This document shows, piece by piece, positions 1-64,000 of a stretch of DNA of 64,000 nucleotides (position 1 is the first letter of the stretch; each line of letters begins with the position of its first letter). Source of the stretch: an uncultured delta proteobacterium. GTDB taxonomy: Bacteria; Desulfobacterota; WTBG01; JAGOGO01. A model generated the notes under the pieces. It had not been told where the DNA came from. It was given only the letters and a program-made list of their open reading frames with translations, and made no database searches. The position numbers and the translations under genes were made by a program. Location of the stretch: contig CAVTQE010000023.1 of the NCBI GenBank assembly GCA_963736755.1, positions 9,822-73,821 of the forward strand. Direction: 5' to 3'.

Positions 1-223
1 AGATAAAGTGGGCCGTGTTTTTTCCTGCCGTCACAATCAGCCATCCAACGATGGCACTCCAAAGGGCTACTTTTCCGGGAAGAAAGAGGGATACCAAAAA
101 CAGACCAGCGCCTACCTCGCCGAGAAAAAATGCGGTGGTGATTAACCATGCCCATTCTTTTTGAGGATTATAGCCGACCTCAAAGGTATCCTCTTCAAGA
201 AATTTAAAGTTCCTATGTAGCAT
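1..223 (-). CDS. NrfD/PsrC-like membrane subunit of the adjacent molybdoenzyme (5' part only; gene runs off the left edge)
   Basis: Own minus-strand translation from ATG 223-221 with GGAG upstream: MLHRNFKFLEEDTFEVGYNPQKEWAWLITTAFFLGEVGAGLFLVSLFLPGKVALWSAIVGWLIVTAGKNTAHFI. Hydrophobic helices; lies directly after the FeS subunit gene. Confidence 0.5.
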   Translation of the reverse strand, partial: MLHRNFKFLEEDTFEVGYNPQKEWAWLITTAFFLGEVGAGLFLVSLFLPGKVALWSAIVGWLIVTAGKNTAHFI

Positions 224-271
224 AGCTTATCTCCTCTTAAAATTTTTATTGACCGAAAAATTATCTAATCG

Positions 272-883
272 TTAGGAAATATAGTAGACTTTCGGCTCAG
301 TTCCCTTTTCAGGCATCGGCTGAACCGCGTTTCGTGATCTTATTAATTTTCGAATTTCCGAATTGGGATCACTTAAGTCGCCAAATTTTCGGGCACTGGT
401 GGGGCAGCCAACCACGCAGGCCGGATCTACTCCTGCGTTAACCCGCTCAATGCACCCTACGCATTTGGTCACGGTTCCTTCCTGGAACTGCTCGTAACAT
501 TGTTTCTCGAATGGGGTCAAGCCCTTTTCCGGATAATAACCCTTAAGCACTCCTTTTTTCAAATAGTGTCGGTTCTGGTACGGGCAGGCCACATAACAAG
601 CCCGGCAACCGACACACTTATCGTAATCTACCAAGACCACCCCATGCTCAATATCCGTATAGCTTGCCCCGGTCGGGCAGGCTTTTTCACAAGGCGCTTC
701 CTCACAATGGTTACAAATCTGAGGAGTATAGACCCGAGTGACATTAGGGTATGTCCCCACTTCTTCAATCAGGGTCTTGGTCCAATAAACTCCCCGGGGT
801 GTCCCATACTCCTGCTTGCATGCCAAAGAGCACGCCTGGCATCCAATACAAAGCTTTAAATCAATGACCATTCCCCAAATCAT
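272..883 (-). CDS. 4Fe-4S multi-cluster iron-sulfur (beta) subunit of a DMSO-reductase-family molybdoenzyme
   Basis: 203 aa ORF with four ferredoxin-type Cys groups (CIGCQACSLAC, CNHCEEAPCEKAC, CVGCRACYVAC, CVGC...CVVGC); operon context. Confidence 0.85.
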   Translation of the reverse strand: MIWGMVIDLKLCIGCQACSLACKQEYGTPRGVYWTKTLIEEVGTYPNVTRVYTPQICNHCEEAPCEKACPTGASYTDIEHGVVLVDYDKCVGCRACYVACPYQNRHYLKKGVLKGYYPEKGLTPFEKQCYEQFQEGTVTKCVGCIERVNAGVDPACVVGCPTSARKFGDLSDPNSEIRKLIRSRNAVQPMPEKGTEPKVYYIS

Positions 884-913
884 TTTTTTACCTCCGCTAT
901 ATTTTTAAATTAT

Positions 914-1180
914 TCAACCACCTGCCCGAAATGTGATCGCGGGCATGGCGATTATTTTGTCACCTGACCGAAGGGGGATATCCAAACTGTGGATCTGCTT
1001 AACCGGTCGGCAGTTGAGCCAAACCAGATAATCGGAGCTGATGCCTCCATCGTTCCTGCACAAAAACCTCATGAAGAGTTCGGCCATCAATGGTAGATAT
1101 TCCTTAAGAAACTGTTCAAGGGTATCCCCCGTAAACTCTACTGCTTTTTGACTCCAACCCAGCAACTCCCGCACTTTCAA
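914..1180 (-). CDS. MoaD/ThiS-family small beta-grasp protein ending in Gly-Gly
   Basis: 88 aa ORF ending ...ITFRAGG; size and C-terminal GG are typical of sulfur-carrier / ubiquitin-like proteins. Confidence 0.6.
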   Translation of the reverse strand: MKVRELLGWSQKAVEFTGDTLEQFLKEYLPLMAELFMRFLCRNDGGISSDYLVWLNCRPVKQIHSLDIPLRSGDKIIAMPAITFRAGG

Positions 1181-1214
1181 AGAGAGCCGTAACGTTTAAC
1201 GTCATGTTTTCTCC

Positions 1215-3881
1215 TTAGTATTTTTTGGGAAGCGGCGGTTTTGGAAGTTTGGTAATCTTCACCCGAGCCACCGTCTCCATCGCACCAGTAACATGATCAG
1301 TATAATCGAAATCGTTTCCCAAAAGCGTGTTAAACTGCCCGCCACCCAACCGGGTAACCGGGCTGTGAGAAACCGTGCGGTTGGTAGCGTTGGAGACACC
1401 AATCACCTCAGGATGAATACCCTCGGTATAAACCAACCACCCGGACAAATGGCCAAACTGGGAACGGACTTCGATGTAGTCTCCCTCCTCAAGTCCCTTT
1501 GCCTTCGCGGTTTTGGGATTCATAATCAGCCCAACATGGTGGGGGTCTCGGTCAGCAATCTCTCGAATCGTCGGGATGGAGAGGTTTTCAGTAAAATTCA
1601 TAAAGTGTTCTTTAAAGGTAATTGCGTACATATCAAACTCTGGCGGTTCACTATGAACCGGTGAGAGGCTCCCATTGGGAAAAGCCACATACTCACTGGT
1701 ATCCCATTTAAAAGGCATCTTAACTTTAGCCATGTTTTCTTCTAAATGTTTCTTTCTGTTGAAGGATGATACTCGCAGAAAAATGGGCGGCGCATATCCC
1801 GGCCCCGCTTATTGCTCATGATGGTATTTACGGTTCGGTGGCCTCCAGATAACATTGTGTCCGTTTGCCGCAAACCAGTCAAGCCCGCGCTCCGGCGGCC
1901 AGACTGTCTTGGTCCAGTAGCGGGCACAATGATCCAAAAATTCTTTATGGGTATACCGCTTATTAACATCAAGCATTAATTCCGGGTCATTCACCAACCC
2001 CGTAATAAAGCTATAGATCTCATTCATTTCCTTGAGCTTACCGATGCGCTCCGCCACCTCAGCCAGGATCTCATAACCATCCCGGCATTCGCCTAATGGC
2101 TCAACCACTGGCTGACGGCAGTTTAATCCCTCGGTTGCCGGTGGCTCACACATAAGCAGTGCCCAGGACTCTAAATAGGTCTGGTCAGGAAGAATGACAT
2201 CCGCAAAGTTGGTTGTTTCATTATGGAAAAGGTCAATCGCCCAGATAAAGTCAAACCCTCTTAAGATATCGTACCACTTTTCCACATTCCCCACCATAGA
2301 CCAGGTGGTGTTGGAGTGATAGAGCAGACAGGTGCTGGGTTTGAATTTAATGTCATATTTTTCCGGTTCGAGCAGGGTTAACATATTAAACTGGCCGGGG
2401 TCAACGCCGAGAGGCATAATATCCATGAGCGTCGTGGTATTGGGCGGCCAGTTAAAGGGAATTTCCGGATGGAGTTGATGGGGCTTAGGGTTCGAGAATG
2501 CCGTCCGGGCCGGGTTCATCGGTCCATGCCATGTGGGGAGATCCGAGAACGACACCAAGCAAACCACCGGGTGCATTATAGGCGCCCACTAACATGTTGA
2601 GCAGGATATAGGACTGGTTATCCATGGTACCGTATTTGTGTCCTTGGGCACCCCGGTACCAGTTAAACGAGACCGGTCGGTAGGGGTATACTTCTCCGTC
2701 AAGGGTGATGGTGCTTCCGATCTGGGCAGCTTCTCCGAACTCCTTCGCAATCCGCCGGACGGTGGCCGCAGGCACGCTGGTAATCTTCTCGGTCCATTCG
2801 GGCGTATATTCTTTATAAGCATCTTTTATATATTGAAAGGCCGGGCGCACTCTCTTGCCTTCGACCTCATAGGAGCCTTCCAGGGCGATATCTTTAATCG
2901 TCGGGTCATCAAAGGCTTTCGCGTTCTTATCCACCGGATCCCACACCAGAGGTTTATACCGCTCTTCTCTGGTCTGCTGGAACCAGCGCATGGAGCCGGC
3001 TGGCCGGCCTTGAGGCGGCAGGGCTTTTTCCGTTGATGACCGCGTAAACCAGCCATCATCTCCAATTAGATACCCGCCATCGGCAAACCATTTCAGATAT
3101 TCCGCATCGTAAATCTTGTGTTCATGCATCAGCGCGTGGCACAAACCCAAAACAAAGTGCCGATCACAGGCTGGCCGGATCGAAACCGATTCTTCCGCCT
3201 TGGCGGCTGAGGTTGAAAGACGGGGTTCGACGCACACAACCTTCATCCCTCTGGCCGGGCATCCGCCATCATCCTTTGCCCGGCGGCGACGTGGAGGTGG
3301 GAAGAAAAACCATCACCACCGCCGCATTGGATCCAGTAATTGCATCGTTCGTAATCACCGACCCCGGCAAAAGCGGAGTTGTAAATGCCCGCGGTCACGT
3401 GGTACCCCCCTCCACAGTAAGTGCCTACCACATGGAACTGGTTGCCGTTGCCGAAAATTGCCGGCCACGCCCAGTTATAAATTTTTTGAAAATCAGTAAT
3501 GGCGTAAACAAATTCCCGGGGGTCTTTTTCAATCATTTTTTTCATTTTTGAAGCCACTAAATCCAAAGCTTCATCCCAGGAAATTTCTACCCATCCCGGG
3601 TCTTCCCCCGGTCCCTTTTTGGGGTTGGTCCGCTTTACCGGTCTTTTGAGTCGGTAGGGATCATAATTTCGATCGACACCGGTAACAGCCTTAACACAAT
3701 TTTTTCCCTTATTGCTGGGGCAGGTTGGGTCACCCTCAATTTTGTCCACCACCCCGTTGTTTGATACATGTGCCACCATCGCGCACGTATGGAGGCACAT
3801 TTTACAAGTGGTTGGGAGCCACTTGCCTGGCCTCATCGAATTGGCCCTCGCTTGCTTTTCCACCCTCAATTTTTCTCTCAA
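1215..3881 (-). CDS. Molybdopterin oxidoreductase catalytic (alpha) subunit, no Tat signal, split into four reading-frame pieces
   Basis: ORFs 3243-3881 (N-terminal CKMCLHTC...C FeS domain), 2485-3246, 1809-2576 and 1215-1733 (C-terminal molybdopterin dinucleotide-binding domain) are colinear parts of one enzyme. Junctions overlap in different frames. Confidence 0.8.
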
Positions 3882-4678
3882 GGTTCGGCCCTCCTTTTGG
3901 GTTTGAGGTTTTAAGCTTTACTGAATTCGCCCCCCGAAGAAGAGAGGACAAATGATTTATCAAGAATTTTAGCAGGATAGGGCTTATTTGATTTTAAACA
4001 CGAGCACTTAGCTGAGGAACAGGATAAAAAATTTATGATAATTAGAATATTTGTTATTAAAATTAAAAGAAAAATCTTTTTCTGAAATTGAAAAATATTT
4101 TTTAAAAATTGCCCCACCCAGGGTATGAGTGCAAGAATCTTTCAATCGATGATGACTTTTAAAAGGTTTGATAAAAATTATTTGATAAATCTTTTTTACT
4201 ATGAATAAAAATTTTTTACTTTTAAAATATTTTTTTATCACGCTATCTTTTTTTTGGTTTTAGTTAAGGTCCGGTTGATTGAGATGATGTTAAATAATTT
4301 CTTCCGGTTATAATTTTAAACCCAAGTCATAAACCTTTTATATTTTACACGAAAGACTTTGACTTTAAAAGGTTCAAATTACATGCCAAAAAAACTGCCC
4401 TATCTACAAGATAAAAGCCCCACCTCCCTTAATTGTCAATCAGGAGGTTTCTGATTTTGCAGAGAAAATTTCTGAAAAAAATTATTTAAATATTTTCAAT
4501 AAGATATTCGTATAACCCATCCCAATCATTACCCAAGAGAACCATGAGTGTCCTGGGGAGGCATGCGGCCTCACATCCCATCCTTTTATCGCCTCTCTTT
4601 GCTTGCCATTCAAGAAAACCACTCCGCATTATGATTGTTCAGTTTGAATTAAACCGAAAAACCCCCACCCAAAAAAAA

Positions 4679-4704
4679 CCCCACCTTTTCAGGTGGGGTT
4701 TTTT
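4679..4704 (-). terminator. Rho-independent terminator (bidirectional shape) downstream of the VOC gene
   Basis: Stem CCCCACCT (4679-4686) / AGGTGGGG (4691-4698), loop TTTC, T-run 4699-4704 and A-run 4671-4678. Confidence 0.8.
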
Positions 4705-4723
4705 ATACGGAGCTCAGCAATCG

Positions 4724-5293
4724 TTATTTCTGAGACGCATATTTTCCATCAATCACTTCCCAGAGGGCACCATGGATGCTTTTGGGGTGGATAAAAGCGT
4801 AGTTTCGTTCTTTTTCCGGCCAGAACCGTACTTCTTTTCCTGCCCCGGACAACTTCTCCGGCACCAGTGCGCCACCATTAGCCTTAATCTTCGGTCCCTC
4901 TTTGGTGACATCATCCACATTGATAGAAAGAAGTTGTACCCCTTCACGGCCATTGTTCACTTTGCTGATCCAGTAGCCGACATCCGCCATTTTACCTTCG
5001 GGTTTGGGGTCTTTTTTCGGTACCCATTTGGTCGCATTTCCCATTCCGCTGATCACAACTTTTCCGCTCATGTCTTGTAGTTCATACCAGCCACCGGAAT
5101 ACTCATCTTCCATTACTTCAACCGTGGTCGGGCCAACCTTGAAACAGGAAACATTGATGTGGGAATCAGGATCAAAGTACCGTTCCGCCACGTCCCAGCC
5201 AAAAATCTTCATGTAATCTTGTTCCGCTTTCACCACATCAAAAGTCGCAATACTAATGTGGTCAATAAAATTAGCATTAACTTTTTCTGGCAT
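4724..5293 (-). CDS. VOC (glyoxalase/bleomycin-resistance/dioxygenase fold) family protein
   Basis: 189 aa ORF; N-terminal IDHISIATFDVVKAEQDY... is typical of VOC/methylmalonyl-CoA-epimerase-like domains. Last gene of the enoate-reductase operon. Confidence 0.55.
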   Translation of the reverse strand: MPEKVNANFIDHISIATFDVVKAEQDYMKIFGWDVAERYFDPDSHINVSCFKVGPTTVEVMEDEYSGGWYELQDMSGKVVISGMGNATKWVPKKDPKPEGKMADVGYWISKVNNGREGVQLLSINVDDVTKEGPKIKANGGALVPEKLSGAGKEVRFWPEKERNYAFIHPKSIHGALWEVIDGKYASQK

Positions 5294-5380
5294 TGCTAAC
5301 CTCCTTTTTTGATATTTTTAAAGGCAAGAAGGTGTATTGGTCGTCAGACATACACCTTCCTGCCTCAATCAATTACTCTT

Positions 5381-5632
5381 TTATAAAGCCTTGCTGGTAT
5401 CGAGTCTTTTTGCACTTGGAAATGCGGCAATATAGGGAGTGGTTGCCGTTGTGTCTTCTAACTCAAATAAAATCGCAACTTCCGGACAAGAGAAAGCACA
5501 AATTCCGCATTCCTCACAAAGGTCTCTCAGGATGGATGCCTTCCCGTTTACAAGGCCGATTATAGTTACCGGACAGGCCCGGAGACAAATTCCACAGCCT
5601 GTGCATTTCATCACATCAACTTCTGGTATCAT
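5381..5632 (-). CDS. 2x[4Fe-4S] ferredoxin
   Basis: 83 aa ORF with CTGCGICLRACP and CEECGICAFSCP motifs. Confidence 0.85.
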   Translation of the reverse strand: MIPEVDVMKCTGCGICLRACPVTIIGLVNGKASILRDLCEECGICAFSCPEVAILFELEDTTATTPYIAAFPSAKRLDTSKAL

Positions 5633-5676
5633 ATTAAAAGCCTCCTTGTTTTCTTTTTTTACGTTAATGAGCCTTT

Positions 5677-7695
5677 TTAATGTTGTTTGTCTTTGTCTCG
5701 GTGCATGAGTTGGTAAGACTTAAAGGTAACCTTCATGCCCATGCGATATCCATCATGAACCGCTCCATACCCACGCCTTACCTGGATAGCATCACCGATC
5801 ATGTAAACGTCAGCCTTCCCGTATTTACCGAGTTTAACCTCCTTATTAGGCACAAGGTCAGCTATGATCACGGTGTCGGCAGCGAGTTTATTTTCTTTTT
5901 TCTCAGCATCGATAACCACTACGCCGTCATCCACAATCTCTTTGACCTTGCTCAGGTTAATCTGTGCGACGTTTCCGGCTTTCAGTTTCATCAAATATCT
6001 CCAGATGTAGGAGGGGTTAACATCCGGTCCGAATTTCTTCTGAGGACCAACAATGGCGACCTTAACGTCTTTGTATTTGTCGACAATATAGAGAGCCGTG
6101 GAAATTGCCGCGCCTTTACCGCCAAGGATGAGCACGTTTTTGCCTGGTTTTACCTTTCCGGAAAGAACATCGAGACAGCTTGAAACGATCTTCTTATCAC
6201 TGCCCGGATAAGATGCCATATCAGTTGTAGCTCCCGTGGCGATAATAACTATATCCGCTGTTTCTTTCTTGAGGTCTTCACTGGTCAGAGCCTTATTCAG
6301 AACAATCTTGGCGCCAAACTTATCGCACTGGGCTTTGAGATGTTTTACCAATCTCATCAATTCCTCATCACCCCATGGACCATGGGAGGCGATTTCCATC
6401 TCACCGCCTACGCAATCTCGCTTTTCATAAATCGTTACATCATTGCCTTTTTGCGCTGCGATTGCACCGGCCTGTAACCCGGCAACACCGGCACCGACGA
6501 TGATAATTTTCTTTTTCTCTTTGTCTTTCGCGAATCCGTAGTAGCCCCACTCCGGCTCATTTTCATGACCAAGGGAGGGCCGAACCGTACACATTAATTC
6601 GGTGTCCCGGAAAAGTCTGGCCAAGCAAACATTACAAGCGATACAAGTAATAATGTCTTGCTGACGGTCTTCCATAACCTTTTTAGGAAGAGCAGGGTCG
6701 GCAATCATCGGACGGCACATTTCCCAAATGTCCAGCCTTCCTTCAGCAATCGCTTTCTCTGGAATCTCAGGGACGAATAACCGGTACGCCATGCTCACCG
6801 GAACCTTAATGTTCTTTTTCAGTCTCTCAGCAATGTAGAGCCAATGGCCCATCGGAACGTCCCGGGTGATAACGGGAACCATAGATTCCTGCCACCCAGC
6901 GGTAACACTGATATAATCCGCACCCGCTGCTACGGCAAGCTTAATAGACTCAAGGCTTTCTTCCGGGCTGTTGCCGCCACGGTCATCCAGAAACTCTTCA
7001 CCGCAAAGGCGGATCCCAACGGGAACATCACCGCAAGCCTTTTTGCAGGCCTGAATGATATCGGTCATAAATTTGGAGCGGCCTTTGATATCTCCGCCGT
7101 ATTGATCTGTCCGTTTGTTGGTGTAAGAAGAAATGAAGTTAGAGAGCAGATAACCGACAATACCAGAGATTTCAAGAATCTCATACCCAGCTTCCACTGC
7201 CCGCCGGGCTCCATCAGCGTTGTTTTGGATGGTCCTTTCAATATCTTCCAGGGTCATTTCCTTGGGTGGTCGGAAAATGGGAAGCTTCTGGGGAACAACC
7301 GAAGGACCAATAGTATAGGGCAGTTCAATCCCTCCAACGCGTCCGCAATCCATAAGCTGCAAGCAAGAAGCTGAATCATACTTTTTAATCGCTTTTGCCA
7401 ATCGGGCAAGTCCGGGTATAAACTTATCATCCCAGATCGCCATCATACCTACATATCCTTTTCCAGCACCAATTTTATCAGTGTAAGCACCCTGCGTAGT
7501 AACGATACCCGCGCCTCCGCGAGCTTGGGCTTCCATATACCCAACCTCTTTGTCAGAAACATACCCATCACGGTAGTTAAAGTTAGTTTCGGTGGAGGCA
7601 TACTTTACTCTGTTTTTGACTTCCAGCTTTCCAATCTTGATCGGGCTGAATATGTGAGGATATTTTTTTATTCCCGGTAGAATTTCACCAGCCAT
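5677..7695 (-). CDS. Old-yellow-enzyme-type FMN/FeS/FAD oxidoreductase (2-enoate reductase / 2,4-dienoyl-CoA reductase family)
   Basis: N-terminal OYE TIM-barrel, central CIACNVC Cys motif, GAGVAGLQAG Rossmann motif. Start placed at MAGEIL (ATG 7695) because GGAGGA lies 5 nt upstream; the ORF track start 7713 lacks an RBS. Confidence 0.85.
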   Translation of the reverse strand: MAGEILPGIKKYPHIFSPIKIGKLEVKNRVKYASTETNFNYRDGYVSDKEVGYMEAQARGGAGIVTTQGAYTDKIGAGKGYVGMMAIWDDKFIPGLARLAKAIKKYDSASCLQLMDCGRVGGIELPYTIGPSVVPQKLPIFRPPKEMTLEDIERTIQNNADGARRAVEAGYEILEISGIVGYLLSNFISSYTNKRTDQYGGDIKGRSKFMTDIIQACKKACGDVPVGIRLCGEEFLDDRGGNSPEESLESIKLAVAAGADYISVTAGWQESMVPVITRDVPMGHWLYIAERLKKNIKVPVSMAYRLFVPEIPEKAIAEGRLDIWEMCRPMIADPALPKKVMEDRQQDIITCIACNVCLARLFRDTELMCTVRPSLGHENEPEWGYYGFAKDKEKKKIIIVGAGVAGLQAGAIAAQKGNDVTIYEKRDCVGGEMEIASHGPWGDEELMRLVKHLKAQCDKFGAKIVLNKALTSEDLKKETADIVIIATGATTDMASYPGSDKKIVSSCLDVLSGKVKPGKNVLILGGKGAAISTALYIVDKYKDVKVAIVGPQKKFGPDVNPSYIWRYLMKLKAGNVAQINLSKVKEIVDDGVVVIDAEKKENKLAADTVIIADLVPNKEVKLGKYGKADVYMIGDAIQVRRGYGAVHDGYRMGMKVTFKSYQLMHRDKDKQH

Positions 7696-8131
7696 TTTAT
7701 TCCTCCTTAACATTAAAAATTTTAGCTAATTAAATATAAACAACTGATCAAAAAATCACCAGCACAACCAATCAGTCCCCTGTTAACCACCTCCTTCCAT
7801 TCTAAATAACCACCCCGTGCTCATCCTTTTTAGAATTATCCGTCATCCATCACAAAAACAAGACTTCAGGATGGTCAAGCATCGACAAGCAAGGCAAAAT
7901 TTTAATTTTATTAAGAAATTTTTTTAAAAAATTAAAATGAACGAGCATTCATTCTCTTTGTAACATAGGCCTTTTTCTTTGTCAAGAAAATATTTTTTTA
8001 AATTTCTATCCACTGTAGCTCGTGAGGAAAAAGTTGAAGAAAGGCAAATAGTTCTTGCTCTTTTTTTTTATCCTTGATACAAATTTTTGGTTTCCCAAGT
8101 CAATCATTTTTTTTGTTGAAAGGAAAAATCT

Positions 8132-8818
8132 ATGGGTAGCTACAAGACGGTTTTAGACTTTTCCTGGAAAGGAATTCCCCTACATAAAGTGTTAGAAAAC
8201 CATAAAATGTGGGTAGAGACGAAAGGAATTGAGGGGAGAAAAGCGGTCTTAACCGGGGCCGATCTCCAGGAAATAAATTTGGAATACACCGACCTAAGGG
8301 CAGCGGTTATTTCCGAAGTAAATCTCAAAAAAGCAAACCTTATCAATATTTCTTTACGAGGGGCTAACCTAAGAAAAACAATACTTACCGGAAGTTGCCT
8401 TAAGTGGGCGGTCTTGAGATATGCCGACCTGAGAGAAAGCACCTTGGAAGAAGCTGATTTCGAAAATGCCGATCTCCGGGATACTGATCTCCGGGATGCA
8501 AACGCACAACGAGCAAATCTTATTGAAACCAATCTTTGGTGTGCAAATTTGGAGAATGCTGATTTTCGTGATGCAAATTTTGAGCTTGCAAATATGAACG
8601 AGACTGACCTCACTCACGCGAATCTGGAAGGAGCTAATTTTCTATTGACAAGCTTTAAAGGTGCAGTGCTGCTGGGAACCAACCTCACCCACGCTTTCAA
8701 TTTAGAACCCCACCACCTTGCCCGGGCTAAGACTCTTTATCAAGCCAAGCTCGATGAACCTCTTCTGAATGAGGTAAAAGAAAAATATCCTCACTTGCTT
8801 GATAAACCAGAACAATAA
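8132..8818 (+). CDS. Pentapeptide-repeat protein
   Basis: 228 aa ORF with long runs of A(D/N)Lxx pentads (ANLRKTILTGSCLKWAVLRYADLRESTLEEADFENADLRDTDLRDANAQRANL...). Confidence 0.9.
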   Translation: MGSYKTVLDFSWKGIPLHKVLENHKMWVETKGIEGRKAVLTGADLQEINLEYTDLRAAVISEVNLKKANLINISLRGANLRKTILTGSCLKWAVLRYADLRESTLEEADFENADLRDTDLRDANAQRANLIETNLWCANLENADFRDANFELANMNETDLTHANLEGANFLLTSFKGAVLLGTNLTHAFNLEPHHLARAKTLYQAKLDEPLLNEVKEKYPHLLDKPEQ

Positions 8819-8983
8819 AACTTTTTTTGAGTGAGCCCCCAGTGTTTGTCAAAAGGCGGGATATTGATAGACCCGTTAAAGCTCTTTGCACTGTTCATCA
8901 AATACTTTGGTTTGTCTGGTTTCTTTGGGATTTGTTCTCTTGGAGATAGTTGGCAGCGACGAGGACACACGGTAACCAACATT

Positions 8984-9900
8984 ATGAGAATCCTGCAACT
9001 AATGAAATGGCTCTCTCCCCGGGAGGACACGGGCGGAGAGATCCGGTCTTTCCGGCTTGGCAAGGCCATTGCGTCCTTTGCTCGTGTGGATGCGGCCGGT
9101 TTTGTCCTTCCCGAGGAACGGATTGATGGAAAGGAAGAACACCTGTCCCACTATAGCCGATTGTATCCCGTCCTCATTCAACGAGCGTCCTGTAATTCTT
9201 TGAATTTTTTATCTGGCATCGCCCACGGGCGCTCCCTCAGGTCCGCCCGGTTTTTCGATCTATCATACCGCCGTTTTGTTGAAAAAATCCTCCAGAAAAA
9301 CCGCTACGACGCTATCCAGGTAGAAGAACTTCCCCGACGCAAGCAGCCTCGTCCTCCTTTCCCTGAATTTTCCGGTCATCTACAGTTCCCATAACGTCGA
9401 ATCACAGCTATCTTCCATGATATTCAAACACAGGAACCTTGTTTTAAGGTTCCTGTCGGAAACGGAAAGAAAGCGAACCGCGGCAGAGGAAAGAAGGAGG
9501 CTCGGCTTTGGCCCGGGCCTGCCTTGCCGTTTCGGAAAAGACAGGGGGATTTTGAAGCGGCTTTCTCCTGAGGGGACGACTCCTATTTACATCCTCACCA
9601 ATTGCGCCAATGACCGCTTCGAACCTTCCCCTCAGGGGGGTTCAGGGCAAAGGAGTTCTTTCCGTTGGCTGCTTCGGATGGTATCCCAATGAGGAGGGAA
9701 TGATATGGTTCATAAAAGAGGTACTTCCCCGCTTGAGGAAAAAGGTGCTGAGCCCGGAAATCACTGTTGCAGGGAATGAAATTGGTCGTTTGTGGAGTGG
9801 AAAATTAAAACGGGCGGGATTCGGATTTATCCTGACGTACCAGAACATTCTTCCCTTCTCCCGCTGGATACCATATCTCGATATCCCGCCGGTCAAGTAA
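8984..9900 (+). pseudogene. Family-4 (GT1-fold) glycosyltransferase, decayed and spread over at least 3 frames
   Basis: MRILQLMKWLSPREDTGGE... (N-terminus), ...IYILTNCANDRFEP... and ...VGCFGWYPNEEGMIWFIKEVLPRL... appear in successive frames. Confidence 0.5.
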
Positions 9901-10264
9901 AACAACAATAATACTAGTATGATATATCAAGCCGCCCATCTTCCTGACCGGGTTGGCATGGCCATTGAATTGTAAGGAGGCAAAAATACGCTTTTCGCCT
10001 TTATTACATTTAAAACAAGGAGGATTAGCCATGATAGAACACGCAATTAATTTTATAGCTTCTTTCTACGAGGTTCCGGGATGGGATGGCCTGGATGTAA
10101 CCGGTTTTGCAACTTTAATGGGAGTTTTGTTTTTACTGATTACCCTCGCCGAGATTCTGATGGCCATCCATGACCGGAAAAAAGAAAGCAAGAAGGATGA
10201 AAAGGTTTTTTTACCCCAAGCAAACTTCACAAAAAGTGTGCAGTGGGGACTGGCTAAATTTTGG

Positions 10265-10393
10265 AATGGTCTTTGGGGTCGCCAACAATGGCAATGCGGG
10301 CATTAATAGATAAAGCGGTGCCAAGTTGCCGGAACGTTTTCCACGGTATAATCAGTTCCTTTAGCAAAAACGTGAGGCCGGATTTTTCTTAAA
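10265..10393 (-). repeat. Pseudo-copy of the 3' end of the heptose-1-P adenylyltransferase gene
   Basis: About 129 nt, roughly 88-90% identical by eye and in the same orientation as 12487-12614. Confidence 0.8.
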
Positions 10394-10399
10394 CCATCA

Positions 10400-10960
10400 T
10401 CAAAAGTTTAATCTCATCTGCTTTATATAAGGCAGGGATAGCGGAGGACACGCTGGTTGATGATTTTGTGCTTTCCCTGGAAATCGCCCTGCAGGGTTAC
10501 CAAATCCAATATTCGCCGAGAGCCGTTGCCATAGAAACGGGATCGGCAAGCATCAACGAGGAATTCAAGCGGAAGACACGGATTGCCGCCGGTAATCTCC
10601 AGGCCGTCCTGCGCATGCCTGAACTGCTCAATCCATTCCGGCACGGGATGCTCACGTTCCAGTATATTTCCCATAAGTTCCTTCGATCCTTTTTCTCGCC
10701 CCCCTCTGTTTCGCCGCGTTGATCCCTCTCAATATCCTTCTTCTGTCAAAAGGCGGTTTCGTCTCCGTCTTTATGTTAGTTATGCAGGTATTGTTTTACC
10801 TCATAGCGTGGGCAGGATATGTATCCGGGAACGCCGCCTCTCCTCGCGCCTCTTTTGCGTCCCCCTCTATATCGTTGTCATGAACCTCTCAGCCATCGTG
10901 GGTGCCTTCCGGTACCTGGCGGGGAAGCAATCCGTCCTGTGGGAAAAGTCCCTGAGGAAA
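10400..10960 (+). pseudogene. C-terminal half of a family-2 glycosyltransferase (N-terminal catalytic half missing, frameshifted)
   Basis: ...AEDTLVDDFVLSLEIALQGYQIQYSPRAVAIETGSASINEEFKRKTRIAAGNLQ... begins abruptly at the end of the duplicated fragment. The tail ...NLSAIVGAFRYLAGKQSVLWEKS is in another frame. Confidence 0.5.
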
Positions 10961-10994
10961 GAAGAGGGACCAGACAGGGAGGAGATACCGGAGA

Positions 10995-12382
10995 ATGATA
11001 ATGCGATCCTTCGTGTTGCGGTCTTATATCGTTTCCCTTATGCTTTCCCTCGGAATGGAAGTGCATTTATTCTGCCCTGAAAGCCATTTCCGTCGAATCA
11101 ATACCCCTTTCCTTCTTTTTCATGATGGTGGGGATGATAATAGCCCTCTTTTCCTTGCAGGACTTTCTCCTTTTTCTCAGGGACAACCGGTAACTTTCTC
11201 ATCCTGGTGATCCTGTTTTTCCTGTCCGGACTAATTTCCGTTCTTTTTTCCCCCTTTTCCCAGTCTCTATGGGGCCAAGTGGCTTTTTCACTATGGCTTG
11301 TTCGTTGGAACTTCTTTTTCCCCTTTTTTCCTCTTTTCCCTTGAGAGGGGACTCGGCTTGTTTTTCTTAAAAACCATAGCCTCCATGAGTTGTTTATATG
11401 CTCTTGTGTCGATGATTGAAGTGATGGACAAGGACTTCTTGCGGCTTCTTTCGGATACGTTCCGCAATGGGGAACGGAATACTCGTCCACGGGTGGATTA
11501 GGCCTGGAGCCACGCTTCAACATCCGAATATTTTCGGTTGCTTCATGTCTCTCGGAATTCTCATTTTTATTTATCTGAAGGAGCGGTCCATGGTGAAAAG
11601 CTCAGTCTTCTTCCCTGCCGTACTGACGCTTTGCCTCGCCATGGTCTTTTCCACCTCCCAAAATGCCATGCTGATCCTCCTGATTCCCCTCGTTTTTCTT
11701 TTTTTCAACAGAAAGACGGCACCAACAGCCATTCTTGTCCTTCTCATGAGTGGTCTTTTACTGGCCACTATGGCCCCTTCCCGATCGAAAGCTCACCGAC
11801 CTGTGGAATGTCCTTGTGAACACGGAAAAAGCGACCACCGATCCAGGTGAGATACGTGATCAAGACATGACGAAGACTCCCGTGGCATACAACACCGCCG
11901 CAACCCGGCTCATGCTCTGGGAAAGCGCAATCAGGATGTTCAAGGATCATCCGGTATTCGGGATCGGGCCGGGCGGCTATAACCGGGCGTTAAAAGAGTA
12001 TGCCTCACCATCGCTCCTTGCCGTCGAAAAACCGAAAATCGATCGGGAATACCTGAATGCCCACAACGGGCTTTTCAATCTCCTGGCGGAATTCGGGATC
12101 GCAGGCACCATCCTGGCCATCCTTATTTTCCTGCTCCTCCTCAGGAAAATAATCCAGCGATATGGACCCGTTTCTTCCTCACCGGTCTATGCCATCGTGC
12201 TCGGAATTGTGCTCTCCTTTTGTCCCGACGCTTTTTTTTACAGTCGGTTCTACATGGTGCTCTCTTTATCCCTTCTTTTCTTCTTTGCCTTCCATCGTGA
12301 GGCTCGCCCCAATGCTATCTCGACGCCGTCGAAGAAACCGGTATCCTCAAAGGAGGACAAGGGGGCTTCGTCGCCAGTGTGA
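10995..12382 (+). pseudogene. O-antigen ligase (Wzy_C) family membrane protein, several frame breaks
   Basis: Fragments ...ATLQHPNIFGCFMSLGILIF... and ...RLMLWESAIRMFKDHPVFGIGPGGYN...YLNAHNGLFNLLAEFGIAG... in different frames. Confidence 0.55.
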
Positions 12383-12439
12383 ACCGGGCGTCCCGCGCCC
12401 AAAACCTCCCATCATCCCACTTCTGCAAATAACCGGGGT

Positions 12440-12925
12440 TTATTTGCCGGGTGAGACCTGAATTTTTTTTATATATTCACTGCTGGAATGGCCTTTGGGA
12501 TCGCCAACAATGGCAATGCGGGCGTTAAGGGATATAGCGGTGTCACGTTCCGGAACGTTTTCCACGGTATAATCAGTTCCTTTAGCAAATACGTGGGGCC
12601 GGATTTTTCTTAAAATTTCATCAACAGTTGGCTCAGAAAAAAGGGTGAGGTAGTCAACATACACCGAGGAGCAAATAATTTCGAGACGTTCATTTTCCGG
12701 CATGAGGGGACGCCCTTCCTTTTTTGTTTTCCTCACTGACTCATCACTGTTTACCCCAACGACGAGTATATCTCCCTTTTGCTTCGCTCCGCGCAGACAG
12801 CGAATTGCTCCGCGCAGACAGCGCATATGGCCAAAGGTCAAAACATCCGTTGACGAACACTATCTTTTGGCGATTTTTTCTGTGTCCTTCGAAAACCGCT
12901 ATAGGCTTTTCTGGTGAGCAAGAAT
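12440..12925 (-). CDS. hldC: D-glycero-beta-D-manno-heptose 1-phosphate adenylyltransferase (RfaE domain II type), 5' end frame-broken, with 21-bp internal tandem duplication
   Basis: ...GDILVVGVNSDESVRKTKKEGRPLMPENERLEI...VFAKGTDYT...; upstream frame gives KIVFVNGCFD. Adjacent to the heptose kinase gene. Confidence 0.75.
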
Positions 12926-12935
12926 AATCTTCGCT

Positions 12936-14012
12936 TCATTCATCGTATTTTTTCACTGCCTCCAAAAGTTCTTCCCGCGTTAGCACCGCTGTACCGCTTT
13001 TCGTTACTACCACCCCCGCGGCGCAGGTAGCGAGGATAGCGGCGTCATGAAATCCGGCACCTGAAGCTACGGCAAGGGTAAAAACGGCGACCACGGCATC
13101 CCCCGCACCGGTTATGTCAGTGATATCATGGTGCCTTAATATAGGAATATGAGAGAATTTCGCGGGTTTCTCCAAAAGGCTCATCCCTCGATTCCCCCGG
13201 GTAATAAGCACAGCCTTTAATTTTAATTTATCCATCAAGATATGTGCGGCCCGCTCCAGTGCCTGATCATCAAAAAGTCGCTTGCGAACTGCCTTTTCAG
13301 TCTCTGATTCGTTTGGAGTGACCGCAGTTACCCCCCGAAACCGCATTATTTGGTAGCGAGAGTCTGCGATGATGATCTTCTGCTTGGCTAAATTCTGAAT
13401 CAAAGAAATGATCCGATCTGAAACCACTCCGTACCCATGGTCAGAGACGATAATGACATCTATGTCGCGGGATAACTTTTTGAACTGGTCGTAGATTTTT
13501 TCCTGGAGCCGCGCAGGAATTAGTTCCTGGTTAACTTTATCTATCCTGATGACTTGTTGTCTGGAGGTGTGTTCATCTCCCGCCATGATCCTGGTTTTGG
13601 AAACCGTATTAACAATATGAGAGCGAAGGAGCCCGTCAACATCCACCCCGCTCTTCTTTAATTGGTTGAGCATACTATTGCCTGCCTCGTCATTTCCCAG
13701 GATTCCCACCGCGCATACCTTGCCGCCGAAGCTCGCCAGGTTATGCGCGACGTTTCCTGCTCCACCGGGAACAATATCTTCCCCTTCATGACGAATAACC
13801 ACCACCGGGGCCTCACGAGAAAGCTGAAACGGTTTTCCATAGAGGTACACATCAGCAATGTAGTCCCCGATTACCAATACTTTCGGCTGGGGAAATTTTT
13901 TTATAATTTCTTCGAGATATTTTTCTTTGGTTTGTGAAGGCTCTTTTTTTATCCCAAACGGGGGCCTTCCCTGAGCTTTACCTGTACCGTGCCTTTTTTT
14001 TTGATAGATCAT
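12936..14012 (-). CDS. hldA: D-glycero-beta-D-manno-heptose-7-phosphate kinase (RfaE domain I, PfkB family)
   Basis: VLVIGDYIADVYLYGKPFQLSREAPVVV...GGAGNVAHNLASFGG... and C-terminal GAGDAV motif. Confidence 0.85.
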   Translation of the reverse strand: MIYQKKRHGTGKAQGRPPFGIKKEPSQTKEKYLEEIIKKFPQPKVLVIGDYIADVYLYGKPFQLSREAPVVVIRHEGEDIVPGGAGNVAHNLASFGGKVCAVGILGNDEAGNSMLNQLKKSGVDVDGLLRSHIVNTVSKTRIMAGDEHTSRQQVIRIDKVNQELIPARLQEKIYDQFKKLSRDIDVIIVSDHGYGVVSDRIISLIQNLAKQKIIIADSRYQIMRFRGVTAVTPNESETEKAVRKRLFDDQALERAAHILMDKLKLKAVLITRGNRGMSLLEKPAKFSHIPILRHHDITDITGAGDAVVAVFTLAVASGAGFHDAAILATCAAGVVVTKSGTAVLTREELLEAVKKYDE

Positions 14013-15070
14013 AGTCCCTTCCTTGTTTGATCAAGAAATTCTTCACAGGCTTTCACAACCTTCTCTACTGAGAGGTTCCTCATGCAACGATTATCAGTAG
14101 GACAAACCTTGAGCTGACATGGGCTGCATTCTAACTCTTCGCGTAATAGTTTCGTCTTTTCCAAACCATAGTTGGTATACCGGGGATCCGTGGATCCCAT
14201 CATGACTATGACCGGAACATCAAACGCAACCGCAAAGTGCCGGGGGCCGGTATCATTCGTGACTACCAGGGCGGCATCACTGATAATCGCCTTGAGGTAT
14301 TCGAGCGAGATATCTTCTGGGGTAAAAACAAACGGGCGGTTACGCATCAATGATGCAATCCGCAAAGCAATCGCTTCTTCACCTGGACCGGCAATGATGA
14401 TCACCTGCGCACCATATTTTTCAATCAAAAAATCCCCCGCCTGAGCAAAATATTCCGGTGGCCAGAGTTTAGACGGACCAAAACTTCCTCCGGGGACCAG
14501 GATCACCAACGGTTTCTCCTGATCAATTCCCCGGCGTTGGTAAAGCGTGTTCACCGCTTCACGGGTATCGCTCAGAAAGGTAAGCACCGTGCGTTCGGAA
14601 GAGATCGCATAGTGCATCGCGTTGCAAATATTTAGGTACCGTTCGACCATGGGGATGGGGATATTTTTCCCCTTTTCCCGGGGGGGAGGAATTTTGTGGG
14701 TCAACATAAACCCCCGGAGGTTAGTATTGTAGCCAACGCGCATAGGAATTCCTGCTAAGAAAGAAACTGCCGCGGAACTAAACGAATTGGGCAAGATAAG
14801 AGAAAGATCAAAACCCGATTTTTTCAACTTCCGGCTCAACGAAAACTTCTTTTTCCACGGCCGGTGCAAAGACTTTGAATCGTATTCGATAATTTCATCA
14901 TAATAAGGAAGGCCTTCGACAACCTTCCGCACTTGAGGACGCACTAACAGCGCAATATGCGCGTCAGGGTTGTTTTCCCGGATTGCTCGCAATGCGGGTG
15001 TAGCCATAACTACGTCGCCGACCCAACTCGGACAATGAACTAAAATATTATTGTGCTTTTTTCGTGGCAT
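14009..15070 (-). CDS. LPS heptosyltransferase (glycosyltransferase family 9)
   Basis: ILVHCPSWVGDVVMATPALRAIRE...; C-terminal NDTGPRHFAVAF...GSTDP. Start moved to MPRKKHN (15070). Confidence 0.85.
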   Translation of the reverse strand: MPRKKHNNILVHCPSWVGDVVMATPALRAIRENNPDAHIALLVRPQVRKVVEGLPYYDEIIEYDSKSLHRPWKKKFSLSRKLKKSGFDLSLILPNSFSSAAVSFLAGIPMRVGYNTNLRGFMLTHKIPPPREKGKNIPIPMVERYLNICNAMHYAISSERTVLTFLSDTREAVNTLYQRRGIDQEKPLVILVPGGSFGPSKLWPPEYFAQAGDFLIEKYGAQVIIIAGPGEEAIALRIASLMRNRPFVFTPEDISLEYLKAIISDAALVVTNDTGPRHFAVAFDVPVIVMMGSTDPRYTNYGLEKTKLLREELECSPCQLKVCPTDNRCMRNLSVEKVVKACEEFLDQTRKGL

Positions 15071-15371
15071 AACAACATCCCGCGCTGTGCGATGGGGGGT
15101 CGAAACAACCCATCCACCACACACCACCCATCAAACAAAAATGAATGCACCTCACGTGTGATATCCTTGAACGGCAAAGTGGTTTCACCGCTTTTTTTCG
15201 CTCAAAAATAGCAAGGTGCGTAAGACTAATCAGGAGAGGAGTTAATTTAGAAAGGGAACCCTTCCTAACCTTTGTCAACCCAGAGTTTGAGCATTTCGGT
15301 TGGGATAAATAAAAAGGATTCGCATTTGCCCTTTTCACTATAGTATAATTCTTAAAATTAATAATTGTTTT

Positions 15372-15556
15372 GCCATTTACCCCGTTAGAAATGCCCTGCT
15401 TGCCTTGTTAGATATCAAATATTTAACAAGGTAAAGAACCACGGGGTAAACTTTAAAAAAATTTTTACACTTTTTCACACGGGGCATTCATCCCGTTAGA
15501 AAATTTTCTAATGGGATTTACCCTGTGTGAAATCTTTCTAACGGGGTTTCACGTTA
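15372..15556 (+). repeat. CCCCGTTAG-family multi-hairpin repeat element, copy A
   Basis: Colinear with the reverse complement of 20296-20472. Contains palindromes ccttgttagatatcaaatatttaacaagg (15403-15431) and cccgttagaaaattttctaatggg. Confidence 0.75.
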
Positions 15557-15736
15557 ATGAAAAGCCTTTAATCTTTTGCAAGGCTACAATCTTTCTTACC
15601 TTAAATAAAAAAATATATTATTATTACTTAATCAATAAGAAATCAACCATAGAAAAAGAGGATTTTCTTGACTGGGTTGAAAATATTGGCTAAAAAAACA
15701 TTATTATCAATTTGTTAAATTAAAAAAGGCACGCGC

Positions 15737-16552
15737 ATGTCCTCTGAGTACAAACAGCCCCTTATGAGAAACCTTCGGTACTATCTCCGGAAAAGTTGCG
15801 GTAAAGTCTCGATAGAGTGCAATCGGCTCCAAAAACTCTGGAAGCTGGAGGATAAAATTTCTTATCAATTCTCCGACTGGGAACTTTTAAACCAGGCTCT
15901 TACTCATAAATCTTATGCTTATGAGGTTCTCAAAAACAATGGTAAACACTATGAGATGTTAGAATTTCTGGGTGATGCAGTTCTGGATATGGTGATTAGT
16001 CATCTCCTGATGAAAAAGTATCCCGAAGCCACTGAAGGAGAACTCTCGAAAAGCCGTTCTTCTCTGGTTAATACCAAAAGGCTCTCCATCCTCGCCCGTC
16101 AGTTTGGTTTAGGAGAATATATCCTCTTAGGTAAAGGCGAAGATCAAAGCCAGGGCCGTTCCAAACCAACGATCCTTACGTGTGTTTATGAAGCATTAAT
16201 TGGAGCGATTTATTTGGATGGAGGCTTTGATAAGGTCGCCAAAGTAATCCATTCCCATTTTGAACAACTGTTATCCCATAAATTATCAAAAGGAATTTAT
16301 CGGGATTTTAAAAGCCGGCTCCAGGAATATGTGCAAGGCACCCTTAAAACCATTCCTGAATACCATGTGTTGAGTGAATCAGGCCCCCCGCATGCAAAAG
16401 AATTTGCGATCCATATTAAAATAAATGGAAAAGCTTATGGTAGTGGCCGCGGGAAAAGCAAGAAAGAGGCCCAACAGCGTGCGGCCATGGCAACCCTCAA
16501 ACAACTCGGTCTTTCCGCCAAACCCCCTTCTGCTAAAAGACCAAACCCATGA
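15737..16552 (+). CDS. rnc: Ribonuclease III
   Basis: ALTHKSYAYE...YEMLEFLGDAVLD signature, C-terminal dsRBD (EYHVLSESGPPHAKEF...GRGKSKKEAQQRAA). About 35 aa N-terminal extension if ATG 15737 is used. Confidence 0.9.
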   Translation: MSSEYKQPLMRNLRYYLRKSCGKVSIECNRLQKLWKLEDKISYQFSDWELLNQALTHKSYAYEVLKNNGKHYEMLEFLGDAVLDMVISHLLMKKYPEATEGELSKSRSSLVNTKRLSILARQFGLGEYILLGKGEDQSQGRSKPTILTCVYEALIGAIYLDGGFDKVAKVIHSHFEQLLSHKLSKGIYRDFKSRLQEYVQGTLKTIPEYHVLSESGPPHAKEFAIHIKINGKAYGSGRGKSKKEAQQRAAMATLKQLGLSAKPPSAKRPNP

Positions 16553-17875
16553 AAAGTATCATCGCCATTGTGGGCAGGCCCAATGTCGGTAAATCTACCC
16601 TCTTCAACCGCTTAGCCCGGAAGCCAAAGGCAATTATTGACGATCTTCCCGGGGTAACCCGAGACCGCAACTATGCTGAAGTTGAATGGGGTGACTCTTC
16701 TTTCACTCTTATCGATACCGGAGGATTCGAGCTTGAACCCCATCAAGCATTATCCCGCTTGGTCCAGGAACAAGCTCGCTTAGCCATTGAAGAAGCAGAT
16801 ATCATCCTTTTTCTCACTGATGGCCGTGAAGGGCTTACTCCGGTTGACAAAGATTTGATCAGTCTTCTCCGGACGATCCCTAAACCTATCTTCCACTGTA
16901 TCAATAAAATTGATGGCCCCCGCCATGAAGAAAACCTTTACGACTTTTTCCAGATGGGGATTGACCAGTGGTTCACCATCGCGGCTAAGCACAACCGCGG
17001 GGTAAGCGAATTAATGGATGAGGTAATCAAGGCCCTTCCCAAGAAAAAACTCTCATCGGAAGAGGAAAGTGCCATTAAGATCGCGGTGTTGGGTCGTCCC
17101 AACGTTGGAAAATCATCATTAGTCAATCGAATCCTCGGCTATAACCGCGTTATTGTCAGTGAAACTCCCTGGAACGACCCGGGATGCGATTGATACGCCT
17201 TTTAGGTTTAAAGGCAAGCGATACATTATCATTGACACTGCCGGGATCCGGAAAAAAAGCCGGATTGGCTACCAACTCGAAAAGTATTGCGTGGTAGAAG
17301 CATTACGAGCAATTGAACGGTGTGATGTGAGTTTGATCCTGATTGATGCCCAGGAAGGAATCACCGAACAGGATGTAAAAATTGCCGGTCAGGTCTATCA
17401 AAAAGGAAAGGGCTGCGTGGTGGTAGTCAATAAGTGGGACGTGATCCAAAAGGATAACTCCACCATCGGGACCTATGTGGAGAAAATAAAAGACAAAATG
17501 AAATTTCTTGACTTTGTCCCGCTTATCTTTGTCTCTGCCCTCTCCGGCCAGAGGGTGTCAAAAATATTGGATAAGGTTTACGACTGCTTTACGCAATGCC
17601 AAAAAAGGATCGAAACCGCTGAACTAAACCGTTTCCTGGCTCAGGTGATCAATGATCATCCTCCGTCCCACCATTGCGGAAAACAAATCAAATTTAAATA
17701 TCTCGCTCAGGTGGACATAAAGCCGCCCACCTTTGTTTTTTTCACTAATTTTCCCAAAGCCATTCACTTTTCTTACCAACGGTATCTTGCCAATCAGTTG
17801 CGGGAGGCCTACGGTTTTGAAGGCGCTCCGCTTCGGCTCTTTTTCCGGGGAAGGGAAAGAAAAACCACCCCATAA
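16549..17875 (+). CDS. der: Ribosome-associated GTPase Der/EngA (two G domains), one frame break at 17167-17169
   Basis: GRPNVGKST twice, DTGG, C-terminal KH-like domain. Removing one C of CCC 17167-17169 restores SETPGTTRDAIDT. Confidence 0.9.
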
Positions 17876-17985
17876 TATTTGCTTAAACATAGTATCAGAA
17901 AGGCAGGTCGCTTACCCGTCAGTAAAAAGCTGTTAACCACGTGGTCGGCGATTCGAGTCCGTCCCGGGGAGTTAATGATTTCAAA

Positions 17986-18016
17986 GGGTTAGCAAAATAT
18001 TGCTAATCCTTTTTTT
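17986..18016 (+). terminator. Rho-independent terminator after der
   Basis: Stem gggttagca (17986-17994) / tgctaatcc (18001-18009), then T-run 18010-18016. Confidence 0.6.
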
Positions 18017-18195
18017 AAATTGTCAAGTTTTTGTAAAGTAGATTTTCTCCCCTCAAAGCTTTATCCAAGAAACTCACCGCCTTAACCTTATGAGAAGGGA
18101 CCAAGTGTGCATAACGCAGGGTCATAGTAAGAGTTTTATGCCCCAATAACTCCTTTACGGTAGTCTAATCAACTCCCGCCATAACCAACTGTGAA
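18015..18195 (-). pseudogene. C-terminal remnant of a tyrosine recombinase / phage integrase
   Basis: Own translation: SQLVMAGVD*TTVKELLGHKTLTMTLRYAHLVPSHKVKAVSFLDKAL... It has the conserved LGH...TxxYxH box with the catalytic Tyr, an in-frame TAG, and no N-terminal part. Confidence 0.7.
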
Positions 18196-18552
18196 AGTCA
18201 GGAGTTGACTATACAGGGATTGTCAAAGGTGATGGTGACTTCTTCCTGAAATGTTGATTTCAACTTTTTCTGCCTCCATGCAACATTTCAAACAGTAATA
18301 AACGGAACAAATCCGAGTGTTGATCTGTTTTCCGTATCGAATCCTTCTGCAGGGGATACATCATGGCAGCTATTCTCCGTATGGGGTGAGAGACCATCCT
18401 GCCATGGTATAGTCTTACCAGCCAAAGGTTTTTGCTGGGCTTGCCCGTGAGGTTTTAGCGGAAACTCCAATATCTTAGGTCAATTTTTCTTGACAAATTA
18501 TCCCCCTTTTTTGTATGGTTAATTATTATCAGAGCAATTCACTTCGTATGCT

Positions 18553-18861
18553 ATGAAATTTACCCCAAGAGAAAAAACGCGCAAGACAATCCCACAGAAA
18601 ACCACGCGCCGCCGGTTTTTGGCGCAAGTCCTGACTGTGGCCGGAGCCATCGCAGTGCCGATCCTCGGGTTCTGCCAGACCCCGGGCATGGAGCGGCGCC
18701 AGGATCGCCGCGGGGACCGGACAGATCGGATGGAACAGCGCGGCGACAAGATGGTGGAACGCAGCGACGACCCCATTGGAATCAGGGGACCGCAGCGGCG
18801 TGAAGACCGGAGCGATCTCCGTGGAGACCGTCGCAATGATCGGCGCGAGCGAATCTATTAA
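18553..18861 (+). CDS. Tat-signal protein with Arg/Asp-rich low-complexity mature region
   Basis: TRRRFLAQVLTVAGAIAVP twin-arginine signal, then RRQDRRGDRTDRMEQRGD...REDRSDLRGDRRNDRRERIY. Possible TTGACA/TATGGT promoter at 18490-18519. Confidence 0.55.
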   Translation: MKFTPREKTRKTIPQKTTRRRFLAQVLTVAGAIAVPILGFCQTPGMERRQDRRGDRTDRMEQRGDKMVERSDDPIGIRGPQRREDRSDLRGDRRNDRRERIY

Positions 18862-18882
18862 AAGCAAGAGAAGAGTGATTTT

Positions 18883-19653
18883 ATGAAAGGAAGCGTTTTT
18901 TGTTTTGCCCTCGTGGCCATTTTTCTCATTACGTTCAGTCCGACCGCCTCTGCCGAAAACCCGTCGGTGGCCCGCATGGCGTTTTTCCACGCCAAGCCTG
19001 GCGCCAAGGCCCAGATGGAAGAAGCCATCAAGAAACAGATGGACTGGCGCCGGGAACAGAAGGACGACTGGGGGTGGCTCACATGGGAGTATGTCAGCGA
19101 CGAAGTGGGCCGATATGCCGTGGCCACCTTCGGCCACGCCTGGCAGGACTTCGATCAGCCCAAAATATTGCCATCGGTTGAAGAGGGTTTACAGAAGGAT
19201 TTGGCCAGCCTGTGTCTCACCCCTGTAGTGGTTCAGTATTTCGATCATCTGGAGGAAGTCAGCGCATTGGGGACGGTGAAGGAGACCCCCAATGTGGCCG
19301 AGATCGCCGTCTTCCAGGTTCAGTTTGGTAAGGCTGTGCAGTTCTACGAAGCCATACGACAGTTCCACAACGCACTTCGGAAGGCGGGGTCGCCACAGCG
19401 CTATGAGTGGTTTGAACTGCTCAGCGGCGGCGAGGAGCCGCAGTTTATGTTGTTTCTACCGCGGCGCAACTGGGCCGCCTTCGACACACAGAGCGGCTTT
19501 TTGCTGGAGGTATTGGAGAAATCCGTGGGAACGAAGAAGGCCAGTGAACTGTTCGCACAATTCACAGCCACCGTGAAGAACTGTCGGCGTTACGCCGTCC
19601 GCCTACGCCCTGATCTCTCCAACTTGCCGACTTCCCCACTACTCAAGAGATAA
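18883..19653 (+). CDS. Secreted hypothetical protein (signal peptide, two similar alpha+beta halves)
   Basis: 256 aa ORF; N-terminal FCFALVAIFLITFSPTASA signal. GC-rich, co-oriented with 18553. Confidence 0.55.
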   Translation: MKGSVFCFALVAIFLITFSPTASAENPSVARMAFFHAKPGAKAQMEEAIKKQMDWRREQKDDWGWLTWEYVSDEVGRYAVATFGHAWQDFDQPKILPSVEEGLQKDLASLCLTPVVVQYFDHLEEVSALGTVKETPNVAEIAVFQVQFGKAVQFYEAIRQFHNALRKAGSPQRYEWFELLSGGEEPQFMLFLPRRNWAAFDTQSGFLLEVLEKSVGTKKASELFAQFTATVKNCRRYAVRLRPDLSNLPTSPLLKR

Positions 19654-19882
19654 AATAGGGCAAGCGGCAATTATAGCTCCCAAACCTCCTAACCCTTCTA
19701 ATTTTTCTAATCCTTTTACAAAAATTCCTTCAATATTCCTGTTTTTTTCTTCTGGATAGGCGCCACAATTTCTTAGCTCCCCATCCGAGCACTGATCGTA
19801 GGCAGACCAAAACAAGATTGCTCCCGGCGCCTCATTTCTATAAATAAGCTTAATCAGTTAGAAACAAGCTCAACAACAAAAA

Positions 19883-20191
19883 CTAAATAGTTTCGGGCTG
19901 ACAACCTCTCACGACGATGGCTTTAGAAATGGTTGACAGCTCCCTTAATGCGGCAATTTCCAGGTAGTCGGCTGAGGTAAAACAATGCATGAGCAGTTCA
20001 AAGCTTTCAAATTCGATCACCGCAATCCTCTCTGGATTCCAATTGCCGGATAAAGGAGTTACTTCTCCCCCCCGCGCTAAAAATCGTCCCCCGTATTTTT
20101 TAAATACCTCATCAAGTTTTTCTCCATAGCGAGAAAAGACTTCCTTATCTGTGATTTTTGTCTCAACGATCATATAAACCGCCATCACCAA
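19883..20191 (-). CDS. DUF1330-family protein
   Basis: 102 aa ORF; ...GGRFLARGGEVTPLSGNWNPERIAVIEFESFE...YLEIAALR... matches my recollection of the DUF1330 pattern. Confidence 0.7.
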   Translation of the reverse strand: MVMAVYMIVETKITDKEVFSRYGEKLDEVFKKYGGRFLARGGEVTPLSGNWNPERIAVIEFESFELLMHCFTSADYLEIAALRELSTISKAIVVRGCQPETI

Positions 20192-20295
20192 CCTCCTAAA
20201 GAACTCTTTTCCTTTATGTTACCGGGTTTGTAAACGCAAAGCCAAACGTTATGTGCCCGTCCTGCTCTGTTTTTACGAAGTTATTTTCAGCAGGT

Positions 20296-20472
20296 TTCAA
20301 GTTTTTTCACGGTACCCCAGAAAACCCCGTTAGAAGGCTTTCACACGGAGCATAAACCCCGTGTAAAAAGGCGTAAAAATCTTTAATTGTACCCTGTGCT
20401 TCTTCACCCCGTTAGGTATTTGATATCTAACAGGGCAAGCAGGGCCTTTCAAACGGGGTAAACGCAAAACGA
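20296..20472 (-). repeat. CCCCGTTAG-family multi-hairpin repeat element, copy B (inverted relative to A)
   Basis: Its reverse complement aligns with 15372-15556. Palindrome cttcaccccgttaggtatttgatatctaacaggg at 20402-20435. Confidence 0.75.
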
Positions 20473-20540
20473 TATTCCAGCACATCCTGAAATCGGATTG
20501 TAGCATCATTTTGGCGCGATGAGAATGCCAAATTAAATTT

Positions 20541-20597
20541 AAAGTTTTAAGGGTTAAGGAATCAAACGAACAACTTAAAACTTAACACTTAAATCTT
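20541..20597. repeat. Word-hairpin block (T words)
   Basis: aaagttttaagggttaagg (20541-20559) versus cttaaaacttaacacttaaatctt (20574-20597). Confidence 0.7.
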
Positions 20598-20609
20598 AGA
20601 TCTTAATTC

Positions 20610-22473
20610 TTATTCCTCCGCAACGTTCTGTAATTTTTCCTCAAATATCGTTTCTTGTCTCTTAAGTAGGTCGGTAAGTTTTTCGAGCTCATCAAAAAGG
20701 GCATCAACGGTTTTTTCGCACTGGTGCGTTGCCTGGGCGAGTTCGGTGATTGCTGAACCGTGGTGTTTACTTAACGCCTCCTGCATTGCGTTGGCAAGGC
20801 GATTCAGCTCCTGCTCCTGGATTTCTATTTCCTGCTCAATCTTTTCGATGCGTTGTTTAACGGGATTCAAAACTTTAGCTCGTTCGGCAATAATAACCGA
20901 GCGTTTTCGCCGCATCTCTTTTTTATTCCGCTTATCGCCCGATTCTTCATTGTGTTTATCTTTGAGCGCAGTTTTTCTCCTTTCTTCATCTTCGTGCCAC
21001 CCCCCCTGTTCTAAGAACCGCTGATAGCTTCCTTCAAAAAAATACGGGCCTTCTTTATCAAATACAATCAATCGTTCCGCCAGGGCGTGGAGAAACATCT
21101 CATTGTGGGTAACCAATAACACGGCACCCTCAAAACTATCTATGGCCTCAAGCAAAGCATCAGATGATTCCATATCGAGGTGGTTGGTAGGCTCATCAAG
21201 AAGCAGAAGATTAACGGGAGTAACGAGGAGTTTACCCAGCATTACCCTGCTTTTCTCACCGCCGGAGAGCACCTCTATTTTCTTAAGAGCAGCATCCCCC
21301 CCAAACATCATCGCACCACAGATATTGCGGGCCATCTGCCGATCAACGCTCACATGCGAAGCAAGTATTTCCTCCTCTATTGTTCGGGACTCCACCAGGT
21401 TTTTGACATTGGTTTGTTCAAAGGCAGCCACATGCCGCTCCCGGGTGTTGAGCAATCTCACCGCCTTGCAGGGCGAGCGTTCCCGCCAGAAGCTTTAAAA
21501 GGGTAGTCTTTCCTTTTCCATTGCTCCCAATAACGCAGACCCGGTCTCCGGCCTTAATCGTAAAACTCAAATTTCTGATAAGAGGTTTCGTGGCGTCATA
21601 AGCAAAAAAAAGGTTCTGGGCGCCCAACACATACTTCCCCTGAAATGGTTTGCTCCGAAAGGCAAACTCAAGATTTTTAAGTTGCTCAAGTTTTTCTTTT
21701 TTTCCCATTTTTCCAATGGTCTTAATGCGGGATTGAACAAGATTGGCGAGTCGCGCTTTTGCCCGGAAGCGGGTGATAAAAAGTTCGATTTCCCTCCGAC
21801 GCTGTTCATCTTTAATCCGCGTTTTTTCGTGTATTTCTTCTTCTTGAGCTATCTGACTGTAATATTTTTCGGTATCCCCTTCGGTTTTTCTGATTTTGTG
21901 GCGATAAAGCCCCATGGTGTGGGTCACCAGCTTATCCATCAGGCTCCGGTCGTGGGTAATGAGCAAAAGCTCATGGGGCCAGTCAAGTAAAAAACGTTCC
22001 ACCCAGCGGATGGAGGTTATGTCAAGATAATTGGTAGGCTCATCAAGCAGGAGCAGGTCAGGATCTGATACAAGTACTTTAGCCAGATTCAGTCGGACCT
22101 GAAACCCCCCGGAAAATTCCCAGGGTGGTCTTTTCATGTCCTCCAGTGAAAAACCCAGCCCCATAAGAATTTTTTCTACTTTCCAGTAGTGGTCCCGCTC
22201 CCCTTCGGGAAGCCCCTTCATGCCCTCCTGGAGTATGGCATCTTCCGTAAACTCCAAGGTTTGCCGGACATAACCAATGCGGTATCCCCGGGGGATGATG
22301 ACGCTACCCTCATCAGGCGGCTCTTCACCCACAATGATCCGAAAAAGGGTGGTTTTTCCATGGCCGTTACGGCCCACTAATCCCACCCGTTCGCGGGGGT
22401 TAATCTTGAAGTTCACCTGGTCAAAAAGAAGTTGATTACCAAATCGCTTGGTAAGGTTTTCTACGCTGATCAT
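20610..22473 (-). CDS. ABC-F family ATPase (two ABC domains plus C-terminal coiled coil), one frame break near 21440
   Basis: GRNGHGKTT and GSNGKGKTT Walker A motifs, LSGGF/LSGGEKSR signatures, LLLDEPTN twice. ORFs 21418-22473 and 20610-21461 are colinear. Confidence 0.9.
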
Positions 22474-22488
22474 AGTTCATCGTGCCAA

Positions 22489-22572
22489 TAAACCCGGTTA
22501 GAAAATTTTCACCAGGGGCATTTACCCCCTATTTCTTCACCCCGTTAGATATTTGTATCTAACGGGGCTCGT
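22489..22572 (-). repeat. CCCCGTTAG-family repeat element, short copy C
   Basis: Near-perfect palindrome cttcaccccgttagatatttgtatctaacgggg at 22535-22567; same orientation as copy B. Confidence 0.7.
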
Positions 22573-23030
22573 TCGTTAAAAAGCATATTCTTTTTCTCAC
22601 AATTAAGGGAGCGATTTCAAGAAAATATACAGGAGAGACCCCGTTTCTGGAAAAAATTGATTGTGTGCACTGTGCAAGCCGATTTTAAAAACTCTTTGCA
22701 TAACCAGGAATCACCGTTCCACCTCGAACCAGATGAATGCTTAAGTATCAGCCGTACCAACAGGCGCGAAACCAAAATTTTATGTGATTTATTCGTTGGG
22801 GCATTGACAACCCTTTCGAAAATGATAAGATCATGCCTGTCCGGGCAGTTTAAGAGTATTCCCATAATGCACTCAAATTCGAGAAGTTTTTGTCGGGGTT
22901 AGATAATGTTTGTTCTTCCAGACATATTCTCTGCTCTCGCGTTTATTACCAACCCGCGAAGGCGGTCTCATTTTTCTGCCATCTTATACCAAGTTGCATT
23001 CAAAAGCAGATCGAGGCGACGACGATCAAA

Positions 23031-23097
23031 ACGTGAAAAGTGCGACGTGAAGTGTGAAGTGTTTTAACACCTTACGTTTAACCTTTTACGATTTACG
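23031..23097. repeat. Word-hairpin block (H words)
   Basis: acgtgaaaagtgcgacgtgaagtgtgaagtg / tttt / aacaccttacgtttaaccttttacgatttacg. Confidence 0.7.
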
Positions 23098-23166
23098 AAA
23101 ACTGACGAGGAGACAACAAAGATATGCAAATGAAGGCGACTTGGTATTAGCAAAGGAGGATCACCC

Positions 23167-24364
23167 ATGAAGTTAGCCAGAGTACCGATACGTTTAATGC
23201 TCCTCATTTCCTTGGTCGTGGTTATGAGCTTCTCGAACACTTCTTTCGCCCGAAAAGCCCTCCGGCCGGTAATGGGACCGGATAATACCATCAGCCTCCT
23301 GGCAGGAAGTGGACATTTCCGACGAACAGGCCCCCATGGGCGTGGATGCGATCCCTGATGCGAAGGGAGTTTTCGGTTATCCCCATGAGGCGATCGGCCT
23401 GAACATTGACCCCCTCACGGCAGGCATTGATACCACCACACCACCCACGCAAGTCTACACCCTCTGTGCCAAGGGTGATGAGCTACCCGAATCCGGTCCG
23501 TGGAATGCGCGGTGTTATGTTCAGGTTCATACCGGTTTTCTGGGCCTGGAAGCAAAACCCTTGCGGAACTGGGTCGGCGAAGAACAATATGATCTTATTG
23601 CCAAAGATGGAACCATCAGAACAAGAAAGCTGATTAAATACGCAAAACCTTACTATGGCGAAAACGGGACGAGATTCAAAAAGATGGTGTACTATTATGA
23701 ACCCCAGGATTTTCGAGGAACATCTCTCTTGGTCTCGAAGCCGGCTGATGAAACCAAAGACAATGAAATGATGATTTATCTTCCGAGTATCCGGCGTATC
23801 CGTCGGATACCCTCTGGCCAGGATATGGATTCCCCAACCGGGATGGACATGAGCTACGACCAGCTTGATCGCAACCCCGGAAAATGGGATATGAATATTA
23901 TCGGTGAAAAAACCATTTACGTGGATCAGCCGCCGATCAGCAATTGCTATGGCTCCGAACCTCATCGGGCTTACATGGATGGAAAGCAGTGTGTAATCGT
24001 GGAAATGACCCCCCGGAATAAAAAGTGGCCAATATCACGAGATGTTCTATACTACGACAAGGCTTCGGCAGCATGTTATTACGAGGAAATCTATAATAAG
24101 GAGGGCACGCTGGAAAGAATCGCCCTTCCTTTTATGGCTCACCTCTATCCGAAAAATCCCGTCTACTGGACGTTGGGCGATCAGTACGCCCACAATCTTC
24201 TTACCAATCACAAAACCTTTTATGGTCCTCCTGAGTTTGACCGTAAGGGGAACAAAATTTTTGATTATGCCACCCGTGACTGGTCGAACTATCTCTTTTG
24301 GTTTGACACCGGCCTGCCCGATGAGTACTTTTCCGATCAATTCATGATACGGGGAACGCGATAG
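23167..24364 (+). CDS. Secreted LolA-like / DUF1329-like outer-membrane lipoprotein-sorting family protein, frame break near 23310-23350
   Basis: Signal peptide ORF 23167-23358 followed in another frame by 351 aa containing MMIYLPSIRRIRRIPSGQDMDSPTGMDMSYDQLDR. Confidence 0.5.
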
Positions 24365-24530
24365 CAGAAGCGCAAGAGCGCTCTCTCAACTTCTAACCGC
24401 CATTTTCAGCACGACAAGAGCAAATGATGAGTAAAAACTCAATGCCCTGCTTCCAGGATTATTCGCACTCTCAACACAGCAAGAAGCTCCTCTTTAAAAA
24501 GGATTATCAAAAAGCTAAGACCATTCATCC

Positions 24531-25816
24531 TTGAGTCTTTGCGTTATCGCCTGTTTAGGCTGCGTCATGAGTGATGCACCACCGCGTGATATAAAAACAG
24601 TGGCGCATGACTATATCCCGAAACTTGAAAAAAATTTACGCCAGAACATCGTCCCCTTCTGGCTGCAAAAAACTCTTGATCCGACAAACGGAGGCTACAC
24701 GATCAATTTCGGTCTCAACAGCGAACCCTTAGGACCGGGGGTCAAAATGATCGTCACCCAGGCACGCCAGGTCTGGTTTTTTTCACGGTTGGTACGCGAA
24801 GGATACGGCGGCAAGGAATGCCTGGATGCTGCGGAATTAGGCTATCGATTTCTCAAAGAGAAGATGTGGGACAAAAAACATGGCGGGTTTTACTGGCAGG
24901 TCGATGCCACGGGAAATAAGGTTCTCCTTGCCGGGAAGATGATGTGCGGCCAGGCTTTTGGCCTCTACGCTGTTGCCGAATATTATCTGGCCTGCAAAAA
25001 ACCAGAGGTCCTGACTTTTGCGCGGGAAATTTTTGAGCTTATGGAAGCCAAAGCCCATGACTCAGTGTACGGGGGCTACTGCGAGACCTTCGCTGAAGAC
25101 TGGTCTGTCCCAACCTCTCACTCGTTCCTATCTGGGAACGCCTTCTAACACCAAAACGATGAATACCCATCTCCATCTGCTGGAGGCCATGGCCAATTTT
25201 TATCGCGCCAGCGCATTACCGCTCGCCCGCGAGCGTCTGCTGGAGTTAATCCATATTCAAAGCACCACGGTGGTAAGAAAAAATGTGGGAGCATGTACGG
25301 ATAAATACCAGCGAGACTGGACACCGATGCTGGATGGTGACAATGCTCAGGTTGCTTACGGCCATTCTCTGGAAAATATCTGGCTGCTCATAGACGCCTG
25401 CGATGCAGCGGGCATTTCTCCCTCTCCTCTGCGTGATCTTTTTCAGACGCTTTTTAATTATGCGCTTCAAATATGGCTTTGATGAAAAAAAAGGAGGATT
25501 TTATCGCAGCGGCAACATAGTCAAAAACAGGGCAACAGACCGCAATAAGGTCTGGTGGGTTCAGGCGGAAGCCTTGGTCAGCGCCTTATATCTGTACCGT
25601 CTGACTCAGGACACAAAATACCTGGAGGTCTTTGCCAAAACCTACGATTTTATCGACAAGCACCAGGTAGATTGGCACAACGGCGAATGGTACGCCACCA
25701 TCACACCGCAAGGAAAGCCGGAAGGCAACAAAGCTGACCAGTGGAAAGCAGGCTATCACAACGGCCGGGCAATGATGGAATGTCTCAAAATTCTGAAAAA
25801 GGAACGGCGGGAATGA
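24531..25816 (+). CDS. N-acylglucosamine 2-epimerase (AGE) / cellobiose 2-epimerase family protein, three frame pieces
   Basis: NIVPFWL...NGGY...QARQVWFFS...; ...NTHLHLLEAMANFY...; ...GGFY...VWWVQAEALV...WKAGYHNGRAMMEC in successive frames. Confidence 0.85.
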
Positions 25817-25818
25817 AA

Positions 25819-25910
25819 GAAGATTTAAGAATTTAAGGGTTAAGCTTAAAACTTAACAGCTTAGCATCTTAATACTTTTACCTTTTACGTCTCACTCTTC
25901 ACGTTTAACC
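25819..25910. repeat. Word-hairpin block (T then H words)
   Basis: agatttaagaatttaagggttaagcttaaaacttaacagcttagc...ccttttacgtctcactcttcacgtttaacc. Confidence 0.65.
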
Positions 25911-25947
25911 GAAGCGGCTGATGCTGCCAGAGAATGTTGTGTTACGA

Positions 25948-26832
25948 TTATTGATCTAAAAGTATTGCCAAAGCGTTTTTACGAATTTCTTTAATGGTGG
26001 CAGGTTTTCTGATAAAGCGCACTCCCTGTTCCGAGATAAAAGAAATATGTTCCGGGGTAAACTTGCCGCTAAAAAAAAGAAAACGTTTTTTGATCGCGGG
26101 AAATAAGTGGAGTGCCTGCTGGTAAAAGGAAATGCCATCCATGGTGGGCATATCAATATCGGAAATGATGAGCTTGTAATAGGTATGTTTTAGTTTTTCC
26201 AGTGCTTCCTCTCCGTTATACGCGCTATCAACAACGCCCTCTTCATTTAATAGCGCCATGATGAGAATACGGATAGGCTCTTCATCGTCTACAATTAAAA
26301 TTTTTTCTTGCCAAACGTGGGGGAGGGCGCGTAACTGATCGTTCAAGTCATTCAATTCCAGGTTATTCCCATAGTAGTATTTAATAAATCGTTGGTGATT
26401 CTGAAGAACCATGGCAGCGCGCGCGAAATCTCGCTCAATTCCTTTAACGTGTTAACCACGTAAAGAAAAACATCATTGAACCTTGATCGTTCGATCGCCA
26501 CGATATCTTTGTACACCTGATCCTTGGTTAATGTTTGTGCGGCAATCTTCTGGAGAACTTCATCGAATATTCTCCCGATTTTGGTGTTGGTTTCGATCAT
26601 CAATGGTCACGGGTTGCATGGAGATAGGATGAGTTTTTACATATTTCAATGCCTCTTCCAAAATGCGAAAATGGTCTGTTTCATGGTCCGCAAGGCGTTC
26701 AAGGAATTGTCTTAAGGTTGGATCATCTTTAAAATAGTGCGCGGCTTGTTTATAAACGTCTCCCGCCAGACGTTCAATGTTCATTAACCAGGCAACGATT
26801 TTTTCCATGTTTTCTTCTGCCGTGTTGTCCAT
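25948..26832 (-). CDS. Response-regulator receiver domain protein with an N-terminal helical (ferritin-like?) domain; two frame breaks
   Basis: Receiver: KILIVDDEEPIRILI...LIISDIDMPTMDG...IRKP (25948-26412, confident). ORFs 26352-26603 and 26560-26832 read as colinear upstream helical segments. Confidence 0.6.
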
Positions 26833-26939
26833 TGGTCTCTTCGAAGCGATTTTTTTTGGCTCTCGGCTGTGTCCCCGGTCATTATCTCAAGAACCACATT
26901 TTCTTAGGGGTTCTCCTGCGGGGAGGTTTTAGTATTACA

Positions 26940-27800
26940 TTACAGGAGTTTTTTCTCCACGTAGCGAACCCCGTTCCGAAAGATTTTAATTCCTAAGCCT
27001 TCTTCCGGCAAGGGGAGGCCTCGGCGCTTAAGGTCTTCTTTTTTCCGGGTCCAGTCAGGATGGTTGGTGAAATGGTTATAACCTTCAGGGTGGGGCATTA
27101 AGCCAAGGACGTGTCCGGTAGGGTCACAGATGCCAGCGATATCCCGGAGAGAACCATTCGGGTTATAGGGAAATTTTCCCCGCGCCGGCTTATTGTCAGG
27201 GGTGGCATATTGGAAGACAACGTGATGATCAGTAAAAAGTCTTTTGATAACCTCTTTCGGAGCAAAGAACTTTCCTTCTCCGTGACGAATCGGCAGCTCA
27301 ATGGTTTTAATCCCTTTGGTAAACACACACGGGGAGTGTAAGGTCTTCAGGTAAATCCAGTCATCGCGAAAATTTCCGCAGTCATTAAAGGTAAGCGCGA
27401 CATCGCGCGCCTTATAGTTGCCATCAAAACCAGGAAGGAGGCCCAGATTTACCAATGCCTGGAACCCGTTGCAGATCCCGATAATCAGCTTTCCCTCAGC
27501 AATGAACTCCTCAATCTGAGCGCCGAGGTTAAATTTAAAACGGCTGGCTAAAAGCACACCCGCCCCGTGGTCATCACCCCAGCTGAACCCCCCGTCAAAA
27601 ACCAGGATGTGGTAGTCTTTTAAAACCTCCTGATGCCCGATCGTCTCGCCCGTGATCAGCTCATTTATATGAACGCGGTGTGATTCAGCGCCGGCTATTT
27701 TTAAGGCATAATCAGTCTCATAGTCGCAGTTCAGTCCGTAGCCGGTCAAAACAAGTGCTTTTACTTTTTTCATCTCAGCGCCCCAAAAGTCTTTTTCCAC
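26940..27800 (-). CDS. purQ: Phosphoribosylformylglycinamidine synthase, glutamine amidotransferase subunit
   Basis: ...GGFSWGDD...GICNGFQALVNLGLLPG...HGEG... motifs; adjacent to purL. Confidence 0.9.
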   Translation of the reverse strand: MEKDFWGAEMKKVKALVLTGYGLNCDYETDYALKIAGAESHRVHINELITGETIGHQEVLKDYHILVFDGGFSWGDDHGAGVLLASRFKFNLGAQIEEFIAEGKLIIGICNGFQALVNLGLLPGFDGNYKARDVALTFNDCGNFRDDWIYLKTLHSPCVFTKGIKTIELPIRHGEGKFFAPKEVIKRLFTDHHVVFQYATPDNKPARGKFPYNPNGSLRDIAGICDPTGHVLGLMPHPEGYNHFTNHPDWTRKKEDLKRRGLPLPEEGLGIKIFRNGVRYVEKKLL

Positions 27801-30771
27801 GCGTGTTTTAATTCCGTGATATCAGCATCAATAAGTGTCCCTTTACCCTTCACTCCGTTAATTTTCAACCGTGGTTCTTCCGTTACTTCGCCAATGGCAG
27901 CAAAGCAGCATCCTTTTAAAACCGCTTCAAACTTTTCTTTGTTCTCCGGAGCAATGGTGACAAGAAACCGCCCCTGGGTTTCCGAGTAAAGGATGCGGTC
28001 ATTGGTCAGGTCTTCTTCCACGGGCACCGCGCTGAGGTCAATCGTTAAACCCAGACAACCGGCCATCGCCACTAAGGCGAGGTGAACGCCTAAGCCTCCC
28101 CGGTAAATCCCGTGCGCTGAAGCAACCCATTCTTCCTGAATGGCCGTGCTTAAAGCGCGATAGAGCGGAATGACGTCCTCAGTGTTTACTTTCGGAACAT
28201 TGAGTCCGATACAGCCAAAGCGGTCATAGTACTCTGATCCGCCCAGCTCATTGCGCGTTACCCCTAAAACATACACCACATCCCCCGGGATTTTAACATC
28301 CATGGTCACGCACTTTCGGATATCATCAATCACCGCGGTGGCAGTAAACTGAATCGTCGGCAGGCCGGAAATCTTCCGGGTCTCGCCATATCGGCCTTTA
28401 AGATTGCCGTCGATATACATGCTGTCTTTTCCGGAAAGCAACGGAATACCAAAGGCAAGGCAATAATCTTTTAACGCCCAGTTTGCCCGGACCAGTTGGG
28501 CAGCCTTAAGCTTGCCATCCGGATTGGAAACCGGATGGTACTGGATGGTAGGCCAGCAGAAGTTATCCACGCCCCCAATATCGTCAAGCTTCGCGCCCAC
28601 GGCAATGAGCCGTCGCACTGCCTCGTCAATCGTGCACCCGATCATGGGGTAGGTATCAATCTGACTATACGTGGGATTGATGGCCTGCGTGGCAGCCAGG
28701 CCCCGATACGATCCCAAAATCGGCCGAACCACAACCGCATCACTTGTCACATCCCGCTCTTTTCCTACCAGCGGCTTGATCACGCTTCCCCCTTGAACCT
28801 CATGGTCATACTGGCGGATAACCCATTCTTTGCTGGCAAGGTTCGGCCGCGAAAGAATGTCTTTGAGAAGACTCGCATGGTCTTCGGGTTCCATGATGAC
28901 CGGTTCGTACAAGCCACGAACGTTCGGGCGGCATCCACTCAGCATCAAACTCCCACTGGGGAAAATCAGATTTTAAAAGCTCGGTAGTGATATAAGCGCA
29001 GGTCTTCCCCTGATAGAGAATATGAATCTTGCCGGTGTTGGTGTATCTCCCGATGACCGTGCTTTCAACATCATGTTTCCGGGAAAGCTCCATAAAGCGT
29101 TTTTCATGTTCCGGCTTTACCGCTACCGTCATCCGCTCCTGGGATTCCGAAATCCAGATCTCCCATTGGTCAAGCCCCGAATATTTAAGCGGGACTTTAT
29201 CCAAATCAACCTCACACCCATTGCTGAACCGGGCGCTTTCCCCAATGGATGACGAAAGCCCGCCCCCGCCATTATCGGTGATAAAAGCGATCAGCCCTTC
29301 ATCCCTCGCCTCAAGCAAAAAGTCATGCATCTTCTTCTGAGTATACGGATCCCCAATTTGGACATGACCTGCGGGAGTGTGTTCGCTAAACCCTTCGGAA
29401 GCAGCAGTTACCCCATGGATGCCGTCTTTCCCTACGCGTCCCCCGGTCATAATGATAAGCTCACCGGGGGTCGTGGTCTTCATCTCACTCGGTCTTCCCT
29501 GAACGGAAAAAGGCATGATCCCCAGAGCGGTTACAAAAACCAAACACTTACCCAGGTAACTTTCATGGAAAAAGAGATTGCCAAAAGGCGTGGGCACGCC
29601 GCTTTTATTTCCTCCGTCCTTAACCCCGGTGATAACGCCGTCCAACAGCCTTCGGGGGTGGAGACGGGGTTTAAGCTCTCCCTGATAATCCCGAGAGGCA
29701 ACGCAGTACCCGTACATTCCTAAAATAAGCTTTGACCCTAAACCGGTCCCGAGCGGATCCCGGTAAACGCCCACAATCCCGGTAATGGACCCCCCGTAGG
29801 CCTCCATGTTGGAAGGGCTGTTGTGAGTCTCTCCGGTGATAGTATAGTAATGAAGGTCATCGAACCTCCCCACTCCCGCGTTATCCCAGAGCACGGAAAC
29901 CACCCAGGGTTTTTTCTTCTGAATGTCCAGGGTGGGCTCTTCAATGCAGGTCTTAAACAGATTATCCACTACCGTCTCTTTTCCGGTCGAAAGATCCTTA
30001 TAGCGGAAAAGCCCCTTAAAAGTATTGTGGTTGCAATGATCAGACCGGGCCTGGGCAATGTATTCAAGCTCAATATCCGTGGGAAGGTCAAGGCCCACTT
30101 CTCTCCGCTCGTTCCTTACCTCTTCCCGGAGAAAATACTCCCGGATCGTCGGAACATCCCGGGGGTTAAGCGCGAGGTTTCGCTCATCGCTTATCCGCAT
30201 CAGCTCTTCATCACTATCAATCGAAAAAGCCTTTACCGTTGGTATATGGCTCAACACAACCTTCGGAACCGTTAAGCCGATATTTCTTCTTGCGTCCTGG
30301 CTTCCCTTTTTCAAAAATTTTCCACTGCTGGATAAGATCATTAGCAAGTGATTCCCGGGCAATGAGGTTCACTTTTCCCTCATCCAAGCCCTTGCCCCGA
30401 ATACAGAAAAGCTTTGAGGTATAGCACGCCTCTTCTTCTTTAAAAGTAATTTTCAGGAGATCTTCAATCGCTTCTCTGGCTGTGCTCGCGGCCGTGTCCC
30501 GCACCCCGGGCCGGAACCCAACCCACACCGCCCAATCAAACTCAATCGCCAGGGCGTCAAAGCCGGAGACGTGAATGACCGGGTTCGTGAAAATCTTGGT
30601 TCTGATCTCTTCGAGTTGTGCCGCTGTGAACTCAGCATCAAGAGTAATAATGTTTATCAACCGCACTGAGTCCACGGTGATTCCAAAGTAGTCCTGGGCT
30701 TGCGCTTTTAACGACGCCCCTTCAGCGTCAAAAAGCTCGGGTTTAAGAGCAATTTCTATTTTTGCTACCAT
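27770..30771 (-). CDS. purL: Phosphoribosylformylglycinamidine synthase II with fused PurS-like N-terminal region; two frame breaks
   Basis: ORFs 30217-30900 (MVAKIEIALKPELFDAEG..., PurS-like; start taken at ATG 30771), 28806-30362 (ARSDHCNHNTF, GETHNSPS) and 27770-28948 are colinear. Confidence 0.9.
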
Positions 30772-30900
30772 ACGTTGAGTCTCTCTTCGGGATGATTCAA
30801 TAAAAAAGGAAGGAAAATTTTCAGAAAGTGTAGGTGAGGATGGAAAAAATGTCAAGGTTTGTTCTGTTTCATTGAACTTCTGACAATATTTTGTTAGCAT

Positions 30901-31085
30901 AAGATTTAAGTTTTAAGATTAAAGTGTTAAGGGTTAAGCTCCTGGTTCGTAGTTCATGGTTCGTCGCTATCAGCTAGGAGCTATCAGCCAAGAGCTATGA
31001 GCAATGATCTAACAACTTAAAACTTAACCCTTTTAACTTATTTACTTTTCACATTTCACGTTACTTCACGTTTCACGGAGTATTT
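30901..31085. repeat. Word-hairpin block (T, S, T-complement, H words) between divergent purL and purN-like genes
   Basis: aagatttaagttttaagattaaagtgttaagggttaag / ggttcgtagttcatggttcgt / gctatcagctaggagctatcagccaagagctatgagc / acttaaaacttaaccc / ttcacatttcacgttacttcacgtttcacg. Confidence 0.7.
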
Positions 31086-31088
31086 GCC

Positions 31089-31870
31089 ATGATGAAACCC
31101 ATTCATAATCCTGAAGAAGGCCCTTTGAAATTAGTTGGACTCATGTCCGGGTCAGGGACCAATATCCGAAAAATTTTGGAGCATCAGATAAAACTCGAAA
31201 AACAAGCCGGCACATCACCGTTTAAAATGGTTGTTCTTTTTAGCGACAACGGGAACAGCAATGCATCCAAAATCGGAATGGAATACGATATTCCGGTGAT
31301 AACCCGCGACATTGCCGGGTTTTACGCCAAGCGAGGGAAAAAACGGAGTGATTTAACGTATCCGGCCGGAATTTGACGCTGAAACCGTAAAAGCCCTTTC
31401 CCCCTTTGAGGTCAAAGTAGGGATTTATGGCGGGTATATGAGTGTTGTCACCTCTCCTCTTATTCATGCCTTTCTGGGGGTAAATGTTCACCCGGCTGAC
31501 CTTTCGATTGAGGAAGGAGGCAAACGAAAATTCACGGGTGCCCACGCGGTGCGAGATGCCATCGCACAGCGGAGAAAAAACCATTGCCGCTACTACCCAT
31601 ATTGTTGAAGACGCGGTTGATCAGGGGCCGATTCTCATGATCTCTCCCCCCCTGCCCGTGATAGTAAAAAAAGAGTGGGATCTTTCCAATCCCGAACATC
31701 TCAAAGAAGCTGAATCTTTTAACCAGGAGCGACTTAAAGAAAACGGGGACTGGCTGATTTTTCCGAAAACGATCGAATATCTGGCTCAAGGCCGCTATGG
31801 AAGGGATGAAACCGGCACGCTTTATTTTGATGGCAAGCCGATTCCCCATGGGTTCCGGTATGAAATTTAA
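31089..31870 (+). CDS. Formyltransferase of the PurN (GAR transformylase) family, three frame pieces
   Basis: LKLVGLMSGSGTNIRKIL...; ...GYMSVVTSPLIHAFLGVNVHPADL...; ...AATTHIVEDAVDQGPILM...; sits in the pur cluster. Confidence 0.7.
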
Positions 31871-31965
31871 GTATTTAAGGGTTAAGTTTTAAGTCTTTAA
31901 GCTTACCTTAAGCTTAACCTTAACTTAACCTTAACCCTTAAACCTTTAAACTTAAACTTTCAACT
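31871..31965. repeat. Word-hairpin block (T words), about 30-bp imperfect stem between purN-like and purM
   Basis: 31875-31902 ttaagggttaagttttaagtctttaagc pairs with 31908-31941 ttaagcttaaccttaacttaaccttaacccttaa. Confidence 0.8.
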
Positions 31966-31968
31966 TTA

Positions 31969-33111
31969 TTGATTGAGAAACTTTTTATGTCGCAACATTA
32001 CAAAAAAGCTGGGGTTGATATTCATCAGGGAGATAAAGCATCCCACATTCTTTATCAGGCCGCTCGCAAAACCTGGAAAAACCGCTCCCGTCAATTAGGA
32101 GAAGTGATTACCCCGTTTGATGATTTTACCGGATTGCGGGTGATGGCAGTGGGGAAGCTTCCCGCGGGAACGGTTTTGGGAGTGGGTTTTGATGGCGTGG
32201 GAACGAAAGTCGAGATCGGAGAACGGATCGCTCTTCACAACACCATCGCCTTTGATTTATTCGCCATGGTCTGCGATGACGCGGTGGTCAGGGGAGGTGA
32301 ACCGGTTTTAGTGGGAACCGTCCTTGATGTTAATACCCTGGGAAAAGACGATGAATCGTATCTGAATTTCATTAAACAGCTGGCCGACGGGTATGTTAAA
32401 GCCGCCCGCGAAGCTGGAGTCGCGGTCATCAACGGAGAACTGGCGGAACTGGGAGTCCGCGTTCACGGTTATGGCCCGTTTAACTATAACTGGAGCGCCG
32501 GGGTTATCTGGTTTGCCCGGAAAGAGCGGATGTTCACCGGTTTTGAAATCAAGCCCGGTGATGCCCTGGTTGGTTTAAATGAGGAAGGCTTTCGTTCAAA
32601 TGGTTTATCCCTGGCCCGGCGAATCTTACGTCAAAATTTTGGAGAAGAGTGGCATACCCAATCCGTGAACGGAAAAAATCTGGGTGAGCTGGTGCTCCAA
32701 CCATCCCGAATCTATACCCGCGCCATCGTGGACATGATCGGCGGCGTGGAAGGCAACCCCCAGGCAAAGGTCCACGGCGTGGCCCACATTACCGGCGGAG
32801 GAATACCCGGCAAGCTGGGAAGAATACTCAAACCCCAGAAATTAGGCGCTCAGATTGACAGCCCTTTTCCTCCCGGAGATATCGTTTCCTTTTGTCAGGC
32901 ACTGGGCAACGTCTCCGATCAGGAAGCTTATCAGGCCTGGAATATGGGCCAGGGGATGATCGTCATCACTCCTGAGCCTGAAGGGGTAATCCAGATTGCT
33001 CGCAACCACCGGATCAAGGCAAAAATAATCGGACGGGTGACAAAAACCCCGGGCATTACTATTGTGAGCCAAGGAGCTTTCAAAAAAGACAAGGTGTTAA
33101 AATTTTCTTAA
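31969..33111 (+). CDS. purM: Phosphoribosylformylglycinamidine cyclo-ligase (AIR synthase)
   Basis: YKKAGVDI...GFDGVGTKVEI...AFDLFAMVCDDAVVRGGEP...HITGGG. The true start may be ATG 31987. Confidence 0.85.
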   Translation: MIEKLFMSQHYKKAGVDIHQGDKASHILYQAARKTWKNRSRQLGEVITPFDDFTGLRVMAVGKLPAGTVLGVGFDGVGTKVEIGERIALHNTIAFDLFAMVCDDAVVRGGEPVLVGTVLDVNTLGKDDESYLNFIKQLADGYVKAAREAGVAVINGELAELGVRVHGYGPFNYNWSAGVIWFARKERMFTGFEIKPGDALVGLNEEGFRSNGLSLARRILRQNFGEEWHTQSVNGKNLGELVLQPSRIYTRAIVDMIGGVEGNPQAKVHGVAHITGGGIPGKLGRILKPQKLGAQIDSPFPPGDIVSFCQALGNVSDQEAYQAWNMGQGMIVITPEPEGVIQIARNHRIKAKIIGRVTKTPGITIVSQGAFKKDKVLKFS

Positions 33112-33420
33112 CAAGCTTTCATCAGATCACCAAGGGCTTTTTATTCCAGAAAACGTAATTTTTTTAAAGACTAAAAAGACCGCCCATAATCTTAATTATC
33201 AACTCCCCCGAAGGAAAAAATCAATTAATTTTAGTTAGTTATTGATTTCTGCGGGAGGTTATCCCCTCGAAGGCCGGGGCAGAAATGATATTTTGAGAGC
33301 CAGCCCTAATTTTTTTACCGAAAAATCTTTTTGTTTTTTTTTACAGAGTGTGGTATTTATTTAAAGAATAATATTGAATTTACAAGTTTTTTTTGACAAG
33401 GAAAAAGGAGGTTTAACAAA

Positions 33421-33924
33421 ATGCCGGTTGCACAGTATCTCTGTGATAGTTGTGGTAAGGTTCTGGAAAAGATCATTTCAGAGAAATACCCGGCTAATAT
33501 GACCTATGCTCCCCCAAACACGACCAGCCATTTCTTTCAGTGCATGAATACCTCGTGTAATGCTAAATTTATTGCTTGCGAAGAAGAATCAGGGAAGCTA
33601 ACCTGGGATCTTAAAGATGAAGAAAACTTCAAAAGTATTTTAAAAAGCGTCAATGAACGGCAAGAACGCACGGTCCTCAAGGAGGAAAAGGAAAAATTGG
33701 CCCAGGAAAAGGCTCAGATTGAAAGAATGCTCAATGAAAATCCGCAAAAAATCTCGGTCATTAAAAAAGATATGGAAAATATCAAAATCCAGGTTAATAA
33801 CCTGACGGACGAATATGAAGAACGAAGTGTGCAAATTACCAATTTGGAGGAAGCCCTGAAAAAAGGGAGATTACGGTTGGAGGAAATTGAAAAAAGGCTT
33901 AGGGATTTAATCCATATTAAGTAA
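33421..33924 (+). CDS. Hypothetical zinc-ribbon plus coiled-coil protein
   Basis: 167 aa ORF, AGGAGG RBS, CDSCGK...CMNTSC Cys pairs, K/E-rich heptad-like C-terminal half. Confidence 0.5.
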   Translation: MPVAQYLCDSCGKVLEKIISEKYPANMTYAPPNTTSHFFQCMNTSCNAKFIACEEESGKLTWDLKDEENFKSILKSVNERQERTVLKEEKEKLAQEKAQIERMLNENPQKISVIKKDMENIKIQVNNLTDEYEERSVQITNLEEALKKGRLRLEEIEKRLRDLIHIK

Positions 33925-33936
33925 CTGATGTTGCAT

Positions 33937-34012
33937 CGGGGCGTAGCGCAGCCTGGTTTAGCGCACCTGAATGGGGTTCAGGGGGTCGGAGGTTCAAATC
34001 CTCTCGCCCCGA
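33937..34012 (+). tRNA. tRNA-Pro (anticodon GGG)
   Basis: Hand-folded cloverleaf: acceptor CGGGGCG/CGCCCCG, D stem GCGC/GCGC, anticodon stem CCTGA/TCAGG with loop ATGGGGT, T arm GGAGG-TTCAAAT-CCTCT; 76 nt. Confidence 0.9.
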
Positions 34013-34160
34013 TTATTTTTTTGCTACCATAACAACACAGGGCATCTGCCCTTGTCTTACCCAATGCAACAAAAGTATCGTTTTGTTGCTGGCCTGACCG
34101 CCATAGAGTCGCAAACTCAGGTTAGAAAAATTTGTCCACCTGGGCAGATATAACTATTCC

Positions 34161-34658
34161 TCATTGTTTTTCCCCGCATTTGTCGCAGAATTTTTTTGTC
34201 TCTTGCAACGCTGCTCCACAGGTTGAGCAGCGTTGCAAATCTTCGGTTGTCTGAGCGGCTTGGGTAAGTATTATTTGCACATCTTTACCGCAGGTGCTGC
34301 AAAATTTTTGCCCGGAGGTCAAACCTGCTCCGCATTCGCATACAGCTATTGATTTCATGCCTGTTGTGGCGAATGTTTCCTGCACTCTTTTTATCTCATT
34401 CTCAATCGTTACTATTTGGCGGTCTGTTACATTAATGGTCGAAAAAAGGTCTCTTATTTTTTGTTCACTATAATCACCCCTACGAAACAAATCATACACT
34501 AATCTCCCCAGCTCATTTATTTTATCATTCTTTTCCTTTTCAAGTTCCCTCAATTTGGCTCTCAGTTTCATAAGCTCAAGTGACCGGTATGACTTAGAGC
34601 TTATGGAACCTATTCCTTCAACAACTTTTTCTTTGACCTTTTCAATAAAATCTTGCAT
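34161..34658 (-). CDS. Hypothetical coiled-coil protein with two C-terminal zinc ribbons
   Basis: 165 aa ORF; CECGAG...CSTCGK and CSTCGAA...CDKCGE motifs. Confidence 0.5.
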   Translation of the reverse strand: MQDFIEKVKEKVVEGIGSISSKSYRSLELMKLRAKLRELEKEKNDKINELGRLVYDLFRRGDYSEQKIRDLFSTINVTDRQIVTIENEIKRVQETFATTGMKSIAVCECGAGLTSGQKFCSTCGKDVQIILTQAAQTTEDLQRCSTCGAALQETKKFCDKCGEKQ

Positions 34659-34986
34659 AAGTAACCACCTCTTTTCTTGTGCAAGTTTACTCCCACGCTC
34701 CTGACAAAGTTTTTTATTCGTTTCTTAAGACATTTTTAAGTGTATTTCCTTCCGGAGTCGTCTTTGTTCATGGTGTCACCTCTTTTTTGCTACTATTTTA
34801 TTATAGCATTTCCGGGAATTGATAGAATAACTTTTTATCCCCTTTCTTTTTTCACCCTTTTGATAAAAGCTCTGAACCAAAATCATAGATAATGAGCTTT
34901 TTAGTTAAGAAATTTTAAATCGAATAGTTTTTGCAGTAGACCGACTAAAACAGGCCAAACTTTTTGATTGAAAAGAAAGTAATAAA

Positions 34987-35012
34987 GAACCCCCGCATTT
35001 CTGCGAGGGTTC
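34987..35012 (-). terminator. Probable terminator hairpin downstream of the 44-aa ORF
   Basis: gaacccccgca / tttc / tgcgagggttc; on the minus strand it is followed by tttatt. Confidence 0.45.
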
Positions 35013-35079
35013 GAGATGAGGAGAAATTGATGGTTTTATCCTCTAAATGTTTATACTATTTTTTGAACAACAAGTCTGT

Positions 35080-35214
35080 TTAAAAAAGAAATTTCGTACA
35101 GCCTAAAGGCTCAACTGTCTTGCCGGCGGTGACATCTTTCAATTTGTTATGCTTGGTTAAGACCATCTTGGTATATTTTTTCTTCTCCTGCTTTTTCTCT
35201 TTTTCCTTTTGCAT
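35080..35214 (-). CDS. Small Lys-rich 44-aa peptide (possible modified-peptide precursor)
   Basis: GGGAGG 6 nt upstream of ATG 35214. MQKEKEKKQEKKKYTKMVLTKHNKLKDVTAGKTVEPLGCTKFLF; has its own terminator. Confidence 0.45.
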   Translation of the reverse strand: MQKEKEKKQEKKKYTKMVLTKHNKLKDVTAGKTVEPLGCTKFLF

Positions 35215-35363
35215 GGTTTTCCTCCCCTGATTATGGATTTTGCTAAAAATATATTTAATTCTTTTCCTTTCAATCAGCCAAAAACAACTTCTTTTTGGTT
35301 GATATTTCATCAACTTTTAACTGTTAAAAGGGAAAGAGTCAACACTATTAATTTTCTCTATAA

Positions 35364-35388
35364 CCTATACGCCTGAGCGGAGTCCCTC
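35364..35388. repeat. 25-nt exact repeat cctatacgcctgagcggagtccctc, copy 1 (similarity extends to about 60 nt)
   Basis: Identical 25-mer at 40939-40963; the flanks ttaatttt...ta...cctatac are also similar. Confidence 0.8.
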
Positions 35389-35414
35389 CCAGGTCATACT
35401 GTTTCAAATTCCAC

Positions 35415-36416
35415 CTATATCCATCCATACTCTACATACCATCGCGCGGTTTCCCTCACTCCATCCCATAAAGAATACGTTGGCTTAAATCCAAATTCTT
35501 CCAATGCCTTGGTGCCATCACAAACCCAGTGCAAAGGTCCTCTTATTGATGCGGATCGACCGGTTGTTGAACATTGTTTGGCCTTATGCCTAAGGCTTTC
35601 TTTAAAAAGGTTTCTTACCTTCAACAAGATAGAAGGGACCGCGATCCTAAGTACCTTCTTGTCAAGTGCCTTTGCCGTCAGTCTGCAGATTTCATCATAT
35701 GTTGTGGGCTCTTCGTTACATAACATATAAATACGGCCGTCAGTATCATTTGTTTCAGCCGCTTTTATGAGTCCAGCTGCCAAGTCCTTGACATAGATAA
35801 TACTTTGATATCTTAATCCCGATCGTCTGGTCAGGTAAAATCCTCGATTGACCATTTTCATATAGGGTAACACCGTTATCGGGTTTCGATCCCGGGGGCC
35901 AAAAACAAGTGGTGGTCGAAGTATGGTCAAAGGTATCTTGCTGGTGTAAACCAGTGCGATCTTTTCTCCTCCTAGTTTGCTCATTCCATAGGCATCGATC
36001 GGCATGCAAGGGGACTCTTCCGTTAGCCGTTCCGGACTGTTTCGTGGGCCAACAGCAGAAATGCTCGATACATGAATCACTTTTGCCAGACTATTCTCAT
36101 ATTGGCAACAGGCATCCAGCAAGTTTTGTGTACCTGCTTCGTTCACACGAAAAAACTCTTCTTCTGTGGCATGTTTGTGGTGAATCGCAGCGAGATGGAA
36201 AACATAATTTGCTCCTTTTAGTGCACGCTCGAGAGATGCCTTTTCCAAAACATCGCCATAAACGACTTCGACCTTTTCGTTTGGTACACATTGAAGATCT
36301 GAATCCCTTCTGGTGAAACACCTCACATGGTAACCCCTTTTAAGCAGCAGATCCACGAGATGACTACCCACAAAACCCGCGCCACCTGTTACCAAAGCTG
36401 TTTTTTTTACTATCAT
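35415..36416 (-). CDS. NAD-dependent epimerase/dehydratase (extended SDR)
   Basis: [15 protein letters not shown] Rossmann motif, YGMSK catalytic motif. Start moved to MIVKKT (36416). Confidence 0.85.
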   Translation of the reverse strand: MIVKKTALVTGGAGFVGSHLVDLLLKRGYHVRCFTRRDSDLQCVPNEKVEVVYGDVLEKASLERALKGANYVFHLAAIHHKHATEEEFFRVNEAGTQNLLDACCQYENSLAKVIHVSSISAVGPRNSPERLTEESPCMPIDAYGMSKLGGEKIALVYTSKIPLTILRPPLVFGPRDRNPITVLPYMKMVNRGFYLTRRSGLRYQSIIYVKDLAAGLIKAAETNDTDGRIYMLCNEEPTTYDEICRLTAKALDKKVLRIAVPSILLKVRNLFKESLRHKAKQCSTTGRSASIRGPLHWVCDGTKALEEFGFKPTYSLWDGVRETARWYVEYGWI

Positions 36417-36578
36417 CGCAGCACAGCCTTTTGATGGTATTGTCCTGTCCGGTCTAAAGCAACCCATTACAACTTTGGAAGATCTTTTCAACTCAATCAG
36501 TTTAACATAATGTCAACGACTGCATAGACACCCACTTTTATGGGCTTACCATAGCTATCCGGTCCAGAATTGCAAATC

Positions 36579-37790
36579 TTAGTCTAGAGAAAACGCTCCC
36601 GGTACTTCATCTAAAGATCTTCTTTCGTATTGCAAGACTTCTTGATCAAAACCCTTCGGAGCCCAAGCATAAAGATGCATTATGCCGGGAGTATGATAGC
36701 GTTTTTTGAGTTGTTCCATGTATTTTAAATGAATAGGGGCTTGATCGGCTAGAAAAAGTAGGCTGGACAACCCGCCTTTATCAAAAAAAATCAGATGCTG
36801 CTCCAGGAGCCCCTTCCCTATGGTTTTGTTTGGGTCGTGAATCCGTACCCCCAGTATTTTATATTGTTTCTTATTTGGCACCAGAGTTGATCCCCATAGG
36901 TTTTTGTATCTGATCAGTCCACCATCTAAGAAGGGCCGGGATTTTCCGAAATCTATACTTGAACACTTCTTTTCATACGCAATTAAAATACAATAGTAGT
37001 AAAGGGCGTCAAAAGCGCCTTCGTTCAGATACTCCAATTTCCCCTTTTCGACGCCCACGAGTTCGAAGACCAGTGTATTATTTCGCACTCTGCAAATGGC
37101 TGCCGCCATCCGCTGGTCTTCTTTTTGAACAACGACAAGAAAACCGGTTTCTATGAGCCGTTTGACTTTTTGATAACTGTCTATAATTGCACGTTCCCCA
37201 AACCTTTTGGTTATGTAAGGACGATACATTTCGAAATAAAAATGGTCTAAGGCCGCTCTATCAAATAAGACACTCCAAGTATACTTGAGATCACAGACTT
37301 TTTGAATTTTTCGGAGTGCATTCCCCCGGAATTGTTTTTTAATCCCTTGAAACACGTTTGAAAAATACAGAATTGATTTTACATGGTCTGGGGTATTAAG
37401 AAATCCTTTTAGCCCTGAAAGGCGATAAAAGACCAAATTAATATGAACGATCGTTAAATCTCGTGTTATCTTGGTCTGTTCCAAAAAGCGAAAGATCTGC
37501 CAGAAAAAAAGATGTCCGAGAGGTAATGACGATAATACCGTTGCACCGGAAAAATCCATGACAAACTCTTTTTGCCCCTTTTTTCCAATGTAGAGGATAA
37601 ATAAAGGTTCCTTAACCGGATTCAATTGGCAGTAAAAAATTAAAGCGTCGACCCGAATATCCAACAAAAATGAAATTATAGACTTTAACAGATAAATAAT
37701 AGGTTCCGTAAGAGTCAAAATTCGCCAGGGTAATCGGTCGTAAATTCCAAGGAGAAACTCTTTTAACCGTATAATGTGATTTGTTTGCAT
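36579..37790 (-). CDS. Hypothetical protein, possibly FemAB/CelD-like acyltransferase fold
   Basis: ORF 36579-38057 overlaps the upstream rSAM gene by 250 nt, so the start was moved to MQTNH (37790). The family assignment is only an impression. Confidence 0.3.
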   Translation of the reverse strand: MQTNHIIRLKEFLLGIYDRLPWRILTLTEPIIYLLKSIISFLLDIRVDALIFYCQLNPVKEPLFILYIGKKGQKEFVMDFSGATVLSSLPLGHLFFWQIFRFLEQTKITRDLTIVHINLVFYRLSGLKGFLNTPDHVKSILYFSNVFQGIKKQFRGNALRKIQKVCDLKYTWSVLFDRAALDHFYFEMYRPYITKRFGERAIIDSYQKVKRLIETGFLVVVQKEDQRMAAAICRVRNNTLVFELVGVEKGKLEYLNEGAFDALYYYCILIAYEKKCSSIDFGKSRPFLDGGLIRYKNLWGSTLVPNKKQYKILGVRIHDPNKTIGKGLLEQHLIFFDKGGLSSLLFLADQAPIHLKYMEQLKKRYHTPGIMHLYAWAPKGFDQEVLQYERRSLDEVPGAFSLD

Positions 37791-37806
37791 GCTTTCCAAG
37801 TTAACG

Positions 37807-38898
37807 TCATGAGCAGAAGCTTTTATAGCAGTACTGTGCGTTGAGCACTCGACAGCCCCAACACCCACCGCCGCAAGCACTAAGAAATTTACAGCTAAGG
37901 CAACCTTCAGGGTACCTCGGATGTCTGAATTCCTGAAATCCTTCTTCCCAAATGGATTTAAAGCGTTTTTCCCTGACATTACCTTGGGAGAACCGAATGT
38001 CTGAGGTGATATTGCAGGGCAAAACTTCACCGTCCGGGTTGATAGCACAGCATTCACGGCCTGCTCGGCAGAAAAAGGGTTCGGAGGTAACCTCTTGAAA
38101 ATGGTTTTTTAGATACCCCGTATGAGACATAAGTTCAACAGGGCAGTAGGCTCGCAGTTTTTTTACCATGTCAATGAGTTCCAAGATTTCAGCTTCTACA
38201 AAGTTATTTGCGGAAAGTTGACTCGCGCGTCCTATTGGAATGAGCATTCCCAGCACCCAGTTTGTCGCCGATGAGTTTACGACATGCTCTGCCAAGTCTT
38301 TTATGTGGGAGACATTGTTTGGGAAGACAGTTGTGTTTATTTCACGGACTTTGACGCCGATCTTTTTAAAAATTTCCAGGGCCTTTAATGAGCTGGCAAA
38401 GGCACCCGCTTTCCCTCTCACAGCGTCATTTCTTTCCCCGACGTCGTCAATGCTTGTAACCACCCGGTCGATTCTTAATTCAGACAGCTCTTTTTGGTAT
38501 TTTTCGACCAAATATCCATTGGTTGCCAACGTGATGCGTGGAATACCGACTTTATCGGCATAGCGTAAAATATCAAACACATCATCCCTGACAAGCGGTT
38601 CTCCGCCTGTAAAGATAAGATGCCGGACTCCTGTCTCCTTGATGTCATCAATGATTTTTAAAACCTCTGTATATGATAACTGGCGAACATCCCTTCTACA
38701 CGCATCCACCTGGCATTGTTTACAATTAAAGTTACAGTCAAAGGTCAATAAGAAATGCACATAGCGGGGTAATTTAACAAGTGGAAGTGCCTGCCCAATG
38801 CGGCAAATACGTAAGCGAATATCGGCATAGTGATCAAAATAGTACTGTTTTAGAGGAGGTGCCAATTTCAGAAAACGATCGACGAATGACAAAAACAT
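37807..38898 (-). CDS. Radical SAM protein with C-terminal SPASM-like Cys-rich domain
   Basis: CNFNCKQC (CxxxCxxC), GGEPL, C-terminal CRAGRECCAINPDG...CLSCKFLSACGGGCWGC. Confidence 0.85.
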   Translation of the reverse strand: MFLSFVDRFLKLAPPLKQYYFDHYADIRLRICRIGQALPLVKLPRYVHFLLTFDCNFNCKQCQVDACRRDVRQLSYTEVLKIIDDIKETGVRHLIFTGGEPLVRDDVFDILRYADKVGIPRITLATNGYLVEKYQKELSELRIDRVVTSIDDVGERNDAVRGKAGAFASSLKALEIFKKIGVKVREINTTVFPNNVSHIKDLAEHVVNSSATNWVLGMLIPIGRASQLSANNFVEAEILELIDMVKKLRAYCPVELMSHTGYLKNHFQEVTSEPFFCRAGRECCAINPDGEVLPCNITSDIRFSQGNVREKRFKSIWEEGFQEFRHPRYPEGCLSCKFLSACGGGCWGCRVLNAQYCYKSFCS

Positions 38899-39038
38899 AA
38901 TAATTTTCCTCCGGATGAATAAAGCCCGGAGCTTTATTGAATGTACAATATTCAGTCAAATGACTGACCGCTAAGTCCAGTTCCATCAAGGTGTTGTTTT
39001 TATTGCACAGCAAAATGAGGTCACTATCGTTTCATATT

Positions 39039-40097
39039 TCAAAGCCAACGTATCCCAATCATATGTTGTCTCAATCCAGCGCCTGGCATTTTTCCCCATC
39101 TGATGTCTAAGGCGTCATCCTCCAGTAAAGTAATAATTGCCGCGGCAACCCCTGCCGGTGAGTTCTCGGCTTTTAAGAAACTATCTTCCGGTAATATATC
39201 ATTGCTTATGCCCATCTTTTTTGTACCATAATCAGGAATGACAACCGCCTTACCACAAGCCATGTATTCATAGATTACTAAGGCTGAACTGTCAGGCAGC
39301 GGAAACAGACATACGTCGGCACATGTGATCAGTCCTGGAATTTTATCCGGATCCATAAACCCTAGAAATATTACTTGGCTGTGTATATGTAAAGAGTTGC
39401 AGAGATTTGTCAGCCTTTCTTTTTCATCCCCATCGCCAACCAATACGAACCTTGCCTCAGAAAATCGCTGCAACACAAGCGCCATGGCGTGAATCAGCAA
39501 ATCAACATTATAATATTTGTTCAACCTCCCCACATATTGAATAATTGGATGTTTCTGATGCAGGAGATCATGGGGGAGAGGACCCGGAGGGACGTCAGGG
39601 CTGAATTTTTTGGTGTCGGTGCCATTTGGGATTAGGACTATTCTTTCCGCCTTAACACCAACCCCAGAGCAAAATCGTCTTTTGTGCTCATCGACAACCA
39701 GGACAATATCAGCAAATCGGGGTAATATTTTTTCCAGAAGCTCAATTAAATAATACCTCAATGAAAAGCCGTCATGCCGAGCAATCATAGAATAGTCATC
39801 AATAAAATCAATCACTAAAGGAATTTGGTAAACCATTTTGATGAGGACCGCAGCAACCGCCGATTCAATGCTATCAGCCATGATGACATCGGCTTTGACC
39901 TTTCTAAACCGGATAACTCCTAAAAAAATCCCCAGGCCATACGAAACATATTCGTTAAGAAAATTGACAGGATGCAAATTAAATTGATCGATCTGATGAC
40001 CTCGCTTTGCAAGGCGCCCAAGAAGGTGAAACTCTCTTTGTAGAAACCGTAGCCCACTTGTCTTCAAAGGGGGTCTCGCTATTCTACAGAGTTTCAT
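39039..40097 (-). CDS. Family-4 (GT1-fold) glycosyltransferase
   Basis: 352 aa ORF; ...IQYVGRLNKYYNVDLLIHAMALV...FVLVGDGDEKERL...FLGF...FPL... is typical of GT4 C-terminal domains. Confidence 0.7.
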   Translation of the reverse strand: MKLCRIARPPLKTSGLRFLQREFHLLGRLAKRGHQIDQFNLHPVNFLNEYVSYGLGIFLGVIRFRKVKADVIMADSIESAVAAVLIKMVYQIPLVIDFIDDYSMIARHDGFSLRYYLIELLEKILPRFADIVLVVDEHKRRFCSGVGVKAERIVLIPNGTDTKKFSPDVPPGPLPHDLLHQKHPIIQYVGRLNKYYNVDLLIHAMALVLQRFSEARFVLVGDGDEKERLTNLCNSLHIHSQVIFLGFMDPDKIPGLITCADVCLFPLPDSSALVIYEYMACGKAVVIPDYGTKKMGISNDILPEDSFLKAENSPAGVAAAIITLLEDDALDIRWGKMPGAGLRQHMIGIRWL

Positions 40098-40465
40098 TCC
40101 GTTGTTTCCTATTGCTGTGCTTCATACACATTGTCCTCATCATATCAGGCTGGTCGTCTAGCCATGTCTTCTTGATGCTGGTCATATCAAAATACGACAT
40201 TTCGGGCCAATCTGCAATGATACATCATATACAATGAGGCAAGACTTGTCAGTACTGTCAGAATGTGCTCGCTACAAAGGAACAACATGCGCCGGAACTA
40301 CGTATAGTTATAGATAAGAAATTCTCAAATTAATTAGGCTAAACCTGAAAATTTTGATGTCAAAAGCACCGATTAAGCAATCAGGCGTAAAATGCTCAAG
40401 GCAAATCGTCACCTTAACCCCAGCTAGTGTACTGCGTCCAACACTTCTTTACATAAATTTCCGGG

Positions 40466-40534
40466 ACGTCATTCCCGCGAACAGCGGGAATCCAGCTAAA
40501 AACACTGGATTCCGGGTCAAGCCCGGAATGACAA
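40466..40534. repeat. REP-like double-hairpin element
   Basis: attcccgc-gaaca-gcgggaat (40471-40491) and attccggg-tcaag-cccggaat (40509-40529), bracketed by gtcatt/aatgac. Confidence 0.7.
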
Positions 40535-40938
40535 ATAAAGTAAAGACATTTATGACGCACTACACTAGGTGTGGCGTGCACTGGGTAAAGGTTCATGAAA
40601 CAGATGTTCCTTACGGGCTCATTTTACCTTAGAAATGCCTTTAAAAGCTTTGAAAATTCCATTTCTTGGGAAGATGTTTTTCATAAGCTAAAAGAAAGGT
40701 CAATCTAATTATGCAAAAAAACCATAAACATCTTTATATCTCCAAGTCATAGATAAGAGCCCTAATTCTCTTAGAATAATATGTTTTTTTCGATTGGTTG
40801 GGACCATTTTGACCAGTCCCGAAAGATGAATCATATTTAGAGTTAGAATTCTACAATTTAATGTTTTTCAATTTGCCTGGTTTCAAAGGCCGGGAAAGGC
40901 CAAAAGGATTAACTCAAGACTTTTAATTTTCCTTTTAC

Positions 40939-40963
40939 CCTATACGCCTGAGCGGAGTCCCTC
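40939..40963. repeat. 25-nt exact repeat cctatacgcctgagcggagtccctc, copy 2
   Basis: Identical to 35364-35388. Confidence 0.8.
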
Positions 40964-41164
40964 TCGGGTCGGGGAAAATTCCCTGTAGATTTTTTCGGAA
41001 AAGAATTTTTTTTTTAAAATAGACTTGTTCACCTCAATAAAAACCTGCCACGAATTGTGACCCTTTTACTGTATGGTTTTTGTATAGTAGAACAGACTAA
41101 AAGTGAACCATTCCCGAAGCCAATTTTTCCAAACAAACTTAAAAACAATGGAACCAAATTTTAA

Positions 41165-41212
41165 TGAATGGGGTTCAGGGGGTCGGAGGTTCAAATCCTC
41201 TCGCCCCGATTA
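41165..41212 (+). repeat. 48-bp duplicate of the 3' part of tRNA-Pro (att-like)
   Basis: tgaatggggttcagggggtcggaggttcaaatcctctcgccccgatta is identical to 33968-34015. Confidence 0.9.
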
Positions 41213-41235
41213 AACAAATATCTTTATTTAGTATT

Positions 41236-41274
41236 AATCCCCTATAAATGGATTTATAAGGGATTATTTTTTTT
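41236..41274 (+). terminator. Hairpin plus T-run after the tRNA-fragment repeat
   Basis: aatcccctataaat / gg / atttataagggatt, followed by atttttttt. Confidence 0.5.
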
Positions 41275-41448
41275 GTTGCTTTCTTGTCTGGGTGAAACCC
41301 CTATGCCTGGGAATTTCTCCCATAAAAATGAGATGATTGTCCTATAGACAACAGTCTAAAATCTTATTACCATTTCTCTCCGAAAACAAAACACAAAAAT
41401 TTTTAAACTGGAGGTGAAGTAAAGAACCCCGGGCGTCCGCACAGGGCA

Positions 41449-41768
41449 TTAAAAATCAAATTCTAATTGTTTAGGTGTTTTCTCTTCATGTCGATGATAT
41501 TCTATATATTTCTTTATCGTCTCACTGGTTACTTTGTCCCCTACCGTCCTGACAAAATATCCATCTTCCCAGAATTCTCCTCCCCACAGCTCCTTCTTTA
41601 CCCTTGGATACCTCCAAAATTTCCTTCGCACTTACGCGCTCTTCAGCACCCTCACCGTTTCCCCTACAGAATATCTCGGCGGTATGCTCGCAAATATGTG
41701 CACGTGATCGCCCGCTATCTCCATTTCTATCACTTCACAGTCCCTTGCTGCCAATATCTCTTTAAACA
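41449..41768 (-). pseudogene. IS200/IS605-family (Y1, HUH) transposase TnpA remnant
   Basis: Own translation: ...EMEIAGDHVHIFASIPPRYSVGETVRVLKSA*VRRKFWRYPRVKKELWGGEFWEDGYFVRTVGDKVTSETIKKYIEYH... It has an HxH motif, an in-frame TAA, and the N-terminus is missing. Confidence 0.7.
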
Positions 41769-41774
41769 ACTATT

Positions 41775-42976
41775 GTGAACAAACACAGGAGGATGGTTAT
41801 GAAGATTGGAATAGGGTTTGTTTTCGTGGTTACATTTCTGTTTCTGGGTAGTGCTTTTGCTGCTGATCCTGTACCACCGCCGGTAGAGGAAAGCTGCGGG
41901 CCGAAATTCACCTTTGAGGCTGGGCCAATCGTGATGACTCGTCACCAGGACAACCAAGCTATTTTTTCAAGCCCGGGAAACCCAAGGAGCGGTGACCTTC
42001 TGAAAACTTCCATGATTGATGACGATTGGAGGGTCGGCGGTCAGGCACGGTTGACGGTTTCTTTCCCGTGTTTCTATCTGGATTTTGGCGGATTTTGGCT
42101 ACCATCCGGCTCCAACACAGAAAATAAACCTTTGCCGTTAGAAAGCAATACCATTGAAACGAGCCCCCCTACATTGTTTGATGGTCGAACTCAGATTCCA
42201 TGGTTGATGATGATTGGAGAGTCGGCGGTCAGGCACGTCTGACTGTTGCCTTCCCGTGTTTTTATCTTGATTTTGGCGGATTCTGGATACCATCCGGCTC
42301 CGACACGGTACATAAATTTGAGCCGGATGGCGAAAATACAATCGAAACGAGCCCTCCAACATTCTTTGGCGGCCCAACAGTCGGAGATGCTACGTTTAAA
42401 TATTCTTCGTCGATCTATAATTTGGATGGGAATATTGGGCACAGTTTTGCTCCCTGGTTATCGGCCTATGCCGGAGTCCGGTATTTGAGGTTAAAAGAAA
42501 AACTTGACATGTTTTCCCCCTTCGGCGGCTCTGATTATGAGGACGATAATTGGAAAGCAAAGAACTCAATGGTCGGCCCGCAGATCGGCGCACGGGCAGA
42601 CATTCTGAAGCTGATCGGCGTTTGCGAATCAAGTCCCTGGTCTTTAGATACCAACGTTGCTTTTGTGATCCTGCACAATCATGCGAAATCTGAATTTTCG
42701 CGAACTCCTGGCACTGCTACCTCTGGATCGGCATCATCAAACTTCTGGACCCCGGGCGTGGCTGCGGAGGCTGATCTGGGGTTTCGTTTGATGCGCAATC
42801 TTAAACTGGCGATCGGCTATCAGATGCTCTATCTCGACCGGGTTGCGCTCGCTACAAATCAGGTGGCAGGGACCGGGAACTTCAACGTGGTTGGCGGGGA
42901 AATCAATATGTCAGTAGAAAAAGACAGCGTTCTTTATCACGGCGGACTCGTAAGGTTTGTTATAGACCTGCCGTAG
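41775..42976 (+). CDS. Outer-membrane beta-barrel protein (BBP7-like impression) broken by an internal 188-bp tandem duplication
   Basis: Signal peptide KIGIGFVFVVTFLFLGSAFA. DDDWRVGGQARLTV(S/A)FPCFYLDFGGFW(L/I)PSGS occurs twice. C-terminal beta-strand pattern ends ...YHGGLVRFVIDLP. Confidence 0.6.
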
Positions 42977-43073
42977 TCAGGTACAGGGTATCTTAAAAAA
43001 ACCAAAATCCCCTTCCAAGACCACTTAAAAAAGACCCGAGTTAAGTGCGTTTTTCCCATATTGCGGGGAGCGT

Positions 43074-43200
43074 ATGGCGTTCGGTTTCGTCGACCATCCT
43101 CCCTCTGAAGCCGCTCACCGCCCGTTTCTCGCAGTCTTGTTCGGCGATTCGTTCCTCGGGCTCCGCGTATTCCCGGCGCTGGCCGGGCTTATGCAAGCGT
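43074..43200 (+). pseudogene. Short remnant resembling the N-terminus of a GT39/ArnT-like glycosyltransferase
   Basis: FVDHPPSEAAHRPFLAVLFGDSFLGLRVFPALAGL; only about 40 codons, so weak. Confidence 0.25.
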
Positions 43201-43266
43201 TACTGCTTCCAATCGGTAATTCTTACCCCATAATGCACGATAAATCCTTATCGCTTTGTATATAAA

Positions 43267-43791
43267 TTAATTTGCAATAATTTTCCGTAACTGAACCGGG
43301 TCAAAGTGGGGGGGGAGAGGTGAGCGGAGGCCGAGACGCCGCAGGACACGTCCCGCTGCCCGGCGGGAGCAGTCATATGCCCCTATCAACCACAAGCCTG
43401 CTCGTGAGGCGTTCCACACGCGGGCCAGCAGGCCGCTGGTCCCGGTATCGAGAGGAACCACGCAATCGCCTCGGACGACACCCGTGACGCGCGCCACTAT
43501 GCTGTTGGGATTGAACGGCCCCTCCTCGTGCACGTTTGCGTCCCCCCGTGTGAAGAGGCCGTCAGCCGTTTTGCGGGTTACACGGTGGAGCAGGTATTGT
43601 CCCTCAGGGGTCTCCACCAGTGCCACCATCCCCAGGGTCAGCGTAGATGCTGTCACGGACGCCAGCTCGACGACGTCGCCCGACCGGATAAATGGGCGCA
43701 TACTCATACCCGTCACCGTCAGCCGCGCTCGCCCGCCCTGCTGCAGCGCATCGCGCACAAGCGGTACGACGTCAGCGCAGGGCGCTCTCAT
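43267..43791 (-). CDS. S26/S24-type signal-peptidase-like serine protease (candidate leader peptidase)
   Basis: VTGMSMRPFIRSGDVV...LLHRV...FTRGDAN. ATG 43791 overlaps the upstream stop (ATGA). Confidence 0.6.
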   Translation of the reverse strand: MRAPCADVVPLVRDALQQGGRARLTVTGMSMRPFIRSGDVVELASVTASTLTLGMVALVETPEGQYLLHRVTRKTADGLFTRGDANVHEEGPFNPNSIVARVTGVVRGDCVVPLDTGTSGLLARVWNASRAGLWLIGAYDCSRRAAGRVLRRLGLRSPLPPHFDPVQLRKIIAN

Positions 43792-44675
43792 AAGACAGAC
43801 CGCACGAGTGGGATCACTGCAGGTTCCGGACGGCATCGTAAGCGGTACACCGGAATTTGGGCCAGCAAACGGTCCAGCACGTCAAACGCCCGTGCCAGCA
43901 GTTCAGAATTCCAGTAAGGCAGAAAGGCGCGAGCGGCCAGCAGGGGCATGGATTCAGCAGGGGATAGCGGCACAAGTTCATTCTTGTGCGCCTTCTCGAG
44001 CAGCAGGATCGCCGACAGCGCTACCTGGTGGTTACGGGCGATGTGGGCGGTGCCCCCCCAGGGCGTTCCGTAAATGGTCACGCCGTCGGTGTTGAGCCGC
44101 ACGGCCACCCGGTCATCACTCAGGGCAACCACACCGTCCTCCTGCGCCCAGAGGAGCCCCTGGGTACTCTTCCCCGCGCCCGCCCGCCCTACCATGAGCA
44201 GGCCGCGACCGTTGTCGTCAAGGCCGCAGGCGTGGAACACAAGACCATCGTTGAAGATGATCCGTGTCCGGATCATCAGTTCACTCGGCCCGATGGGCAG
44301 GACCGTAGAAAATTGTTGGTTGCGCGCCGCCATCCGCTCCAAAAGCAAGGCCCGCTCCCACGTGTTGTTCACTTCTAACCGTGCCTTGGGGGGGCGGGTC
44401 TTCCAGCGCGATGTGTAATCAATGTCCACCAACGCCTCGTAGCCGTCACGCCCCTTAAACATCCGCCACACGTGCTTGGGATCATAGATCAGTTCGTTAG
44501 CGGGCAACGGGGAAAGATGCCTCACGCCTTCCCAGTGGATGACGATGTTCGATGCAGGGGCCGGGTGAGAAACCATAAAAGGGCTCAGCAGCCCTGGCAA
44601 GCCAATTTCCTCGAACGGTAGAGGGCATTCGACGGTTAAGGTCAGATCAGCAATGTGAAAATGGGCTTGATTCAC
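43788..44675 (-). CDS. HPr-kinase-related P-loop protein
   Basis: VFHACGLDDNGRGLLMVGRAGAGKST...LSDDRV resembles the HprK C-terminal domain. GTG 44675 overlaps the rSAM stop (GTGA). Confidence 0.65.
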   Translation of the reverse strand: MNQAHFHIADLTLTVECPLPFEEIGLPGLLSPFMVSHPAPASNIVIHWEGVRHLSPLPANELIYDPKHVWRMFKGRDGYEALVDIDYTSRWKTRPPKARLEVNNTWERALLLERMAARNQQFSTVLPIGPSELMIRTRIIFNDGLVFHACGLDDNGRGLLMVGRAGAGKSTQGLLWAQEDGVVALSDDRVAVRLNTDGVTIYGTPWGGTAHIARNHQVALSAILLLEKAHKNELVPLSPAESMPLLAARAFLPYWNSELLARAFDVLDRLLAQIPVYRLRCRPEPAVIPLVRSVL

Positions 44676-45733
44676 AGGCGGTTCATCTCCGCAACCCGTC
44701 TCCTCTCCCGGGCGATGCTGCACAGGTAAGGGACAGGCTCATCCGTGGAGCCAGCCTCCAGGTAAGAAGAGGCGGGACAGCGCGGACAATAGTTTTCATT
44801 GTCGCATACACTGCAGACTGGCGACGGTGGACAGTCGGCCACGATTTTGCGGGTCGCCTCCCAGGCAGCCGCAAAACCAGCCTCAAGCGGCCTTGCGCCC
44901 GGCATCGGGAAGTCCAGGCACGCGTTCATTTCACCGCCGGCAAAGATGACAAAGCTCGCTCGCCCCGCACTGCAATAGAACGCGCCGTGAGGAATATTTG
45001 CCGGCAGGGGCTCTTCCAGACGTGCCGTCACGCCCTCTTTCTGCTCCAGACGCACAACCTCCGCCGCCGATAGTCTGATGACCTCCGCCGTACCAGGCAA
45101 ACGGTCGCGGCGCGGCGTCAGCATCCAGGCTGCCTGGAAGGGCACTCCACGCGCGTGGGCCAGGTCCCGCATGGCAGGCAGTTCGTGCACGTTCAGCTGC
45201 GAGATCGTCGTCTTGATCAGGAGCGGCACTCTGCCTGTTTCTAACAGCGCGTCAATGCCTCGAAGGCACTGACGATAGCTGCCGGGCACATTGGTGACAC
45301 GCTCGTATACGGCCTCGGTGGCGCCATAGAGAGAAACCTCCAGACGGGAGGGCGGGGTGTTCGCCAGGCGATGGGCGATGGCGGGAGTGATCAGGGTTGC
45401 GTTGGTGAAGAGTGTGATGTTGAGCCCCCAGGTCGTGAGAGGCTCATAGATGTCAAAAAAATCGGTGCGGAGAAAAGGTTCACCTCCTGAAAGGCAGACA
45501 AAGAGCATTCCGGCGTCCGTCGCCTCCCGCGCCAGGGCTAGCCACTGCTGCGCCGATAACTCCCTGACACGAACGCCTTCGGCTCTGACGGGCCCGGCAA
45601 TGTAGCACATGAGGCAGCGAAGGTTGCAGCGGCTCGTCAGCTCGAACATGCCACTCAGCGGCTGCCCGGCAGTAATAGCCTTCTTAAAGAGAATGTCAAG
45701 CAATCCTCGATAGTCAGTGGGACTTTCGCTCAT
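44672..45733 (-). CDS. Radical SAM / SPASM-domain peptide-modifying enzyme candidate
   Basis: CNLRCLMCY (CxxxCxxC), SGGEPFL, C-terminal FYCSAGRASF...CPPSPVCSVCDNENYCPRCPASS. Confidence 0.85.
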   Translation of the reverse strand: MSESPTDYRGLLDILFKKAITAGQPLSGMFELTSRCNLRCLMCYIAGPVRAEGVRVRELSAQQWLALAREATDAGMLFVCLSGGEPFLRTDFFDIYEPLTTWGLNITLFTNATLITPAIAHRLANTPPSRLEVSLYGATEAVYERVTNVPGSYRQCLRGIDALLETGRVPLLIKTTISQLNVHELPAMRDLAHARGVPFQAAWMLTPRRDRLPGTAEVIRLSAAEVVRLEQKEGVTARLEEPLPANIPHGAFYCSAGRASFVIFAGGEMNACLDFPMPGARPLEAGFAAAWEATRKIVADCPPSPVCSVCDNENYCPRCPASSYLEAGSTDEPVPYLCSIARERRRVAEMNRL

Positions 45734-46005
45734 AACTCGATGAGCCCTGCGCGAAGCAGCTCGGCAAGGAATTCTTCGATATCTTTGCCGGCGGTAGCCT
45801 CATCGATATTGAACTCGATTGCCATTTCCTTTGTTAATGTTTCAGTAGATTGCGATTCATCGAGGTGGTCCCAGATCCAACGAGCGGATGGGTTGAGGGT
45901 GATCAGACAATTGAAATCAAAGACCATCTGGCCCGTCGGTACGATGACCGTCTGATCCGCGACTTCACGGAGGATGAGCCCTTCCTTCTTGCGCACTGTT
46001 TTCAA
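45730..46005 (-). CDS. PqqD-family protein (RiPP recognition element-like)
   Basis: 91 aa ORF; ...LILREVADQTVIV......LNPSARWIWDHLDESQSTETLTKEMAIEFNIDEATAGKDIEEFLAELLRAGLI. Its stop overlaps the rSAM start. Confidence 0.8.
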   Translation of the reverse strand: MKTVRKKEGLILREVADQTVIVPTGQMVFDFNCLITLNPSARWIWDHLDESQSTETLTKEMAIEFNIDEATAGKDIEEFLAELLRAGLIEL

Positions 46006-46134
46006 GAATCCTCAATTTAAGAGATGGACTACAAGGCGATTGACCGGACACCTTCACGGTATCTTGTGCATAAATATAAAGTCACCTCAGGCGAACTACA
46101 CGGCAGGACAATCTAAACTTTCTTCATTTTCACA

Positions 46135-46281
46135 TCAGCTTTGCCTCTTATGTGCCGCACAAGCCGACCCATGCTGGTACTTTAGACACTGCATAAGCCG
46201 CTCCTCGATTTGGAGCTTAGTAACAGTCACCTGAGGCTTCTCGTATTCTTTCTTCATGGGCGCCTCATGCTTTTTTTGCAT
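46135..46281 (-). CDS. Candidate 48-aa RiPP precursor peptide (below the ORF-track cutoff)
   Basis: Own translation: MQKKHEAPMKKEYEKPQVTVTKLQIEERLMQCLKYQHGSACAAHKRQS. GGAGG lies 10 nt upstream of ATG 46281, and the ORF ends 129 nt upstream of pqqD. Confidence 0.55.
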   Translation of the reverse strand: MQKKHEAPMKKEYEKPQVTVTKLQIEERLMQCLKYQHGSACAAHKRQS

Positions 46282-46462
46282 AAAAGCCTAACCTCCTTTC
46301 AGCCTCGCTTTTGTATTCGGTGTTTTATAGCGTAAAAAGAATTAATATAGGTTTTTAATTTTAAATCAATTTTAAAAATAAAGCTATTTTTTATGTTCGC
46401 TCAGGCAACAGTGTTGTCATGTATTGCTAACCCTATGAATTTAGACTTAATTTTTCCGTCTC

Positions 46463-47596
46463 TCACTGCTTCGCGAAACCCGTCCAGACCTTTACACGCC
46501 AGCAGATGAACCGAAGATAGTTGACCGGCAGCATTACGTCGCGGGAGGCAGGGTAAAGTTCTTTAATTTCTTGTGGTCGCGGGAAGAAGCTTTTAGTAAA
46601 GGAATAAAGAATCTTTGACCATGTATCAAGAACAAATCTTGCCATAAGGATATCCCCGGCATGGAATAATGTAACGTCCTTTCTGATATTCATTCTGAAG
46701 AATCTTAGAAGAAAGGGCGCGATATTGGCAGGCGCATGTGTGAGCTGCTCTTGGAGAATTCTAAAAGATTTAAGCGGACCATCTTTCAGACGCCATAAAG
46801 AATCCAACTGGGCAAGGATAATCCGGGCGGATTTAATAAGTCCAACTTTTTTGAGCCTGCCGGCAAATTCCTCCCAGTCAATTATTCCGTCATATTTATA
46901 TAAGCCCCAGTGGATGTCCACCAGTATTTTGAATTCCCTGAAGTCATGCCTGAAATGATGGATAAACAACATCATCATGGTCATCTCCGGGGAAAGAACA
47001 TACGCGCCTGAATTGTTTCTCTTCACGCTCTTCCATATATCATCAGAATTCATATCAAAAAGAAATGGAACGCCAAAATCCCAATGGACCTCAACCAGAA
47101 AAGGGTGCCTTGAGTGTTGGTACTGGGCATGGTGTAACCGGCCTATCCAGAAAAGCAACGGCAATGAATCTGTGCGTAGATAACCATTCCCAATAAAAAT
47201 GGTATCCGCGTTGACGATATCCGCCCTTTTTATCAGGATATCTATGTCCGACGAGCTTCTGCAGTTGGGATCGCCATAGAGTGTCCGCGCGATCTCATTG
47301 CCTTTGATGACGCAGGCGGGGATGCCCCGCTTTCCAAGCAAGGCCACAACGTCTTTTTCTATTGCCTCCTGACACACTGAAATGTTGACGTTTTTCAGGA
47401 AACGGTTTTCATTCTGTTTAAGATAGTCATCGATATAATTGTTTGATCCGGAATAGTGTTTTTTTAGCTGGGAATAAAGGAGCATCTCCAAGCCGTGCTG
47501 CTGTGCCAGGGTTACACAGGTGGAAAGCTCGGCACTGTTTAAAGAGATGGTGGATGGGGGCAGGGGGGATAGTATGTCCGTTAATGGAGATTTCAC
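46463..47596 (-). CDS. Uncharacterised nucleotidyltransferase family protein (NTP_transf_5-like)
   Basis: ...IPACVIKGNEIARTLYGDPNCRSSSDIDILIKRADI...FLVEVHWDF... pattern; upstream of and co-oriented with the RiPP-like operon. Confidence 0.65.
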   Translation of the reverse strand: MKSPLTDILSPLPPSTISLNSAELSTCVTLAQQHGLEMLLYSQLKKHYSGSNNYIDDYLKQNENRFLKNVNISVCQEAIEKDVVALLGKRGIPACVIKGNEIARTLYGDPNCRSSSDIDILIKRADIVNADTIFIGNGYLRTDSLPLLFWIGRLHHAQYQHSRHPFLVEVHWDFGVPFLFDMNSDDIWKSVKRNNSGAYVLSPEMTMMMLFIHHFRHDFREFKILVDIHWGLYKYDGIIDWEEFAGRLKKVGLIKSARIILAQLDSLWRLKDGPLKSFRILQEQLTHAPANIAPFLLRFFRMNIRKDVTLFHAGDILMARFVLDTWSKILYSFTKSFFPRPQEIKELYPASRDVMLPVNYLRFICWRVKVWTGFAKQ

Positions 47597-47814
47597 AGGG
47601 AAGTATGCCCCCTCAAGAGCCTGCTGTTCCTATTGATTTCCGGAAGATTTCGAGTCGGAAGGGGGGTTCTCGCCCTGACTTCCCTGATAAGTTTTGCTGC
47701 ACTGGCTGGCGTGGCGGTTACTTCTTCCAGTCCCTGGGTGGTTGTTTCCATGGTCTTTTTCCTTTCTGACTGCTTCCATTATAGCCCTCTTTTCCACCCA
47801 AACCAACCTTAAAA

Positions 47815-48190
47815 GTGCAAACTGAAATTGTTTCTGACTGGGCTCGAAAGACCTTGCACGCCATTATCCGCGGTAAAGTGGAGCCTGAAAGCATTATTCA
47901 CTCCGATACCCGGCGCGGTTACAGTAAATTGGTTGACTTGGGATACAAAAAACATTACCGTGTCCGCCATGGCAATGACCAGTCTGCCAATGGTAAGCGG
48001 CATATTAACGGCATCGAGTCTTTTTGGTCTTATTCAAAACGCAACCACATGAAATTACATTGAAAACAATGATCAATCTTTTATCTTCACCTCAAAGACT
48101 GGGAGTTCGGACGCAATTAGGGAAACCAAAATATTTACCAAGTACTTCTAAAAAACCTGAGGGAAAAAGCCATCAATGAGTCAAGACATT
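47815..48190 (+). pseudogene. 3' remnant of an IS1595-family (ISXO2-like) transposase
   Basis: ...IIHSDTRRGYSKLVDLGYKKHYRVRHGNDQSANGKRHINGIESFWSYSKR...; continues with stops and frameshifts as ...HLKDWEFGRN...YQVLLKNL. Confidence 0.7.
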
Positions 48191-48266
48191 ATTTTTTACT
48201 TGACATATTTCTTTTTACATTATAGAATTAAAGGACTTTTTTAATGAAGAACAAAGGGGAGAAAAA

Positions 48267-48698
48267 ATGAAAAAAATATTCATAAAAGCATTCACGTTTG
48301 GTTTCTTTTTACTTTCGGCGTTTCAATGCTTTTCCGCACCCCCAATCTCCCAGGGTGAATACGCAATTAAGTTAGCGGAAAAATTATGTTTGGGAGAAAA
48401 TTTATCAGCAGATGCGGCTATTGCCGCCTTGACCAAAGTGGGAGTAATGCCAGTGGATGGATTTAAACCCGGGGATCCCATGAATTGGATCATAGCGGGC
48501 GAAATTTTAAATGCGTGTCGAAGAGAGTGTAAGGAAAACCTGTTTAATTCTTTAACCTGCTGCAAAGAGCTTGCTCCTTTGCCCGACAAATGCTGTGACG
48601 AGGTGATTGGCCTGGTTTCCTCTTTAAACGAAGAATTGGGATTGCTTCCACCCGCGCCGCCAACTCCCCCGAAAGAAGATACAAGCGTTTCATCGTAG
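48267..48698 (+). CDS. Secreted Cys-containing hypothetical protein
   Basis: 143 aa ORF, GGGGAG RBS, signal peptide FTFGFFLLSAFQCFSA. Confidence 0.45.
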   Translation: MKKIFIKAFTFGFFLLSAFQCFSAPPISQGEYAIKLAEKLCLGENLSADAAIAALTKVGVMPVDGFKPGDPMNWIIAGEILNACRRECKENLFNSLTCCKELAPLPDKCCDEVIGLVSSLNEELGLLPPAPPTPPKEDTSVSS

Positions 48699-48758
48699 AT
48701 AAAAGGTGAGAGTTATTTCTTGATAATAAATTATAATGGATACGTGAGGAGATGAACA

Positions 48759-50082
48759 GTGAAACAAAAAAATAAAAGTAATAATTTTATTTTTTGGTTT
48801 CGCTACGCTTTTATTGTTTCTTATCATTCCCGGGCAAAGCCAGGCCCAGCTTTCCGTCGTTCCCGATTCACACCTATACCAGGCAAGGACAAACCTGCCC
48901 GCGCAAAAAATGGACAATACGCCGGGCTGCCTCCATCTGGGCTCCATTAAAATCCACCCGAGAGTCGATGTAAATGAGGCCTATGAAAGCAATCTATTTT
49001 TAGAGGAGAGCCATAAGAAGAGCGCGTGGCTTACCACGATTAGCCCGGGCGTTAGTCTCCTGCTTCCGCTTCGACGCCATTCACTTCAGCTTGATTACCA
49101 TGCTGAGATTATTGAAGCCTCACGATTTCATAAACAATTTGATACTGATAACCATTTTGTTAACGGTATTCTTAACCTGGATTTTAACCGGCTCAATATT
49201 CAGACAGGTGATAACTGGGAAAGCAACTCCACCGCCCCGGTTAATGAACATGATATCAGGAACGACTACCATCAAAATCGGGCCTTTTGTGATATAGGTT
49301 ACCGGCTTGCCACACGATATACGGTGCACGGTTTTTATCGAAACACCTCCAGGCAATTTGATAACACTCGCAGTTCTTCTGATCCAACGGCTGATCCCGA
49401 ATGGGACAACTATACGGAAAACGACATGGGGACATCTCTGTATTATCGCTTTTTGCCCAAAACATCAGTCCTCTTCGAATACGGATTTACCCACCACAAC
49501 CAAAACGACCGGGGATTACTCGACACTAACCGGGACTATGATGCGCAGCGGTACTGGCTGGGGCTCATGTGGGAGCCGACCGCGAAAATCAAAGGAACAA
49601 TAAAAGGCGGCTACTATCAACAAAATTTCGCTGCCGGCAGCACCTCCCAGGACTGGGGTGGATTTTCATTCGAGGGAAACCTCCAATATGCCTATACATC
49701 CCGTGACTCCTTTACCCTTACAGGATTCAGGTATCCCATCGAAACGAGCGTAAACGAGTCTCATGTTCCGGGTTACGCGCCCGGCCTTTACGGTACATAC
49801 TCCATCACAACCGGCGGCACTCTCACCTATAACCATCGCTTTACCTATAAAATCTCTGGTATCGCTGATGTATCATACTTTCATGATAACTACAGTGAAA
49901 AAGGTTCGTTGGGCATAAATAGAGATGATGACCGCATCTATACCGGCATAGGCGTCCTTTATCAGATCCGGGACTGGGTGGGTCTTAAGTCTGGGTATCG
50001 CTACGAGGATTGCGACTCCAATGCGTTCAATGAATCTTATCGGAATCATATATTTTCAGCGACATTATCCCTCACTTTTTAG
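48759..50082 (+). CDS. Outer-membrane beta-barrel protein of polysaccharide-export loci; frame break in A7 run 48766-48772
   Basis: Removing one A gives VKQKIKVIILFFGFATLLLFLIIPGQSQA (signal peptide) in frame with ORF 48814-50082. Alternating beta-strand pattern; ends ...SATLSLTF. Confidence 0.6.
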
Positions 50083-50140
50083 ACAGATGCTGATTGATCT
50101 TTCTAAAATAAAGAAAAAAAGTTAAAATTTTAGTCATAAA

Positions 50141-50174
50141 AGAAAGGAGGCCTTTGCCTCCTTTCTTTTATTTT
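50141..50174 (+). terminator. Rho-independent terminator after the OMP gene
   Basis: agaaaggaggc / cttt / gcctcctttct, followed by tttatttt. Confidence 0.8.
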
Positions 50175-50210
50175 ATTCTCTGATACAATGTTCAATTACC
50201 ATTTGAGTTT

Positions 50211-50264
50211 ATGGAAAATGCTAATAGGATGTTACGTGGTCTCATTAAGTCATTGAAGAACTAA
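50211..50264 (+). pseudogene. 3' remnant of a four-helix-bundle (23S rRNA IVS protein family) gene
   Basis: MENANRMLRGLIKSLKN* compared with the end of 61842-62201 (...MQDVDRMLSGLIKSLKK*). The nucleotide similarity continues into the following ttcacttttcac words. Confidence 0.7.
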
Positions 50265-50392
50265 CTTTTCACTTTTCACGATTCACTTTTTACGCTTCAC
50301 GCTTTACGGTTTTTTTTAACGTTTAACTTTTCACTTTTACGTTTTACATTTCACGTTTTACTTTTTACTATTTCAAACAGAAGGACTTTGCC
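50265..50392. repeat. Word block (H words, single polarity)
   Basis: cttttcacttttcacgattcactttttacgcttcacgctttacgg...cgtttaacttttcacttttacgttttacatttcacgttttac. Confidence 0.7.
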
Positions 50393-51359
50393 ATGAGGTT
50401 AAAAAGAATCATTATCACCCGGTCGTGCTTCCTTCTGCTTTTTTTGGCTCTGCTTCTCCTTCAGGCCTGTTCCTATCCAACCACACCCCGGATCAAAAAA
50501 ACAGCACCAGCACCTGAAGGGCCATCAGCCAGCACTCCTCCGGAACAAAGCATTGGGAAAATTTTTCAAAAAAACGCTCCGGTACTTGTTTCCCAGCCGG
50601 AACGCAAAGAAAAAGAATATGAAATCGGTCCGGAAGATAGGCTGGAGATTAGGGTATGGGACCAGGAAGATCTCACGCGGGAAGTGTACGTGTCCCGGGA
50701 AGGAGTTTTTTCCTATCCTCTTATCGGCACGGTTCAGGCAGGTGGCCTCAGCGTGGAACAGCTCGAAAAAGAAATTGCTGACCGGCTCTCCAGAAAATAC
50801 ATCGTCAATCCCCAGGTTACGGTTACGGTAAAAGAGTTTAAGAGCAAAAAAGTCCTGGTGCTCGGCGAAGTCGGAGTCCCCGGAACTATATCCGTTAACC
50901 GGGAAGACCACCCTTTTGGAAATACTCACGAAAACCGGTGGCCCAACCACAAATGCCGGGATTGAGATAACCGTCATGCGGCCCCGGAAGACCCCCAACG
51001 CTCCTGGCTCTCAGGAAAGGTCAGCGAACAATGAGGTGATAAAAATAAATTTAAAAAGGCTTTTAGAAGGCGATACCTCCCAAAATATTTATCTCGAGCC
51101 GAACGATACGGTGTATTTTTCTAAAACTGGATTTTATTACGTGTACGGCGAGGTAAAATCTCCCGGGAGATACAACCTGGAAATGGGCACCACTGTACTG
51201 AAGGCGATCACCACTGCCGGCGGAGTAACGGAAAAGGCAGCAGTCAACCGGACCAAGGTAGTGCGGGAAAAAGCAGGACAAAAATCAGAGATGCGCGTCA
51301 AACTGACTGACCCGGTTGAACCAGAAGATATTATCGTGGTTCCGGAAAGCTTTTTCTGA
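50393..51359 (+). CDS. Polysaccharide export outer-membrane lipoprotein (Wza family), one frame break near 50905
   Basis: Lipobox LLLQAC, YEIGPEDRLEIRVW...PLIGTVQAGGLSVEQLEKEIADRL..., then YPLTGKTTLLEILTKTGG... (SLBB) in the second frame. Confidence 0.85.
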
Positions 51360-51401
51360 AAAGAAAAGGGTTAATAAGGAAATGCGTTAATAAGTAAATG
51401 G

Positions 51402-51812
51402 GTGGAGGGGATGAAACAACCGATAGTAGTAAAAAGCTTTGAGGACTTATACGTTTATAGCCTATCACGGGCTTTCAGCAAGAAGGTTAGTGAGTTAATA
51501 AAATTGTTGCCACAACATGAAGAATACAACCTGAAAAGCCAGATGCGACGGGCAAAACTTTCAGTTACAAATAATATAGCAGAGGGATATGGAAGATATC
51601 ATTATCAAGAAAATATCCAGTTTTGTAGACAGGCAAGAGGGTCTATTTATGAATTGATAGATGATTTTAATGAATGCGCTGATGAAGGATACCTTGATCA
51701 AAAAATGCTAACCGATTACAAAGAAGCCGGTTATTATTTGTTGAAAGTTTTAAATAAATATATCAGTTCCCTGAAAAAACTAAAGCAAGCAACTAAAGAA
51801 TTAACTCATTGA
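51402..51812 (+). CDS. Four-helix-bundle protein, 23S rRNA intervening-sequence protein / Avd-like family (copy 1)
   Basis: ...QMRRAKLSVTNNIAEGYGRYHYQENIQFCRQARGSIYEL... Probably starts at ATG 51411. Flanked by an inverted repeat (51386-51403 / 51823-51848). Confidence 0.85.
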   Translation: MEGMKQPIVVKSFEDLYVYSLSRAFSKKVSELIKLLPQHEEYNLKSQMRRAKLSVTNNIAEGYGRYHYQENIQFCRQARGSIYELIDDFNECADEGYLDQKMLTDYKEAGYYLLKVLNKYISSLKKLKQATKELTH

Positions 51813-51856
51813 CTCATTATTTACCCATTTACTTATTTACTTATTAACTTATTTCT

Positions 51857-54070
51857 GTGCATAGGCAGGATGTCATGGCTGAGAATTTTTTTGGAGAAGA
51901 AATCAATTTAAGAGATTACCTGAGAGTTCTTTTTAAAAGACGGTGGTTGATCGCCGCCGTTCTGCTCATCGTGGTCGTAAGCGTAACCATAGAGACATTC
52001 CGGAAGACTCCGATCTATCGGGCAACCGCTCAGGTTATGATTGAAAGCGAAAATCCCAAGGTGGTTGATATTCAAGAAGTTCTTCAAAGCAACCAGGAGT
52101 ATTCCGACTATTATCAAAGCCAATACGAGATTTTAAAAAGCAAAGCTCTGGCCTTGAAGGTAATCAACTATTTAAACTTAAATGAAAATCCTGTGGTTGG
52201 CGGTTCTAAAAAGGGCTTCAGTCCGGGCGCGGTTTTCCATGGAATGATAGGATGGCTTAAAAACCTTACCTCTTCGGCTGAGGCAAAACCCGATCCCCAG
52301 CTGGAGGAAGACCAACGAAATAACTCCCTGATAGCGGCTTACCTGGGCAGCTTGAGGGTGGAGCCGATAAAAAACAGCCGCCTGGTCAATATAAGTGTCG
52401 AAGGTATAGACCCCAAAATGGTAGCCAGGATCGCCAATACCCATGCTCAGCTTTACATCGAGAGCAACATCGAAAGAAAATTTGCTGCCGCTCAGGCAGC
52501 CGTGAGCTGGCTTAACCAGAGAATAAAAGAAGAAGGAAAGAAACTTCAGCAAAGCGAAGAATCTCTGCAGACCTACCGGGAACAAGAAGGTTTGATTGAT
52601 ATTGATTTTCAAGAACGACAGGGCATCATCATGCAGAGCCTTAATGACTTAAATACCGCGTTAACCGAAGCCCAGACTGAAAAAATAACAAAGCAGCAGC
52701 TCTCCTCAGCCTCGGGTCTGGATGAATCACATCCCGCGGTCATGCAGAACTCTTTAATCCAGGCACTCAAGGCAAACTATATCGCCCTTTCCGGAGAGTA
52801 CTCCAAGCTTTCCCAGAAATACGGCCCGGAACATCCCAACATGGTGAGACTCTCATCGGAAATGCAGGCGATACAAGGAAAAATTGCCCAGGAAATCAGG
52901 AAACTCGCCCAAAGCATGCACACCGATTCCCAATTAGCGTCAGACAAAGAAAAAGCCATTCTTGCCGCCATGGAAGCAAAGAAAAAAGAAGCCCTTGCCC
53001 TCAATCAGAAACAGATTAAATACGATGCATTAAAACGTGAAGTCAGCATCACCCGCTCCTTGTTTGAATCTTTGCTCAAGCGGGCCAAGGAAGCTTCGGT
53101 TACCGAAGGGTTAAACGTAACCAATATTGTTGTCGTTGATCCTGCCCGCTTGCCCGATACGCCTTTTAAACCCCAAAAAGCTCGCGATATTCTTTTCGCT
53201 CTGATCATCGGCCTTACCCTTGGCATCGGATTAGCCTTTTTGCTTGAATACCTGGATAACACCATCAAAATTCCGGAAGAGGTGGAACGCTATCTAAAAA
53301 TACCGCTCTTAGGTCTCGTGGGAAGTTTTCCAACTAACTCGACTGACCTCAAAAAGAATGAACTTATTTCTCATACGAACCCAAAGTCGACTATCTCGGA
53401 GGCCTATCGAACTATCCGGACAAACCTCCTTTTTTCTTCTCCGGATAATAAAAAACAAGTGCTTCTGGTAACCTCGATGCTCCCTTTCGAAGGCAAGACT
53501 GTCCTGTGCTCAAATCTTGCCATCACCTTTGCCAAAATGGGGAAAAAGGTACTTTTAGTGGATGCGGATATGAGGAAACCAAAAATTTATAAAGTGTTTA
53601 ATCTTGATCGAGTCAAAGGATTATCCGCGTTCCTCGTGGGCGAGGAATCTTCGATCGTAATTACGGACATTCCCGGCCTCAAAATTTTAACCTCCGGCAC
53701 CCTCCCGCCCAATCCCTCTGAACTTTTAAGTTCAAAAAAAATGCAAGATTTCATTGAGCGGGCCAGGGAACAATACGACCTCATTCTCTTTGACTCTCCG
53801 CCCATCCTTTCGGTCACTGACGCAGTCATTCTATCCACTCTTGCCGATGGGGTGGTAGTGACAATCAAGGCTTCCGATACCCCGCGACCAGCCATTAAGC
53901 AGGGACTCCAGCAGCTTTCCGAGGTGGGCGGCAAAGTGCTGGGTTGCGTTTTAAATGCTGTGGATTTTGAAAAGGAAAGCTACTACCATTCCCCCTACCG
54001 GTATCATCATCATTATTATTATCACGCGTATGGAGAAGAGGAAAAAAAAGATTTAAGATTTAAGGGTTAA
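51857..54070 (+). CDS. Polysaccharide co-polymerase / tyrosine autokinase (Wzc/GumC-type)
   Basis: N-terminal Wzz domain, coiled coil, second TM, Walker A SMLPFEGKT, DADMRKP, C-terminal Tyr/His cluster YYHSPYRYHHHYYYHAY. Confidence 0.9.
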   Translation: MHRQDVMAENFFGEEINLRDYLRVLFKRRWLIAAVLLIVVVSVTIETFRKTPIYRATAQVMIESENPKVVDIQEVLQSNQEYSDYYQSQYEILKSKALALKVINYLNLNENPVVGGSKKGFSPGAVFHGMIGWLKNLTSSAEAKPDPQLEEDQRNNSLIAAYLGSLRVEPIKNSRLVNISVEGIDPKMVARIANTHAQLYIESNIERKFAAAQAAVSWLNQRIKEEGKKLQQSEESLQTYREQEGLIDIDFQERQGIIMQSLNDLNTALTEAQTEKITKQQLSSASGLDESHPAVMQNSLIQALKANYIALSGEYSKLSQKYGPEHPNMVRLSSEMQAIQGKIAQEIRKLAQSMHTDSQLASDKEKAILAAMEAKKKEALALNQKQIKYDALKREVSITRSLFESLLKRAKEASVTEGLNVTNIVVVDPARLPDTPFKPQKARDILFALIIGLTLGIGLAFLLEYLDNTIKIPEEVERYLKIPLLGLVGSFPTNSTDLKKNELISHTNPKSTISEAYRTIRTNLLFSSPDNKKQVLLVTSMLPFEGKTVLCSNLAITFAKMGKKVLLVDADMRKPKIYKVFNLDRVKGLSAFLVGEESSIVITDIPGLKILTSGTLPPNPSELLSSKKMQDFIERAREQYDLILFDSPPILSVTDAVILSTLADGVVVTIKASDTPRPAIKQGLQQLSEVGGKVLGCVLNAVDFEKESYYHSPYRYHHHYYYHAYGEEEKKDLRFKG

Positions 54071-54261
54071 GTTTTAAGGGTCTAAGGAACTTAAAGCTTC
54101 AGAACTTCGATACTTATGGCTGCCTTGCAACATATTGAGAATTATTAGCTTTTAACGGTTTACGGTCTTTTGATCTTAACCCTTTGACTCCTTTATCCTT
54201 TACGGTTCGACTTTGATCCTTAACCTTATCCTTAAACCTTAACCCTTAACTCTTTATTATC
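54071..54261. repeat. Word-hairpin block (T words and complements)
   Basis: gttttaagggtctaaggaacttaaagc...gatcttaaccctttgactcc...gatccttaaccttatccttaaaccttaacccttaac. Confidence 0.7.
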
Positions 54262-55229
54262 ATGATTGACCTTCACGCGCATATCCTTCCTGACCTTGAT
54301 GATGGGGCAAAAGACTGGCAGGAGACCCTTGATATGTGCGCCATTGCCTTGAATGACGGCATCCACACCATCGTGGCCACCCCCCATGTGAAACGAGGAA
54401 TGTACACCCCGGCCAAAAAACTTATCTTATCCAAGGTCGCCGAACTCAACCACCGCCTGCTCCATGCTCCGCTTACGCCTCCCGTCGTGTAAAACGTGAA
54501 ACGTAGAGATGTAACTCCTCACGCTTCACGCCCCGCGCCTCCCCGTCAAACGTAAAAAGTAAAACGTTAGAAGTAACTCCTCACGTTTCACAGTTCACGT
54601 TTCACGGATTAACAATTGTGCCCGGCGCTGACAACGCTTTTGAGCCGGATATCCTCGACCAATTAGAACAGGGAACTGCTTTGTATCTTGCCCACCCCAC
54701 CAACGCTATAAACGCACCAAACGCAATTAACGCGAATAACCCAACTACCCGTGAAATGCGAAGCATATTTCACCGGGACCCCACAAACCCTATAAACCCA
54801 ACCCTCCGCTACGTGCTCCTGGAGTTGTCCGATTATTTTCTTTTTCCTCAGGTGAAAGACCTCATCCGGAAACTCCGCGAAAAAAACATCGTGCCTGTCC
54901 TCAGCCACCCGGAAAGAATTGCCATGATCCAGAAAAATCACCAGCTCCTTCAGGCCTTCATTCAAGCCGGCGCTCTTTCCCAGGTAACCGCGATGAGCAT
55001 CACCGGTGAATTCGGAAAAGAAATTAAAAAACTTACCCGAACCCTGGTAAAGAAAAATCTGGCGCATGTTATCGCCTCTGATTCCCACTCAAAAGACCGC
55101 AGGCCGCCGATACTTTCACAAGCAGTCTCGGAGGTCGCTGACCTTATCGGCAGCGATAAAGCGGAACTGATGGTCCAGGGGATACCCCAGGCGATCATTG
55201 AAGGTAAGGAAATAAGATTAGATGATTAG
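54262..55229 (+). CDS. PHP-family protein-tyrosine phosphatase (CpsB/YwqE type), split by a 137-nt word-hairpin insertion and carrying a second in-frame insertion
   Basis: MIDLHAHILPDLDDG...TPH... (54262-54468), then GLTIVPGADN...SHPER...ASDSHS (54606-55229) in another frame. Confidence 0.8.
54469..54605 (+). repeat. Word-hairpin insertion inside the phosphatase CDS (two tandem units)
   Basis: Stops in all three frames (taa 54490, tga 54497, tag 54504). Contains the core gtcaaacgtaaaaagtaaaacgttagaagtaactcctcacg. Confidence 0.8.
54691..54808 (+). repeat. In-frame low-complexity insertion in the phosphatase CDS
   Basis: ccaccaacgctataaacgcaccaaacgcaattaacgcgaataaccc ... hairpin gtgaaat/atttcac ... 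ccacaaaccctataaacccaaccctcc. Confidence 0.65.
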
Positions 55230-55297
55230 AGGATTGGAAGGTTGGAAGGTTAGGGAATTAGATAATTAGATGGTTAGAAGATTGGATGGTTAGAGGG
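55217..55297. repeat. Word block (G words) overlapping the phosphatase stop
   Basis: gattagatgattagaggattggaaggttggaaggttagggaattagataattagatggttagaagattggatggttagaggg. Confidence 0.7.
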
Positions 55298-55299
55298 AA

Positions 55300-55665
55300 A
55301 TGGGGAAAAATTTTTATAGAGACCTGTTAGTCTGGCAAAAGAGTGTATCCTTGATAAAAGAGGTTTACGCTGAAGCTGACAAATTGCCAAAATCAGAGGA
55401 ATATAATCTGAAGCAGCAACTTAAAAGAGCAGTTGTTTCTGTTTCGTTAAATATTGCTGAAGGGAAAAATCGAAGATCCCCAAAAGATTTTATTAATTTC
55501 CTTAATATCTCAAATGGTTCTTTAGCGGAGACAGAAGCGATTTTATTGATATGCGGGGAACTTGGGTTTTTGCGTATTCCGGAAGATTTACTTTCCCATA
55601 TAGAAGAACTGGCAAAAATGATCAACAGCCTGATTGCCAACATAAGGGGGAAATTAGAAGGTTAG
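55300..55665 (+). CDS. Four-helix-bundle protein, 23S rRNA IVS protein / Avd-like family (copy 2)
   Basis: ...QLKRAVVSVSLNIAEGKNRRSPKDFINFLNISNGSLAETEA... Confidence 0.85.
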   Translation: MGKNFYRDLLVWQKSVSLIKEVYAEADKLPKSEEYNLKQQLKRAVVSVSLNIAEGKNRRSPKDFINFLNISNGSLAETEAILLICGELGFLRIPEDLLSHIEELAKMINSLIANIRGKLEG

Positions 55666-55904
55666 AGGATTAGAGGATTGGAGGGTTAGAAGATTGGAAA
55701 GTTGGATGATTAGAGGGTTAGGAGGAGACTAACTTGCAAACATCCCAACATCTAAACTTCTAATCTTCTATCGCGTCCAAACATCCAAACCTCTAAACCT
55801 CCAACCCTCTGAAGTTGCTAATCCGTCTAAAACTCTAAACATCGGGTCTTTGCCCTTAACCTTAACACTAAAACTTAACACTTAATTACTTAAATCTTAA
55901 CCCA
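55651..55904. repeat. Word-hairpin block: G words, then complementary words, then T words
   Basis: 55651-55728 ttagaaggttagaggattagaggattggagggttagaag... versus 55742-55830 acatcccaacatctaaacttctaatcttc...cctctaaacctccaaccctc; then cttaaccttaacactaaaacttaac. Confidence 0.7.
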
Positions 55905-58119
55905 ATGAACACGATTATTGAGTATGGCCTTATTTTCCTGATTATTTTTACCCCGCTCGCCTTTGGCTCAGTCCATGTCTGGGCATATACCATCGTGGAA
56001 GTTGTTGTCCTTCTTCTTCTTTTGATTTGGCTGTTAAAACATTTTACTTTTCACGATTCACGTTTCACGTCTTCACTTTTCACGTTTCACTTTTCACGCA
56101 TTCACCCGTACTTTCACATTTCACTCTTTACGTTTTACGATCCCCTTTTCCCTCTTCCTGGGCCTGATCCTTTTCCAGATGGTTCCAATACCTGCGACAG
56201 TAATAAAACACCTGTCCCCCAATACCTATGATCTCTACCAGCAAACCATCGGAAATCCGTTAAACGTAAAAAGTAAAACGTTAAATGTTACTACGTCCCT
56301 CGCTGATAGCTCATTGCCGATAGCAAAACCCATGAGCCACGAGCTATCACATTTCACGTCCTATGATCCATTTACACAAACGCCACCAAAACCGAATTTC
56401 TCAAATTCTTTGCCTACTTCTCCGTATTTTTTCTCATCATCACGACCATGACCACCACGCGTCAGATACGACGAATAGTACTGACGATTATTTTCACCGG
56501 AACCGGCGTTGCATTTTTAGCGCTCTGCCAGATACTCAGCAAGTCAGATAAAATCTACGGGTTCTGGCAGTCTCAGCAGGCTCTGCACAAGATCGGAATC
56601 TACGGCGGTCAGATCGGAAAGATCGGAAGCTACGGCGGTCCTTTTATCAATCCCAATCACCTGGCCGGCTACCTGGAGATGGTTATCCCTCTCGCGCTCG
56701 GGTTTTTGCTCAGCCGCGAGGTACCGGGCATCATTCGTTCGGCAAAAAACTGGAAACGACGGCTTTCCCTGCTTGAATCCTGGCTTGCGAAAAATACCCT
56801 CCTTATCTTCATTATCGTCCTGATGGCATCAGCGGTCTTTATTTCTGCCTCGCGGGGCGGGATTATTTCTTTTATTTTTTCTTTAGGGTTATTTTCCCTG
56901 CTGCTCGGAGTGCGAAGATACCACAAGGGAAAAAGAAAGATGGTGCTGCTTATCACCGGATTAATATTCATTTTTCTTCTGTGGATGGGCATTGGCCCGG
57001 TAGTCACCGAACTCGCTACCCTCGCCGATCCCAAGACCTCCGGCTTAGTGGTACGGCTCCAGGTATCGAAAGATACCCTTGCCCTGGCACGGGACTTTCC
57101 CCTCTTCGGGGTCGGGCTGGGTAATTTTCAAACTCTCTATCCTAAATATCAAACATTTATCTACCCCTTCTTCTGGGACCACGCTCATAATGATTACGTG
57201 GAAATGCTCGCCGATACCGGCTGGATGGGGCTGCTCTTATTTTTTGGTGGAATCTGGTTGGTGCTTTTCGCCATCATCAAAACGTGGAAGCAAAGGCGAG
57301 ACCCATTTCTGGCGGACATAACCCTCGGTGGTTTTATCGGCGCAGTGTCTCTTCTGTGCCATTGCCTGGTAGATTTTAACCTCCACATTCCTGCCAATGC
57401 CTTTCTCCTTTTTGTGATCCTGGGACTGATGGTCGCTGCGGTTAATATCAAAAAAAAGGGAGAAGAAGATTTTTCTTTCCTTCCAATCCGCGCCGTTTCT
57501 TTCTCGCCCAAAACAAGAACTGCGCTGATCATGGCAAAAGCCCTCATAATAGTGTTCCTGCTTACCCTGGTGATGAAAGATTATCTGGCGTATCATTTTT
57601 TTAGTAACTACCAATCCCTCAAGCCGAGCGAGTTCTCACTCGCCGCCTCCCTCGTTAAACGTAAAAAGTAAAACGTTAGAAGTAACTCCTCACAGTTCAC
57701 GTTTCACGTTTCACGTTTTACTCACCCGGGCCATCTTTTTTGATTCGGGTAATGCACCGTATCATTATGAGCTGGGTAATTATTATGCCCGCAAGATGAG
57801 CGAATCCTGGAAACGGGGAACCTCGAACATACCAGGAGAACAATGGGTCTTTGACGCTGAAAAAAATGCCCGATTTTTTGGACTTAAGGCTTTACAGGCG
57901 TATGCTGATGCGGTAAACTTGTCTCCGGCCAATGCCTGGTATCATTTTTATCTAGGATGGACCCTGAGCGAATTAAAGCGGTTTTCGGATTTCTCCCAAC
58001 ATCCGATCCCGCTTGCGGAACCTTTTGACGCGGAAACAGAATTTTCCCGGGCCCTCATGCTCGATCCAAACAATGAAAATATTAAAAAATATATAACGGC
58101 CGTAAAACCTGGAGGTTAA
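55905..58119 (+). CDS. O-antigen-ligase-like (Wzy_C) membrane protein with C-terminal TPR-like tail, interrupted three times by word-hairpin insertions
   Basis: ORFs 55905-56231, 56179-56451, 56448-57671 and 57796-58119 are colinear. Core ...FWDHAHNDYVEMLADTGWMG... Confidence 0.75.
56038..56140 (+). repeat. H-word insertion 1 inside the ligase CDS
   Basis: attttacttttcacgattcacgtttcacgtcttcacttttcacgtttcacttttcacgc...; no stop in frames 0 and 1. Host frame changes from 0 to 1. Confidence 0.75.
56254..56366 (+). repeat. Word insertion 2 inside the ligase CDS (core element plus S-complement words)
   Basis: gttaaacgtaaaaagtaaaacgttaaatgttac...gctgatagctcattgccgatagc...catgagccacgagctatcac. Host frame changes from 1 to 0. 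Confidence 0.75.
57654..57725 (+). repeat. Word-hairpin insertion 3 inside the ligase CDS
   Basis: gttaaacgtaaaaagtaaaacgttagaagtaactcctcacagttcacgtttcacgtttcacg; about 90% identical to 54545-54607. Confidence 0.8.
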
Positions 58120-58127
58120 AGAAAAAA

Positions 58128-58240
58128 GTTTTAAGGGTTAAGATTTAAGGGTTAAAGAACTTAAAACTTAATTACTTAAATCTTGTGTTTTTCACTTTTT
58201 ACGTTTCACGGTTAACCGTTTACGGCGTTTCACTTGGAAA
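58128..58240. repeat. Word-hairpin block (T then H words)
   Basis: gttttaagggttaagatttaagggttaaagaacttaaaacttaattacttaaatctt...ttcactttttacgtttcacgg. Confidence 0.7.
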
Positions 58241-58246
58241 GGCTTT

Positions 58247-59380
58247 TTGATGTGGAAATTTTTTCTAACCTTTTTTATTACTTACGGCACGATGCACTCC
58301 TTGTTTTACCACCGCGTGCGCGTGCTTCTGCCTGACCAGCGCTGGATTCACGGCCTGGTCATAGTCCTCCTGGTGCTGCTGGTTATCGTTCCGGTGAGCA
58401 GTATTTTCCTGGACAGGAGCGGTCATGCCGAATCAGCGCGACTGGCGGCGCTCATCGGCTTCAGCTGGATGGGGTTTCTTTTCTTCGCGTCGATTCTGGC
58501 TGTCGGCATGGATATTTTGGATATCCTTTCCTGGACAGGAAGGAGAATCTTCGCCCGGGATCTTCCCACACTGTGGGGAAAAGGGCCAGCGATAATAATG
58601 CTGGCATCAGCGCTTCTTATCTGTGTTTACGGAGTTTTCGACGCACGTCGTATCCGCGTGGAGCGAATAACCGTCGCGACGGACAAACTGCCGGCGGGGG
58701 CGCAGCGCCTGCGAATTGCCCAGATCTCCGACGTGCATATAGGCCTGCTCATCGGAAAGCCCCTTCTCAGCACTATTATCGGGATTCTCAACCGGGAGCA
58801 GCCTCAGATCGTGGTCTGCACCGGTGACCTGCTCGACAGCTCCGGTCATATCGATGGGCTTTCACCCCTCCTTAAGCAAATACAGCCCCGATACGGCAAA
58901 TATGCCGTTATCGGTAACCACGAGTGCTACCTTGGCCTTGCCCGTTCGCTGGCGTTTCTCGACCAAGCCGGGTTCAGGGTGGTTCGCAACCAGGTAATGA
59001 CCAATGGGGGAATCATCAACATTGCCGGGGTCGATGACCCCGCGGCGGGAATCAAAACGGACGAGGTCGCCCTGCTCTCCTCCATACCGAACAAACTCTT
59101 CACCCTGTTTCTCAAACATCAGCCAAACGTGCCAACAGAAACGCACGGGCTTTTTGATCTCCAACTGTCCGGTCACACCCATAAGGGCCAGCTGTTTCCT
59201 TTCGGCTATGTGGTTTCCCTTTCTTATCACTACCTGGCGGGATTCTATCCTTTAAGCAAAGGATCATCGCTTTACACCAGCCGCGGCACCGGCACCTGGG
59301 GCCCTTCCATGAGAGTGCTGTCACCGCCGGAAGTCACCATCATCGATGTGGAGAGCAGCCGAGCTGTTCGTAAAAAGTAA
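58247..59380 (+). CDS. Membrane-anchored metallophosphoesterase (calcineurin-like)
   Basis: N-terminal TM helices; ISDVHIG, CTGDLLD, GNHE, GVDD, SGHTHKGQ motifs. Confidence 0.85.
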   Translation: MMWKFFLTFFITYGTMHSLFYHRVRVLLPDQRWIHGLVIVLLVLLVIVPVSSIFLDRSGHAESARLAALIGFSWMGFLFFASILAVGMDILDILSWTGRRIFARDLPTLWGKGPAIIMLASALLICVYGVFDARRIRVERITVATDKLPAGAQRLRIAQISDVHIGLLIGKPLLSTIIGILNREQPQIVVCTGDLLDSSGHIDGLSPLLKQIQPRYGKYAVIGNHECYLGLARSLAFLDQAGFRVVRNQVMTNGGIINIAGVDDPAAGIKTDEVALLSSIPNKLFTLFLKHQPNVPTETHGLFDLQLSGHTHKGQLFPFGYVVSLSYHYLAGFYPLSKGSSLYTSRGTGTWGPSMRVLSPPEVTIIDVESSRAVRKK

Positions 59381-59504
59381 AGCACGAGGCGAAAGGAGTA
59401 AAGAGTTAGGTGTTAAATACCGTAAATCGTAAAGGGTAAACAGTAAAAGGTTAAAGGTTAAAAGTAAACAGTAAAAACTAAAGACTGATACCAAAAAGTG
59501 AAAG
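59381..59504. repeat. Word block (cgtaaa/gtaaac words) 5' of four-helix copy 3
   Basis: ccgtaaatcgtaaagggtaaacagtaaaaggttaaaggttaaaagtaaacagtaaaaac...aaaaagtgaaag. Its complement words follow the gene at 59862-59935. Confidence 0.7.
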
Positions 59505-59861
59505 ATGGATTCAAGACAACATAGAAAATTAGACGTCTGGAAAAGGTCAATGGAGTATGTAAGAGAAATTTATAAGCTTACTGAGTCTTTCCCAAAATCA
59601 GAGGCCTATGGCCTGACTTCCCAGATGAGGAGATCATCTATATCTATCCCGAGCAATCTGGCAGAGGGAGCTGCACGCAAAGGTACAAAGGAATTCAGTC
59701 AATTTTTAAATATCGCTCAGGGGTCTATCAGTGAGCTTGACACTCAAATAGAGCTGGCTTTTATGCTGAATTATATTGATAAGCAAAGTTATGAAGATCT
59801 GATGGAAAAGTTAAAAGCAATATCTAAAATGTTGTTCGGCTTGTCAAGGTCACTAAAATGA
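59505..59861 (+). CDS. Four-helix-bundle protein, 23S rRNA IVS protein / Avd-like family (copy 3)
   Basis: ...QMRRSSISIPSNLAEGAARKGTKEFSQFLNIAQGSISELDTQ... Confidence 0.85.
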   Translation: MDSRQHRKLDVWKRSMEYVREIYKLTESFPKSEAYGLTSQMRRSSISIPSNLAEGAARKGTKEFSQFLNIAQGSISELDTQIELAFMLNYIDKQSYEDLMEKLKAISKMLFGLSRSLK

Positions 59862-59935
59862 CAACTGATAAAAGTTAATTTTCACTTTTCACTTTTCACT
59901 TTTTACGCTTAACGACAAAATAAAGGAAAAAGATT
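59862..59935. repeat. Word block (H words) 3' of four-helix copy 3
   Basis: gttaattttcacttttcacttttcactttttacgcttaacg...gattcgaggcacgaag. Confidence 0.7.
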
Positions 59936-60000
59936 CGAGGCACGAAGATCGGGGATAAATTTACCGAAAACAATAAAATTTAAAACGGGAAGATGATCAC

Positions 60001-60546
60001 ATGGATATAGTCAAGCTTGAAAAAGTCGAAAACAAAATCATTGAAATAAGAGGTCAAAAGGTTTTGCTGGATGCTGATGTTGCAGAAATTTACGGTGTTG
60101 AGACGCGAGATATCAATAAAGCCGTGACAAATAATCCGGATAAATTTCCTGAGGAATATGTTGTTGAACTCTCAAAATCTGAAAAAAGAGAACTGGTGGA
60201 AAATTTCCACCGGTTCAATAAGCTAAAGCATTCTACGGTAAATCCTAAAGCATTTCCTGAAAAGGGCTTGTATATGCTTGCTACCATACTCAAAAGCGAA
60301 AAAGCAACTTCGACAACTATCGCTATCATTGAGACTTTTGCCAAGATAAAAAACCTGTCAAACAATATCAAGGAGCTGTCAAAAAGCCGGCATGATAAAC
60401 AAAGGCAAAATCTTCTTCAGAAAAGCGGAGACATTATTTCCGATATACTCTATGACGATTTAGTCACAAATGAAAGTGAGACAAGCTTCGAGATAAACTT
60501 TGCGGTGTTGAAATTCAAGCACACCATCAAAAAAAGTAAAAAATGA
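60001..60546 (+). CDS. ORF6N-domain (KilA-N-related) DNA-binding protein
   Basis: KIIEIRGQKVLLDADVAEIYGVETRDINKAVTNNPDKFPEEYVVELS... Confidence 0.8.
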   Translation: MDIVKLEKVENKIIEIRGQKVLLDADVAEIYGVETRDINKAVTNNPDKFPEEYVVELSKSEKRELVENFHRFNKLKHSTVNPKAFPEKGLYMLATILKSEKATSTTIAIIETFAKIKNLSNNIKELSKSRHDKQRQNLLQKSGDIISDILYDDLVTNESETSFEINFAVLKFKHTIKKSKK

Positions 60547-60612
60547 ATATCCGAGGAACGAGAATTAAGGGTTAAGGGGCAAGGTTAAAGGCGTGAGGAA
60601 GAGGGAAAAAGA
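60547..60612. repeat. Word block 5' of four-helix copy 4
   Basis: cgaggaacgagaattaagggttaaggggcaaggttaaaggcgtgagg. An approximate complement lies at 61112-61150. Confidence 0.6.
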
Positions 60613-61023
60613 ATGAAACTTACTCGTTTTGAAGACCTCGACTGCTGGCAGGAAGCCAGAAAATTAGTGAAAAGTGTCTATGGAGTAACGAGGGGCGACT
60701 CATTCAAAAAAGACCTTCGGCTCTGCGGACAGATTCAGGCAGCAAGTTCTTCGGTGATGGCAAATATAAGTGAGGGGTTTGTAAGAAGGTCGAACAAAGA
60801 ATTTACTCAATTCTTGTTTATTGCCATGTCATCTTCTGCTGAAGTTCAGAGCCACCTTTATAGCGCCTTAGACCAGGGGTACATCAATCAAGCGCAGTTT
60901 GATGACATTTACAACCAAGCCACGAAAACAGCGAAGATTATATCTGGGCTCATTACTTATTTGAGAAATAACGAGAAACAATATAAACTCAACAAACCAG
61001 AAAAACAGAAGAAACCAAATTAA
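60613..61023 (+). CDS. Four-helix-bundle protein, 23S rRNA IVS protein / Avd-like family (copy 4)
   Basis: ...QIQAASSSVMANISEGFVRRSNKEFTQFLFIAMSSSAEVQS... Confidence 0.85.
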   Translation: MKLTRFEDLDCWQEARKLVKSVYGVTRGDSFKKDLRLCGQIQAASSSVMANISEGFVRRSNKEFTQFLFIAMSSSAEVQSHLYSALDQGYINQAQFDDIYNQATKTAKIISGLITYLRNNEKQYKLNKPEKQKKPN

Positions 61024-61111
61024 CCAAAGAGACTAAAGAAACCAGAGAAACCAGATAAACCAGATAAACCAGATAAACCAGAGAAACCAAATAAACCAGA
61101 GAAACCAAACA
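61022..61111 (+). repeat. 9-nt tandem repeat (aaccagaga/aaccagata), about 10 units, starting at the stop codon of copy 4
   Basis: Eight clean units at 61040-61111 plus two degenerate units. In frame with the ORF they would read KPEKPDKPDKPDKPEKPNKPEKPNK. Confidence 0.85.
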
Positions 61112-61233
61112 AACGTTTCACGTTTTACTTTAACCCTTTATCCTTTTAATTATTCACTCATTCACTTATTTACTTATTTACTTATTAACTTATTAACTCA
61201 TTAACTCATTTACTTTTTAATGTAGTTAAATCT
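61112..61233. repeat. Word block (H, T-complement, L words)
   Basis: acgtttcacgttttactttaaccctttatcc...ttcactcattcacttatttacttatttacttattaacttattaactcattaactcatttac. Confidence 0.7.
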
Positions 61234-61734
61234 ATGGGAAAATCCTGGTTTGTCGTCCACACCAAACCCAGTCAGGAAGAAAACGTGGCCATGCATCTTA
61301 AGCGCAAGGGGATCGAGACCTACCTGCCCAAGATTGAGACCTGCGTTTATAACGGCCTAAAAAAAATTAAAAAGACCAAGTCACTTTTTCCCAATTATCT
61401 TTTTGCCGGGTGCGAAAGAAAAAACATCACTCAGGTCTGCTGGACCAGGGGAGTAAAAAAAGTGCTTTGGGAAAACAACGCTCCCCAGCCCATCAACGAT
61501 GAACTGATTTTCTCACTTAAGTCTTTAACTGGCGATGACGGTTTGATCCGCCCTCCACAATGGGACACGTACCAAAAGCATGATCTGGTTTTGATTACCT
61601 CCGGTCCTTTCAAGGACCTCTACGCCCTCTTTGACCATTGGGAGTCGGATAAGGAGAGGGTCTGTTTACTGCTCAAGCTTTTAAATGCCCAGATCCGGGT
61701 TACTGTGCCAGCGGCTCTCGTGGCAATAGCGTAA
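61234..61734 (+). CDS. NusG-family paralog (RfaH/UpxY-like operon-specific antiterminator)
   Basis: WFVVHTKPSQEENVAMHLKRKGIETYLPKI (NGN domain) and a KOW-like C-terminus (DLVLITSGPFKDLYALF). Confidence 0.8.
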   Translation: MGKSWFVVHTKPSQEENVAMHLKRKGIETYLPKIETCVYNGLKKIKKTKSLFPNYLFAGCERKNITQVCWTRGVKKVLWENNAPQPINDELIFSLKSLTGDDGLIRPPQWDTYQKHDLVLITSGPFKDLYALFDHWESDKERVCLLLKLLNAQIRVTVPAALVAIA

Positions 61735-61841
61735 CGGCGCCATGCGCCGGATATCGTGAATCGTAAGGCGTGAAAAGTGAGGAGCAACATTTAACGTTTT
61801 ACATTTTACGTTTTACGTTTTACGTCTAACGGAGTTTAGGG
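61735..61841. repeat. Word-hairpin block containing an inverted copy of the core element
   Basis: cgtgaatcgtaaggcgtgaaaagtgaggagcaacatttaacgttttacattttacgttttacgttttacg. Confidence 0.7.
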
Positions 61842-62201
61842 ATGTTAAACAAACCTCATAAAAAACTGGATGTATGGAAAAAGGCAATCGATTTGGTGCA
61901 GCAGATATATGATCTGACAAAAACTTTCCCGAAAAATGAAGATTACAGCCTAACCAGCCAAATGAGAAGAGCTGCGATATCAGTACCCTCTAACATAGCG
62001 GAAGGAGCAGCGCGGCAAACCAAAAAAGAATTCATGCAATTTCTTCATATGGCACAAGGTTCGCTGAGCGAATTGGATACACAGATAGAAATAGCAAAAA
62101 GATTAGGATATTTCAGTGAGGATCAAACCAAAAAAATATTCGAGATTATGCAAGATGTTGATAGGATGTTAAGTGGTCTCATTAAGTCATTAAAGAAATA
62201 A
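61842..62201 (+). CDS. Four-helix-bundle protein, 23S rRNA IVS protein / Avd-like family (copy 5)
   Basis: ...QMRRAAISVPSNIAEGAARQTKKEFMQFLHMAQGSLSELDTQ... Confidence 0.85.
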   Translation: MLNKPHKKLDVWKKAIDLVQQIYDLTKTFPKNEDYSLTSQMRRAAISVPSNIAEGAARQTKKEFMQFLHMAQGSLSELDTQIEIAKRLGYFSEDQTKKIFEIMQDVDRMLSGLIKSLKK

Positions 62202-62300
62202 CTTTTCACTTTTCACTTTTCACGTTTTACGTTTTACGGTTTTTAACGCTTTTCACATTTTACTAATTTACTTTTCACTTTTTAACTTATTAACCCTTTT
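62202..62300. repeat. Word block (H and L words)
   Basis: cttttcacttttcacttttcacgttttacgttttacgg...cttttcacattttactaatttacttttcactttttaacttattaaccc. Confidence 0.7.
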
Positions 62301-62399
62301 TTTAACAAATTCATTTACAACTCCTGAAGGTTTTTTACAAACCTGACCGGGCGGAGCCTGCCCCGCGCCTTACAACAAAAGAAAGAAACAAGATTCGAG

Positions 62400-62482
62400 G
62401 CACAAGGAACGAGAATAATCGTAAAAAGTAAACAGTAAAAGGTAAACAGTAAAAACTAAAGACTGATACCAAAAAGTAAAAG
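62400..62482. repeat. Word block 5' of four-helix copy 6 (paralogous to 59441-59504)
   Basis: cgtaaaaagtaaacagtaaaaggtaaacagtaaaaactaaagactgataccaaaaagtaaaag. Confidence 0.75.
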
Positions 62483-62637
62483 ATGGATTCGAGACAACAT
62501 AGAAAATTAGACGTCTGGAAAAGGTCAATGGAGTACGTAAGAGAAATTTATGAGCTTACCGAGTCTTTCCCCAAATCAGAGGTCTATGGTTTGCGCTCGC
62601 AAATGCGTCGAACGGTTGTATCAATACCCAGCAATCT

Positions 62638-62924
62638 TCACCCTGTTAAATAGCTTGAAGTAAGAATGCATTATTATACATATGTCCTACAAAGCATGAA
62701 TGATATGAATTTCTATACAGGGTATACAAAAAACCTCAAACTAAGATTTGAGCACCACAATAAAGGCCTTGTTGAGTCGACAAAAGACAGAAGACCATTC
62801 AAATTGATTTATTATGAAGCATGTCTGAATCAGAATGATGCAATAAAACGAGAAAAGTATTTAAAAACATACCATGGTAAGATGTTTTTGTATAAAAGGC
62901 TCAAATCTTATTTAACCGGGTAAA
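62638..62924 (+). mobile_element. 287-nt insertion carrying a GIY-YIG nuclease ORF, bounded by 12-nt imperfect terminal inverted repeats
   Basis: ccctgttaaata (62641-62652) versus tatttaaccggg (62909-62920), 11/12 complementary. It replaces 4 nt (g gca) of the NLAEG motif. Confidence 0.75.
62666..62923 (+). CDS. Small GIY-YIG nuclease family protein
   Basis: YYTYVLQS...FYTGYTKNLKLRFEHHNKG...FKLIYYEAC...AIKREKYLK (GIY...YIG, conserved Arg and Glu); 85 aa. Confidence 0.9.
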   Translation: MHYYTYVLQSMNDMNFYTGYTKNLKLRFEHHNKGLVESTKDRRPFKLIYYEACLNQNDAIKREKYLKTYHGKMFLYKRLKSYLTG

Positions 62925-63189
62925 GAAGGTTCCGGCAGTACCTCAAAGAAAGAATTTATACAATTTCTTAATATCGCAAGGCGATCAACCTTCGAAAATG
63001 CAAATATGATTATCGTGTTTGAGAAACGGAGTCTAATAATGTGAGTTAAGAGACGAGCTATTGATTAGACCTTGAGCAGGAGTTCGGATGCACACTAATT
63101 TTATAAAAGCTGTTACGGGAAAACTAACCCCTTGCTCCGTGATCACTGACAGCTGGGAAAAGGGCTCATTCCAAGCTCCATGCTCCATG

Positions 63190-63328
63190 CCCCATGCTTT
63201 TTAACGTTTACGTTTCACGTTTTACATTTAACGTTTCACGTTTCACTTTTCACGTTTCACTTTTCACGGTCTTTTCACCTTTCACTTTTCACGGTCTTTT
63301 CACCTTTCACTTTTTTCGGAGCTAACCC
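63190..63328. repeat. Word block (H words, single polarity)
   Basis: aacgtttacgtttcacgttttacatttaacgtttcacgtttcacttttcacgtttcacttttcacggtcttttcacctttcacttttcacgg... Confidence 0.7.
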
Positions 63329-64000
63329 ATGAGTAAAAGAATTTTGGTCACCGGCGGCGCCGGTTTCTTAGGCTCGCATTTGTGCGAAGCTCTTTTAAAA
63401 CAAAAGCACGAGGTCATCTGTATTGACAACTTTTTTACCGGCCGGAGAGCCAATATCGCCCATTCTGGTGCCCAATCCCCTTTTTGAAATTTTAAGACAC
63501 GATATTACTTTTCCCCTGTATGTCGAGGCAGACGAAATCTATAACCTTGCCTGTCCGGCAAGTCCGATCCATTACCAGTTCGACCCGGTGCAGACCACCA
63601 AGACCTCAGTCCATGGCGCTATTAATATGCTCGGCCTCGCCAAACGATTAAAGGTCAAAATCCTTCAGGCCTCAACCTCAGAAGTCTATGGCGACCCCAC
63701 CATTCATCCCCAGCCGGAATCGTACTGGGGAAATGTAAATTCTATTGGCCATCGGTCCTGTTACGACGAAGGGAAGCGGTGCGCTGAAACCCTTTTCTTT
63801 GATTATTACCGCCAGCACAACCTGAAGATAAAAGTTGCCCGCATCTTTAATACCTATGGCCCCCGCATGCTCCCGGATGATGGCCGGGTGGTGAGTAACT
63901 TTATCGTGCAGGCGTTAAAAGGAGAGAATATTACCGTCTATGGCGATGGAAGCCAGACCAGAAGCTTTTGTTATGTTGATGAAATGATCGAAGGACTTAT
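63329..64000 (+). CDS. UDP-glucuronate decarboxylase (UDP-xylose synthase), 3' end beyond the window, frame break near 63470
   Basis: [20 protein letters not shown]...DNFFTGR..., then [35 protein letters not shown]...YDEGKR...[12 protein letters not shown] in the second frame. Confidence 0.85.

Follow-up and report, generated by a model that had tools for sequence, protein, structure and literature searches.

A window of 64,000 nucleotides from an uncultured delta proteobacterium contains many short low-complexity blocks built from degenerate words, and the question that this locus raises is what these blocks are. The words were labelled T (ttaaggg/ttttaag, complement cttaaaa/cttaacc), H (cacgttt/cactttt, partners cgtgaaa/cgtaaaa), G (ggttaga/ggattgg, complement ctaaacc/ccaaccc), L (acttatt/gttaataag) and S (gctatcagc/gctatgagc and ggttcgt). 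The blocks, with periods of 7, 8 or 9, are real, being recovered by TRF, by a periodicity scan and by repeat-family analysis, and a census found 23 word clusters in the window, every one at or beyond 20.5 kb, whereas local shuffling of the sequence yielded 0.15 (maximum 1). Block sites are at about 20.54, 23.03, 25.82, 30.90-31.08, 31.86-31.97, 50.26-50.38, 51.8, 54.05-54.25, 54.49-54.61, 55.2-55.9, 56.04-56.14, 57.65-57.72, 58.12-58.23, 59.43-59.48, 59.88, 60.97-61.22, 61.75-61.83, 62.2-62.3, 62.42-62.46 and 63.17-63.31 kb. The first-pass annotation was right in recognising one real family with a common vocabulary, but its statement that nearly every intergenic gap holds a block is true only of 50-64 kb: from 20.2 kb onward a strong block is present in only 16 (plus three weak) of the 39 gaps of at least 40 nt, and blocks occupy about 16 of 20 gaps at 48-64 kb versus none of 13 at 32-48 kb. 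Its description of a shared grammar rather than a copied repeat is half right, since copied segments are also present, namely a 71-nt family at 54541 and 57650 (89% identity) and an exact, non-periodic signature of 22-24 nt, AAAACTTAATTACTTAAATCTT, common to the T blocks of the window and the T cassette of a relative. What it missed is how the blocks are organised, namely as arms on either side of cassettes that carry a four-helix-bundle gene, and as gene-less derivatives of such cassettes.

Genes of the four-helix-bundle family PF05635/TIGR02436 (23S rRNA IVS protein, Avd-like) lie in the polysaccharide locus at 50-63 kb: five are intact, one is interrupted and one is a remnant, all are on the + strand, and most are bracketed by arrays on both sides. 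The L-type cassette (51365-51856) has a 5' GTTAATAAG array, gene 51402-51812 (TIGR02436, E 7e-25) and a 3' CTTATTWAC array. In the G-type cassette (55216-55901) a G array (55216-55294) precedes gene 55300-55665 (TIGR02436, E 9e-33), and a second G array (55653-55726), a complementary G' array (55747-55809) and a T' array (55854-55901) make up the 3' part; the segment 55665-55812 folds as a hairpin of -58.2 kcal/mol (z -5.9), and the identical array type on both sides of the gene counts against a model of complementary arms. One H-type cassette (59429-59907) is composed of a 5' GTAAAAG/GTAAACA array, gene 59505-59861 (TIGR02436, E 4e-40) and a 3' TTTTCAC array, with an arm-to-arm duplex z of -2.1, and another (61748-62294) of a 5' hairpin (61748-61838, z -4.6), gene 61842-62201 (PF05635, 145 bits; PDB 2GSC, E 4e-33) and a 3' TTTTCAC/TTTTACG array (62201-62294). 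The arms are complementary in the L cassette, the G cassette and this last H cassette, the arm-to-arm duplexes having z of -3.6, -3.9 and -6.4 (the last with -47.8 kcal/mol). Also at odds with such a model, complementary arms are absent from the N-type cassette (60555-61220; duplex z +0.6), which consists of a purine-rich leader, gene 60613-61023 (TIGR02436, E 6e-28), a AAACCAGAG nonamer array (60973-61114, also found by TRF) and an L' octamer array (61145-61220). A GIY-YIG gene interrupts a further H-type cassette (62421-63314; hmmsearch, Pfam GIY-YIG, repeat family and TRF), in which a 5' array (62421-62460), the N-part of the gene (62483-62652), the GIY-YIG ORF (62666-62923), the C-part (62925-63044), a TCCATGC array (63170-63198) and an H' array (63200-63314) follow one another. 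The remnant, at 50201-50375, is the 3' end of an H-type gene (50201-50262, 86% identical to 62138-62242 in the repeat-family analysis) followed by an H' array (50264-50375).

The remaining blocks have no gene. Three of them had been given as examples of hairpins and do fold as described, with unequal strengths. The T/T' hairpin immediately 5' of purM (31862-31968; z -6.7 and -7.0) is strong, with -31.7 kcal/mol and z -6.7 over 31860-31975. The H hairpin at 23031-23097 (+ strand; 5'-(CGTGAAA)n-loop-(TTTTACG)n-3'; -19.1 kcal/mol, z -2.5 over 23025-23100) and the T/T' hairpin found by TRF at 20541-20612, downstream of the ABC-F ATPase gene (z -2.35 on the + strand, over 20528-20612, and -1.7 on the - strand), are weak. 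In L164 the 3' arm of the T cassette can be aligned with the T' arm of the 20541-20612 hairpin, and it also has an exact 22-nt match to the T/T' hairpin and H' array at 58126-58226 (TRF). Between convergent genes at 25823-25905 there is a weakly folding T/T' hairpin (z -1.8) and then an H' array, and a one-armed G' array of CTAACCC/TCTAATC words (low complexity, periodicity 0.75) lies at 19690-19730, just outside the range annotated earlier. The composite block at 30900-31077 is made of a T arm, an inner S hairpin (GGTTCGT and GCTATCAGC words), a T' arm and an H' array, and its segment 30896-31045 folds with -42.2 kcal/mol (z -4.1). In the wzc/cpsB gap (54048-54254) a 110-nt insert separates a T arm (54048-54100) from a T'/CCTTAAC array (54216-54254). 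Blocks are also found inside genes: two H hairpins at 54490-54610 (strong-pairing strand -; -21.4 kcal/mol, z -5.5, and -25.3 kcal/mol, z -5.9) lie in cpsB, where the CpsB profile match is broken between positions 66 and 103, and the O-antigen polymerase-like wzy contains an H' array (56042-56139), an H arm (56258-56290) and an S hairpin (56296-56350), with a - strand fold of z -3.6. The - strand H hairpin at 57652-57725 (-24.7 kcal/mol, z -3.9) is an 89% copy of 54541-54611.

About half of the blocks fold as hairpins, with z of -3.5 to -7, and the remainder are one-armed arrays. The idea that each block is a hairpin thus describes many of them, as imperfect hairpins, but not those with z near 0 on both strands (62199-62300, 50258-50385, 60990-61115, 59395-59500, 60555-60612 and 55820-55905); for several of these one-armed arrays the complement sits across a gene. 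The G-U asymmetry reported for the H words is real, full pairing being obtained only with G-U pairs on one strand. With 7 G-U pairs the + strand of 61748-61838 reaches -28.1 kcal/mol, versus -10.3 for the - strand; at 54490-54535, 54545-54610 and 57652-57725 the asymmetry is reversed and the - strand pairs better, and T and G blocks are symmetric. The asymmetry is compatible with the suggested role at the RNA level, but it is a weaker hint than it looks: only two or three element families contribute to it independently, and in the H-hairpin copies inside cpsB and wzy the strong-pairing strand is antisense to the host mRNA, which counts against the cassette reading as well.

Cassette anatomy and polarity recur across phyla. 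In a sample of 80 loci of homologues of the four-helix-bundle gene, from many phyla, the order of a purine-rich heptamer array, the gene and a complementary array is found again, with purine-rich upstream and pyrimidine-rich downstream flanks in 65 of 79 loci (p = 5e-9). Arrays of period 6-9 take up 13-20% of the bases at most 50 nt from the gene ends versus 0.3-0.7% beyond 500 nt, and in 38 of 77 loci the two flanks pair in a duplex with z < -3. Across the 80 loci the sense and antisense versions of this duplex showed no difference in stability (43/77), a result that counts against the cassette reading. Among Xanthomonadales the arrangement is accB-[GGGAATC-type array]-gene-[complementary array]-accC, with words as in the known Xanthomonas repeats, and in Nostoc edaphicum it is (GTAGGGA)x8-gene-(TCCCTAC)x5, so that the Xanthomonas GGGAATC repeats and the cyanobacterial heptamers fit the cassette pattern. 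Most plasmid-borne homologues are on cyanobacterial plasmids, and PF05635 genes have previously been found wedged in cas operons (PMC3936711). Of the intergenic bases, arrays make up 16.2% where the gap adjoins the gene and 4.8% where it lies elsewhere in these loci; in 73 contigs chosen without regard to the gene, a phylogenetically narrow baseline of relatives of one purM, their share is 0.31%. At the level of gaps the test of adjoining versus other gaps is modest (odds ratio 2.6, p = 0.011), and with arrays in 22 of 162 non-adjacent gaps (13.6%) arrays outnumber genes; the arrays could therefore have been present before the gene, which then landed in them.

Among close relatives the arrays at fixed sites turn over rapidly, copy number included. 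Strains about 95% identical have different modules, different cassette types or none at the same sites. The site upstream of purM is hypervariable, with T, L or S+H+T modules or none, and the site after the rfaH-like gene has a T-type cassette in relatives and an H-type one in the window. L081 has a whole T-type cassette, interrupted by GIY-YIG, at the site of the 50201-50375 remnant. In the wzc/cpsB gap three relatives have a T/T' hairpin and a CCTTTAA/CCTTTAT array of about 6, 8 and 20 units. One relative reads through a different module mix at the site inside cpsB, and the blocks inside wzy are translated in frame in relatives, with insertions or deletions of whole modules (30 nt) and not of single units. 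Most arrays in relatives have no adjoining four-helix-bundle gene. The gene-less hairpins descend from cassettes, retaining cassette-specific sequence that includes the gene 3' end: in L085 an L hairpin without a gene can be aligned with the L cassette of the window at its two ends, and the aligned part takes in the final ~25 nt of the cassette gene.

We consider it fairly probable (about 0.6) that the blocks represent the repeat arms at the ends of small, IVS-like selfish gene cassettes, and the decayed, gene-less leftovers of these. In a full cassette a purine-rich array of degenerate words of 7-9 nt would precede, and an array of complementary words would follow, a gene of about 120 codons; its four-helix-bundle product (PF05635/TIGR02436) is a relative of the Avd protein of diversity-generating retroelements. 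In 53 of 73 cross-phylum loci the genes on either side both run in the direction of the four-helix-bundle gene, and in five they are opposed to it; median gaps are 72 and 48 nt. This sense orientation in short gaps between co-directional genes indicates that the cassettes are probably transcribed with the host operon. Once transcribed, the arms of a cassette, or the halves of a block without a gene, may pair into a stem of 20-45 bp, which RNase III (gene 15737-16552 in the window) would probably cut, by analogy with the 23S rRNA intervening sequences of Coxiella and Leptospira and with the heptamer hairpin of Haemophilus hmw. Cleavage would free the host transcript of cassette RNA, so that insertion in operons, and sometimes inside genes, would become tolerable. 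The arrays change fast through slippage and recombination. The cassettes would also have to move, and it counts against this reading that no target-site duplication, transposase or integrase linked to them was seen.

Heptamer arrays might instead be plain simple-sequence repeats that polymerase slippage creates and alters from any seed that happens to be present, the four-helix-bundle genes being unrelated passengers or preferential inserters into repeats. The copy numbers that differ among close strains, the arrays in gaps away from the gene, the many gene-less arrays of relatives and the heptamer excess reported without a gene link (PMC4692102) all agree with this. Slippage alone, however, leaves unexplained why the arrays are inverted, why purines and pyrimidines are polarised with respect to the gene, why arrays are enriched about 50-fold close to it, why gene-less blocks keep gene 3' ends and non-periodic signatures, and why one word family takes the place of another at a given site; we regard it as an unlikely account.

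Equally doubtful is that the arrays are host regulatory elements, that is, binding sites or RNA structures tuning translation, transcription or phase variation of their neighbours, with the frame-shifting 7-nt units inside wzy and cpsB as on/off switches. The unit is indeed not a multiple of three, blocks are densest in a surface-polysaccharide locus, arrays frequently lie against start codons as the TAACTGA repeats do (PMC4679880), regulatory heptamer effects have been reported in Nostoc (bioRxiv 10.1101/2022.06.06.494920), and the hmw switch of H. influenzae works in this way (PMC12721329). Yet block presence and type vary upstream of the housekeeping gene purM among near-identical strains, identical modules are found at unrelated genes, the in-gene blocks of relatives are in frame and differ by 30-nt modules rather than single units, and a conserved partner regulator is not evident.

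Dispersal, hairpin formation and the existence of some copies that are 89% identical recall miniature transposable elements of the MITE or REPIN kind, in which the arrays would be terminal inverted repeats and a transposase or RAYT from another place in the genome would act in trans. REP/BIME, REPIN and ERIC are likewise dispersed intergenic hairpin-forming repeats in operons, but their palindromic consensus is defined, and REPINs also have a RAYT transposase (PMC3116915). The blocks are tandem word arrays without fixed consensus or RAYT; their arms are of low complexity and variable length without defined termini, filled-versus-empty site comparisons showed no target-site duplications, the only transposase seen is an IS1595 fragment (47815-48063) unlinked to blocks, and the associated gene encodes a four-helix bundle without nuclease fold, which makes such elements very improbable. 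Insertion of hairpins inside genes is shared with the palindromic elements that Ogata et al. are said to have described from Rickettsia in 2000, reportedly selfish hairpin repeats that lie in frame inside protein-coding genes and are translated. Those elements reportedly have a conserved sequence of ~100-150 nt, no word arrays and no associated gene, whereas the blocks are word arrays with one. An assembly or sequencing artefact of low-complexity DNA is effectively refuted, as the same architecture, often at the same sites, is present in independent ENA/JGI metagenome assemblies, isolate genomes and finished plasmids, although the many split genes of the window (wza, purL, der, ABC-F) suggest indel errors, so that some in-gene stops may be assembly errors.

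The first-pass annotation recognised no named class; they are not REP/BIME, ERIC or CRISPR, but they do belong with two described systems, the bacterial heptameric tandem repeats and the S23p-encoding intervening sequences of 23S rRNA. The latter, in Leptospira and Coxiella burnetii, resemble the cassettes in a homologous ORF (S23p/PF05635) in sense with the host transcript, in terminal inverted repeats that form a long stem around it and in a sporadic, selfish-looking distribution (PMC4990558). The Coxiella element has a 28-bp terminal stem that is cut by RNase III, a step that for the cassettes would hold by analogy, and GACAGAT heptamers in strain-variable number upstream of the ORF (PMC4990558). 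The cassettes differ in lying outside rRNA (no 23S motifs were found near them in the window or in any of the 80 loci), in arms that are long degenerate word arrays, in many types per genome and in many gene-less derivatives, some inside protein-coding genes. Their protein shares fold and family relationship with Avd (PF22296, 43.7 bits; PHROG 'Avd protein of DGR', E 9e-17), but the window proteins fall under the Avd equivalog cut-off (37-43 versus 80 bits), and beside the four-helix-bundle genes neither a reverse transcriptase nor a template/variable repeat pair was seen. In the 5'-UTR of H. influenzae hmw a transcribed (ATCTTTC)n array supplies one side of a long hairpin that RNase III cuts, and changes in repeat number need hairpin, transcription and RNase III (PMC12721329); unlike the blocks, this element is not dispersed but confined to one regulatory locus, that of a host adhesin gene, and it has no four-helix-bundle gene. 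The heptameric repeats (cyanobacterial STRR-type, Xanthomonas GGGAATC, Nostoc GGGGAYT, Beggiatoaceae TAACTGA) are intergenic tandem 7-mers, sometimes in inverted pairs, variable among relatives and often at start codons (PMC4692102; PMC4679880). Those studies describe one word per organism and do not draw the link with four-helix-bundle genes, whereas here several word families are each tied to a cassette type, and this cassette arrangement may help to explain why 7-base tandem repeats are common in bacteria.

The intergenic blocks of short degenerate words are real. Dozens of arrays with periods of 7, 8 or 9, all of them beyond 20.5 kb, were detected by Tandem Repeats Finder, and a self-match scan that is independent of this program placed arrays at the same positions. 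The word families of the first-pass annotation (T, H, G, L and S) formed 23 clusters when at least four words per cluster were required, compared with 0.15 (maximum 1) after local shuffling of the sequence. Their units are joined head to tail, mostly with a period of 7 and otherwise of 8 or 9, and the gap census found them to be mostly intergenic, as is expected of heptameric SSRs, a known phenomenon with which the cassettes described here overlap. The same annotation had placed a block in nearly every gap, which was overstated: from 20.2 kb onward 16 of the 39 gaps contain a strong block and 3 a weak one, and the description suits only the region 48-64 kb (approximately 16 of 20 gaps), whereas 32-48 kb has none.

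Each block had also been described as a long hairpin. The three examples offered do fold in the way that was claimed, one of them strongly (31860-31975, -31.7 kcal/mol, z -6.7 relative to shuffled sequence) and the other two weakly (z approximately -2.4), but hairpins account for only about half of the blocks, and six long arrays fold no better than shuffled sequence on either strand (z near 0). The one-armed blocks are mostly arms of cassettes, in which heptamer arrays enclose a gene encoding a four-helix-bundle protein. As for the proposal of a shared grammar rather than one repeat copied around, the vocabulary is common to the blocks, but copied segments exist too, namely a 71-nt family (89% identity) and exact signatures of 22-24 nt that occur in relatives as well. 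The asymmetry produced by G-U pairs in H-type hairpins was confirmed at 61748-61838, with -28.1 kcal/mol on the forward strand (seven G-U pairs) versus -10.3 kcal/mol on the reverse strand, while three other H hairpins presented the reversed preference. The favoured strand of every such hairpin is 5'-(CGTGAAA)n-loop-(TTTTACG)n-3', and because it reads identically in every case the H hairpins are one element type present in two orientations.

Several features of the window lie apart from the blocks. The last 48 nt of the tRNA-Pro(GGG) gene (33936-34013) are repeated exactly 7.2 kb downstream (41165-41212), and these repeats bracket an island encoding a zinc-ribbon protein, an epimerase, a radical-SAM/SPASM enzyme and a glycosyltransferase, in which no heptamer blocks and, among the ORFs scanned, no integrase were found. 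Both copies (35327-35395 and 40902-40970) of a 69-nt repeat ending in CTATACGCCTGAGCGGAGTCCCTCYCRGGTC (81% identity) are within this island. The segment 42000-46000 has a G+C content of 0.54-0.60 versus approximately 0.45 elsewhere and a 188-nt tandem duplication (42008-42368, 81% identity); as it is devoid of heptamer blocks it is probably foreign DNA. Two segments of approximately 150 nt (10262-10408 and 12484-12629), 88-93% identical, in direct orientation and 2.2 kb apart, are unrelated to the word blocks. The sole transposase signal seen was an IS1595-family fragment (47815-48063), with no block adjacent to it.

The region 48-64 kb is a polysaccharide locus of co-directional genes, which encode a beta-barrel porin, Wza, Wzc, CpsB, a Wzy-like polymerase, an RfaH/UpxY-like antiterminator and a UDP-sugar enzyme. 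Wedged among these are five intact four-helix-bundle genes, at 51402, 55300, 59505, 60613 and 61842. All five match TIGR02436 (E 7e-25 to 4e-41), and the two that were compared with PF05635, '23S rRNA intervening sequence protein', both match it (145 and 114 bits). Among solved structures the closest is that of XCC0516 from Xanthomonas campestris (PDB 2GSC, E 4e-33). Comparison of the proteins with defence-system libraries gave no PADLOC match. A sixth gene (62483-63044) is split by a GIY-YIG ORF, and a 3' remnant of a four-helix-bundle gene is found at 50201-50262. Arrays flank most of these genes on either side, and the array upstream of the gene has its complement in one downstream in the L cassette (z -3.6), the G cassette (z -3.9) and the H cassette at 61842 (z -6.4). 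Arm pairing was weak in the H cassette at 59505, and the arm-to-arm duplex test revealed no complementary arms in the N cassette.

A 53-nt segment containing GATTCGAGGCAC (79% identity) follows the 3' arrays of the H-type cassettes 59505 and 61842, its copies being at 59906-59958 and 62366-62418, and directly after the second copy the next cassette (62421) has its 5' array. This segment may mark the boundary of a cassette or act as a promoter; when it was used as a conserved leader motif, a search allowing 3 mismatches returned only the self-match. Between two cassettes is an ORF6N-domain anti-repressor-like gene (60001-60546), which matches PDC-S05, a candidate defence family of PADLOC (E 1.5e-81), and the segment that carries it (58120-61233) is absent from relatives between wzy and the rfaH-like gene.

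The GIY-YIG nuclease ORF, of 85 codons, was identified in three different four-helix-bundle genes, at 62640-62925 in the window and at 2170-2440 and 8010-8290 in L081, a contig of a related strain, each time at the same codons (SN|IAEG motif). The 5' junction cttgccctgttaaaYagcttgagg is common to both L081 copies, with a similar, diverged version in the window, and the uninterrupted allele is present in a relative (L163, 3445-3819). This ORF looks like a homing-endonuclease gene that targets the four-helix-bundle gene family. The insert is too short to accommodate a group I intron core.

Among strains (metagenome contigs) that are 94-97% identical in coding DNA, the block sites are completely different. 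Downstream of the rfaH-like gene there is a T-type cassette in relatives versus an H-type cassette in the window, and the cpsB/wzy gap has three different contents among strains. In the wzc/cpsB gap of three strains the same T hairpin is followed by approximately 6, 8 or 20 CCTTTAA/CCTTTAT units. T hairpin lengths also differ between the contigs L082 and L084, so that unit number varies among close relatives, as in STRRs. The site directly 5' of purM has, in relatives, T/T' hairpins of other lengths (primes denote complementary words), L/L' hairpins, a mixture of S, H and T words, or nothing; no four-helix-bundle genes and practically no arrays turned up in purM relatives that are distant (55-65% identity). 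In one relative (L162, 3440-3840) the cpsB/wzy gap is without a four-helix-bundle gene, and in its place there are approximately 400 nt of different non-coding DNA, in which ctctattctccctctccc occurs twice along with a GC-rich hairpin; this stretch may be a small element of another kind.

Cassettes are the source of the gene-less hairpins. In the related contig L085, the L hairpin aligns to the 5' arm of the L cassette of the window and, from its loop onward, to the last 25 nt or so of the L gene and the 3' arm. Moreover, AAAACTTAATTACTTAAATCTT is common to T blocks and to the 3' arm of a T cassette. Blocks are also located inside cpsB and wzy, where relatives read through in frame and differ by whole modules. 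In the window, wza (50393/50916), the genes for an ABC-F ATPase (20610/21418) and a GlcNAc 2-epimerase (24531/25403), purL (27770/28806), der (16549/17153) and a molybdopterin oxidoreductase gene (1809-3881) are each split into two overlapping ORFs; wza, cpsB and wzy are intact in relatives. These observations suggest that the split genes are assembly indel errors, or pseudogenes, and stops within in-gene blocks should therefore be regarded with caution.

The association is not confined to this organism. Using one genome per species and a single protein as query (the alignment of five paralogues being too divergent), we collected 80 homologous loci, of 45-60% identity, from Bacteroidota, Acidobacteriota, Pseudomonadota, Planctomycetota, Chloroflexota, Bacillota and others; the protein family comprises 25,907 clusters at 50% identity (E up to 1e-3). 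Up to 50 nt from the gene ends, 13-20% of bases fall in arrays with periods of 6-9, versus 0.3-0.7% beyond 500 nt. When only intergenic DNA of the same loci is counted, arrays cover 16.2% of the bases in gaps adjoining the gene versus 4.8% of those in other gaps (gap-level odds ratio 2.6, p = 0.011), and they make up 0.31% of intergenic bases in 73 contigs not selected for the gene. The flanks are purine-rich upstream and pyrimidine-rich downstream in 65 of 79 loci (p = 5e-9). In 53 of 73 loci the two neighbouring genes run in the direction of the four-helix-bundle gene, and in 5 they run against it; median gaps are 72 and 48 nt. Flanks of 120 nt pair better than shuffles (z < -3) in 38 of 77 loci; this pairing had no strand bias (43 of 77, from the 80 loci), and hence G-U pairs give no general reason to invoke RNA.

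Six Xanthomonadales have the gene between accB and accC, where it is bracketed by GGGAATCGGGAGTGGAGAATCGGGAATCGG and CCCATTCCCCATTCTCGACTCCCTATTCCC, arrays which belong to the GGGAATC repeat family of Xanthomonas, described without a tie to the four-helix-bundle gene (PMC4692102). When arm co-evolution was assessed in these six cassettes, the own partner was the best in three, two of the loci having poor coordinates. At four Xanthomonadales loci (L035, L048, L032 and L033) the downstream array abuts the accC start codon, with no Shine-Dalgarno sequence left. Among 72,556 plasmids scanned, the homologues came almost entirely from cyanobacteria (of 29 records, 13 are from Nostoc and 4 from Calothrix), one Nostoc example consisting of (GTAGGGA/GTGGGGA)x8, the gene and (TCCCTAC)x5. 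Both genera are among the taxa known for heptamer repeats. The evidence ties the heptamer repeats to four-helix-bundle genes, as arms of cassettes found in operons of many phyla.

Most described element classes do not accommodate the blocks. REP/BIME/REPIN elements have a palindromic consensus of approximately 35 nt and a RAYT, while the word arrays have no fixed consensus and no RAYT-like ORF was seen among the ORFs scanned. The blocks are not ERIC elements either. CRISPR was rejected since the units are contiguous, of 7-9 nt and without spacers, and MITEs since filled-versus-empty and allele comparisons revealed whole-gap replacement with no target-site duplications. The blocks lack the G+C-rich stem and U tract of intrinsic terminators; the numbers of terminator-like and promoter-like sites in 48-64 kb were not above those of shuffles. 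A DGR was rejected because the ORFs scanned around the genes contain no reverse transcriptase domain and Avd equivalog scores were below the cut-off. At the gathering threshold Rfam recognized only the tRNA-Pro in the window, so the blocks correspond to no known RNA family. With regard to integron cassettes, which have an attC site and a nearby IntI integrase, cassette-like units of ORF plus hairpin and same-site exchange were seen; no integrase was found among the ORFs scanned, which are part of those of the window.

With S23p-type intervening sequences (IVS) the cassettes share the ORF, the enclosing stem and the heptamers. In 23S rRNA IVS, terminal inverted repeats enclose a homologous ORF and RNase III cuts the stem, so that the transcript loses the element; the ORF is preceded in Coxiella by GACAGAT heptamers, three or four depending on the strain (PMC4990558). 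Apart from this remark, we found no paper in the literature searched tying stand-alone PF05635 genes to flanking heptamer arrays. However, IVS are located in 23S/16S rRNA helices, whereas the window has no rRNA (Rfam) and the cassettes are flanked by protein-coding genes. None of the 80 loci is in rRNA, and no conserved 23S motifs were detected in the window or in these loci. As the defining location fails, the elements are IVS-like cassettes and not IVS.

By analogy, we infer that the cassettes are IVS-like selfish insertions in operons. The arms would pair within the read-through transcript (predicted stems of 20-45 bp), RNase III would process the paired arms, and slippage and recombination would drive the evolution of the arrays. 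The gene for the enzyme required by such a mechanism (rnc) is present at 15737-16552, followed by der. The hmw case of Haemophilus is similar in that a heptamer array, once transcribed, folds into a hairpin of the 5'-UTR and is cut by RNase III, and changes in repeat number require hairpin, transcription and RNase III, all three (PMC12721329). The comparisons establish anatomy, polarity, turnover and descent, and cleavage may be proposed from these precedents. Against IVS-like insertions, the N and G cassettes are without simple complementary arms, arrays outnumber genes, the H hairpins within genes have their best pairing on the antisense strand and flank pairing shows no general strand bias.

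A broader possibility is that four-helix-bundle (S23p/Avd-like) proteins and heptamer arrays constitute one widespread unrecognised system, the protein being a trans-acting factor that would bind, build or move cognate 7-nt arrays, perhaps with transcription and RNase III as in the hmw case. We propose this tentatively, giving it roughly one chance in four. If true, it would account for the long-noted excess of heptamers in bacteria (cyanobacterial STRR, Xanthomonas GGGAATC and others) and would give a function to a family of more than 25,000 clusters (50% identity).

The cassettes have practical consequences as well. The blocks mark hypervariable sites, which makes them useful for strain typing, and they are a likely cause of mis-assembly and false gene calls. 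Eighteen PF05635 genes within cas operons were previously read as possibly CRISPR-associated (PMC3936711); 'four helix bundle protein' genes in cas or polysaccharide operons are probably insertions and not members of the pathway. Two long-standing puzzles, the excess of 7-base tandem repeats and the role of the common '23S rRNA intervening-sequence' four-helix-bundle proteins, are here joined, with gene-less remains of cassettes scattered through intergenic DNA and even coding sequences, and both can now be tested in tractable organisms such as Xanthomonas and Nostoc.

Follow-up and report, generated by a model that had tools for sequence, protein, structure and literature searches.

Closest described systems

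Among catalogued systems, the gene cassette described here comes closest to three uncharacterised cassettes of Haft: SynChlorMet, HPr-rel and GeoRSP. SynChlorMet (SCM; ScmC/ScmD/ScmE/ScmF, TIGR04249, TIGR04248, TIGR04250 and TIGR04251; PF27840) is defined by computation only. It shares with our locus an HprK-like 'ScmC', a PqqD homologue and radical SAM (rSAM)/SPASM enzyme(s), and it has a similar taxonomic spread (Syntrophobacteraceae, Chlorobium, methanogens). HPr-rel-A (TIGR04352-04355), which pairs PqqD-family chaperones with HprK-related kinases, and GeoRSP (TIGR04302-04303), which pairs them with rSAM/SPASM enzymes, are likewise defined only by computation. Our cassette fails the thresholds of these relatives. 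Against the four SCM NCBIfam models the window (the whole stretch of 64,000 nucleotides analysed, from an uncultured delta proteobacterium) gives 21.9, 20.2, 98.9 and 80.9 bits, with cutoffs of 125, 100, 400 and 400. Family members from Chlorobium and Syntrophobacteraceae also miss the SCM models. The matches to HprK_rel_B (32 vs 200), HprK_rel_A (21 vs 200) and the GeoRSP PqqD (22 vs 100) and rSAM (54.5 vs 400) models are weak. SCM has two rSAM enzymes, whereas the window has one, together with a Sec11-like peptidase, an NTP_transf_5 protein and an identifiable precursor family.

PadeK/PsmK and PsmN are tailoring enzymes of the lasso peptides paeninodin and pseudomycoidin. It has been shown experimentally that PsmK and PadeK phosphorylate the C-terminal Ser and that PsmN, a nucleotidyltransferase (NTase), puts a hexose on the phosphate (PMC6993621). 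The window cassette has in common with this tailoring an HPrK-fold kinase-like protein with the DD motif (essential), an uncharacterised NTP transferase and a Ser-ending core. As in lasso systems, the leader is of YxxP type and the RRE of PqqD type. However, the cassette lacks the Asn-synthetase-like lasso cyclase and the B2 protease, and the class-defining enzyme is an rSAM/SPASM protein. The kinase-like protein belongs to the ScmC branch, and a local scan gave no match to Pfam Hpr_kinase_C.

The sactipeptide and ranthipeptide maturases (SkfB, AlbA, CteB, PapB, StsB) resemble the window system in the CxxxCxxC motif, the auxiliary-cluster Cys, RRE dependence (inferred here) and a Cys-containing precursor. 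In those maturases the RRE is an N-terminal fusion, whereas here it is a separate PqqD protein, and the curated maturase models fall far under cutoff for the window rSAM (e.g. StsB, 73.9 vs 625). The peptidase shares the SM-x-P, HR and GD motifs of the archaeal/eukaryotic type I signal peptidase (S26B: Sec11/SPC18), but it is encoded inside the putative RiPP operon.

No curated family or published description covering the cassette was found in the literature and databases searched. The sequence-only reading of this DNA knew of no characterised product for the gene combination, and none was found. The combination is not wholly uncatalogued, though: PF27840 'ScmC' and the NCBIfam SynChlorMet, HprK-related and GeoRSP models describe relatives.

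Cassette layout

The six-gene cassette is real, and its product is most likely a small chemically modified peptide. The order on the minus strand is the NTP_transf_5 gene, the 48-aa ORF, and the genes for PqqD, the rSAM/SPASM enzyme, the HPr-kinase-fold protein and the Sec11-like S24/S26 peptidase. The final four genes are coupled by 4-nt overlaps. The PqqD stop and rSAM start share ATGA (45733-45730, minus strand), the rSAM stop and kinase-like start share GTGA (44675-44672, minus strand), and the kinase-like stop and peptidase start share ATGA (43791-43788, minus strand). From the GTGA overlap, the kinase-like protein starts at GTG 44675 and has 295 aa; the longer mechanical ORF of 311 aa is therefore not real. 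The peptidase is 174 aa long rather than 189. In relatives, the called genes have identical 4-nt overlaps and matching lengths (295 aa; 157-163 aa). This region had been read as a compact RiPP-like operon. Its features were all present at their coordinates, and comparison with relatives strongly supports that reading; all the elements proposed held, with the chemistry still inferred.

Precursor peptide family

The 48-aa ORF lies at 46135-46281 on the minus strand, and its translation is identical to the one reported earlier. A Shine-Dalgarno GGAGG, read from the sequence, is located 10 nt 5' of the ATG (46292-46296, minus strand). The gap to the PqqD gene is 129 nt (PqqD start TTG 46005) or 138 nt (start GTG 45996). 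Profile searches against 5.8 billion proteins place the ORF in a peptide family, with E-values as low as 1e-13, and a homologous small ORF is syntenic in 56/84 related loci examined and in 39/40 orthologous ones. It is therefore more than a chance reading frame. The RiPP reading would have been refuted by homologous clusters lacking a conserved small ORF; these clusters have one, with leader/core architecture. The precursor family is new.

The family signature is YxxP-x10-ERLxxC-xn-C, then a hypervariable core. Across 43 precursors (alignment A4), Y13 and P16 are invariant, and E27, R28, C32 and C41 are each at least 90% conserved. The window leader (residues 1-31, MQKKHEAPMKKEYEKPQVTVTKLQIEERLMQ; 46189-46281, minus strand; alignment A4) carries Y13-x-x-P16 and E27-R28-L. 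Its YEKP had been taken as an RRE-ligand motif, which held as an instance of the invariant YxxP; RRE binding is inferred. The core (residues 32-48, CLKYQHGSACAAHKRQS; 46135-46188 including the stop codon, minus strand; alignment A4 and close relatives) is hypervariable in sequence, with two conserved Cys (C32 and C41) and a C-terminal Ser48. Placing the leader/core boundary between residues 31 and 32 is provisional. Only about 60% of precursors have a small residue just before C32. The site of leader cleavage is undefined, its position being inferred from sequence alone.

Close relatives have a leader near-identical to that of the window precursor and cores of the form C-x-K-x5-7-C-x5-8-S, Ser-terminated in every case. 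In a comparison with contig L001, the flanks are 87-92% identical, but no alignment is possible over about 50 nt that encode the core. Hypervariable cores are a usual feature of antagonistic or signalling peptides and not of cofactors.

PqqD protein and radical SAM/SPASM enzyme

The PqqD-family protein (45730-46005, minus strand; 88-91 aa) matches Pfam PF05402 with 59.6 bits (E=4e-16). The GTG 45996 start gives 88 aa, as called in L001. Weak matches to the lasso, PQQ, GeoRSP, HPr-rel-A and SCM PqqD models are all under cutoff. PqqD adjoins the rSAM gene in 75/84 loci and is fused to it in some homologues. We propose that it is the leader-binding RRE partner of the rSAM enzyme; binding is inferred.

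The rSAM/SPASM enzyme (44672-45733, minus strand; 353 aa; Pfam PF04055) carries the cluster motif CxxxCxxC (C36/C40/C43) and seven SPASM Cys (C254, C272, C307, C310, C316, C319 and C338). These Cys, including the SPASM seven-Cys signature, are invariant or near-invariant across the family (alignment A1). A profile search of the PDB matched SkfB (5e-25), PqqE (9e-19) and CteB (5e-6). No NCBIfam model reached cutoff for this enzyme. Its best NCBIfam matches include the non-peptide enzymes AhbD and NirJ, over the core domain only and far under cutoff. Classification as a non-peptide maturase, which would also have refuted the RiPP reading, is not borne out, since the peptide thioether synthase SkfB is its nearest relative of known structure. 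A RiPP precursor and RRE-dependent rSAM modification are jointly very likely, the chemistry being inferred. The enzyme would modify the core, probably at the two conserved Cys. Thioether chemistry, also inferred, could as easily prove wrong as right.

Kinase-like ScmC protein and the C-terminal Ser

The ScmC-family HPr-kinase/PEPCK-fold P-loop protein (43788-44675, minus strand) has the motifs H148, GRAGAGKST (K169) and D187-D188-R189. All 120 of its 120 listed homologues carry PF27840 ScmC. ScmC-like proteins invariantly carry the catalytic His of HPrK, the Lys of the P-loop and the DD motif (alignment A2), and the window protein aligns to HPrK/P over the P-loop and DD motif. Its AF2 model (pLDDT 91.4) matches PEPCK and HPrK/P in Foldseek with probability 1.0. 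At the sequence level ScmC is only weakly linked to HPr kinase (profile E=0.009).

Ser-terminated precursors make up 31/38 of those in loci with ScmC and 4/15 of those without it (Fisher p=3e-4). In the orthologous set, 21/22 precursors with ScmC present end in Ser. The rSAM tree indicates about five independent losses of ScmC; in four of these the Ser disappeared too. This tree is a rough NJ tree, and the Ser/ScmC association was not formally corrected for phylogeny. Of the 7/38 ScmC-locus precursors without a terminal Ser, most are Firmicutes candidates whose detection was weak and which could be wrong calls. In one clade (L027/L055) ScmC is missing but the Ser is retained. The co-variation supports C-terminal Ser phosphorylation, as by PadeK/PsmK in lasso peptides. 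We lean towards the view that the kinase-like protein acts on the C-terminal Ser; this chemistry is inferred, and there is no direct link to PadeK/PsmK.

Peptidase and nucleotidyltransferase

The S24/S26-clan peptidase (43267-43791, minus strand) has the catalytic motifs G-x-S30-M-x-P-F, H69-R and G-D84 (Ser/His/Asp), which are invariant in the family (alignment A3). Its best PDB profile matches are human SEC11C (2.6e-4) and SEC11A, and 19/23 family members match Pfam Peptidase_S24. It reaches 37.3 bits against the NCBIfam archaeal signal peptidase I model (TIGR02228; cutoff 51.85). A bacterial Ser/Lys-type peptidase was rejected; the motifs and PDB matches are those of the archaeal/ER Sec11-like Ser/His type. 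There is no N-terminal membrane anchor, and the enzyme is presumably cytoplasmic, cleaving a leader peptide instead of a secretion signal. On balance we favour a leader peptidase, an inferred role.

The NTP_transf_5-family nucleotidyltransferase-fold protein (46463-47596, minus strand; 377 aa) matches PF14907 with 134.5 bits (E=6e-39, cutoff 31.2) and has an SSDIDIL (DxD) motif. No solved relative was found by sequence. Homologues occur in 33/84 related loci, 30 of which also have the kinase-like gene, and in L004 the NTase is fused or adjacent to the peptidase. Decoration of the phospho-Ser as a PsmN-like second step is inferred by analogy; it is a tentative assignment, and the balance tips slightly against it.

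The sequence-only reading had named two core Cys, a terminal Ser, an HPr-kinase-like protein, an S26 peptidase and an upstream nucleotidyltransferase. The two Cys and the Ser held as conserved features, the Ser co-varying with the kinase-like gene. The HPr-kinase-like identity held on fold and catalytic motifs, and the NTase held as a recurrent cassette member. The S26 assignment held with a correction: the intact signal-peptidase-like site is Sec11-like and not bacterial Ser/Lys.

Distribution and genomic setting

At least 576 loci of the rSAM family were confirmed in GTDB species-representative genomes, spanning more than 10 phyla, and the family's metagenomic homologues include Methanoregulaceae. 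Hundreds of bacterial species and some archaeal ones have related versions of the cassette. In 84 loci the rSAM partners were PqqD (75), ScmC-like (58), precursor (56), S26-like (48) and NTase (33); all six components occur together in 23. Roughly half of the long related loci have an ABC transporter directly 3' of the peptidase. The window cassette lacks both a dedicated exporter and an immunity gene.

In this genome the cassette lies inside a PEP-CTERM/XrtA-like exopolysaccharide (EPS) locus, between two IS fragments. One border is an IS1595-family transposase fragment (47815-48063, plus strand; partial match to Pfam PF12762 DDE_Tnp_IS1595, E=1.7e-13). The other is an IS200-like (Y1) transposase remnant (41449-41769, minus strand), with an in-frame stop between two halves that both match Pfam PF01797; the two ORFs are contiguous and in the same frame. 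The rSAM, kinase-like and peptidase genes have 60-64% GC in a window of 45% GC. These IS borders and GC-atypical genes suggest insertion into the EPS locus. Neighbouring genes are damaged: a polysaccharide export gene is split and an OMP-like gene is duplicated. All six cassette ORFs are intact, with the coupled overlaps preserved. The dN/dS of all enzymes is 0.10-0.56 (0.23-0.56 vs relatives at 92-93% nt identity, 0.10-0.19 vs L002), and the cassette is under purifying selection.

Proposed pathway and alternatives

What the analysis shows is the gene content, the conservation of the active sites, the synteny, the precursor family and the co-variation of the Ser with the kinase-like gene. That the locus is a functional RiPP cassette of a widespread family, with the following pathway, is likely, although every chemical step is inferred. 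The PqqD-type RRE would bind the 48-aa precursor via the YxxP...ERL leader and hand it to the rSAM/SPASM enzyme, which would modify the core at the two conserved Cys or between them, most likely by a Cys-to-carbon thioether crosslink of sacti- or ranthipeptide type. The ScmC-family protein would phosphorylate the Ser48 side chain using ATP, and the NTP_transf_5 protein may then attach a further group (e.g. hexose or nucleotide) to the phosphate, as PsmN does. The cytoplasmic Sec11-like Ser/His peptidase would cut off the leader.

An unlikely alternative is that the locus encodes a RiPP in which the HPr-kinase-fold protein makes no stable C-terminal phospho-Ser. The Ser might be activated to dehydroalanine and attacked by Cys to give a lanthionine-like ring, following class III/IV lanthipeptide logic; or the protein might phosphorylate a different residue or be an ATP-dependent scaffold for the peptidase or rSAM enzyme. 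The conserved kinase fold and P-loop, the conservation of Cys and Ser as core residues, and the ScmC-locus precursors without a C-terminal Ser are compatible with this. However, domain scans found no lyase/cyclase domain in the cassette, the gene co-varies specifically with a last-residue Ser, as in the PadeK/PsmK precedent, and the presence of a PsmN-like NTase implies that the phosphate is kept as an acceptor.

It is very unlikely that the peptide is not secreted and serves as an intracellular cofactor precursor or as a protein/peptide primer for the surrounding EPS locus, for example a phospho-glycosylated peptide serving EPS assembly. The position inside the EPS locus, the WecG and GT4 glycosyltransferases flanking the L085 cassette, the lack of an exporter in the window and the transfer of hexose to phospho-Ser by PsmN-type enzymes (PMC6993621) favour such a role. 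Against it, the other loci examined do not generally have polysaccharide genes next to the cassette, the EPS setting appears to result from insertion, the cores are hypervariable, and about half of the long loci have an adjacent ABC exporter. An equally remote possibility is a horizontally acquired remnant, silent or incomplete and non-functional in this genome. The GC contrast, the flanking IS200 and IS1595 fragments, the damaged neighbours and the absence of the ABC exporter found in many relatives agree with this, but the ORFs, overlaps and dN/dS do not, and the exporter-less arrangement and GC pattern recur in the independent metagenomic contigs L001 and L086, where the precursor cores have diversified.

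If the preferred reading of a functional RiPP cassette is true, the product would be unusual: a Cys-crosslinked peptide whose last Ser is phosphorylated and perhaps further decorated.

Architecture of the cassette

Reading positions 43000-48200 of the window shows six co-directional genes on the minus strand. They encode a nucleotidyltransferase-like NTP_transf_5 protein (NTase; 46463-47596; PF14907, 134.5 bits against a threshold of 31.2, matching model positions 3-244 of 249), a 48-aa ORF (46135-46281) with a GGAGG 10 nt upstream, and a PqqD protein (45730-46005, or from the GTG at 45996; PF05402, 59.6 bits). These are followed by a radical SAM (rSAM) enzyme (44672-45733; PF04055), an HPr-kinase-like protein of 295 aa starting at GTG 44675 (43788-44675; recognized by motifs and fold) and a peptidase-like protein of 174 aa starting at ATG 43791 (43267-43791; recognized by catalytic motifs). 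The sequence-only reading had claimed three 4-nt overlaps in this group (ATGA, GTGA and ATGA). All three held and their positions are exact, and gene calls on related contigs have identical 4-nt overlaps and protein lengths. Overall, its observation of a RiPP-like operon is confirmed and its interpretation is supported, with all of the chemistry remaining inferred. Scans for consensus promoters and terminators gave matches at chance level only.

The precursor peptide family

The small ORF is a real precursor gene. Next to each of the three closest rSAM relatives (90%, 73% and 60% identity), a gene of 46-55 aa is called immediately upstream of PqqD. All three products combine the leader KYEKPKVTVxxLxIEERLM with two Cys and a Ser as the last residue. 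In an iterative search with the six proteins of the window, 56 of 84 related loci proved to have a homologous small ORF, as did 39 of the 40 with an rSAM identity of 44% or more. The alignment of 43 precursors shows Y13 and P16 without exception and E27, R28, C32 and C41 in 90% or more, and the rest of the core is hypervariable. The signature is YxxP-x10-ERLxxC-xn-C...S. In close relatives the leader is almost unchanged and the core varies within the pattern C-x-K-x5-7-C-x5-8-S. Comparison of the window with a close metagenomic relative (L001) leaves about 50 nt of the core-coding DNA unalignable, between flanks of 87-92% identity. The general hallmark of a RiPP pathway is thus present: a short precursor gene, of conserved leader and variable core, beside the modifying enzymes. 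Out of 5.8 billion proteins, the profile of the 43 precursors picked up 72 peptides with E-values as low as 1e-13, and all of these are unnamed or annotated as "hypothetical". No NCBIfam or Pfam precursor family matches the precursor.

Some loci have two or three tandem precursor genes with a common leader and different cores (L034, 5705-6531; L037, 5845-6516; L035, 6264-6608). Tandem precursors with one leader and varied cores are typical of RiPP diversification. In two Chlorobium loci (L021, 12631-12855; L033, 12704-12907) the precursor lies at the far end of the cassette, after an ABC transporter and the NTase. The Chlorobium cores are extremely Arg-rich, e.g. RRRMRRNMMRGRRRRPNVVPVGKMS, and contain only one Cys; the C-terminal Ser is retained.

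Distribution and gene content

Species-representative genomes were scanned with the rSAM profile, and 80 loci were fetched. The rSAM family comprises at least 576 confirmed loci or species-level genomes in more than 10 phyla. Its partners in the 84 loci examined are PqqD (75), the kinase-like protein (58), the precursor (56), the peptidase (48) and NTP_transf_5 (33), and all six genes occur together in 23. The order precursor, PqqD, rSAM, kinase, peptidase (with or without an ABC transporter) and NTase recurs in Chthonomonadales, Competibacter, Bryobacterales, WOR-3, Chlorobium, Acidobacteriota, Planctomycetota and others; in a Firmicutes variant the precursor is placed between the rSAM and kinase genes. 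An ABC transporter lies directly 3' of the peptidase in 28 of 54 long loci and is absent from the window and its closest relatives.

The radical SAM enzyme and PqqD

C36, C40 and C43 of the rSAM enzyme (CxxxCxxC) are invariant in the family alignment, and the full seven-Cys SPASM set is conserved (C254, C272, C307, C310, C316, C319 and C338). The closest solved relatives found with its profile are SkfB, a sactionine synthase (5e-25), and PqqE (9e-19), followed by BlsE, SuiB, MoaA and CteB. The enzyme resembles the maturases of sacti- and ranthipeptides in both its CxxxCxxC motif and its auxiliary-cluster Cys residues. It differs from them in reaching no curated cutoff: the window protein is below the threshold of every curated NCBIfam family (StsB, 73.9 bits against 625), and members of the family are also below cutoff on the PapB, AlbA and SkfB models.

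PqqD adjoins the rSAM gene in 75 of the 84 loci and is fused to it in some homologues. The pairing of a leader-binding (RRE) PqqD module with a class-defining rSAM enzyme, a further mark of RiPP pathways, is also met. A second PqqD-family gene, upstream of the precursor and adjoining the NTase, was observed in several loci (L085, 6016-6252; L002, 1-180; L031, 5702-6061; L042, 5828-6169; L011, 923-1276). It could be a separate RRE for the kinase and NTase tailoring steps. There is no second PqqD-family gene in the window.

The kinase-like protein and its predicted target

The local Pfam scan returned nothing for the kinase-like protein of the window, possibly because the local copy is without the recent PF27840 model. 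Precomputed matches to this family, named ScmC, exist for all 120 listed homologues, including some with 89-92% identity, and the proteins are annotated as hypothetical. The alignment of 42 members has H148, the P-loop (G163...G168-K169-S170-T171) and D188-R189 in every sequence, with D187 conserved in 90% or more. H148, the P-loop and the DD motif align with the catalytic His, P-loop and DD of the L. casei HPr kinase/phosphorylase. The features expected of an HPr kinase, a Walker A motif GxxGxGKS/T with the catalytic His and DD motif in the same register, are thus all present. An AlphaFold (AF2) model with a pLDDT of 91.4 was compared with known structures by Foldseek. It matched ATP-PEPCK (E=7e-7) and HPrK/P (1knx, 1kkl and 1jb1; E 2e-5 to 1e-3), all with probability 1.0 and modest TM-scores of 0.3-0.5. 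An HPrK/PEPCK fold is predicted on the basis of this model.

The precursor ends in Ser in 31 of 38 cases with the kinase-like gene versus 4 of 15 without it, counting as kinase-less only those loci with adequate flanking sequence (Fisher p=3e-4, uncorrected for phylogeny). The corresponding count in the orthologous set is 21 of 22. On a rough NJ tree of the rSAM enzymes the kinase gene was lost about five times, and in four of these cases the C-terminal Ser is also gone, the cores ending in GPNR, GLTE, AAYQ and so on. The fifth clade retains both Ser and NTase. This repeated co-loss of gene and residue supports the prediction that the last Ser is the kinase site; phosphorylation itself is inferred. 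The kinase is also present in 30 of the 33 loci that contain the NTase.

These two associations match an experimentally established precedent in lasso peptides. There, the last Ser is phosphorylated by the HprK-family enzymes PsmK and PadeK, and exchange of DD for AA abolishes the activity. The phosphate then receives one or two hexoses from PsmN, described only as an "uncharacterized NTP transferase", which is inactive as a DxD-to-AxA mutant (PMC6993621). The NTase of the window has SSDIDIL at the motif corresponding to the PsmN DxD. No solved structure related to this NTase was found by sequence. As in the lasso system, the putative substrate is a C-terminal Ser, here conserved and co-varying with the kinase-like gene. 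Unlike the lasso system, neither the cyclase (the Asn-synthetase-like C protein) nor the B1/B2 protease is encoded by the six genes or by those that recur in synteny with them.

The peptidase

The motifs G-x-S30-M-x-P-F, H69-R and G-D84 are invariant in 23 peptidase sequences. The best PDB matches of the peptidase profile are human SEC11C and SEC11A, with S30, H69 and D84 aligned. The protein has all three S26B features, namely the Ser (SM-x-P), the His (HR) and a conserved GD box. From these motifs and matches we infer a Ser/His, S26B-like enzyme. Pfam Peptidase_S24 is matched by 19 of the 23 members, and the window protein scores 37.3 bits on NCBIfam TIGR02228, against a cutoff of 51.85. Its first 27 residues (MRAPCADVVPLVRDALQQGGRARLTVT) are free of hydrophobic segments ahead of Ser30. 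The lack of an N-terminal anchor makes it likely, by inference, that the enzyme is cytoplasmic. It is kept in several loci that have neither kinase nor terminal Ser and is therefore not tied to this residue. The residue preceding C32 is small in only about 60% of the precursors, so cleavage before versus after Cys32 stays open.

Genomic setting and alternative explanations

The rSAM, kinase and peptidase genes (43267-45733) have 60-64% GC with a GC3 of about 70%, a sharp step from the 45% of the window. The NTase, precursor and PqqD genes have 45-50% GC. The island is bounded by an IS200-like remnant (41449-41769) and an IS1595 fragment (47815-48063). The IS200-like (Y1) transposase, on the minus strand, is interrupted by one in-frame stop into contiguous ORFs of 45 and 60 aa, both of which match PF01797. 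The only tRNA gene of the window, tRNA-Pro(GGG) (33936-34013, plus strand), is about 9 kb from the island and does not adjoin the IS fragments, so there is no evidence for its use as an integration site.

The island lies inside a PEP-CTERM/XrtA-like exopolysaccharide locus with genes for a GT4 glycosyltransferase, a FemAB-like protein, an epimerase, an EpsL-like OMP, Poly_export/SLBB, a Wzc-like kinase and an O-antigen-ligase-like protein. A second, unrelated rSAM/SPASM gene in this locus (37807-38898, minus strand; PF04055 and PF13186) matches NirJ2, AhbD and TIGR04133 best among the NCBIfam models, without reaching any of their cutoffs. The gene overlaps with the mechanical ORF for a FemAB-like protein (36579-38057, minus strand; a weak pepcterm_femAB match), and its role in the exopolysaccharide locus is unexplained. 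The polysaccharide export gene is apparently split, with Poly_export and SLBB domains in overlapping plus-strand ORFs in different frames (50393-50965 and 50916-51359). This suggests a frameshift, either of a pseudogene or from a sequencing error. An OMP-like gene adjoining the cassette contains a 188-nt tandem duplication of 80-85% identity (42008-42190 and 42196-42378, plus strand). This gene, with a weak BBP7 match, is now two overlapping ORFs (41775-42242 and 42200-42976).

The GC step could be read as an assembly chimera. This was rejected because two independent contigs, the close relatives L001 and L086, show the same pattern at 92-93% nucleotide identity. The step suggests an enzyme block of mosaic or recently transferred origin that was attached to a leader, precursor and NTase part of lower GC. 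A decaying pseudogene cassette was also rejected: the ORFs are intact and the cassette dN/dS is 0.10-0.56, which argues that it is functional. Plus-strand ORFs of 129-203 aa inside 43484-44378 were dismissed as shadow ORFs cast by the GC-rich genes on the minus strand. For the 129-nt gap that separates precursor and PqqD, the idea of a structured RNA or a leaky terminator was rejected, with a fold z-score of 0.29 and no Rfam match. A general link to exopolysaccharide loci holds for the window and one related locus (L085), but not for the others. An anti-phage defence system or an origin from phage was rejected as well: the only PADLOC similarity was a generic one to rSAM viperins, and PHROGs had no match.

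The remaining alternative is that the cassette belongs to a catalogued system. The nearest entities are SynChlorMet, HPr-rel-A and GeoRSP, the computationally defined systems of Haft. The kinase-like protein of the window scores 21.9 bits on SynChlorMet ScmC (TIGR04249, cutoff 125). The best E-value among the 42 aligned kinase-like proteins is 7e-8 on this model; members from Chlorobium and two further loci (L081 and L039) score below 1e-10, and the criterion for membership is not met. SynChlorMet has two rSAM/SPASM paralogues, ScmE and ScmF (cutoff 400 each), whereas the cassette has one rSAM enzyme, which scores 98.9 and 80.9 bits, respectively. PqqD scores 20.2 bits on ScmD (cutoff 100). 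Membership in the three NCBIfam systems was rejected, including for the Chlorobium and Syntrophobacteraceae members. All thresholds are missed by large margins. The cassette family is a sister to these systems and not a member.

Proposed pathway and significance

The analysis itself establishes the gene content, the motifs and folds, the synteny and the co-variation; the chemistry, the sequence of steps and the cleavage site are inferred. In the pathway we propose, PqqD as the RRE would bind the YxxP leader, and the rSAM/SPASM enzyme would act on the two conserved Cys of the core, most likely forming a thioether. The ScmC-family kinase would phosphorylate Ser48, NTP_transf_5 would decorate the Ser48 phosphate, and the Sec11-like peptidase would remove the leader. 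The cassette can be described as a hybrid of a sacti/ranthipeptide pathway with the lasso PadeK/PsmK-PsmN tailoring module, without the lasso cyclase and protease. It is an RRE-dependent rSAM RiPP, a kind already known, with an unprecedented tailoring and processing set whose chemistry is inferred.

A bolder reading is a new RiPP class of very wide phylogenetic range that takes in both bacteria and methanogenic archaea. The product would be an rSAM-crosslinked peptide (thioether or other) with a C-terminal phospho-Ser, extended by NTP_transf_5 to a phosphodiester-linked sugar or nucleotide, and the leader would be cut by a soluble Sec11-type Ser/His peptidase. We put this forward tentatively and would lean slightly against it at present. 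To our knowledge, no Sec11-type Ser/His peptidase has served as a RiPP leader peptidase, and no precursor is known for the SynChlorMet cassette. If the reading is true, the logic of phosphorylation and phospho-glycosylation, so far confined to lasso peptides, would be moved onto an rSAM scaffold, and a precursor family would be supplied for relatives of the SynChlorMet cassette.

No description of the cassette was found in the full-text literature searched; subscription-only papers were outside its scope, and prior publication is not excluded. The same literature held nothing relevant on SynChlorMet, ScmC, PF27840, HprK-related, GeoRSP, PF14907 or rSAM with HPr kinase, and HPr kinases in RiPPs appeared there only in lasso-peptide papers. 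RiPP specialists will recognize the general logic, and none of the chemistry is demonstrated. The family is widespread, yet it apparently lacks a characterized member and a curated precursor model, and our searches found no literature on it. The comparative data turn a guess from gene content into testable predictions: a precursor signature, a kinase site, a second-step NTase and a candidate type of leader peptidase. If confirmed, C-terminal phospho-tailoring would be a portable module common to different RiPP classes. The Pfam ScmC and NTP_transf_5 families would then gain a function, and genome mining a new rule.

Follow-up and report, generated by a model that had tools for sequence, protein, structure and literature searches.

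Seven loci of the PF05635/TIGR02436 four-helix-bundle (4HB) family, five intact, one split and one reduced to a 3' remnant, were found between 50.2 and 63.3 kb of the window, the 64-kb stretch of DNA analyzed here. Short words of 7-9 nt, repeated in tandem, frame the copies; those on the upstream side are of purine type, and those on the downstream side are usually complementary to them. The data support a common anatomy of these genes with the ORF-bearing intervening sequences (IVS) of 23S rRNA, and we read the loci, with middling confidence, as IVS-type cassettes (arrays plus ORF) lodged in operon spacers, the arms of which would fold into a stem in the transcript. The same framed-gene design recurs in many bacteria, which points to a widespread, undescribed gene cassette; our literature search returned no paper describing framed 4HB cassettes in operon spacers. 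The single ingredients have already been published, namely IVS, the heptamer hairpins of cyanobacterial STRRs, and the paired tandem repeats of Geobacter.

Family membership is established by profile searches. The five intact ORFs reported in the first-pass annotation were all present on the + strand and all above the PF05635 (cut-off 33.8 bits; E range 2e-25 to 8.5e-43) and TIGR02436 thresholds. They lie at 51402-51812 (copy 1; PF05635 E 2e-25, TIGR02436 E 7e-25), 55300-55665 (copy 2; PF05635 E 6e-33), 59505-59861 (copy 3; E 1.5e-42), 60613-61023 (copy 4; E 2.3e-30), and 61842-62201 (copy 5; E 8.5e-43), the last also matching PDB 2GSC (E 3.7e-33). For copy 1, the ATG at 51411 is the likely start, in preference to 51402. 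A six-frame HMM scan of all 64 kb found no convincing copy within positions 1-50 kb and recovered both parts of the predicted disrupted copy 6, an N-terminal half (62483-62650, +; profile positions 1-52, E 1e-21, match from 62480) and a truncated C-terminal part (62916-63041, +; profile positions 54-83, E 1.2e-5). The proposed 3' remnant, copy 7 (50184-50264, +), matched profile positions 100-119 (E 0.055; match 50184-50261), and it is backed at the DNA level, where 50201-50367 is 79% identical (E 2.5e-32) to 62138-62292, a segment that takes in the 3' end of copy 5 and the adjoining flank. The five intact proteins are only 32-55% identical to one another, and recent local amplification can therefore be dismissed.

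As had been claimed, the 4HB genes are placed singly between polysaccharide export (EPS) genes, with every gene on the + strand and the neighboring domains as named: Wza (EpsE-like), Wzc, a CpsB-type phosphatase, an O-antigen-ligase-like gene, a metallophosphoesterase, ORF6N, an RfaH/UpxY-like NusG paralogue (61234-61734, +; PF02357 E 7e-17; TIGR01955 E 3.9e-26, below the TIGR01955 cut-off), and UXS. No intrinsic terminator was predicted in the spacers from 50.4 to 63.3 kb, which makes read-through plausible. The EPS locus holds no transposase, integrase or reverse transcriptase gene, and an Rfam search of the window and 60 related loci detected no rRNA. The window also carries rnc (15737-16552, +; PF14622 E 2.6e-38, PF00035 E 2.6e-20), encoding RNase III with a dsRBD, a candidate enzyme for stem cleavage.

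Each copy had been described as bracketed by word-hairpin blocks, a description that holds for the words themselves: the purine fraction of the 5' flank is 0.73-0.79 in the six copies having such a flank, except copy 5 (0.52), and the 3' flanks are purine-poorer (0.36-0.58) and contain pyrimidine words. By z-scores, here and throughout from mononucleotide shuffles, however, only copies 1, 2, and 5 pair clearly beyond composition (z -5.0, -6.3, and -2.3), and the pairing of copies 3, 4, and 6 is weak (z -1.2, -1.8, and -1.1). Each cassette of the window has its own word type; all arrays are given here on the + strand, and labels such as I1 denote inverted repeats recovered by a search independent of the fold predictions. 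In cassette 1, the 5' arm (51357-51410) consists of GTTAATAAG/GTAAATGGG words, includes the Shine-Dalgarno sequence and contributes to inverted repeats I1, I3, and I4, and the 3' arm (51813-51861) reads ACCCATTTACTTATTTACTTATTAAC. The inverted repeat noted previously around this copy was recovered as 51373-51403 versus 51823-51853 (31 nt, 84% complementary); the arm duplex reaches -36.8 kcal/mol (z -5.0), and the closing stem is predicted in both the MFE and the centroid fold of 51360-51871 (z -5.0). Cassette 2 has a 5' array (55209-55299; I2, I17) of 8-nt words GGTTAGAG/GATTGGAA (TRF period 8, 9.9 copies) and 3' arrays (55649-55830; I6, I13) made of a sense block (55649-55726) followed by a complementary block (55733-55825); its arm duplex is at -56.3 kcal/mol (z -6.3), with the closing stem again in both folds (z -3.2). 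The 5' flank of cassette 5 (61747-61826; I5, I9, I10) is a reverse-orientation copy of a mini hairpin of about 70 nt, with 81% identity to the opposite strand of 54544-54606 and 57653-57715, and the 3' array of this cassette (62199-62294) contains ACTTTTC/TTTTACG heptamers (TRF); the duplex of these arms is at -47.8 kcal/mol, with the closing stem in the MFE and centroid folds (z -2.05).

Among the weakly pairing cassettes, cassette 3 has a 5' array (59381-59504) of GTAAAAG/GTAAACA heptamers (TRF 59429-59482), the final 62 nt of which are common to cassette 6, and a 3' array of TTTTCAC x3.6 (59873-59914; TRF). In cassette 4, the 5' arm (60552-60612) reads AAGGGTTAAGGGGCAAGGTTAAAGG (I12, 29 nt, 72% complementary), and the 3' arrays (60973-61220) comprise (AAACCAGAG)x12 followed by TTTCACG, CTTTAACC, and TTAACTTA words; the first part of the 9-nt array (TRF 60973-61114) encodes the C-terminal tail of copy 4. 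Cassette 6 combines a 5' array of GTAAAAA/GTAAACA words (62421-62482; TRF) with 3' arrays of TTTCACG heptamers (63170-63314; TRF) directly 5' of UXS. Copies 3 and 6 had been reported as about 90% identical from about 60 nt upstream of the ATG: the shared stretch does begin 62 nt 5' of the ATG, but its identity is 85.7% over 217 nt. The remnant is followed by a pyrimidine-type array of ACTTTTC-type words with a period of 7 (50264-50375; TRF, 16 copies).

Word blocks in this genome are not exclusive to 4HB cassettes. Word hairpins lacking a 4HB gene were located at 30900-31080, 31865-31968 (between purine-biosynthesis genes), 58116-58230, and 54048-54254 (+), the last an "empty" hairpin in the Wzc-phosphatase spacer (I8, 25 nt, 92% complementary, 150 nt apart). 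Certain insertions are intragenic, and part of these keep the reading frame. An ORF-less mini hairpin of about 70 nt (54536-54606, +; GTAAAA words, loop, TTTCACG words) splits the phosphatase gene, the orthologue of which in ORM2a (264 aa) is intact and without the hairpin, and a second copy (57644-57715, +), 92% identical to the first, splits the ligase-TPR gene, a single 723-aa ORF in ORM2a.

The framed arrangement is general. A metagenome sample gave 80 loci, some orthologous groups included, with relatives 57-81% identical to copy 5. Co-orientation was observed with the upstream neighbor in 60 of 64 cases and with the downstream one in 55 of 70, at median gaps of 58 and 67 nt, respectively. 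Flank duplexes with z < -3 were found for 47% of 77 4HB genes versus 3.5% of 286 neighboring genes (Mann-Whitney p = 6e-19 for flank complementarity); about half of the metagenome cassettes have no flank complementarity beyond composition. The flanks display a 7-nt period (lag-7 autocorrelation 0.47 versus 0.30 in controls) and a strict word polarity (CGTRAR/YTYACG), with 2.9 GTRAR words per 70 nt upstream versus 0.35 in controls and 3.0 YTYAC words per 70 nt downstream versus 0.27. At least three GTRAR words occurred in the 5' flank of 36 of 62 4HB loci versus 6 of 286 neighboring genes. In 25 of 62 loci, the cassette's own partner flank was among the best-ranked 10%, and the word counts of the two arms were uncorrelated across loci (rho 0.15). 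Mismatches of the G.U type exceeded those of the A.C type in non-redundant arms (53 versus 28, p = 0.016), which favors pairing in the sense RNA; this asymmetry is missing in the arms of the window (13 versus 12). Cultured cyanobacteria share the design, and perfect heptamer stems (z -8 to -10) were seen in Nostoc edaphicum (nrdB/nrdA spacer), Geminocystis (parA/parB), and Nostoc C052 (tra operon).

The suggestion that gene plus flank forms the unit was borne out, in that the word type tracks the 4HB lineage across genomes and insertion positions. Array word similarity correlates with 4HB lineage (Mantel r 0.22 for the 5' flank and 0.34 for the 3' flank, p = 0.001), and the words, co-inherited with the ORF, follow the protein lineage and not the host site. 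Relatives of copy 2 (76-98% identity) have its word type, and at four different EPS-locus positions in other organisms a single 8-nt word type was found throughout. The 4HB protein itself is under strong purifying selection (median dN/dS 0.076 over 44 pairs).

The cassettes are polymorphic for presence and absence. The comparison with orthologous EPS loci proposed in the first-pass annotation found them missing from the nearest two, L001 and L002, which have a spacer of only about 20-30 nt at the cassette 1 site, lack cassette 5, and pass directly from TPR to NusG where the window has the phosphoesterase, copy 3, ORF6N, and copy 4. L001 and L002 are sister taxa with the window as outgroup to both, so that a single gain accounts for the pattern just as economically as a single loss. 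The earlier idea of IVS-like cassettes that colonized an mRNA operon is thus upheld in its IVS anatomy and its setting outside rRNA, but not in the direction of gain versus loss.

We infer in-vivo folding, RNase III cleavage, a mode of movement, and a protein target along the following lines. The 4HB gene would be the cargo of a small promoter-less cassette ended by tandem arrays of 7-9-nt words, the downstream array being, in most cassettes, reverse-complementary to the upstream one. Arrays and ORF would come, go, and be exchanged together, in spacers of long operons and above all of those for surface polysaccharides, and read-through from the host promoter would transcribe them. Within the polycistronic transcript, the two arrays may base-pair, forming a long and imperfect stem around the ORF in which the Shine-Dalgarno sequence is hidden. 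By analogy with IVS, this stem could be a substrate of RNase III, so that the cassette RNA would be excised and the operon transcript split at the spacer; such cleavage is plausible, rnc being present and the stems long enough. The protein, a conserved Avd-related four-helix bundle that forms pentamers, is most likely a nucleic-acid binder, and its target may be the word arrays of its own cassette.

An explanation at the DNA level, possible though on balance unlikely, takes the arrays for the termini of a transposable element of the foldback type, where they would act as tandem sub-terminal sites bound by a protein, perhaps by the 4HB pentamer itself; they would be needed only for movement, and the RNA stem would be incidental, with no designed role for RNase III. 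The arrays are indeed the most constant feature, with complementarity in only about half of the cassettes, and their words track the protein lineage as cognate binding sites would. The two 92% identical ORF-less mini hairpins inside genes that are intact in ORM2a are MITE-like, and in two cyanobacterial plasmids (L111 and L112) the 4HB gene is antisense to the surrounding operon. Moreover, the arrays are direct and not inverted in L115 and L116, from Pseudanabaena (between cas6 and cas4) and Gemmatirosa, so that a stem cannot be the universal function. However, we know of no catalytic transposase with a four-helix-bundle fold, nor does the neighborhood encode a transposase. A mechanism confined to DNA does not call for the co-orientation seen in 60 of 64 cases, although selection for expression could yield it. 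Mismatches are more often G.U than A.C, a bias suggestive of selection acting on the sense RNA, and the IVS precedent operates at the RNA level. Quite unlikely, in our opinion, is that the 4HB genes are long-standing resident components of polysaccharide operons, for instance RNA-binding regulators alongside the NusG/RfaH-like antiterminator in a UpxZ-like role, with their patchiness due to loss and not to mobility. Purifying selection, EPS enrichment, and recurrent positions would also fit such a host function: the 133 neighbors of the relatives are strongly enriched in EPS domains (Bac_transf 8, CpsB 8, GDP_Man_Dehyd 5, NusG 4, Wzy_C 3, GNVR 3), all examined relatives of copy 2 are in EPS loci, and the order phosphatase, 4HB, ligase recurs in eight loci (L013, L019, L020, L022, L023, L025, L027, and L089) and NusG, 4HB in three (L014, L075, and L082; reversed in L049). 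Parsimony favors neither a loss in the ancestor shared by L001 and L002 nor a gain in the window lineage, and the dN/dS of about 0.08 agrees with residence. On the other hand, this single operon holds five divergent paralogues as well as the disrupted copy and the remnant, the phosphatase-ligase spacer is occupied by different 4HB lineages in different genomes, and one lineage sits at four different positions. The closest relatives of copy 5 (78-81% identity) lie among PIN, ParE, and DUF433 genes, that is, in toxin-antitoxin islands, cyanobacterial relatives lie in par, tra, cas, nrd, and secretion operons, and the PF05635 family is found inside rRNA as well; nor would a regulator need inverted word arrays to travel along with it.

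It is highly improbable that the framing is a coincidence in which word hairpins are generic STRR/REP-like spacer elements, so that any small gene between two of them seems bracketed. Word hairpins without a 4HB gene do occur at four sites and inside coding regions of this genome, and both the cyanobacterial 7-bp STRR hairpins between operon genes (PMC2670836) and the paired tandem repeats of Geobacter metallireducens (PMC2700814) are known. In other organisms, however, the arrays are specific to 4HB flanks (36/62 versus 6/286 for words, 47% versus 3.5% for duplexes); purine words 5' with their complement 3' have the polarity of a loop insertion and not of a random spacer, and the word type differs from cassette to cassette in the window. 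We give almost no credence to a derivation from diversity-generating retroelements (DGRs), in which Avd accessory genes would have lost the reverse transcriptase and the template/variable repeats. Among Pfam families, PF05635 is the one most often encountered near DGRs (PMC10053308), copy 5 is above the Pfam bAvd cut-off (43.7 versus 40 bits), and copies 2, 3, and 5 match NCBIfam Avd weakly, but the NCBIfam Avd scores (21.7-43.2 bits) are far under the 80-bit cut-off. No reverse transcriptase domain was present among the annotated genes of 46-64 kb, self-BLAST showed no TR/VR-like repeat pair, the only long tandem repeat of the window (42008-42368) is without adenine-specific mismatches, and no phage matches were found. 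For this locus, the DGR reading can be regarded as effectively refuted.

Several known systems resemble the cassettes in part. In the 23S rRNA IVS of Leptospira and Coxiella burnetii, as in the cassettes, a PF05635 ORF lies in a stem loop closed by terminal inverted repeats, tandem heptamers or short repeats stand just 5' of the ATG, and transcription occurs within the host RNA, with no promoter of its own. Short ORF-less IVSs exist, such as that of Salmonella, and ORF-less versions occur in both settings. In C. burnetii, RNase III cuts the IVS at a terminal stem of 28 bp; the loop carries a 4HB (S23p) ORF, with two to three tandem heptamers 5' of the S23p ATG, their number varying between strains (PMC4990558). 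IVS, like the cassettes, are patchily distributed and have long been suspected of mobility (PMC4990558). The host sites differ, with cassettes in the spacers of mRNA operons and IVS in helix 25 or 45 of 23S rRNA, as do the arms, which are long low-complexity word arrays instead of a 28-bp unique stem, and the number, up to seven cassettes per operon. The cassette protein is strongly conserved by selection, whereas its counterpart in the Coxiella IVS is undergoing decay and is probably not translated. Cleavage by RNase III has been demonstrated for IVS and is putative for the cassettes.

Cyanobacterial STRRs are hairpin-capable 7-bp tandem repeats in operon spacers such as hupS-hupL (PMC2670836). 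The empty word hairpins of the window and the arrays around cyanobacterial 4HB genes (L111, L113, and L114) resemble them, but the literature searched neither links STRRs to a 4HB gene nor describes them as cassette ends, and their hosts are cyanobacteria, whereas the organism of the window is a relative of a Thermodesulfobacteriota lineage. The "global regulator sites" of G. metallireducens are paired tandem hepta-, octa-, and nonanucleotides (Aklujkar et al. 2009; PMC2700814); as in the cassettes, short tandem repeats (3-5 of them in G. metallireducens) are paired across the two strands with spacings that vary, and like the words of the window, they lie between operon genes (e.g., proB-proA) and inside genes (PMC2700814). 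By their published description, they differ in using other words, in being read as protein-binding DNA sites, and in having no reported ORF family. Avd/bAvd proteins have a homologous pentameric four-helix-bundle fold, but the cassettes are devoid of the reverse transcriptase, template, and variable repeats of those systems. Foldback transposons, MITEs, and Rickettsia palindromic elements share with the cassettes terminal inverted repeats built of tandem sub-repeats, ORF-less miniatures, and coding-region insertions that are partly in frame; the cassettes differ by their four-helix-bundle cargo, with no transposase and no target-site duplication seen. Integron cassettes are likewise promoter-less, co-oriented single ORFs with imperfect palindromic ends, served by an upstream host promoter. 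However, no integrase or attI was found in 46-64 kb, the 4HB cassettes are dispersed between conserved operon genes and not stacked, and their palindrome halves flank the ORF on both sides, whereas attC is single and at the 3' end of the ORF.

Finally, copy 6 is interrupted exactly at its N-L-A-E-G codons by a nested GIY-YIG element (62635-62926, +; inverted repeat I23), which was absent from the first-pass annotation. Terminal inverted repeats of 18 nt (62635-62652 and 62909-62926) bound the element, which contains an ORF of 85 aa (62666-62923; PF01541 E 2.2e-15), and the stretch shared by copies 3 and 6 ends where the element inserted. The same element is nested in the 4HB genes of L090 and L093 and adjoins those of L091 and L092.

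Five intact genes of the four-helix-bundle (4HB) family were located at 51402/51411-51812 (copy 1), 55300-55665 (copy 2), 59505-59861 (copy 3), 60613-61023 (copy 4), and 61842-62201 (copy 5), all on the forward strand. The first-pass annotation had described them as one gene per spacer, co-oriented with their hosts, and their positions and family were verified with HMMs: all five exceeded both curated cut-offs, scoring 89.5-145.3 bits against Pfam PF05635 (cut-off 33.8 bits; E 2e-25 to 8.5e-43) and 87-140 bits against TIGR02436 (cut-off 24). Alignment of the five copies upheld the previously noticed motifs N-[IL]-[AS]-E-G and F-x-x-F-L...S-x-x-E, residues N51, E54, G55, R58, F67, S74, and E77 being invariant. 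The nearest solved structure was PDB 2GSC (E 3.7e-33), a pentameric toroid of four-helix bundles (PMC4990558). When all six frames of the whole window were searched with an HMM made from the five copies, a sixth, divided copy (62480-62650, profile 1-52, and 62916-63041, profile 54-83) and a 3' remnant (copy 7, 50184-50261) were found on the same strand, and no convincing copy was seen in the first 50 kb. The remnant and its downstream flank showed 79% DNA identity to the 3' end and flank of copy 5. Pairwise protein identity among the five intact copies was only 32-55%, which marks them as old paralogues that were brought together rather than a local amplification. PADLOC returned nothing meaningful for the 4HB proteins, and a phage search gave no hits. 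Proteins of the PF05635/TIGR02436 type are among the commonest small proteins without known function in environmental bacteria.

Every gene between 50.2 and 63.3 kb lies on the forward strand, as does the gene for a PEP-CTERM/EpsL-like outer-membrane protein (OMP, 48814-50082). The exopolysaccharide (EPS) operon comprises Wza/EpsE (50393-51359, with an apparent frameshift), Wzc (51857-54070), a split CpsB-type phosphatase (54262-55229), an O-antigen-ligase-like gene with a TPR tail, in three pieces (55905-58119), a metallophosphoesterase (58247-59380), ORF6N (60001-60546), an RfaH/UpxY-like NusG (61234-61734), and UXS (from 63330). ORF6N, which separates copies 3 and 4, was matched by PDC-S05, a candidate defence family of PADLOC (E 1.5e-81). 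A strong intrinsic-terminator-like hairpin (50136-50171; 16 bp, then a T run) lies between the OMP gene and the remnant/Wza, and an IS1595-family transposase fragment (47815-48063) lies just 5' of the EPS locus.

An ortholog scan with one genome per species yielded two syntenic loci, one in a Thermodesulfobacteriota MAG (L001, Wzc 80% identical to that of the window) and one in the complete ORM2a chromosome CP113000 (L002, Wzc 74% identical). No 4HB gene was found in the shared region of either locus, the sole trace being a 3' remnant at 21577-21705 of L002. The Wza-Wzc gap is 497 nt in the window but only 20-30 nt in both orthologous loci, and NusG directly follows the TPR gene in ORM2a, whereas the window carries the phosphoesterase, copy 3, ORF6N, and copy 4 at this place. 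Similarly, the element CAAACCTGACCRGGCGGAGC is found about 100 nt after NusG in ORM2a, but after cassette 5 in the window. The cassettes, i.e., the 4HB ORFs with their flanking arrays, are thus presence/absence polymorphisms. Since L001 and L002 form a sister pair (Wzc 87%, OMP 84%) to which the window is the outgroup, one gain and one loss are, on these loci alone, equally parsimonious; the comparison with orthologous loci therefore established that the cassettes are missing there, but did not polarise the direction of change. The ORF6N gene and the phosphoesterase are also missing from the ORM2a locus.

Tandem arrays of 7-9-nt words were observed, with TRF and in the sequence itself, on both sides of every cassette. 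The 5' flanks are purine-rich (purine fraction 0.73-0.79, copy 5 excepted at 0.52) and the 3' flanks purine-poorer (0.36-0.58), with pyrimidine words. Word type differs from cassette to cassette, with GTTAATAAG / GTAAATGGG at copy 1, GGTTAGAG / GATTGGAA of period 8 at copy 2, GTAAAAG / GTAAACA as a single type at copies 3 and 6, AAGGGTTAAGG plus a (AAACCAGAG)x12 array at copy 4, and CGTGAAT / CGTAAGG / CGTGAAA at copy 5. The (AAACCAGAG)x12 nonamer array (60973-61114) begins within the 3' end of copy 4, encodes a lysine/proline-rich C-terminal tail, and has no nearby complementary partner.

The flanks of copy 1 are complementary at 84% over 31 nt (51373-51403 / 51823-51853), with a duplex energy of -36.8 kcal/mol and a z-score of -5.0 against shuffled flanks. 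The corresponding duplexes reached -56.3 kcal/mol (z -6.3) for copy 2 and -47.8 kcal/mol (z -2.3) for copy 5, and pairing for copies 3, 4, and 6 was no better than composition allows (z -1.2, -1.8, and -1.1). Whole-cassette RNA folds of cassettes 1, 2, and 5 contained a 5'/3' closing stem, in the MFE as well as in the centroid structure, and the stem predicted for cassette 1 takes in the Shine-Dalgarno sequence. The earlier statement that each copy is bracketed by word-hairpin blocks thus holds for the arrays, which flank every cassette, but pairing is well supported only for cassettes 1, 2, and 5. As no terminator-like hairpin was detected in the cassette flanks, the arrays are not simple intrinsic terminators; they matched no known RNA family in Rfam.

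Word hairpins are not exclusive to cassettes in this genome. An inverted-repeat search detected them at 54048-54254, 55653-55825, 58116-58179, and 61755-61826, and "empty" hairpins lacking a 4HB gene were seen at 54048-54254, 58116-58230, 30900-31080, and 31865-31968. The last two consist of TAAGATT / TTAAGGG words with their complements and lie on either side of a purine-biosynthesis gene, away from the EPS locus. In addition, an ORF-less mini hairpin of about 70 nt (GTAAAA words, loop TAGAAGTAACTCC, TTTCACG words) occurs in at least four copies in the window: at 54536-54606 and 57644-57715 (92% identical to each other), as a partial copy at 56258-56292, and in reverse orientation at 61755-61817, immediately 5' of copy 5. 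The first two split the phosphatase and the ligase-TPR genes, respectively, the ORM2a orthologues of which are single ORFs of 264 and 723 aa. Word arrays also fill hypervariable linkers in the phosphatase/ligase coding regions (54480-54740 and 56040-56140 in the window, 10424-10585 in L001, 12470-12530 in L002); these arrays are wholly different between the three loci and are translated in frame in ORM2a and apparently also in L001. Wza/EpsE consists of two overlapping ORFs in different frames (50393-50965 and 50916-51359), both halves of which are in one frame in L001; it is a frameshift pseudogene unless the sequence is in error. Taken with the split phosphatase and ligase, this break suggests that the EPS locus may be decaying; the damage to the three genes may mean that the locus is in decay and gathers selfish DNA, that such splits are tolerated, or that the sequence contains errors.

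Relatives were sought in metagenomes with copies 5 and 3 as queries, because the five-sequence alignment was too divergent, and the resulting sample is therefore biased towards that lineage. Eighty loci were recovered with relatives 57-81% identical to copy 5, and five of them contained two 4HB copies. A neighbour was co-oriented in 60/64 cases upstream and 55/70 downstream, with median gaps of 58 and 67 nt. Flank complementarity was measured as the energy of the RNA duplex that the 70 nt before the gene form with the 70 nt after it, with neighbouring genes of the same loci as controls: a z-score below -3 was obtained for 47% of 77 4HB genes versus 3.5% of 286 neighbours (Mann-Whitney p = 6e-19). 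Among 62 non-redundant loci, a 7-nt period was evident (lag-7 identity 0.47 versus 0.30 in controls), with 2.9 GTRAR words per 70 nt upstream (0.35 in controls) and 3.0 YTYAC words per 70 nt downstream (0.27 in controls), the opposite polarity being rare. The observation of interleaved 4HB cassettes as a whole was confirmed, and is far stronger than chance. The own 3' flank was within the best 10% of partners for the 5' flank in 25/62 loci, but was the single best partner in only 6/62, as CGTRAR words are common to many loci. Purifying selection on the ORFs is strong (median dN/dS 0.076 over 44 pairs). The idea of length-matched arms was dropped, arm word counts being uncorrelated across loci (rho 0.15); a mirrored one-heptamer difference in the arms of two loci (L041 and L039) is anecdotal. 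In L010, the locus with the relative closest to copy 5, a group II intron domain (36-124; Rfam RF00029, 48 bits) lies 5' of that gene and of a PIN gene.

The first-pass annotation had proposed that gene plus flank is the duplicating unit, and this was supported. Similarity between copies 3 and 6 does begin about 60 nt 5' of the ATG (62 nt) and runs over 217 nt to the interruption of copy 6, at an identity of 85.7% rather than the approximately 90% first estimated, and word type follows the ORF lineage across positions. The relatives found for copy 2 (76-98% identical; Smithella and others) all occupy polysaccharide loci, at differing positions (Wzc->4HB->CpsB, CpsB->4HB->epimerase, Wzc->4HB->CpsB->4HB->epimerase, and UGDH->4HB->epimerase), and all share the 8-nt words of copy 2, namely GGATTAGA/GGTTAGAA upstream and TCTAAnC downstream. 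The apparent overlap of the 4HB gene with the downstream epimerase is a gene-calling run-through of the array. Over 71 cassettes, protein identity correlated with flank 6-mer content (Mantel r 0.22 for 5' and 0.34 for 3' flanks, p = 0.001).

Cultured bacteria were examined through a plasmid collection, in which nearly all matches were cyanobacterial. A 4HB gene lies between nrdB and nrdA in Nostoc edaphicum, with (GTAGGGA)x8 and (TCCCTAC)x5 arrays (z -8), between parA and parB in Geminocystis (AAGGGAA / TTCCCTT, z -9.8), and in a tra operon in Nostoc C052, with (AGGGAAC)x4 / (GTTCCCT)x7 (z -8.4). In Pseudanabaena galeata plasmid pPg_01 (L115), the 4HB gene (46268-46627) separates cas6 from cas4 and is flanked by direct arrays, (GCTAAAA)x13 upstream and (GCCAAAA)x10 downstream, and the heptamer arrays of Gemmatirosa (L116) are likewise direct on both sides. 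These two cases do not fit a stem model: inverted complementarity of the flanks is frequent, not universal, and since heptamer arrays are present even where they are direct, tandem, mostly 7-nt, arrays are the most constant hallmark. In contrast with the near-universal co-orientation in metagenomes, the 4HB gene is antisense to its host operon in N. edaphicum pNe_5 (L111, nrdB/nrdA) and in a Calothrix PCC 7716 plasmid (L112, a secretion operon).

Copy 6 is interrupted by an insert of about 290 bp (62635-62926) with 18-nt terminal inverted repeats (CCCTGTTAAATA...TATTTAACNGGG), which encodes an 85-aa GIY-YIG protein (PF01541, E 2.2e-15) and sits exactly at the N-L-A-E-G codons of the 4HB gene. 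More than 5,000 homologues were detected at E <= 1e-10; the best 120 of them were 78-93% identical, and eight of these 120 are annotated as GIY-YIG + PF05635 fusions. Four further contexts were inspected (L090 3980-4265, L091 3975-4262, L093 3975-4262, and L092); all are EPS/exosortase loci, and in each the element lies within or directly beside a 4HB gene. With its domain ORF, defined ends, and recurrent interruption of one conserved target gene, as in homing-type elements, it looks, from its sequence, like a homing-type parasite specialised on 4HB genes.

Polysaccharide functions were recurrent among the 133 immediate neighbours of the metagenomic relatives: Bac_transf (8), CpsB (8), GDP-mannose-dehydratase/epimerase types (5), ABC-2 exporters (4), NusG (4), glycosyltransferases (3-4 per family), Wzy_C (3), and GNVR/Wzc (3). 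The arrangement seen around copy 2, phosphatase->4HB->ligase, was found in eight loci, with phosphatases only 33-59% identical to that of the window and 4HB genes of the copy-5, not the copy-2, lineage. NusG precedes the 4HB gene in three loci and follows it in L049. PIN, ParE, DUF433, and AAA_14 genes surround the relatives closest to copy 5 (78-81% identical). The EPS enrichment may reflect a host function, or long, often exchanged, antiterminated operons may simply offer a permissive environment; the settings in cyanobacteria (par, tra, cas, nrd, and secretion operons) favour the latter.

To our knowledge, the origin and purpose of rRNA intervening sequences (IVS) have been unsettled since about 1990. 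The Coxiella IVS, 428 nt long and located in helix 45 of the 23S rRNA, is closed by a terminal stem of 28 bp that RNase III cuts and holds an S23p (4HB) ORF in its loop, with two to three strain-variable tandem heptamers (GACAGAT) before the ATG; its authors revisit the old idea of a mobile element whose ORF serves mobility (PMC4990558). All these anatomical points are common to the window cassettes except the rRNA host, RNase III cutting being a result for the Coxiella IVS. The cassettes do not lie inside a 23S rRNA gene (helix 25 or 45), their flanks being all protein-coding; Rfam detected a single tRNA in the window and no rRNA in 60 related loci. The proposal of IVS-like cassettes in an mRNA operon was partly supported: the anatomy and the mRNA setting agree with it and terminal inverted repeats enclose the ORF in cassettes 1, 2, and 5, but the stems of cassettes 3, 4, and 6 are weak. 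The arrays also resemble STRR, 7-bp repeats that form hairpins between hupS and hupL in filamentous cyanobacteria and whose function is not known (PMC2670836), in being tandem repeats of about 7 nt (TRF period 7 to 9), in an operon spacer, and hairpin-capable. In Geobacter metallireducens, paired tandem hepta-, octa-, and nonanucleotide repeats on opposite strands at variable distance, between and within genes, were interpreted as sites for unknown regulators (PMC2700814). Heptamers were placed beside the IVS ORF in Coxiella (PMC4990558), whereas the STRR and Geobacter repeats were not linked to 4HB genes (PMC2670836, PMC2700814). Consistent with the earlier remark that no such system is described, literature searches on PF05635, TIGR02436, S23 ribosomal protein, and STRR heptamers turned up no account of operon-embedded cassettes; the phenomenon appears to be undescribed and to link several old puzzles.

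The best-supported reading, to which we give about an even chance, is that IVS-type cassettes of arrays and ORF live in operon spacers, where the 4HB ORFs would be expressed by read-through and the 5' and 3' arms would pair in the transcript. In the arms of the metagenome loci, transition-type mismatches of the G.U kind in the sense RNA outnumbered those that would be A.C (53 versus 28, expected share 0.53, p = 0.016; 15 to 6 by locus, p = 0.04), which argues modestly for selection on the sense transcript. By analogy with the Coxiella IVS, cleavage of the stems of cassettes 1, 2, and 5 by RNase III (rnc, 15737-16552) would be a natural prediction. As a serious alternative, although one we consider unlikely, the arrays might act at the DNA level as sub-terminal protein-binding repeats of a foldback-type element, which would account for variants with direct arrays, for decayed stems, and for the MITE-like mini elements found within genes. 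It is quite improbable that the 4HB proteins are resident regulators, host components of EPS operons, a reading in keeping with the EPS enrichment and the strong purifying selection. A mere coincidence of word hairpins and 4HB genes in generic spacers is largely excluded, as are remnants of diversity-generating retroelements (DGR). The PF05635 family is homologous to Avd (PMC10053308), but none of the copies reached the 80-bit cut-off of the Avd model NF033474 (NCBIfam; best, copy 5 with 43.2 bits), and only copy 5 passed Pfam bAvd (43.7 versus 40 bits). No reverse transcriptase was found among the genes of 46-64 kb and no template/variable repeat pair with adenine-specific differences in the window, and the DGR reading was thus rejected; a 188-bp tandem duplication (42008-42368, 81% identical), inside a coding region of the GC-rich 42-46 kb segment, is not adenine-biased. 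Nor are the cassettes of the integron type, as the annotated genes of 46-64 kb include no integrase and, unlike in integron arrays, the 4HB genes are separated by conserved operon genes common to L001 and L002.

Beyond the preferred reading of transcript-level, IVS-type cassettes, a broader one, somewhat unlikely with all its parts taken jointly, would be that a 4HB gene with lineage-specific tandem-heptamer arrays forms an autonomous, phylum-spanning class of operon-dwelling cassette. The 23S IVS would then be a stray habitat, STRR hairpins ORF-less footprints, and the Geobacter pairs a local variant; the pentameric 4HB protein would have its own 7-nt-periodic arrays as target, the folded arms would direct RNase III in segmenting polysaccharide-operon transcripts, and a dedicated GIY-YIG homing element would parasitise the cassette. 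The data suggest that the cassette family extends far beyond the rRNA IVS, which would be one of its habitats, and that its members normally reside in the spacers of long operons, chiefly those for surface polysaccharides; the tandem-heptamer hairpins of cyanobacteria and Geobacter may perhaps be ends or footprints of the same cassettes. The cassettes could also fragment or insulate operon mRNAs via RNase III. For annotation, gene callers extend ORFs through the arrays, creating false overlaps and N-terminal extensions, and mini elements split real genes.

The EPS/exosortase loci with the GIY-YIG element also hold small accessory genes of other kinds between biosynthetic genes, namely PDDEXK_3, MNT/HepT pairs, and AAA_14-DUF4143, at 726-1109, 2648-3281, 4843-5880, and 6143-6460 in L090 and at 7080-7457 in L091; the interleaving of polysaccharide loci with small "guest" genes may thus extend beyond the 4HB family. 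Finally, the CAAACCTGACCRGGCGGAGC element 3' of the NusG-like gene (about 62325-62365 in the window and 18345-18385 in ORM2a) resembles the ops/JUMPstart motif. The ops-like GGCGGAGCCTG near 62345 was not matched in an ops/JUMPstart pattern search because it differs from the pattern by a deletion. Judging from this resemblance, the element may be a candidate loading site of the RfaH-like factor. In one metagenome locus (L075), an exact GGCGGTAGCCTG lies in the equivalent place, the 5' flank of its 4HB gene.
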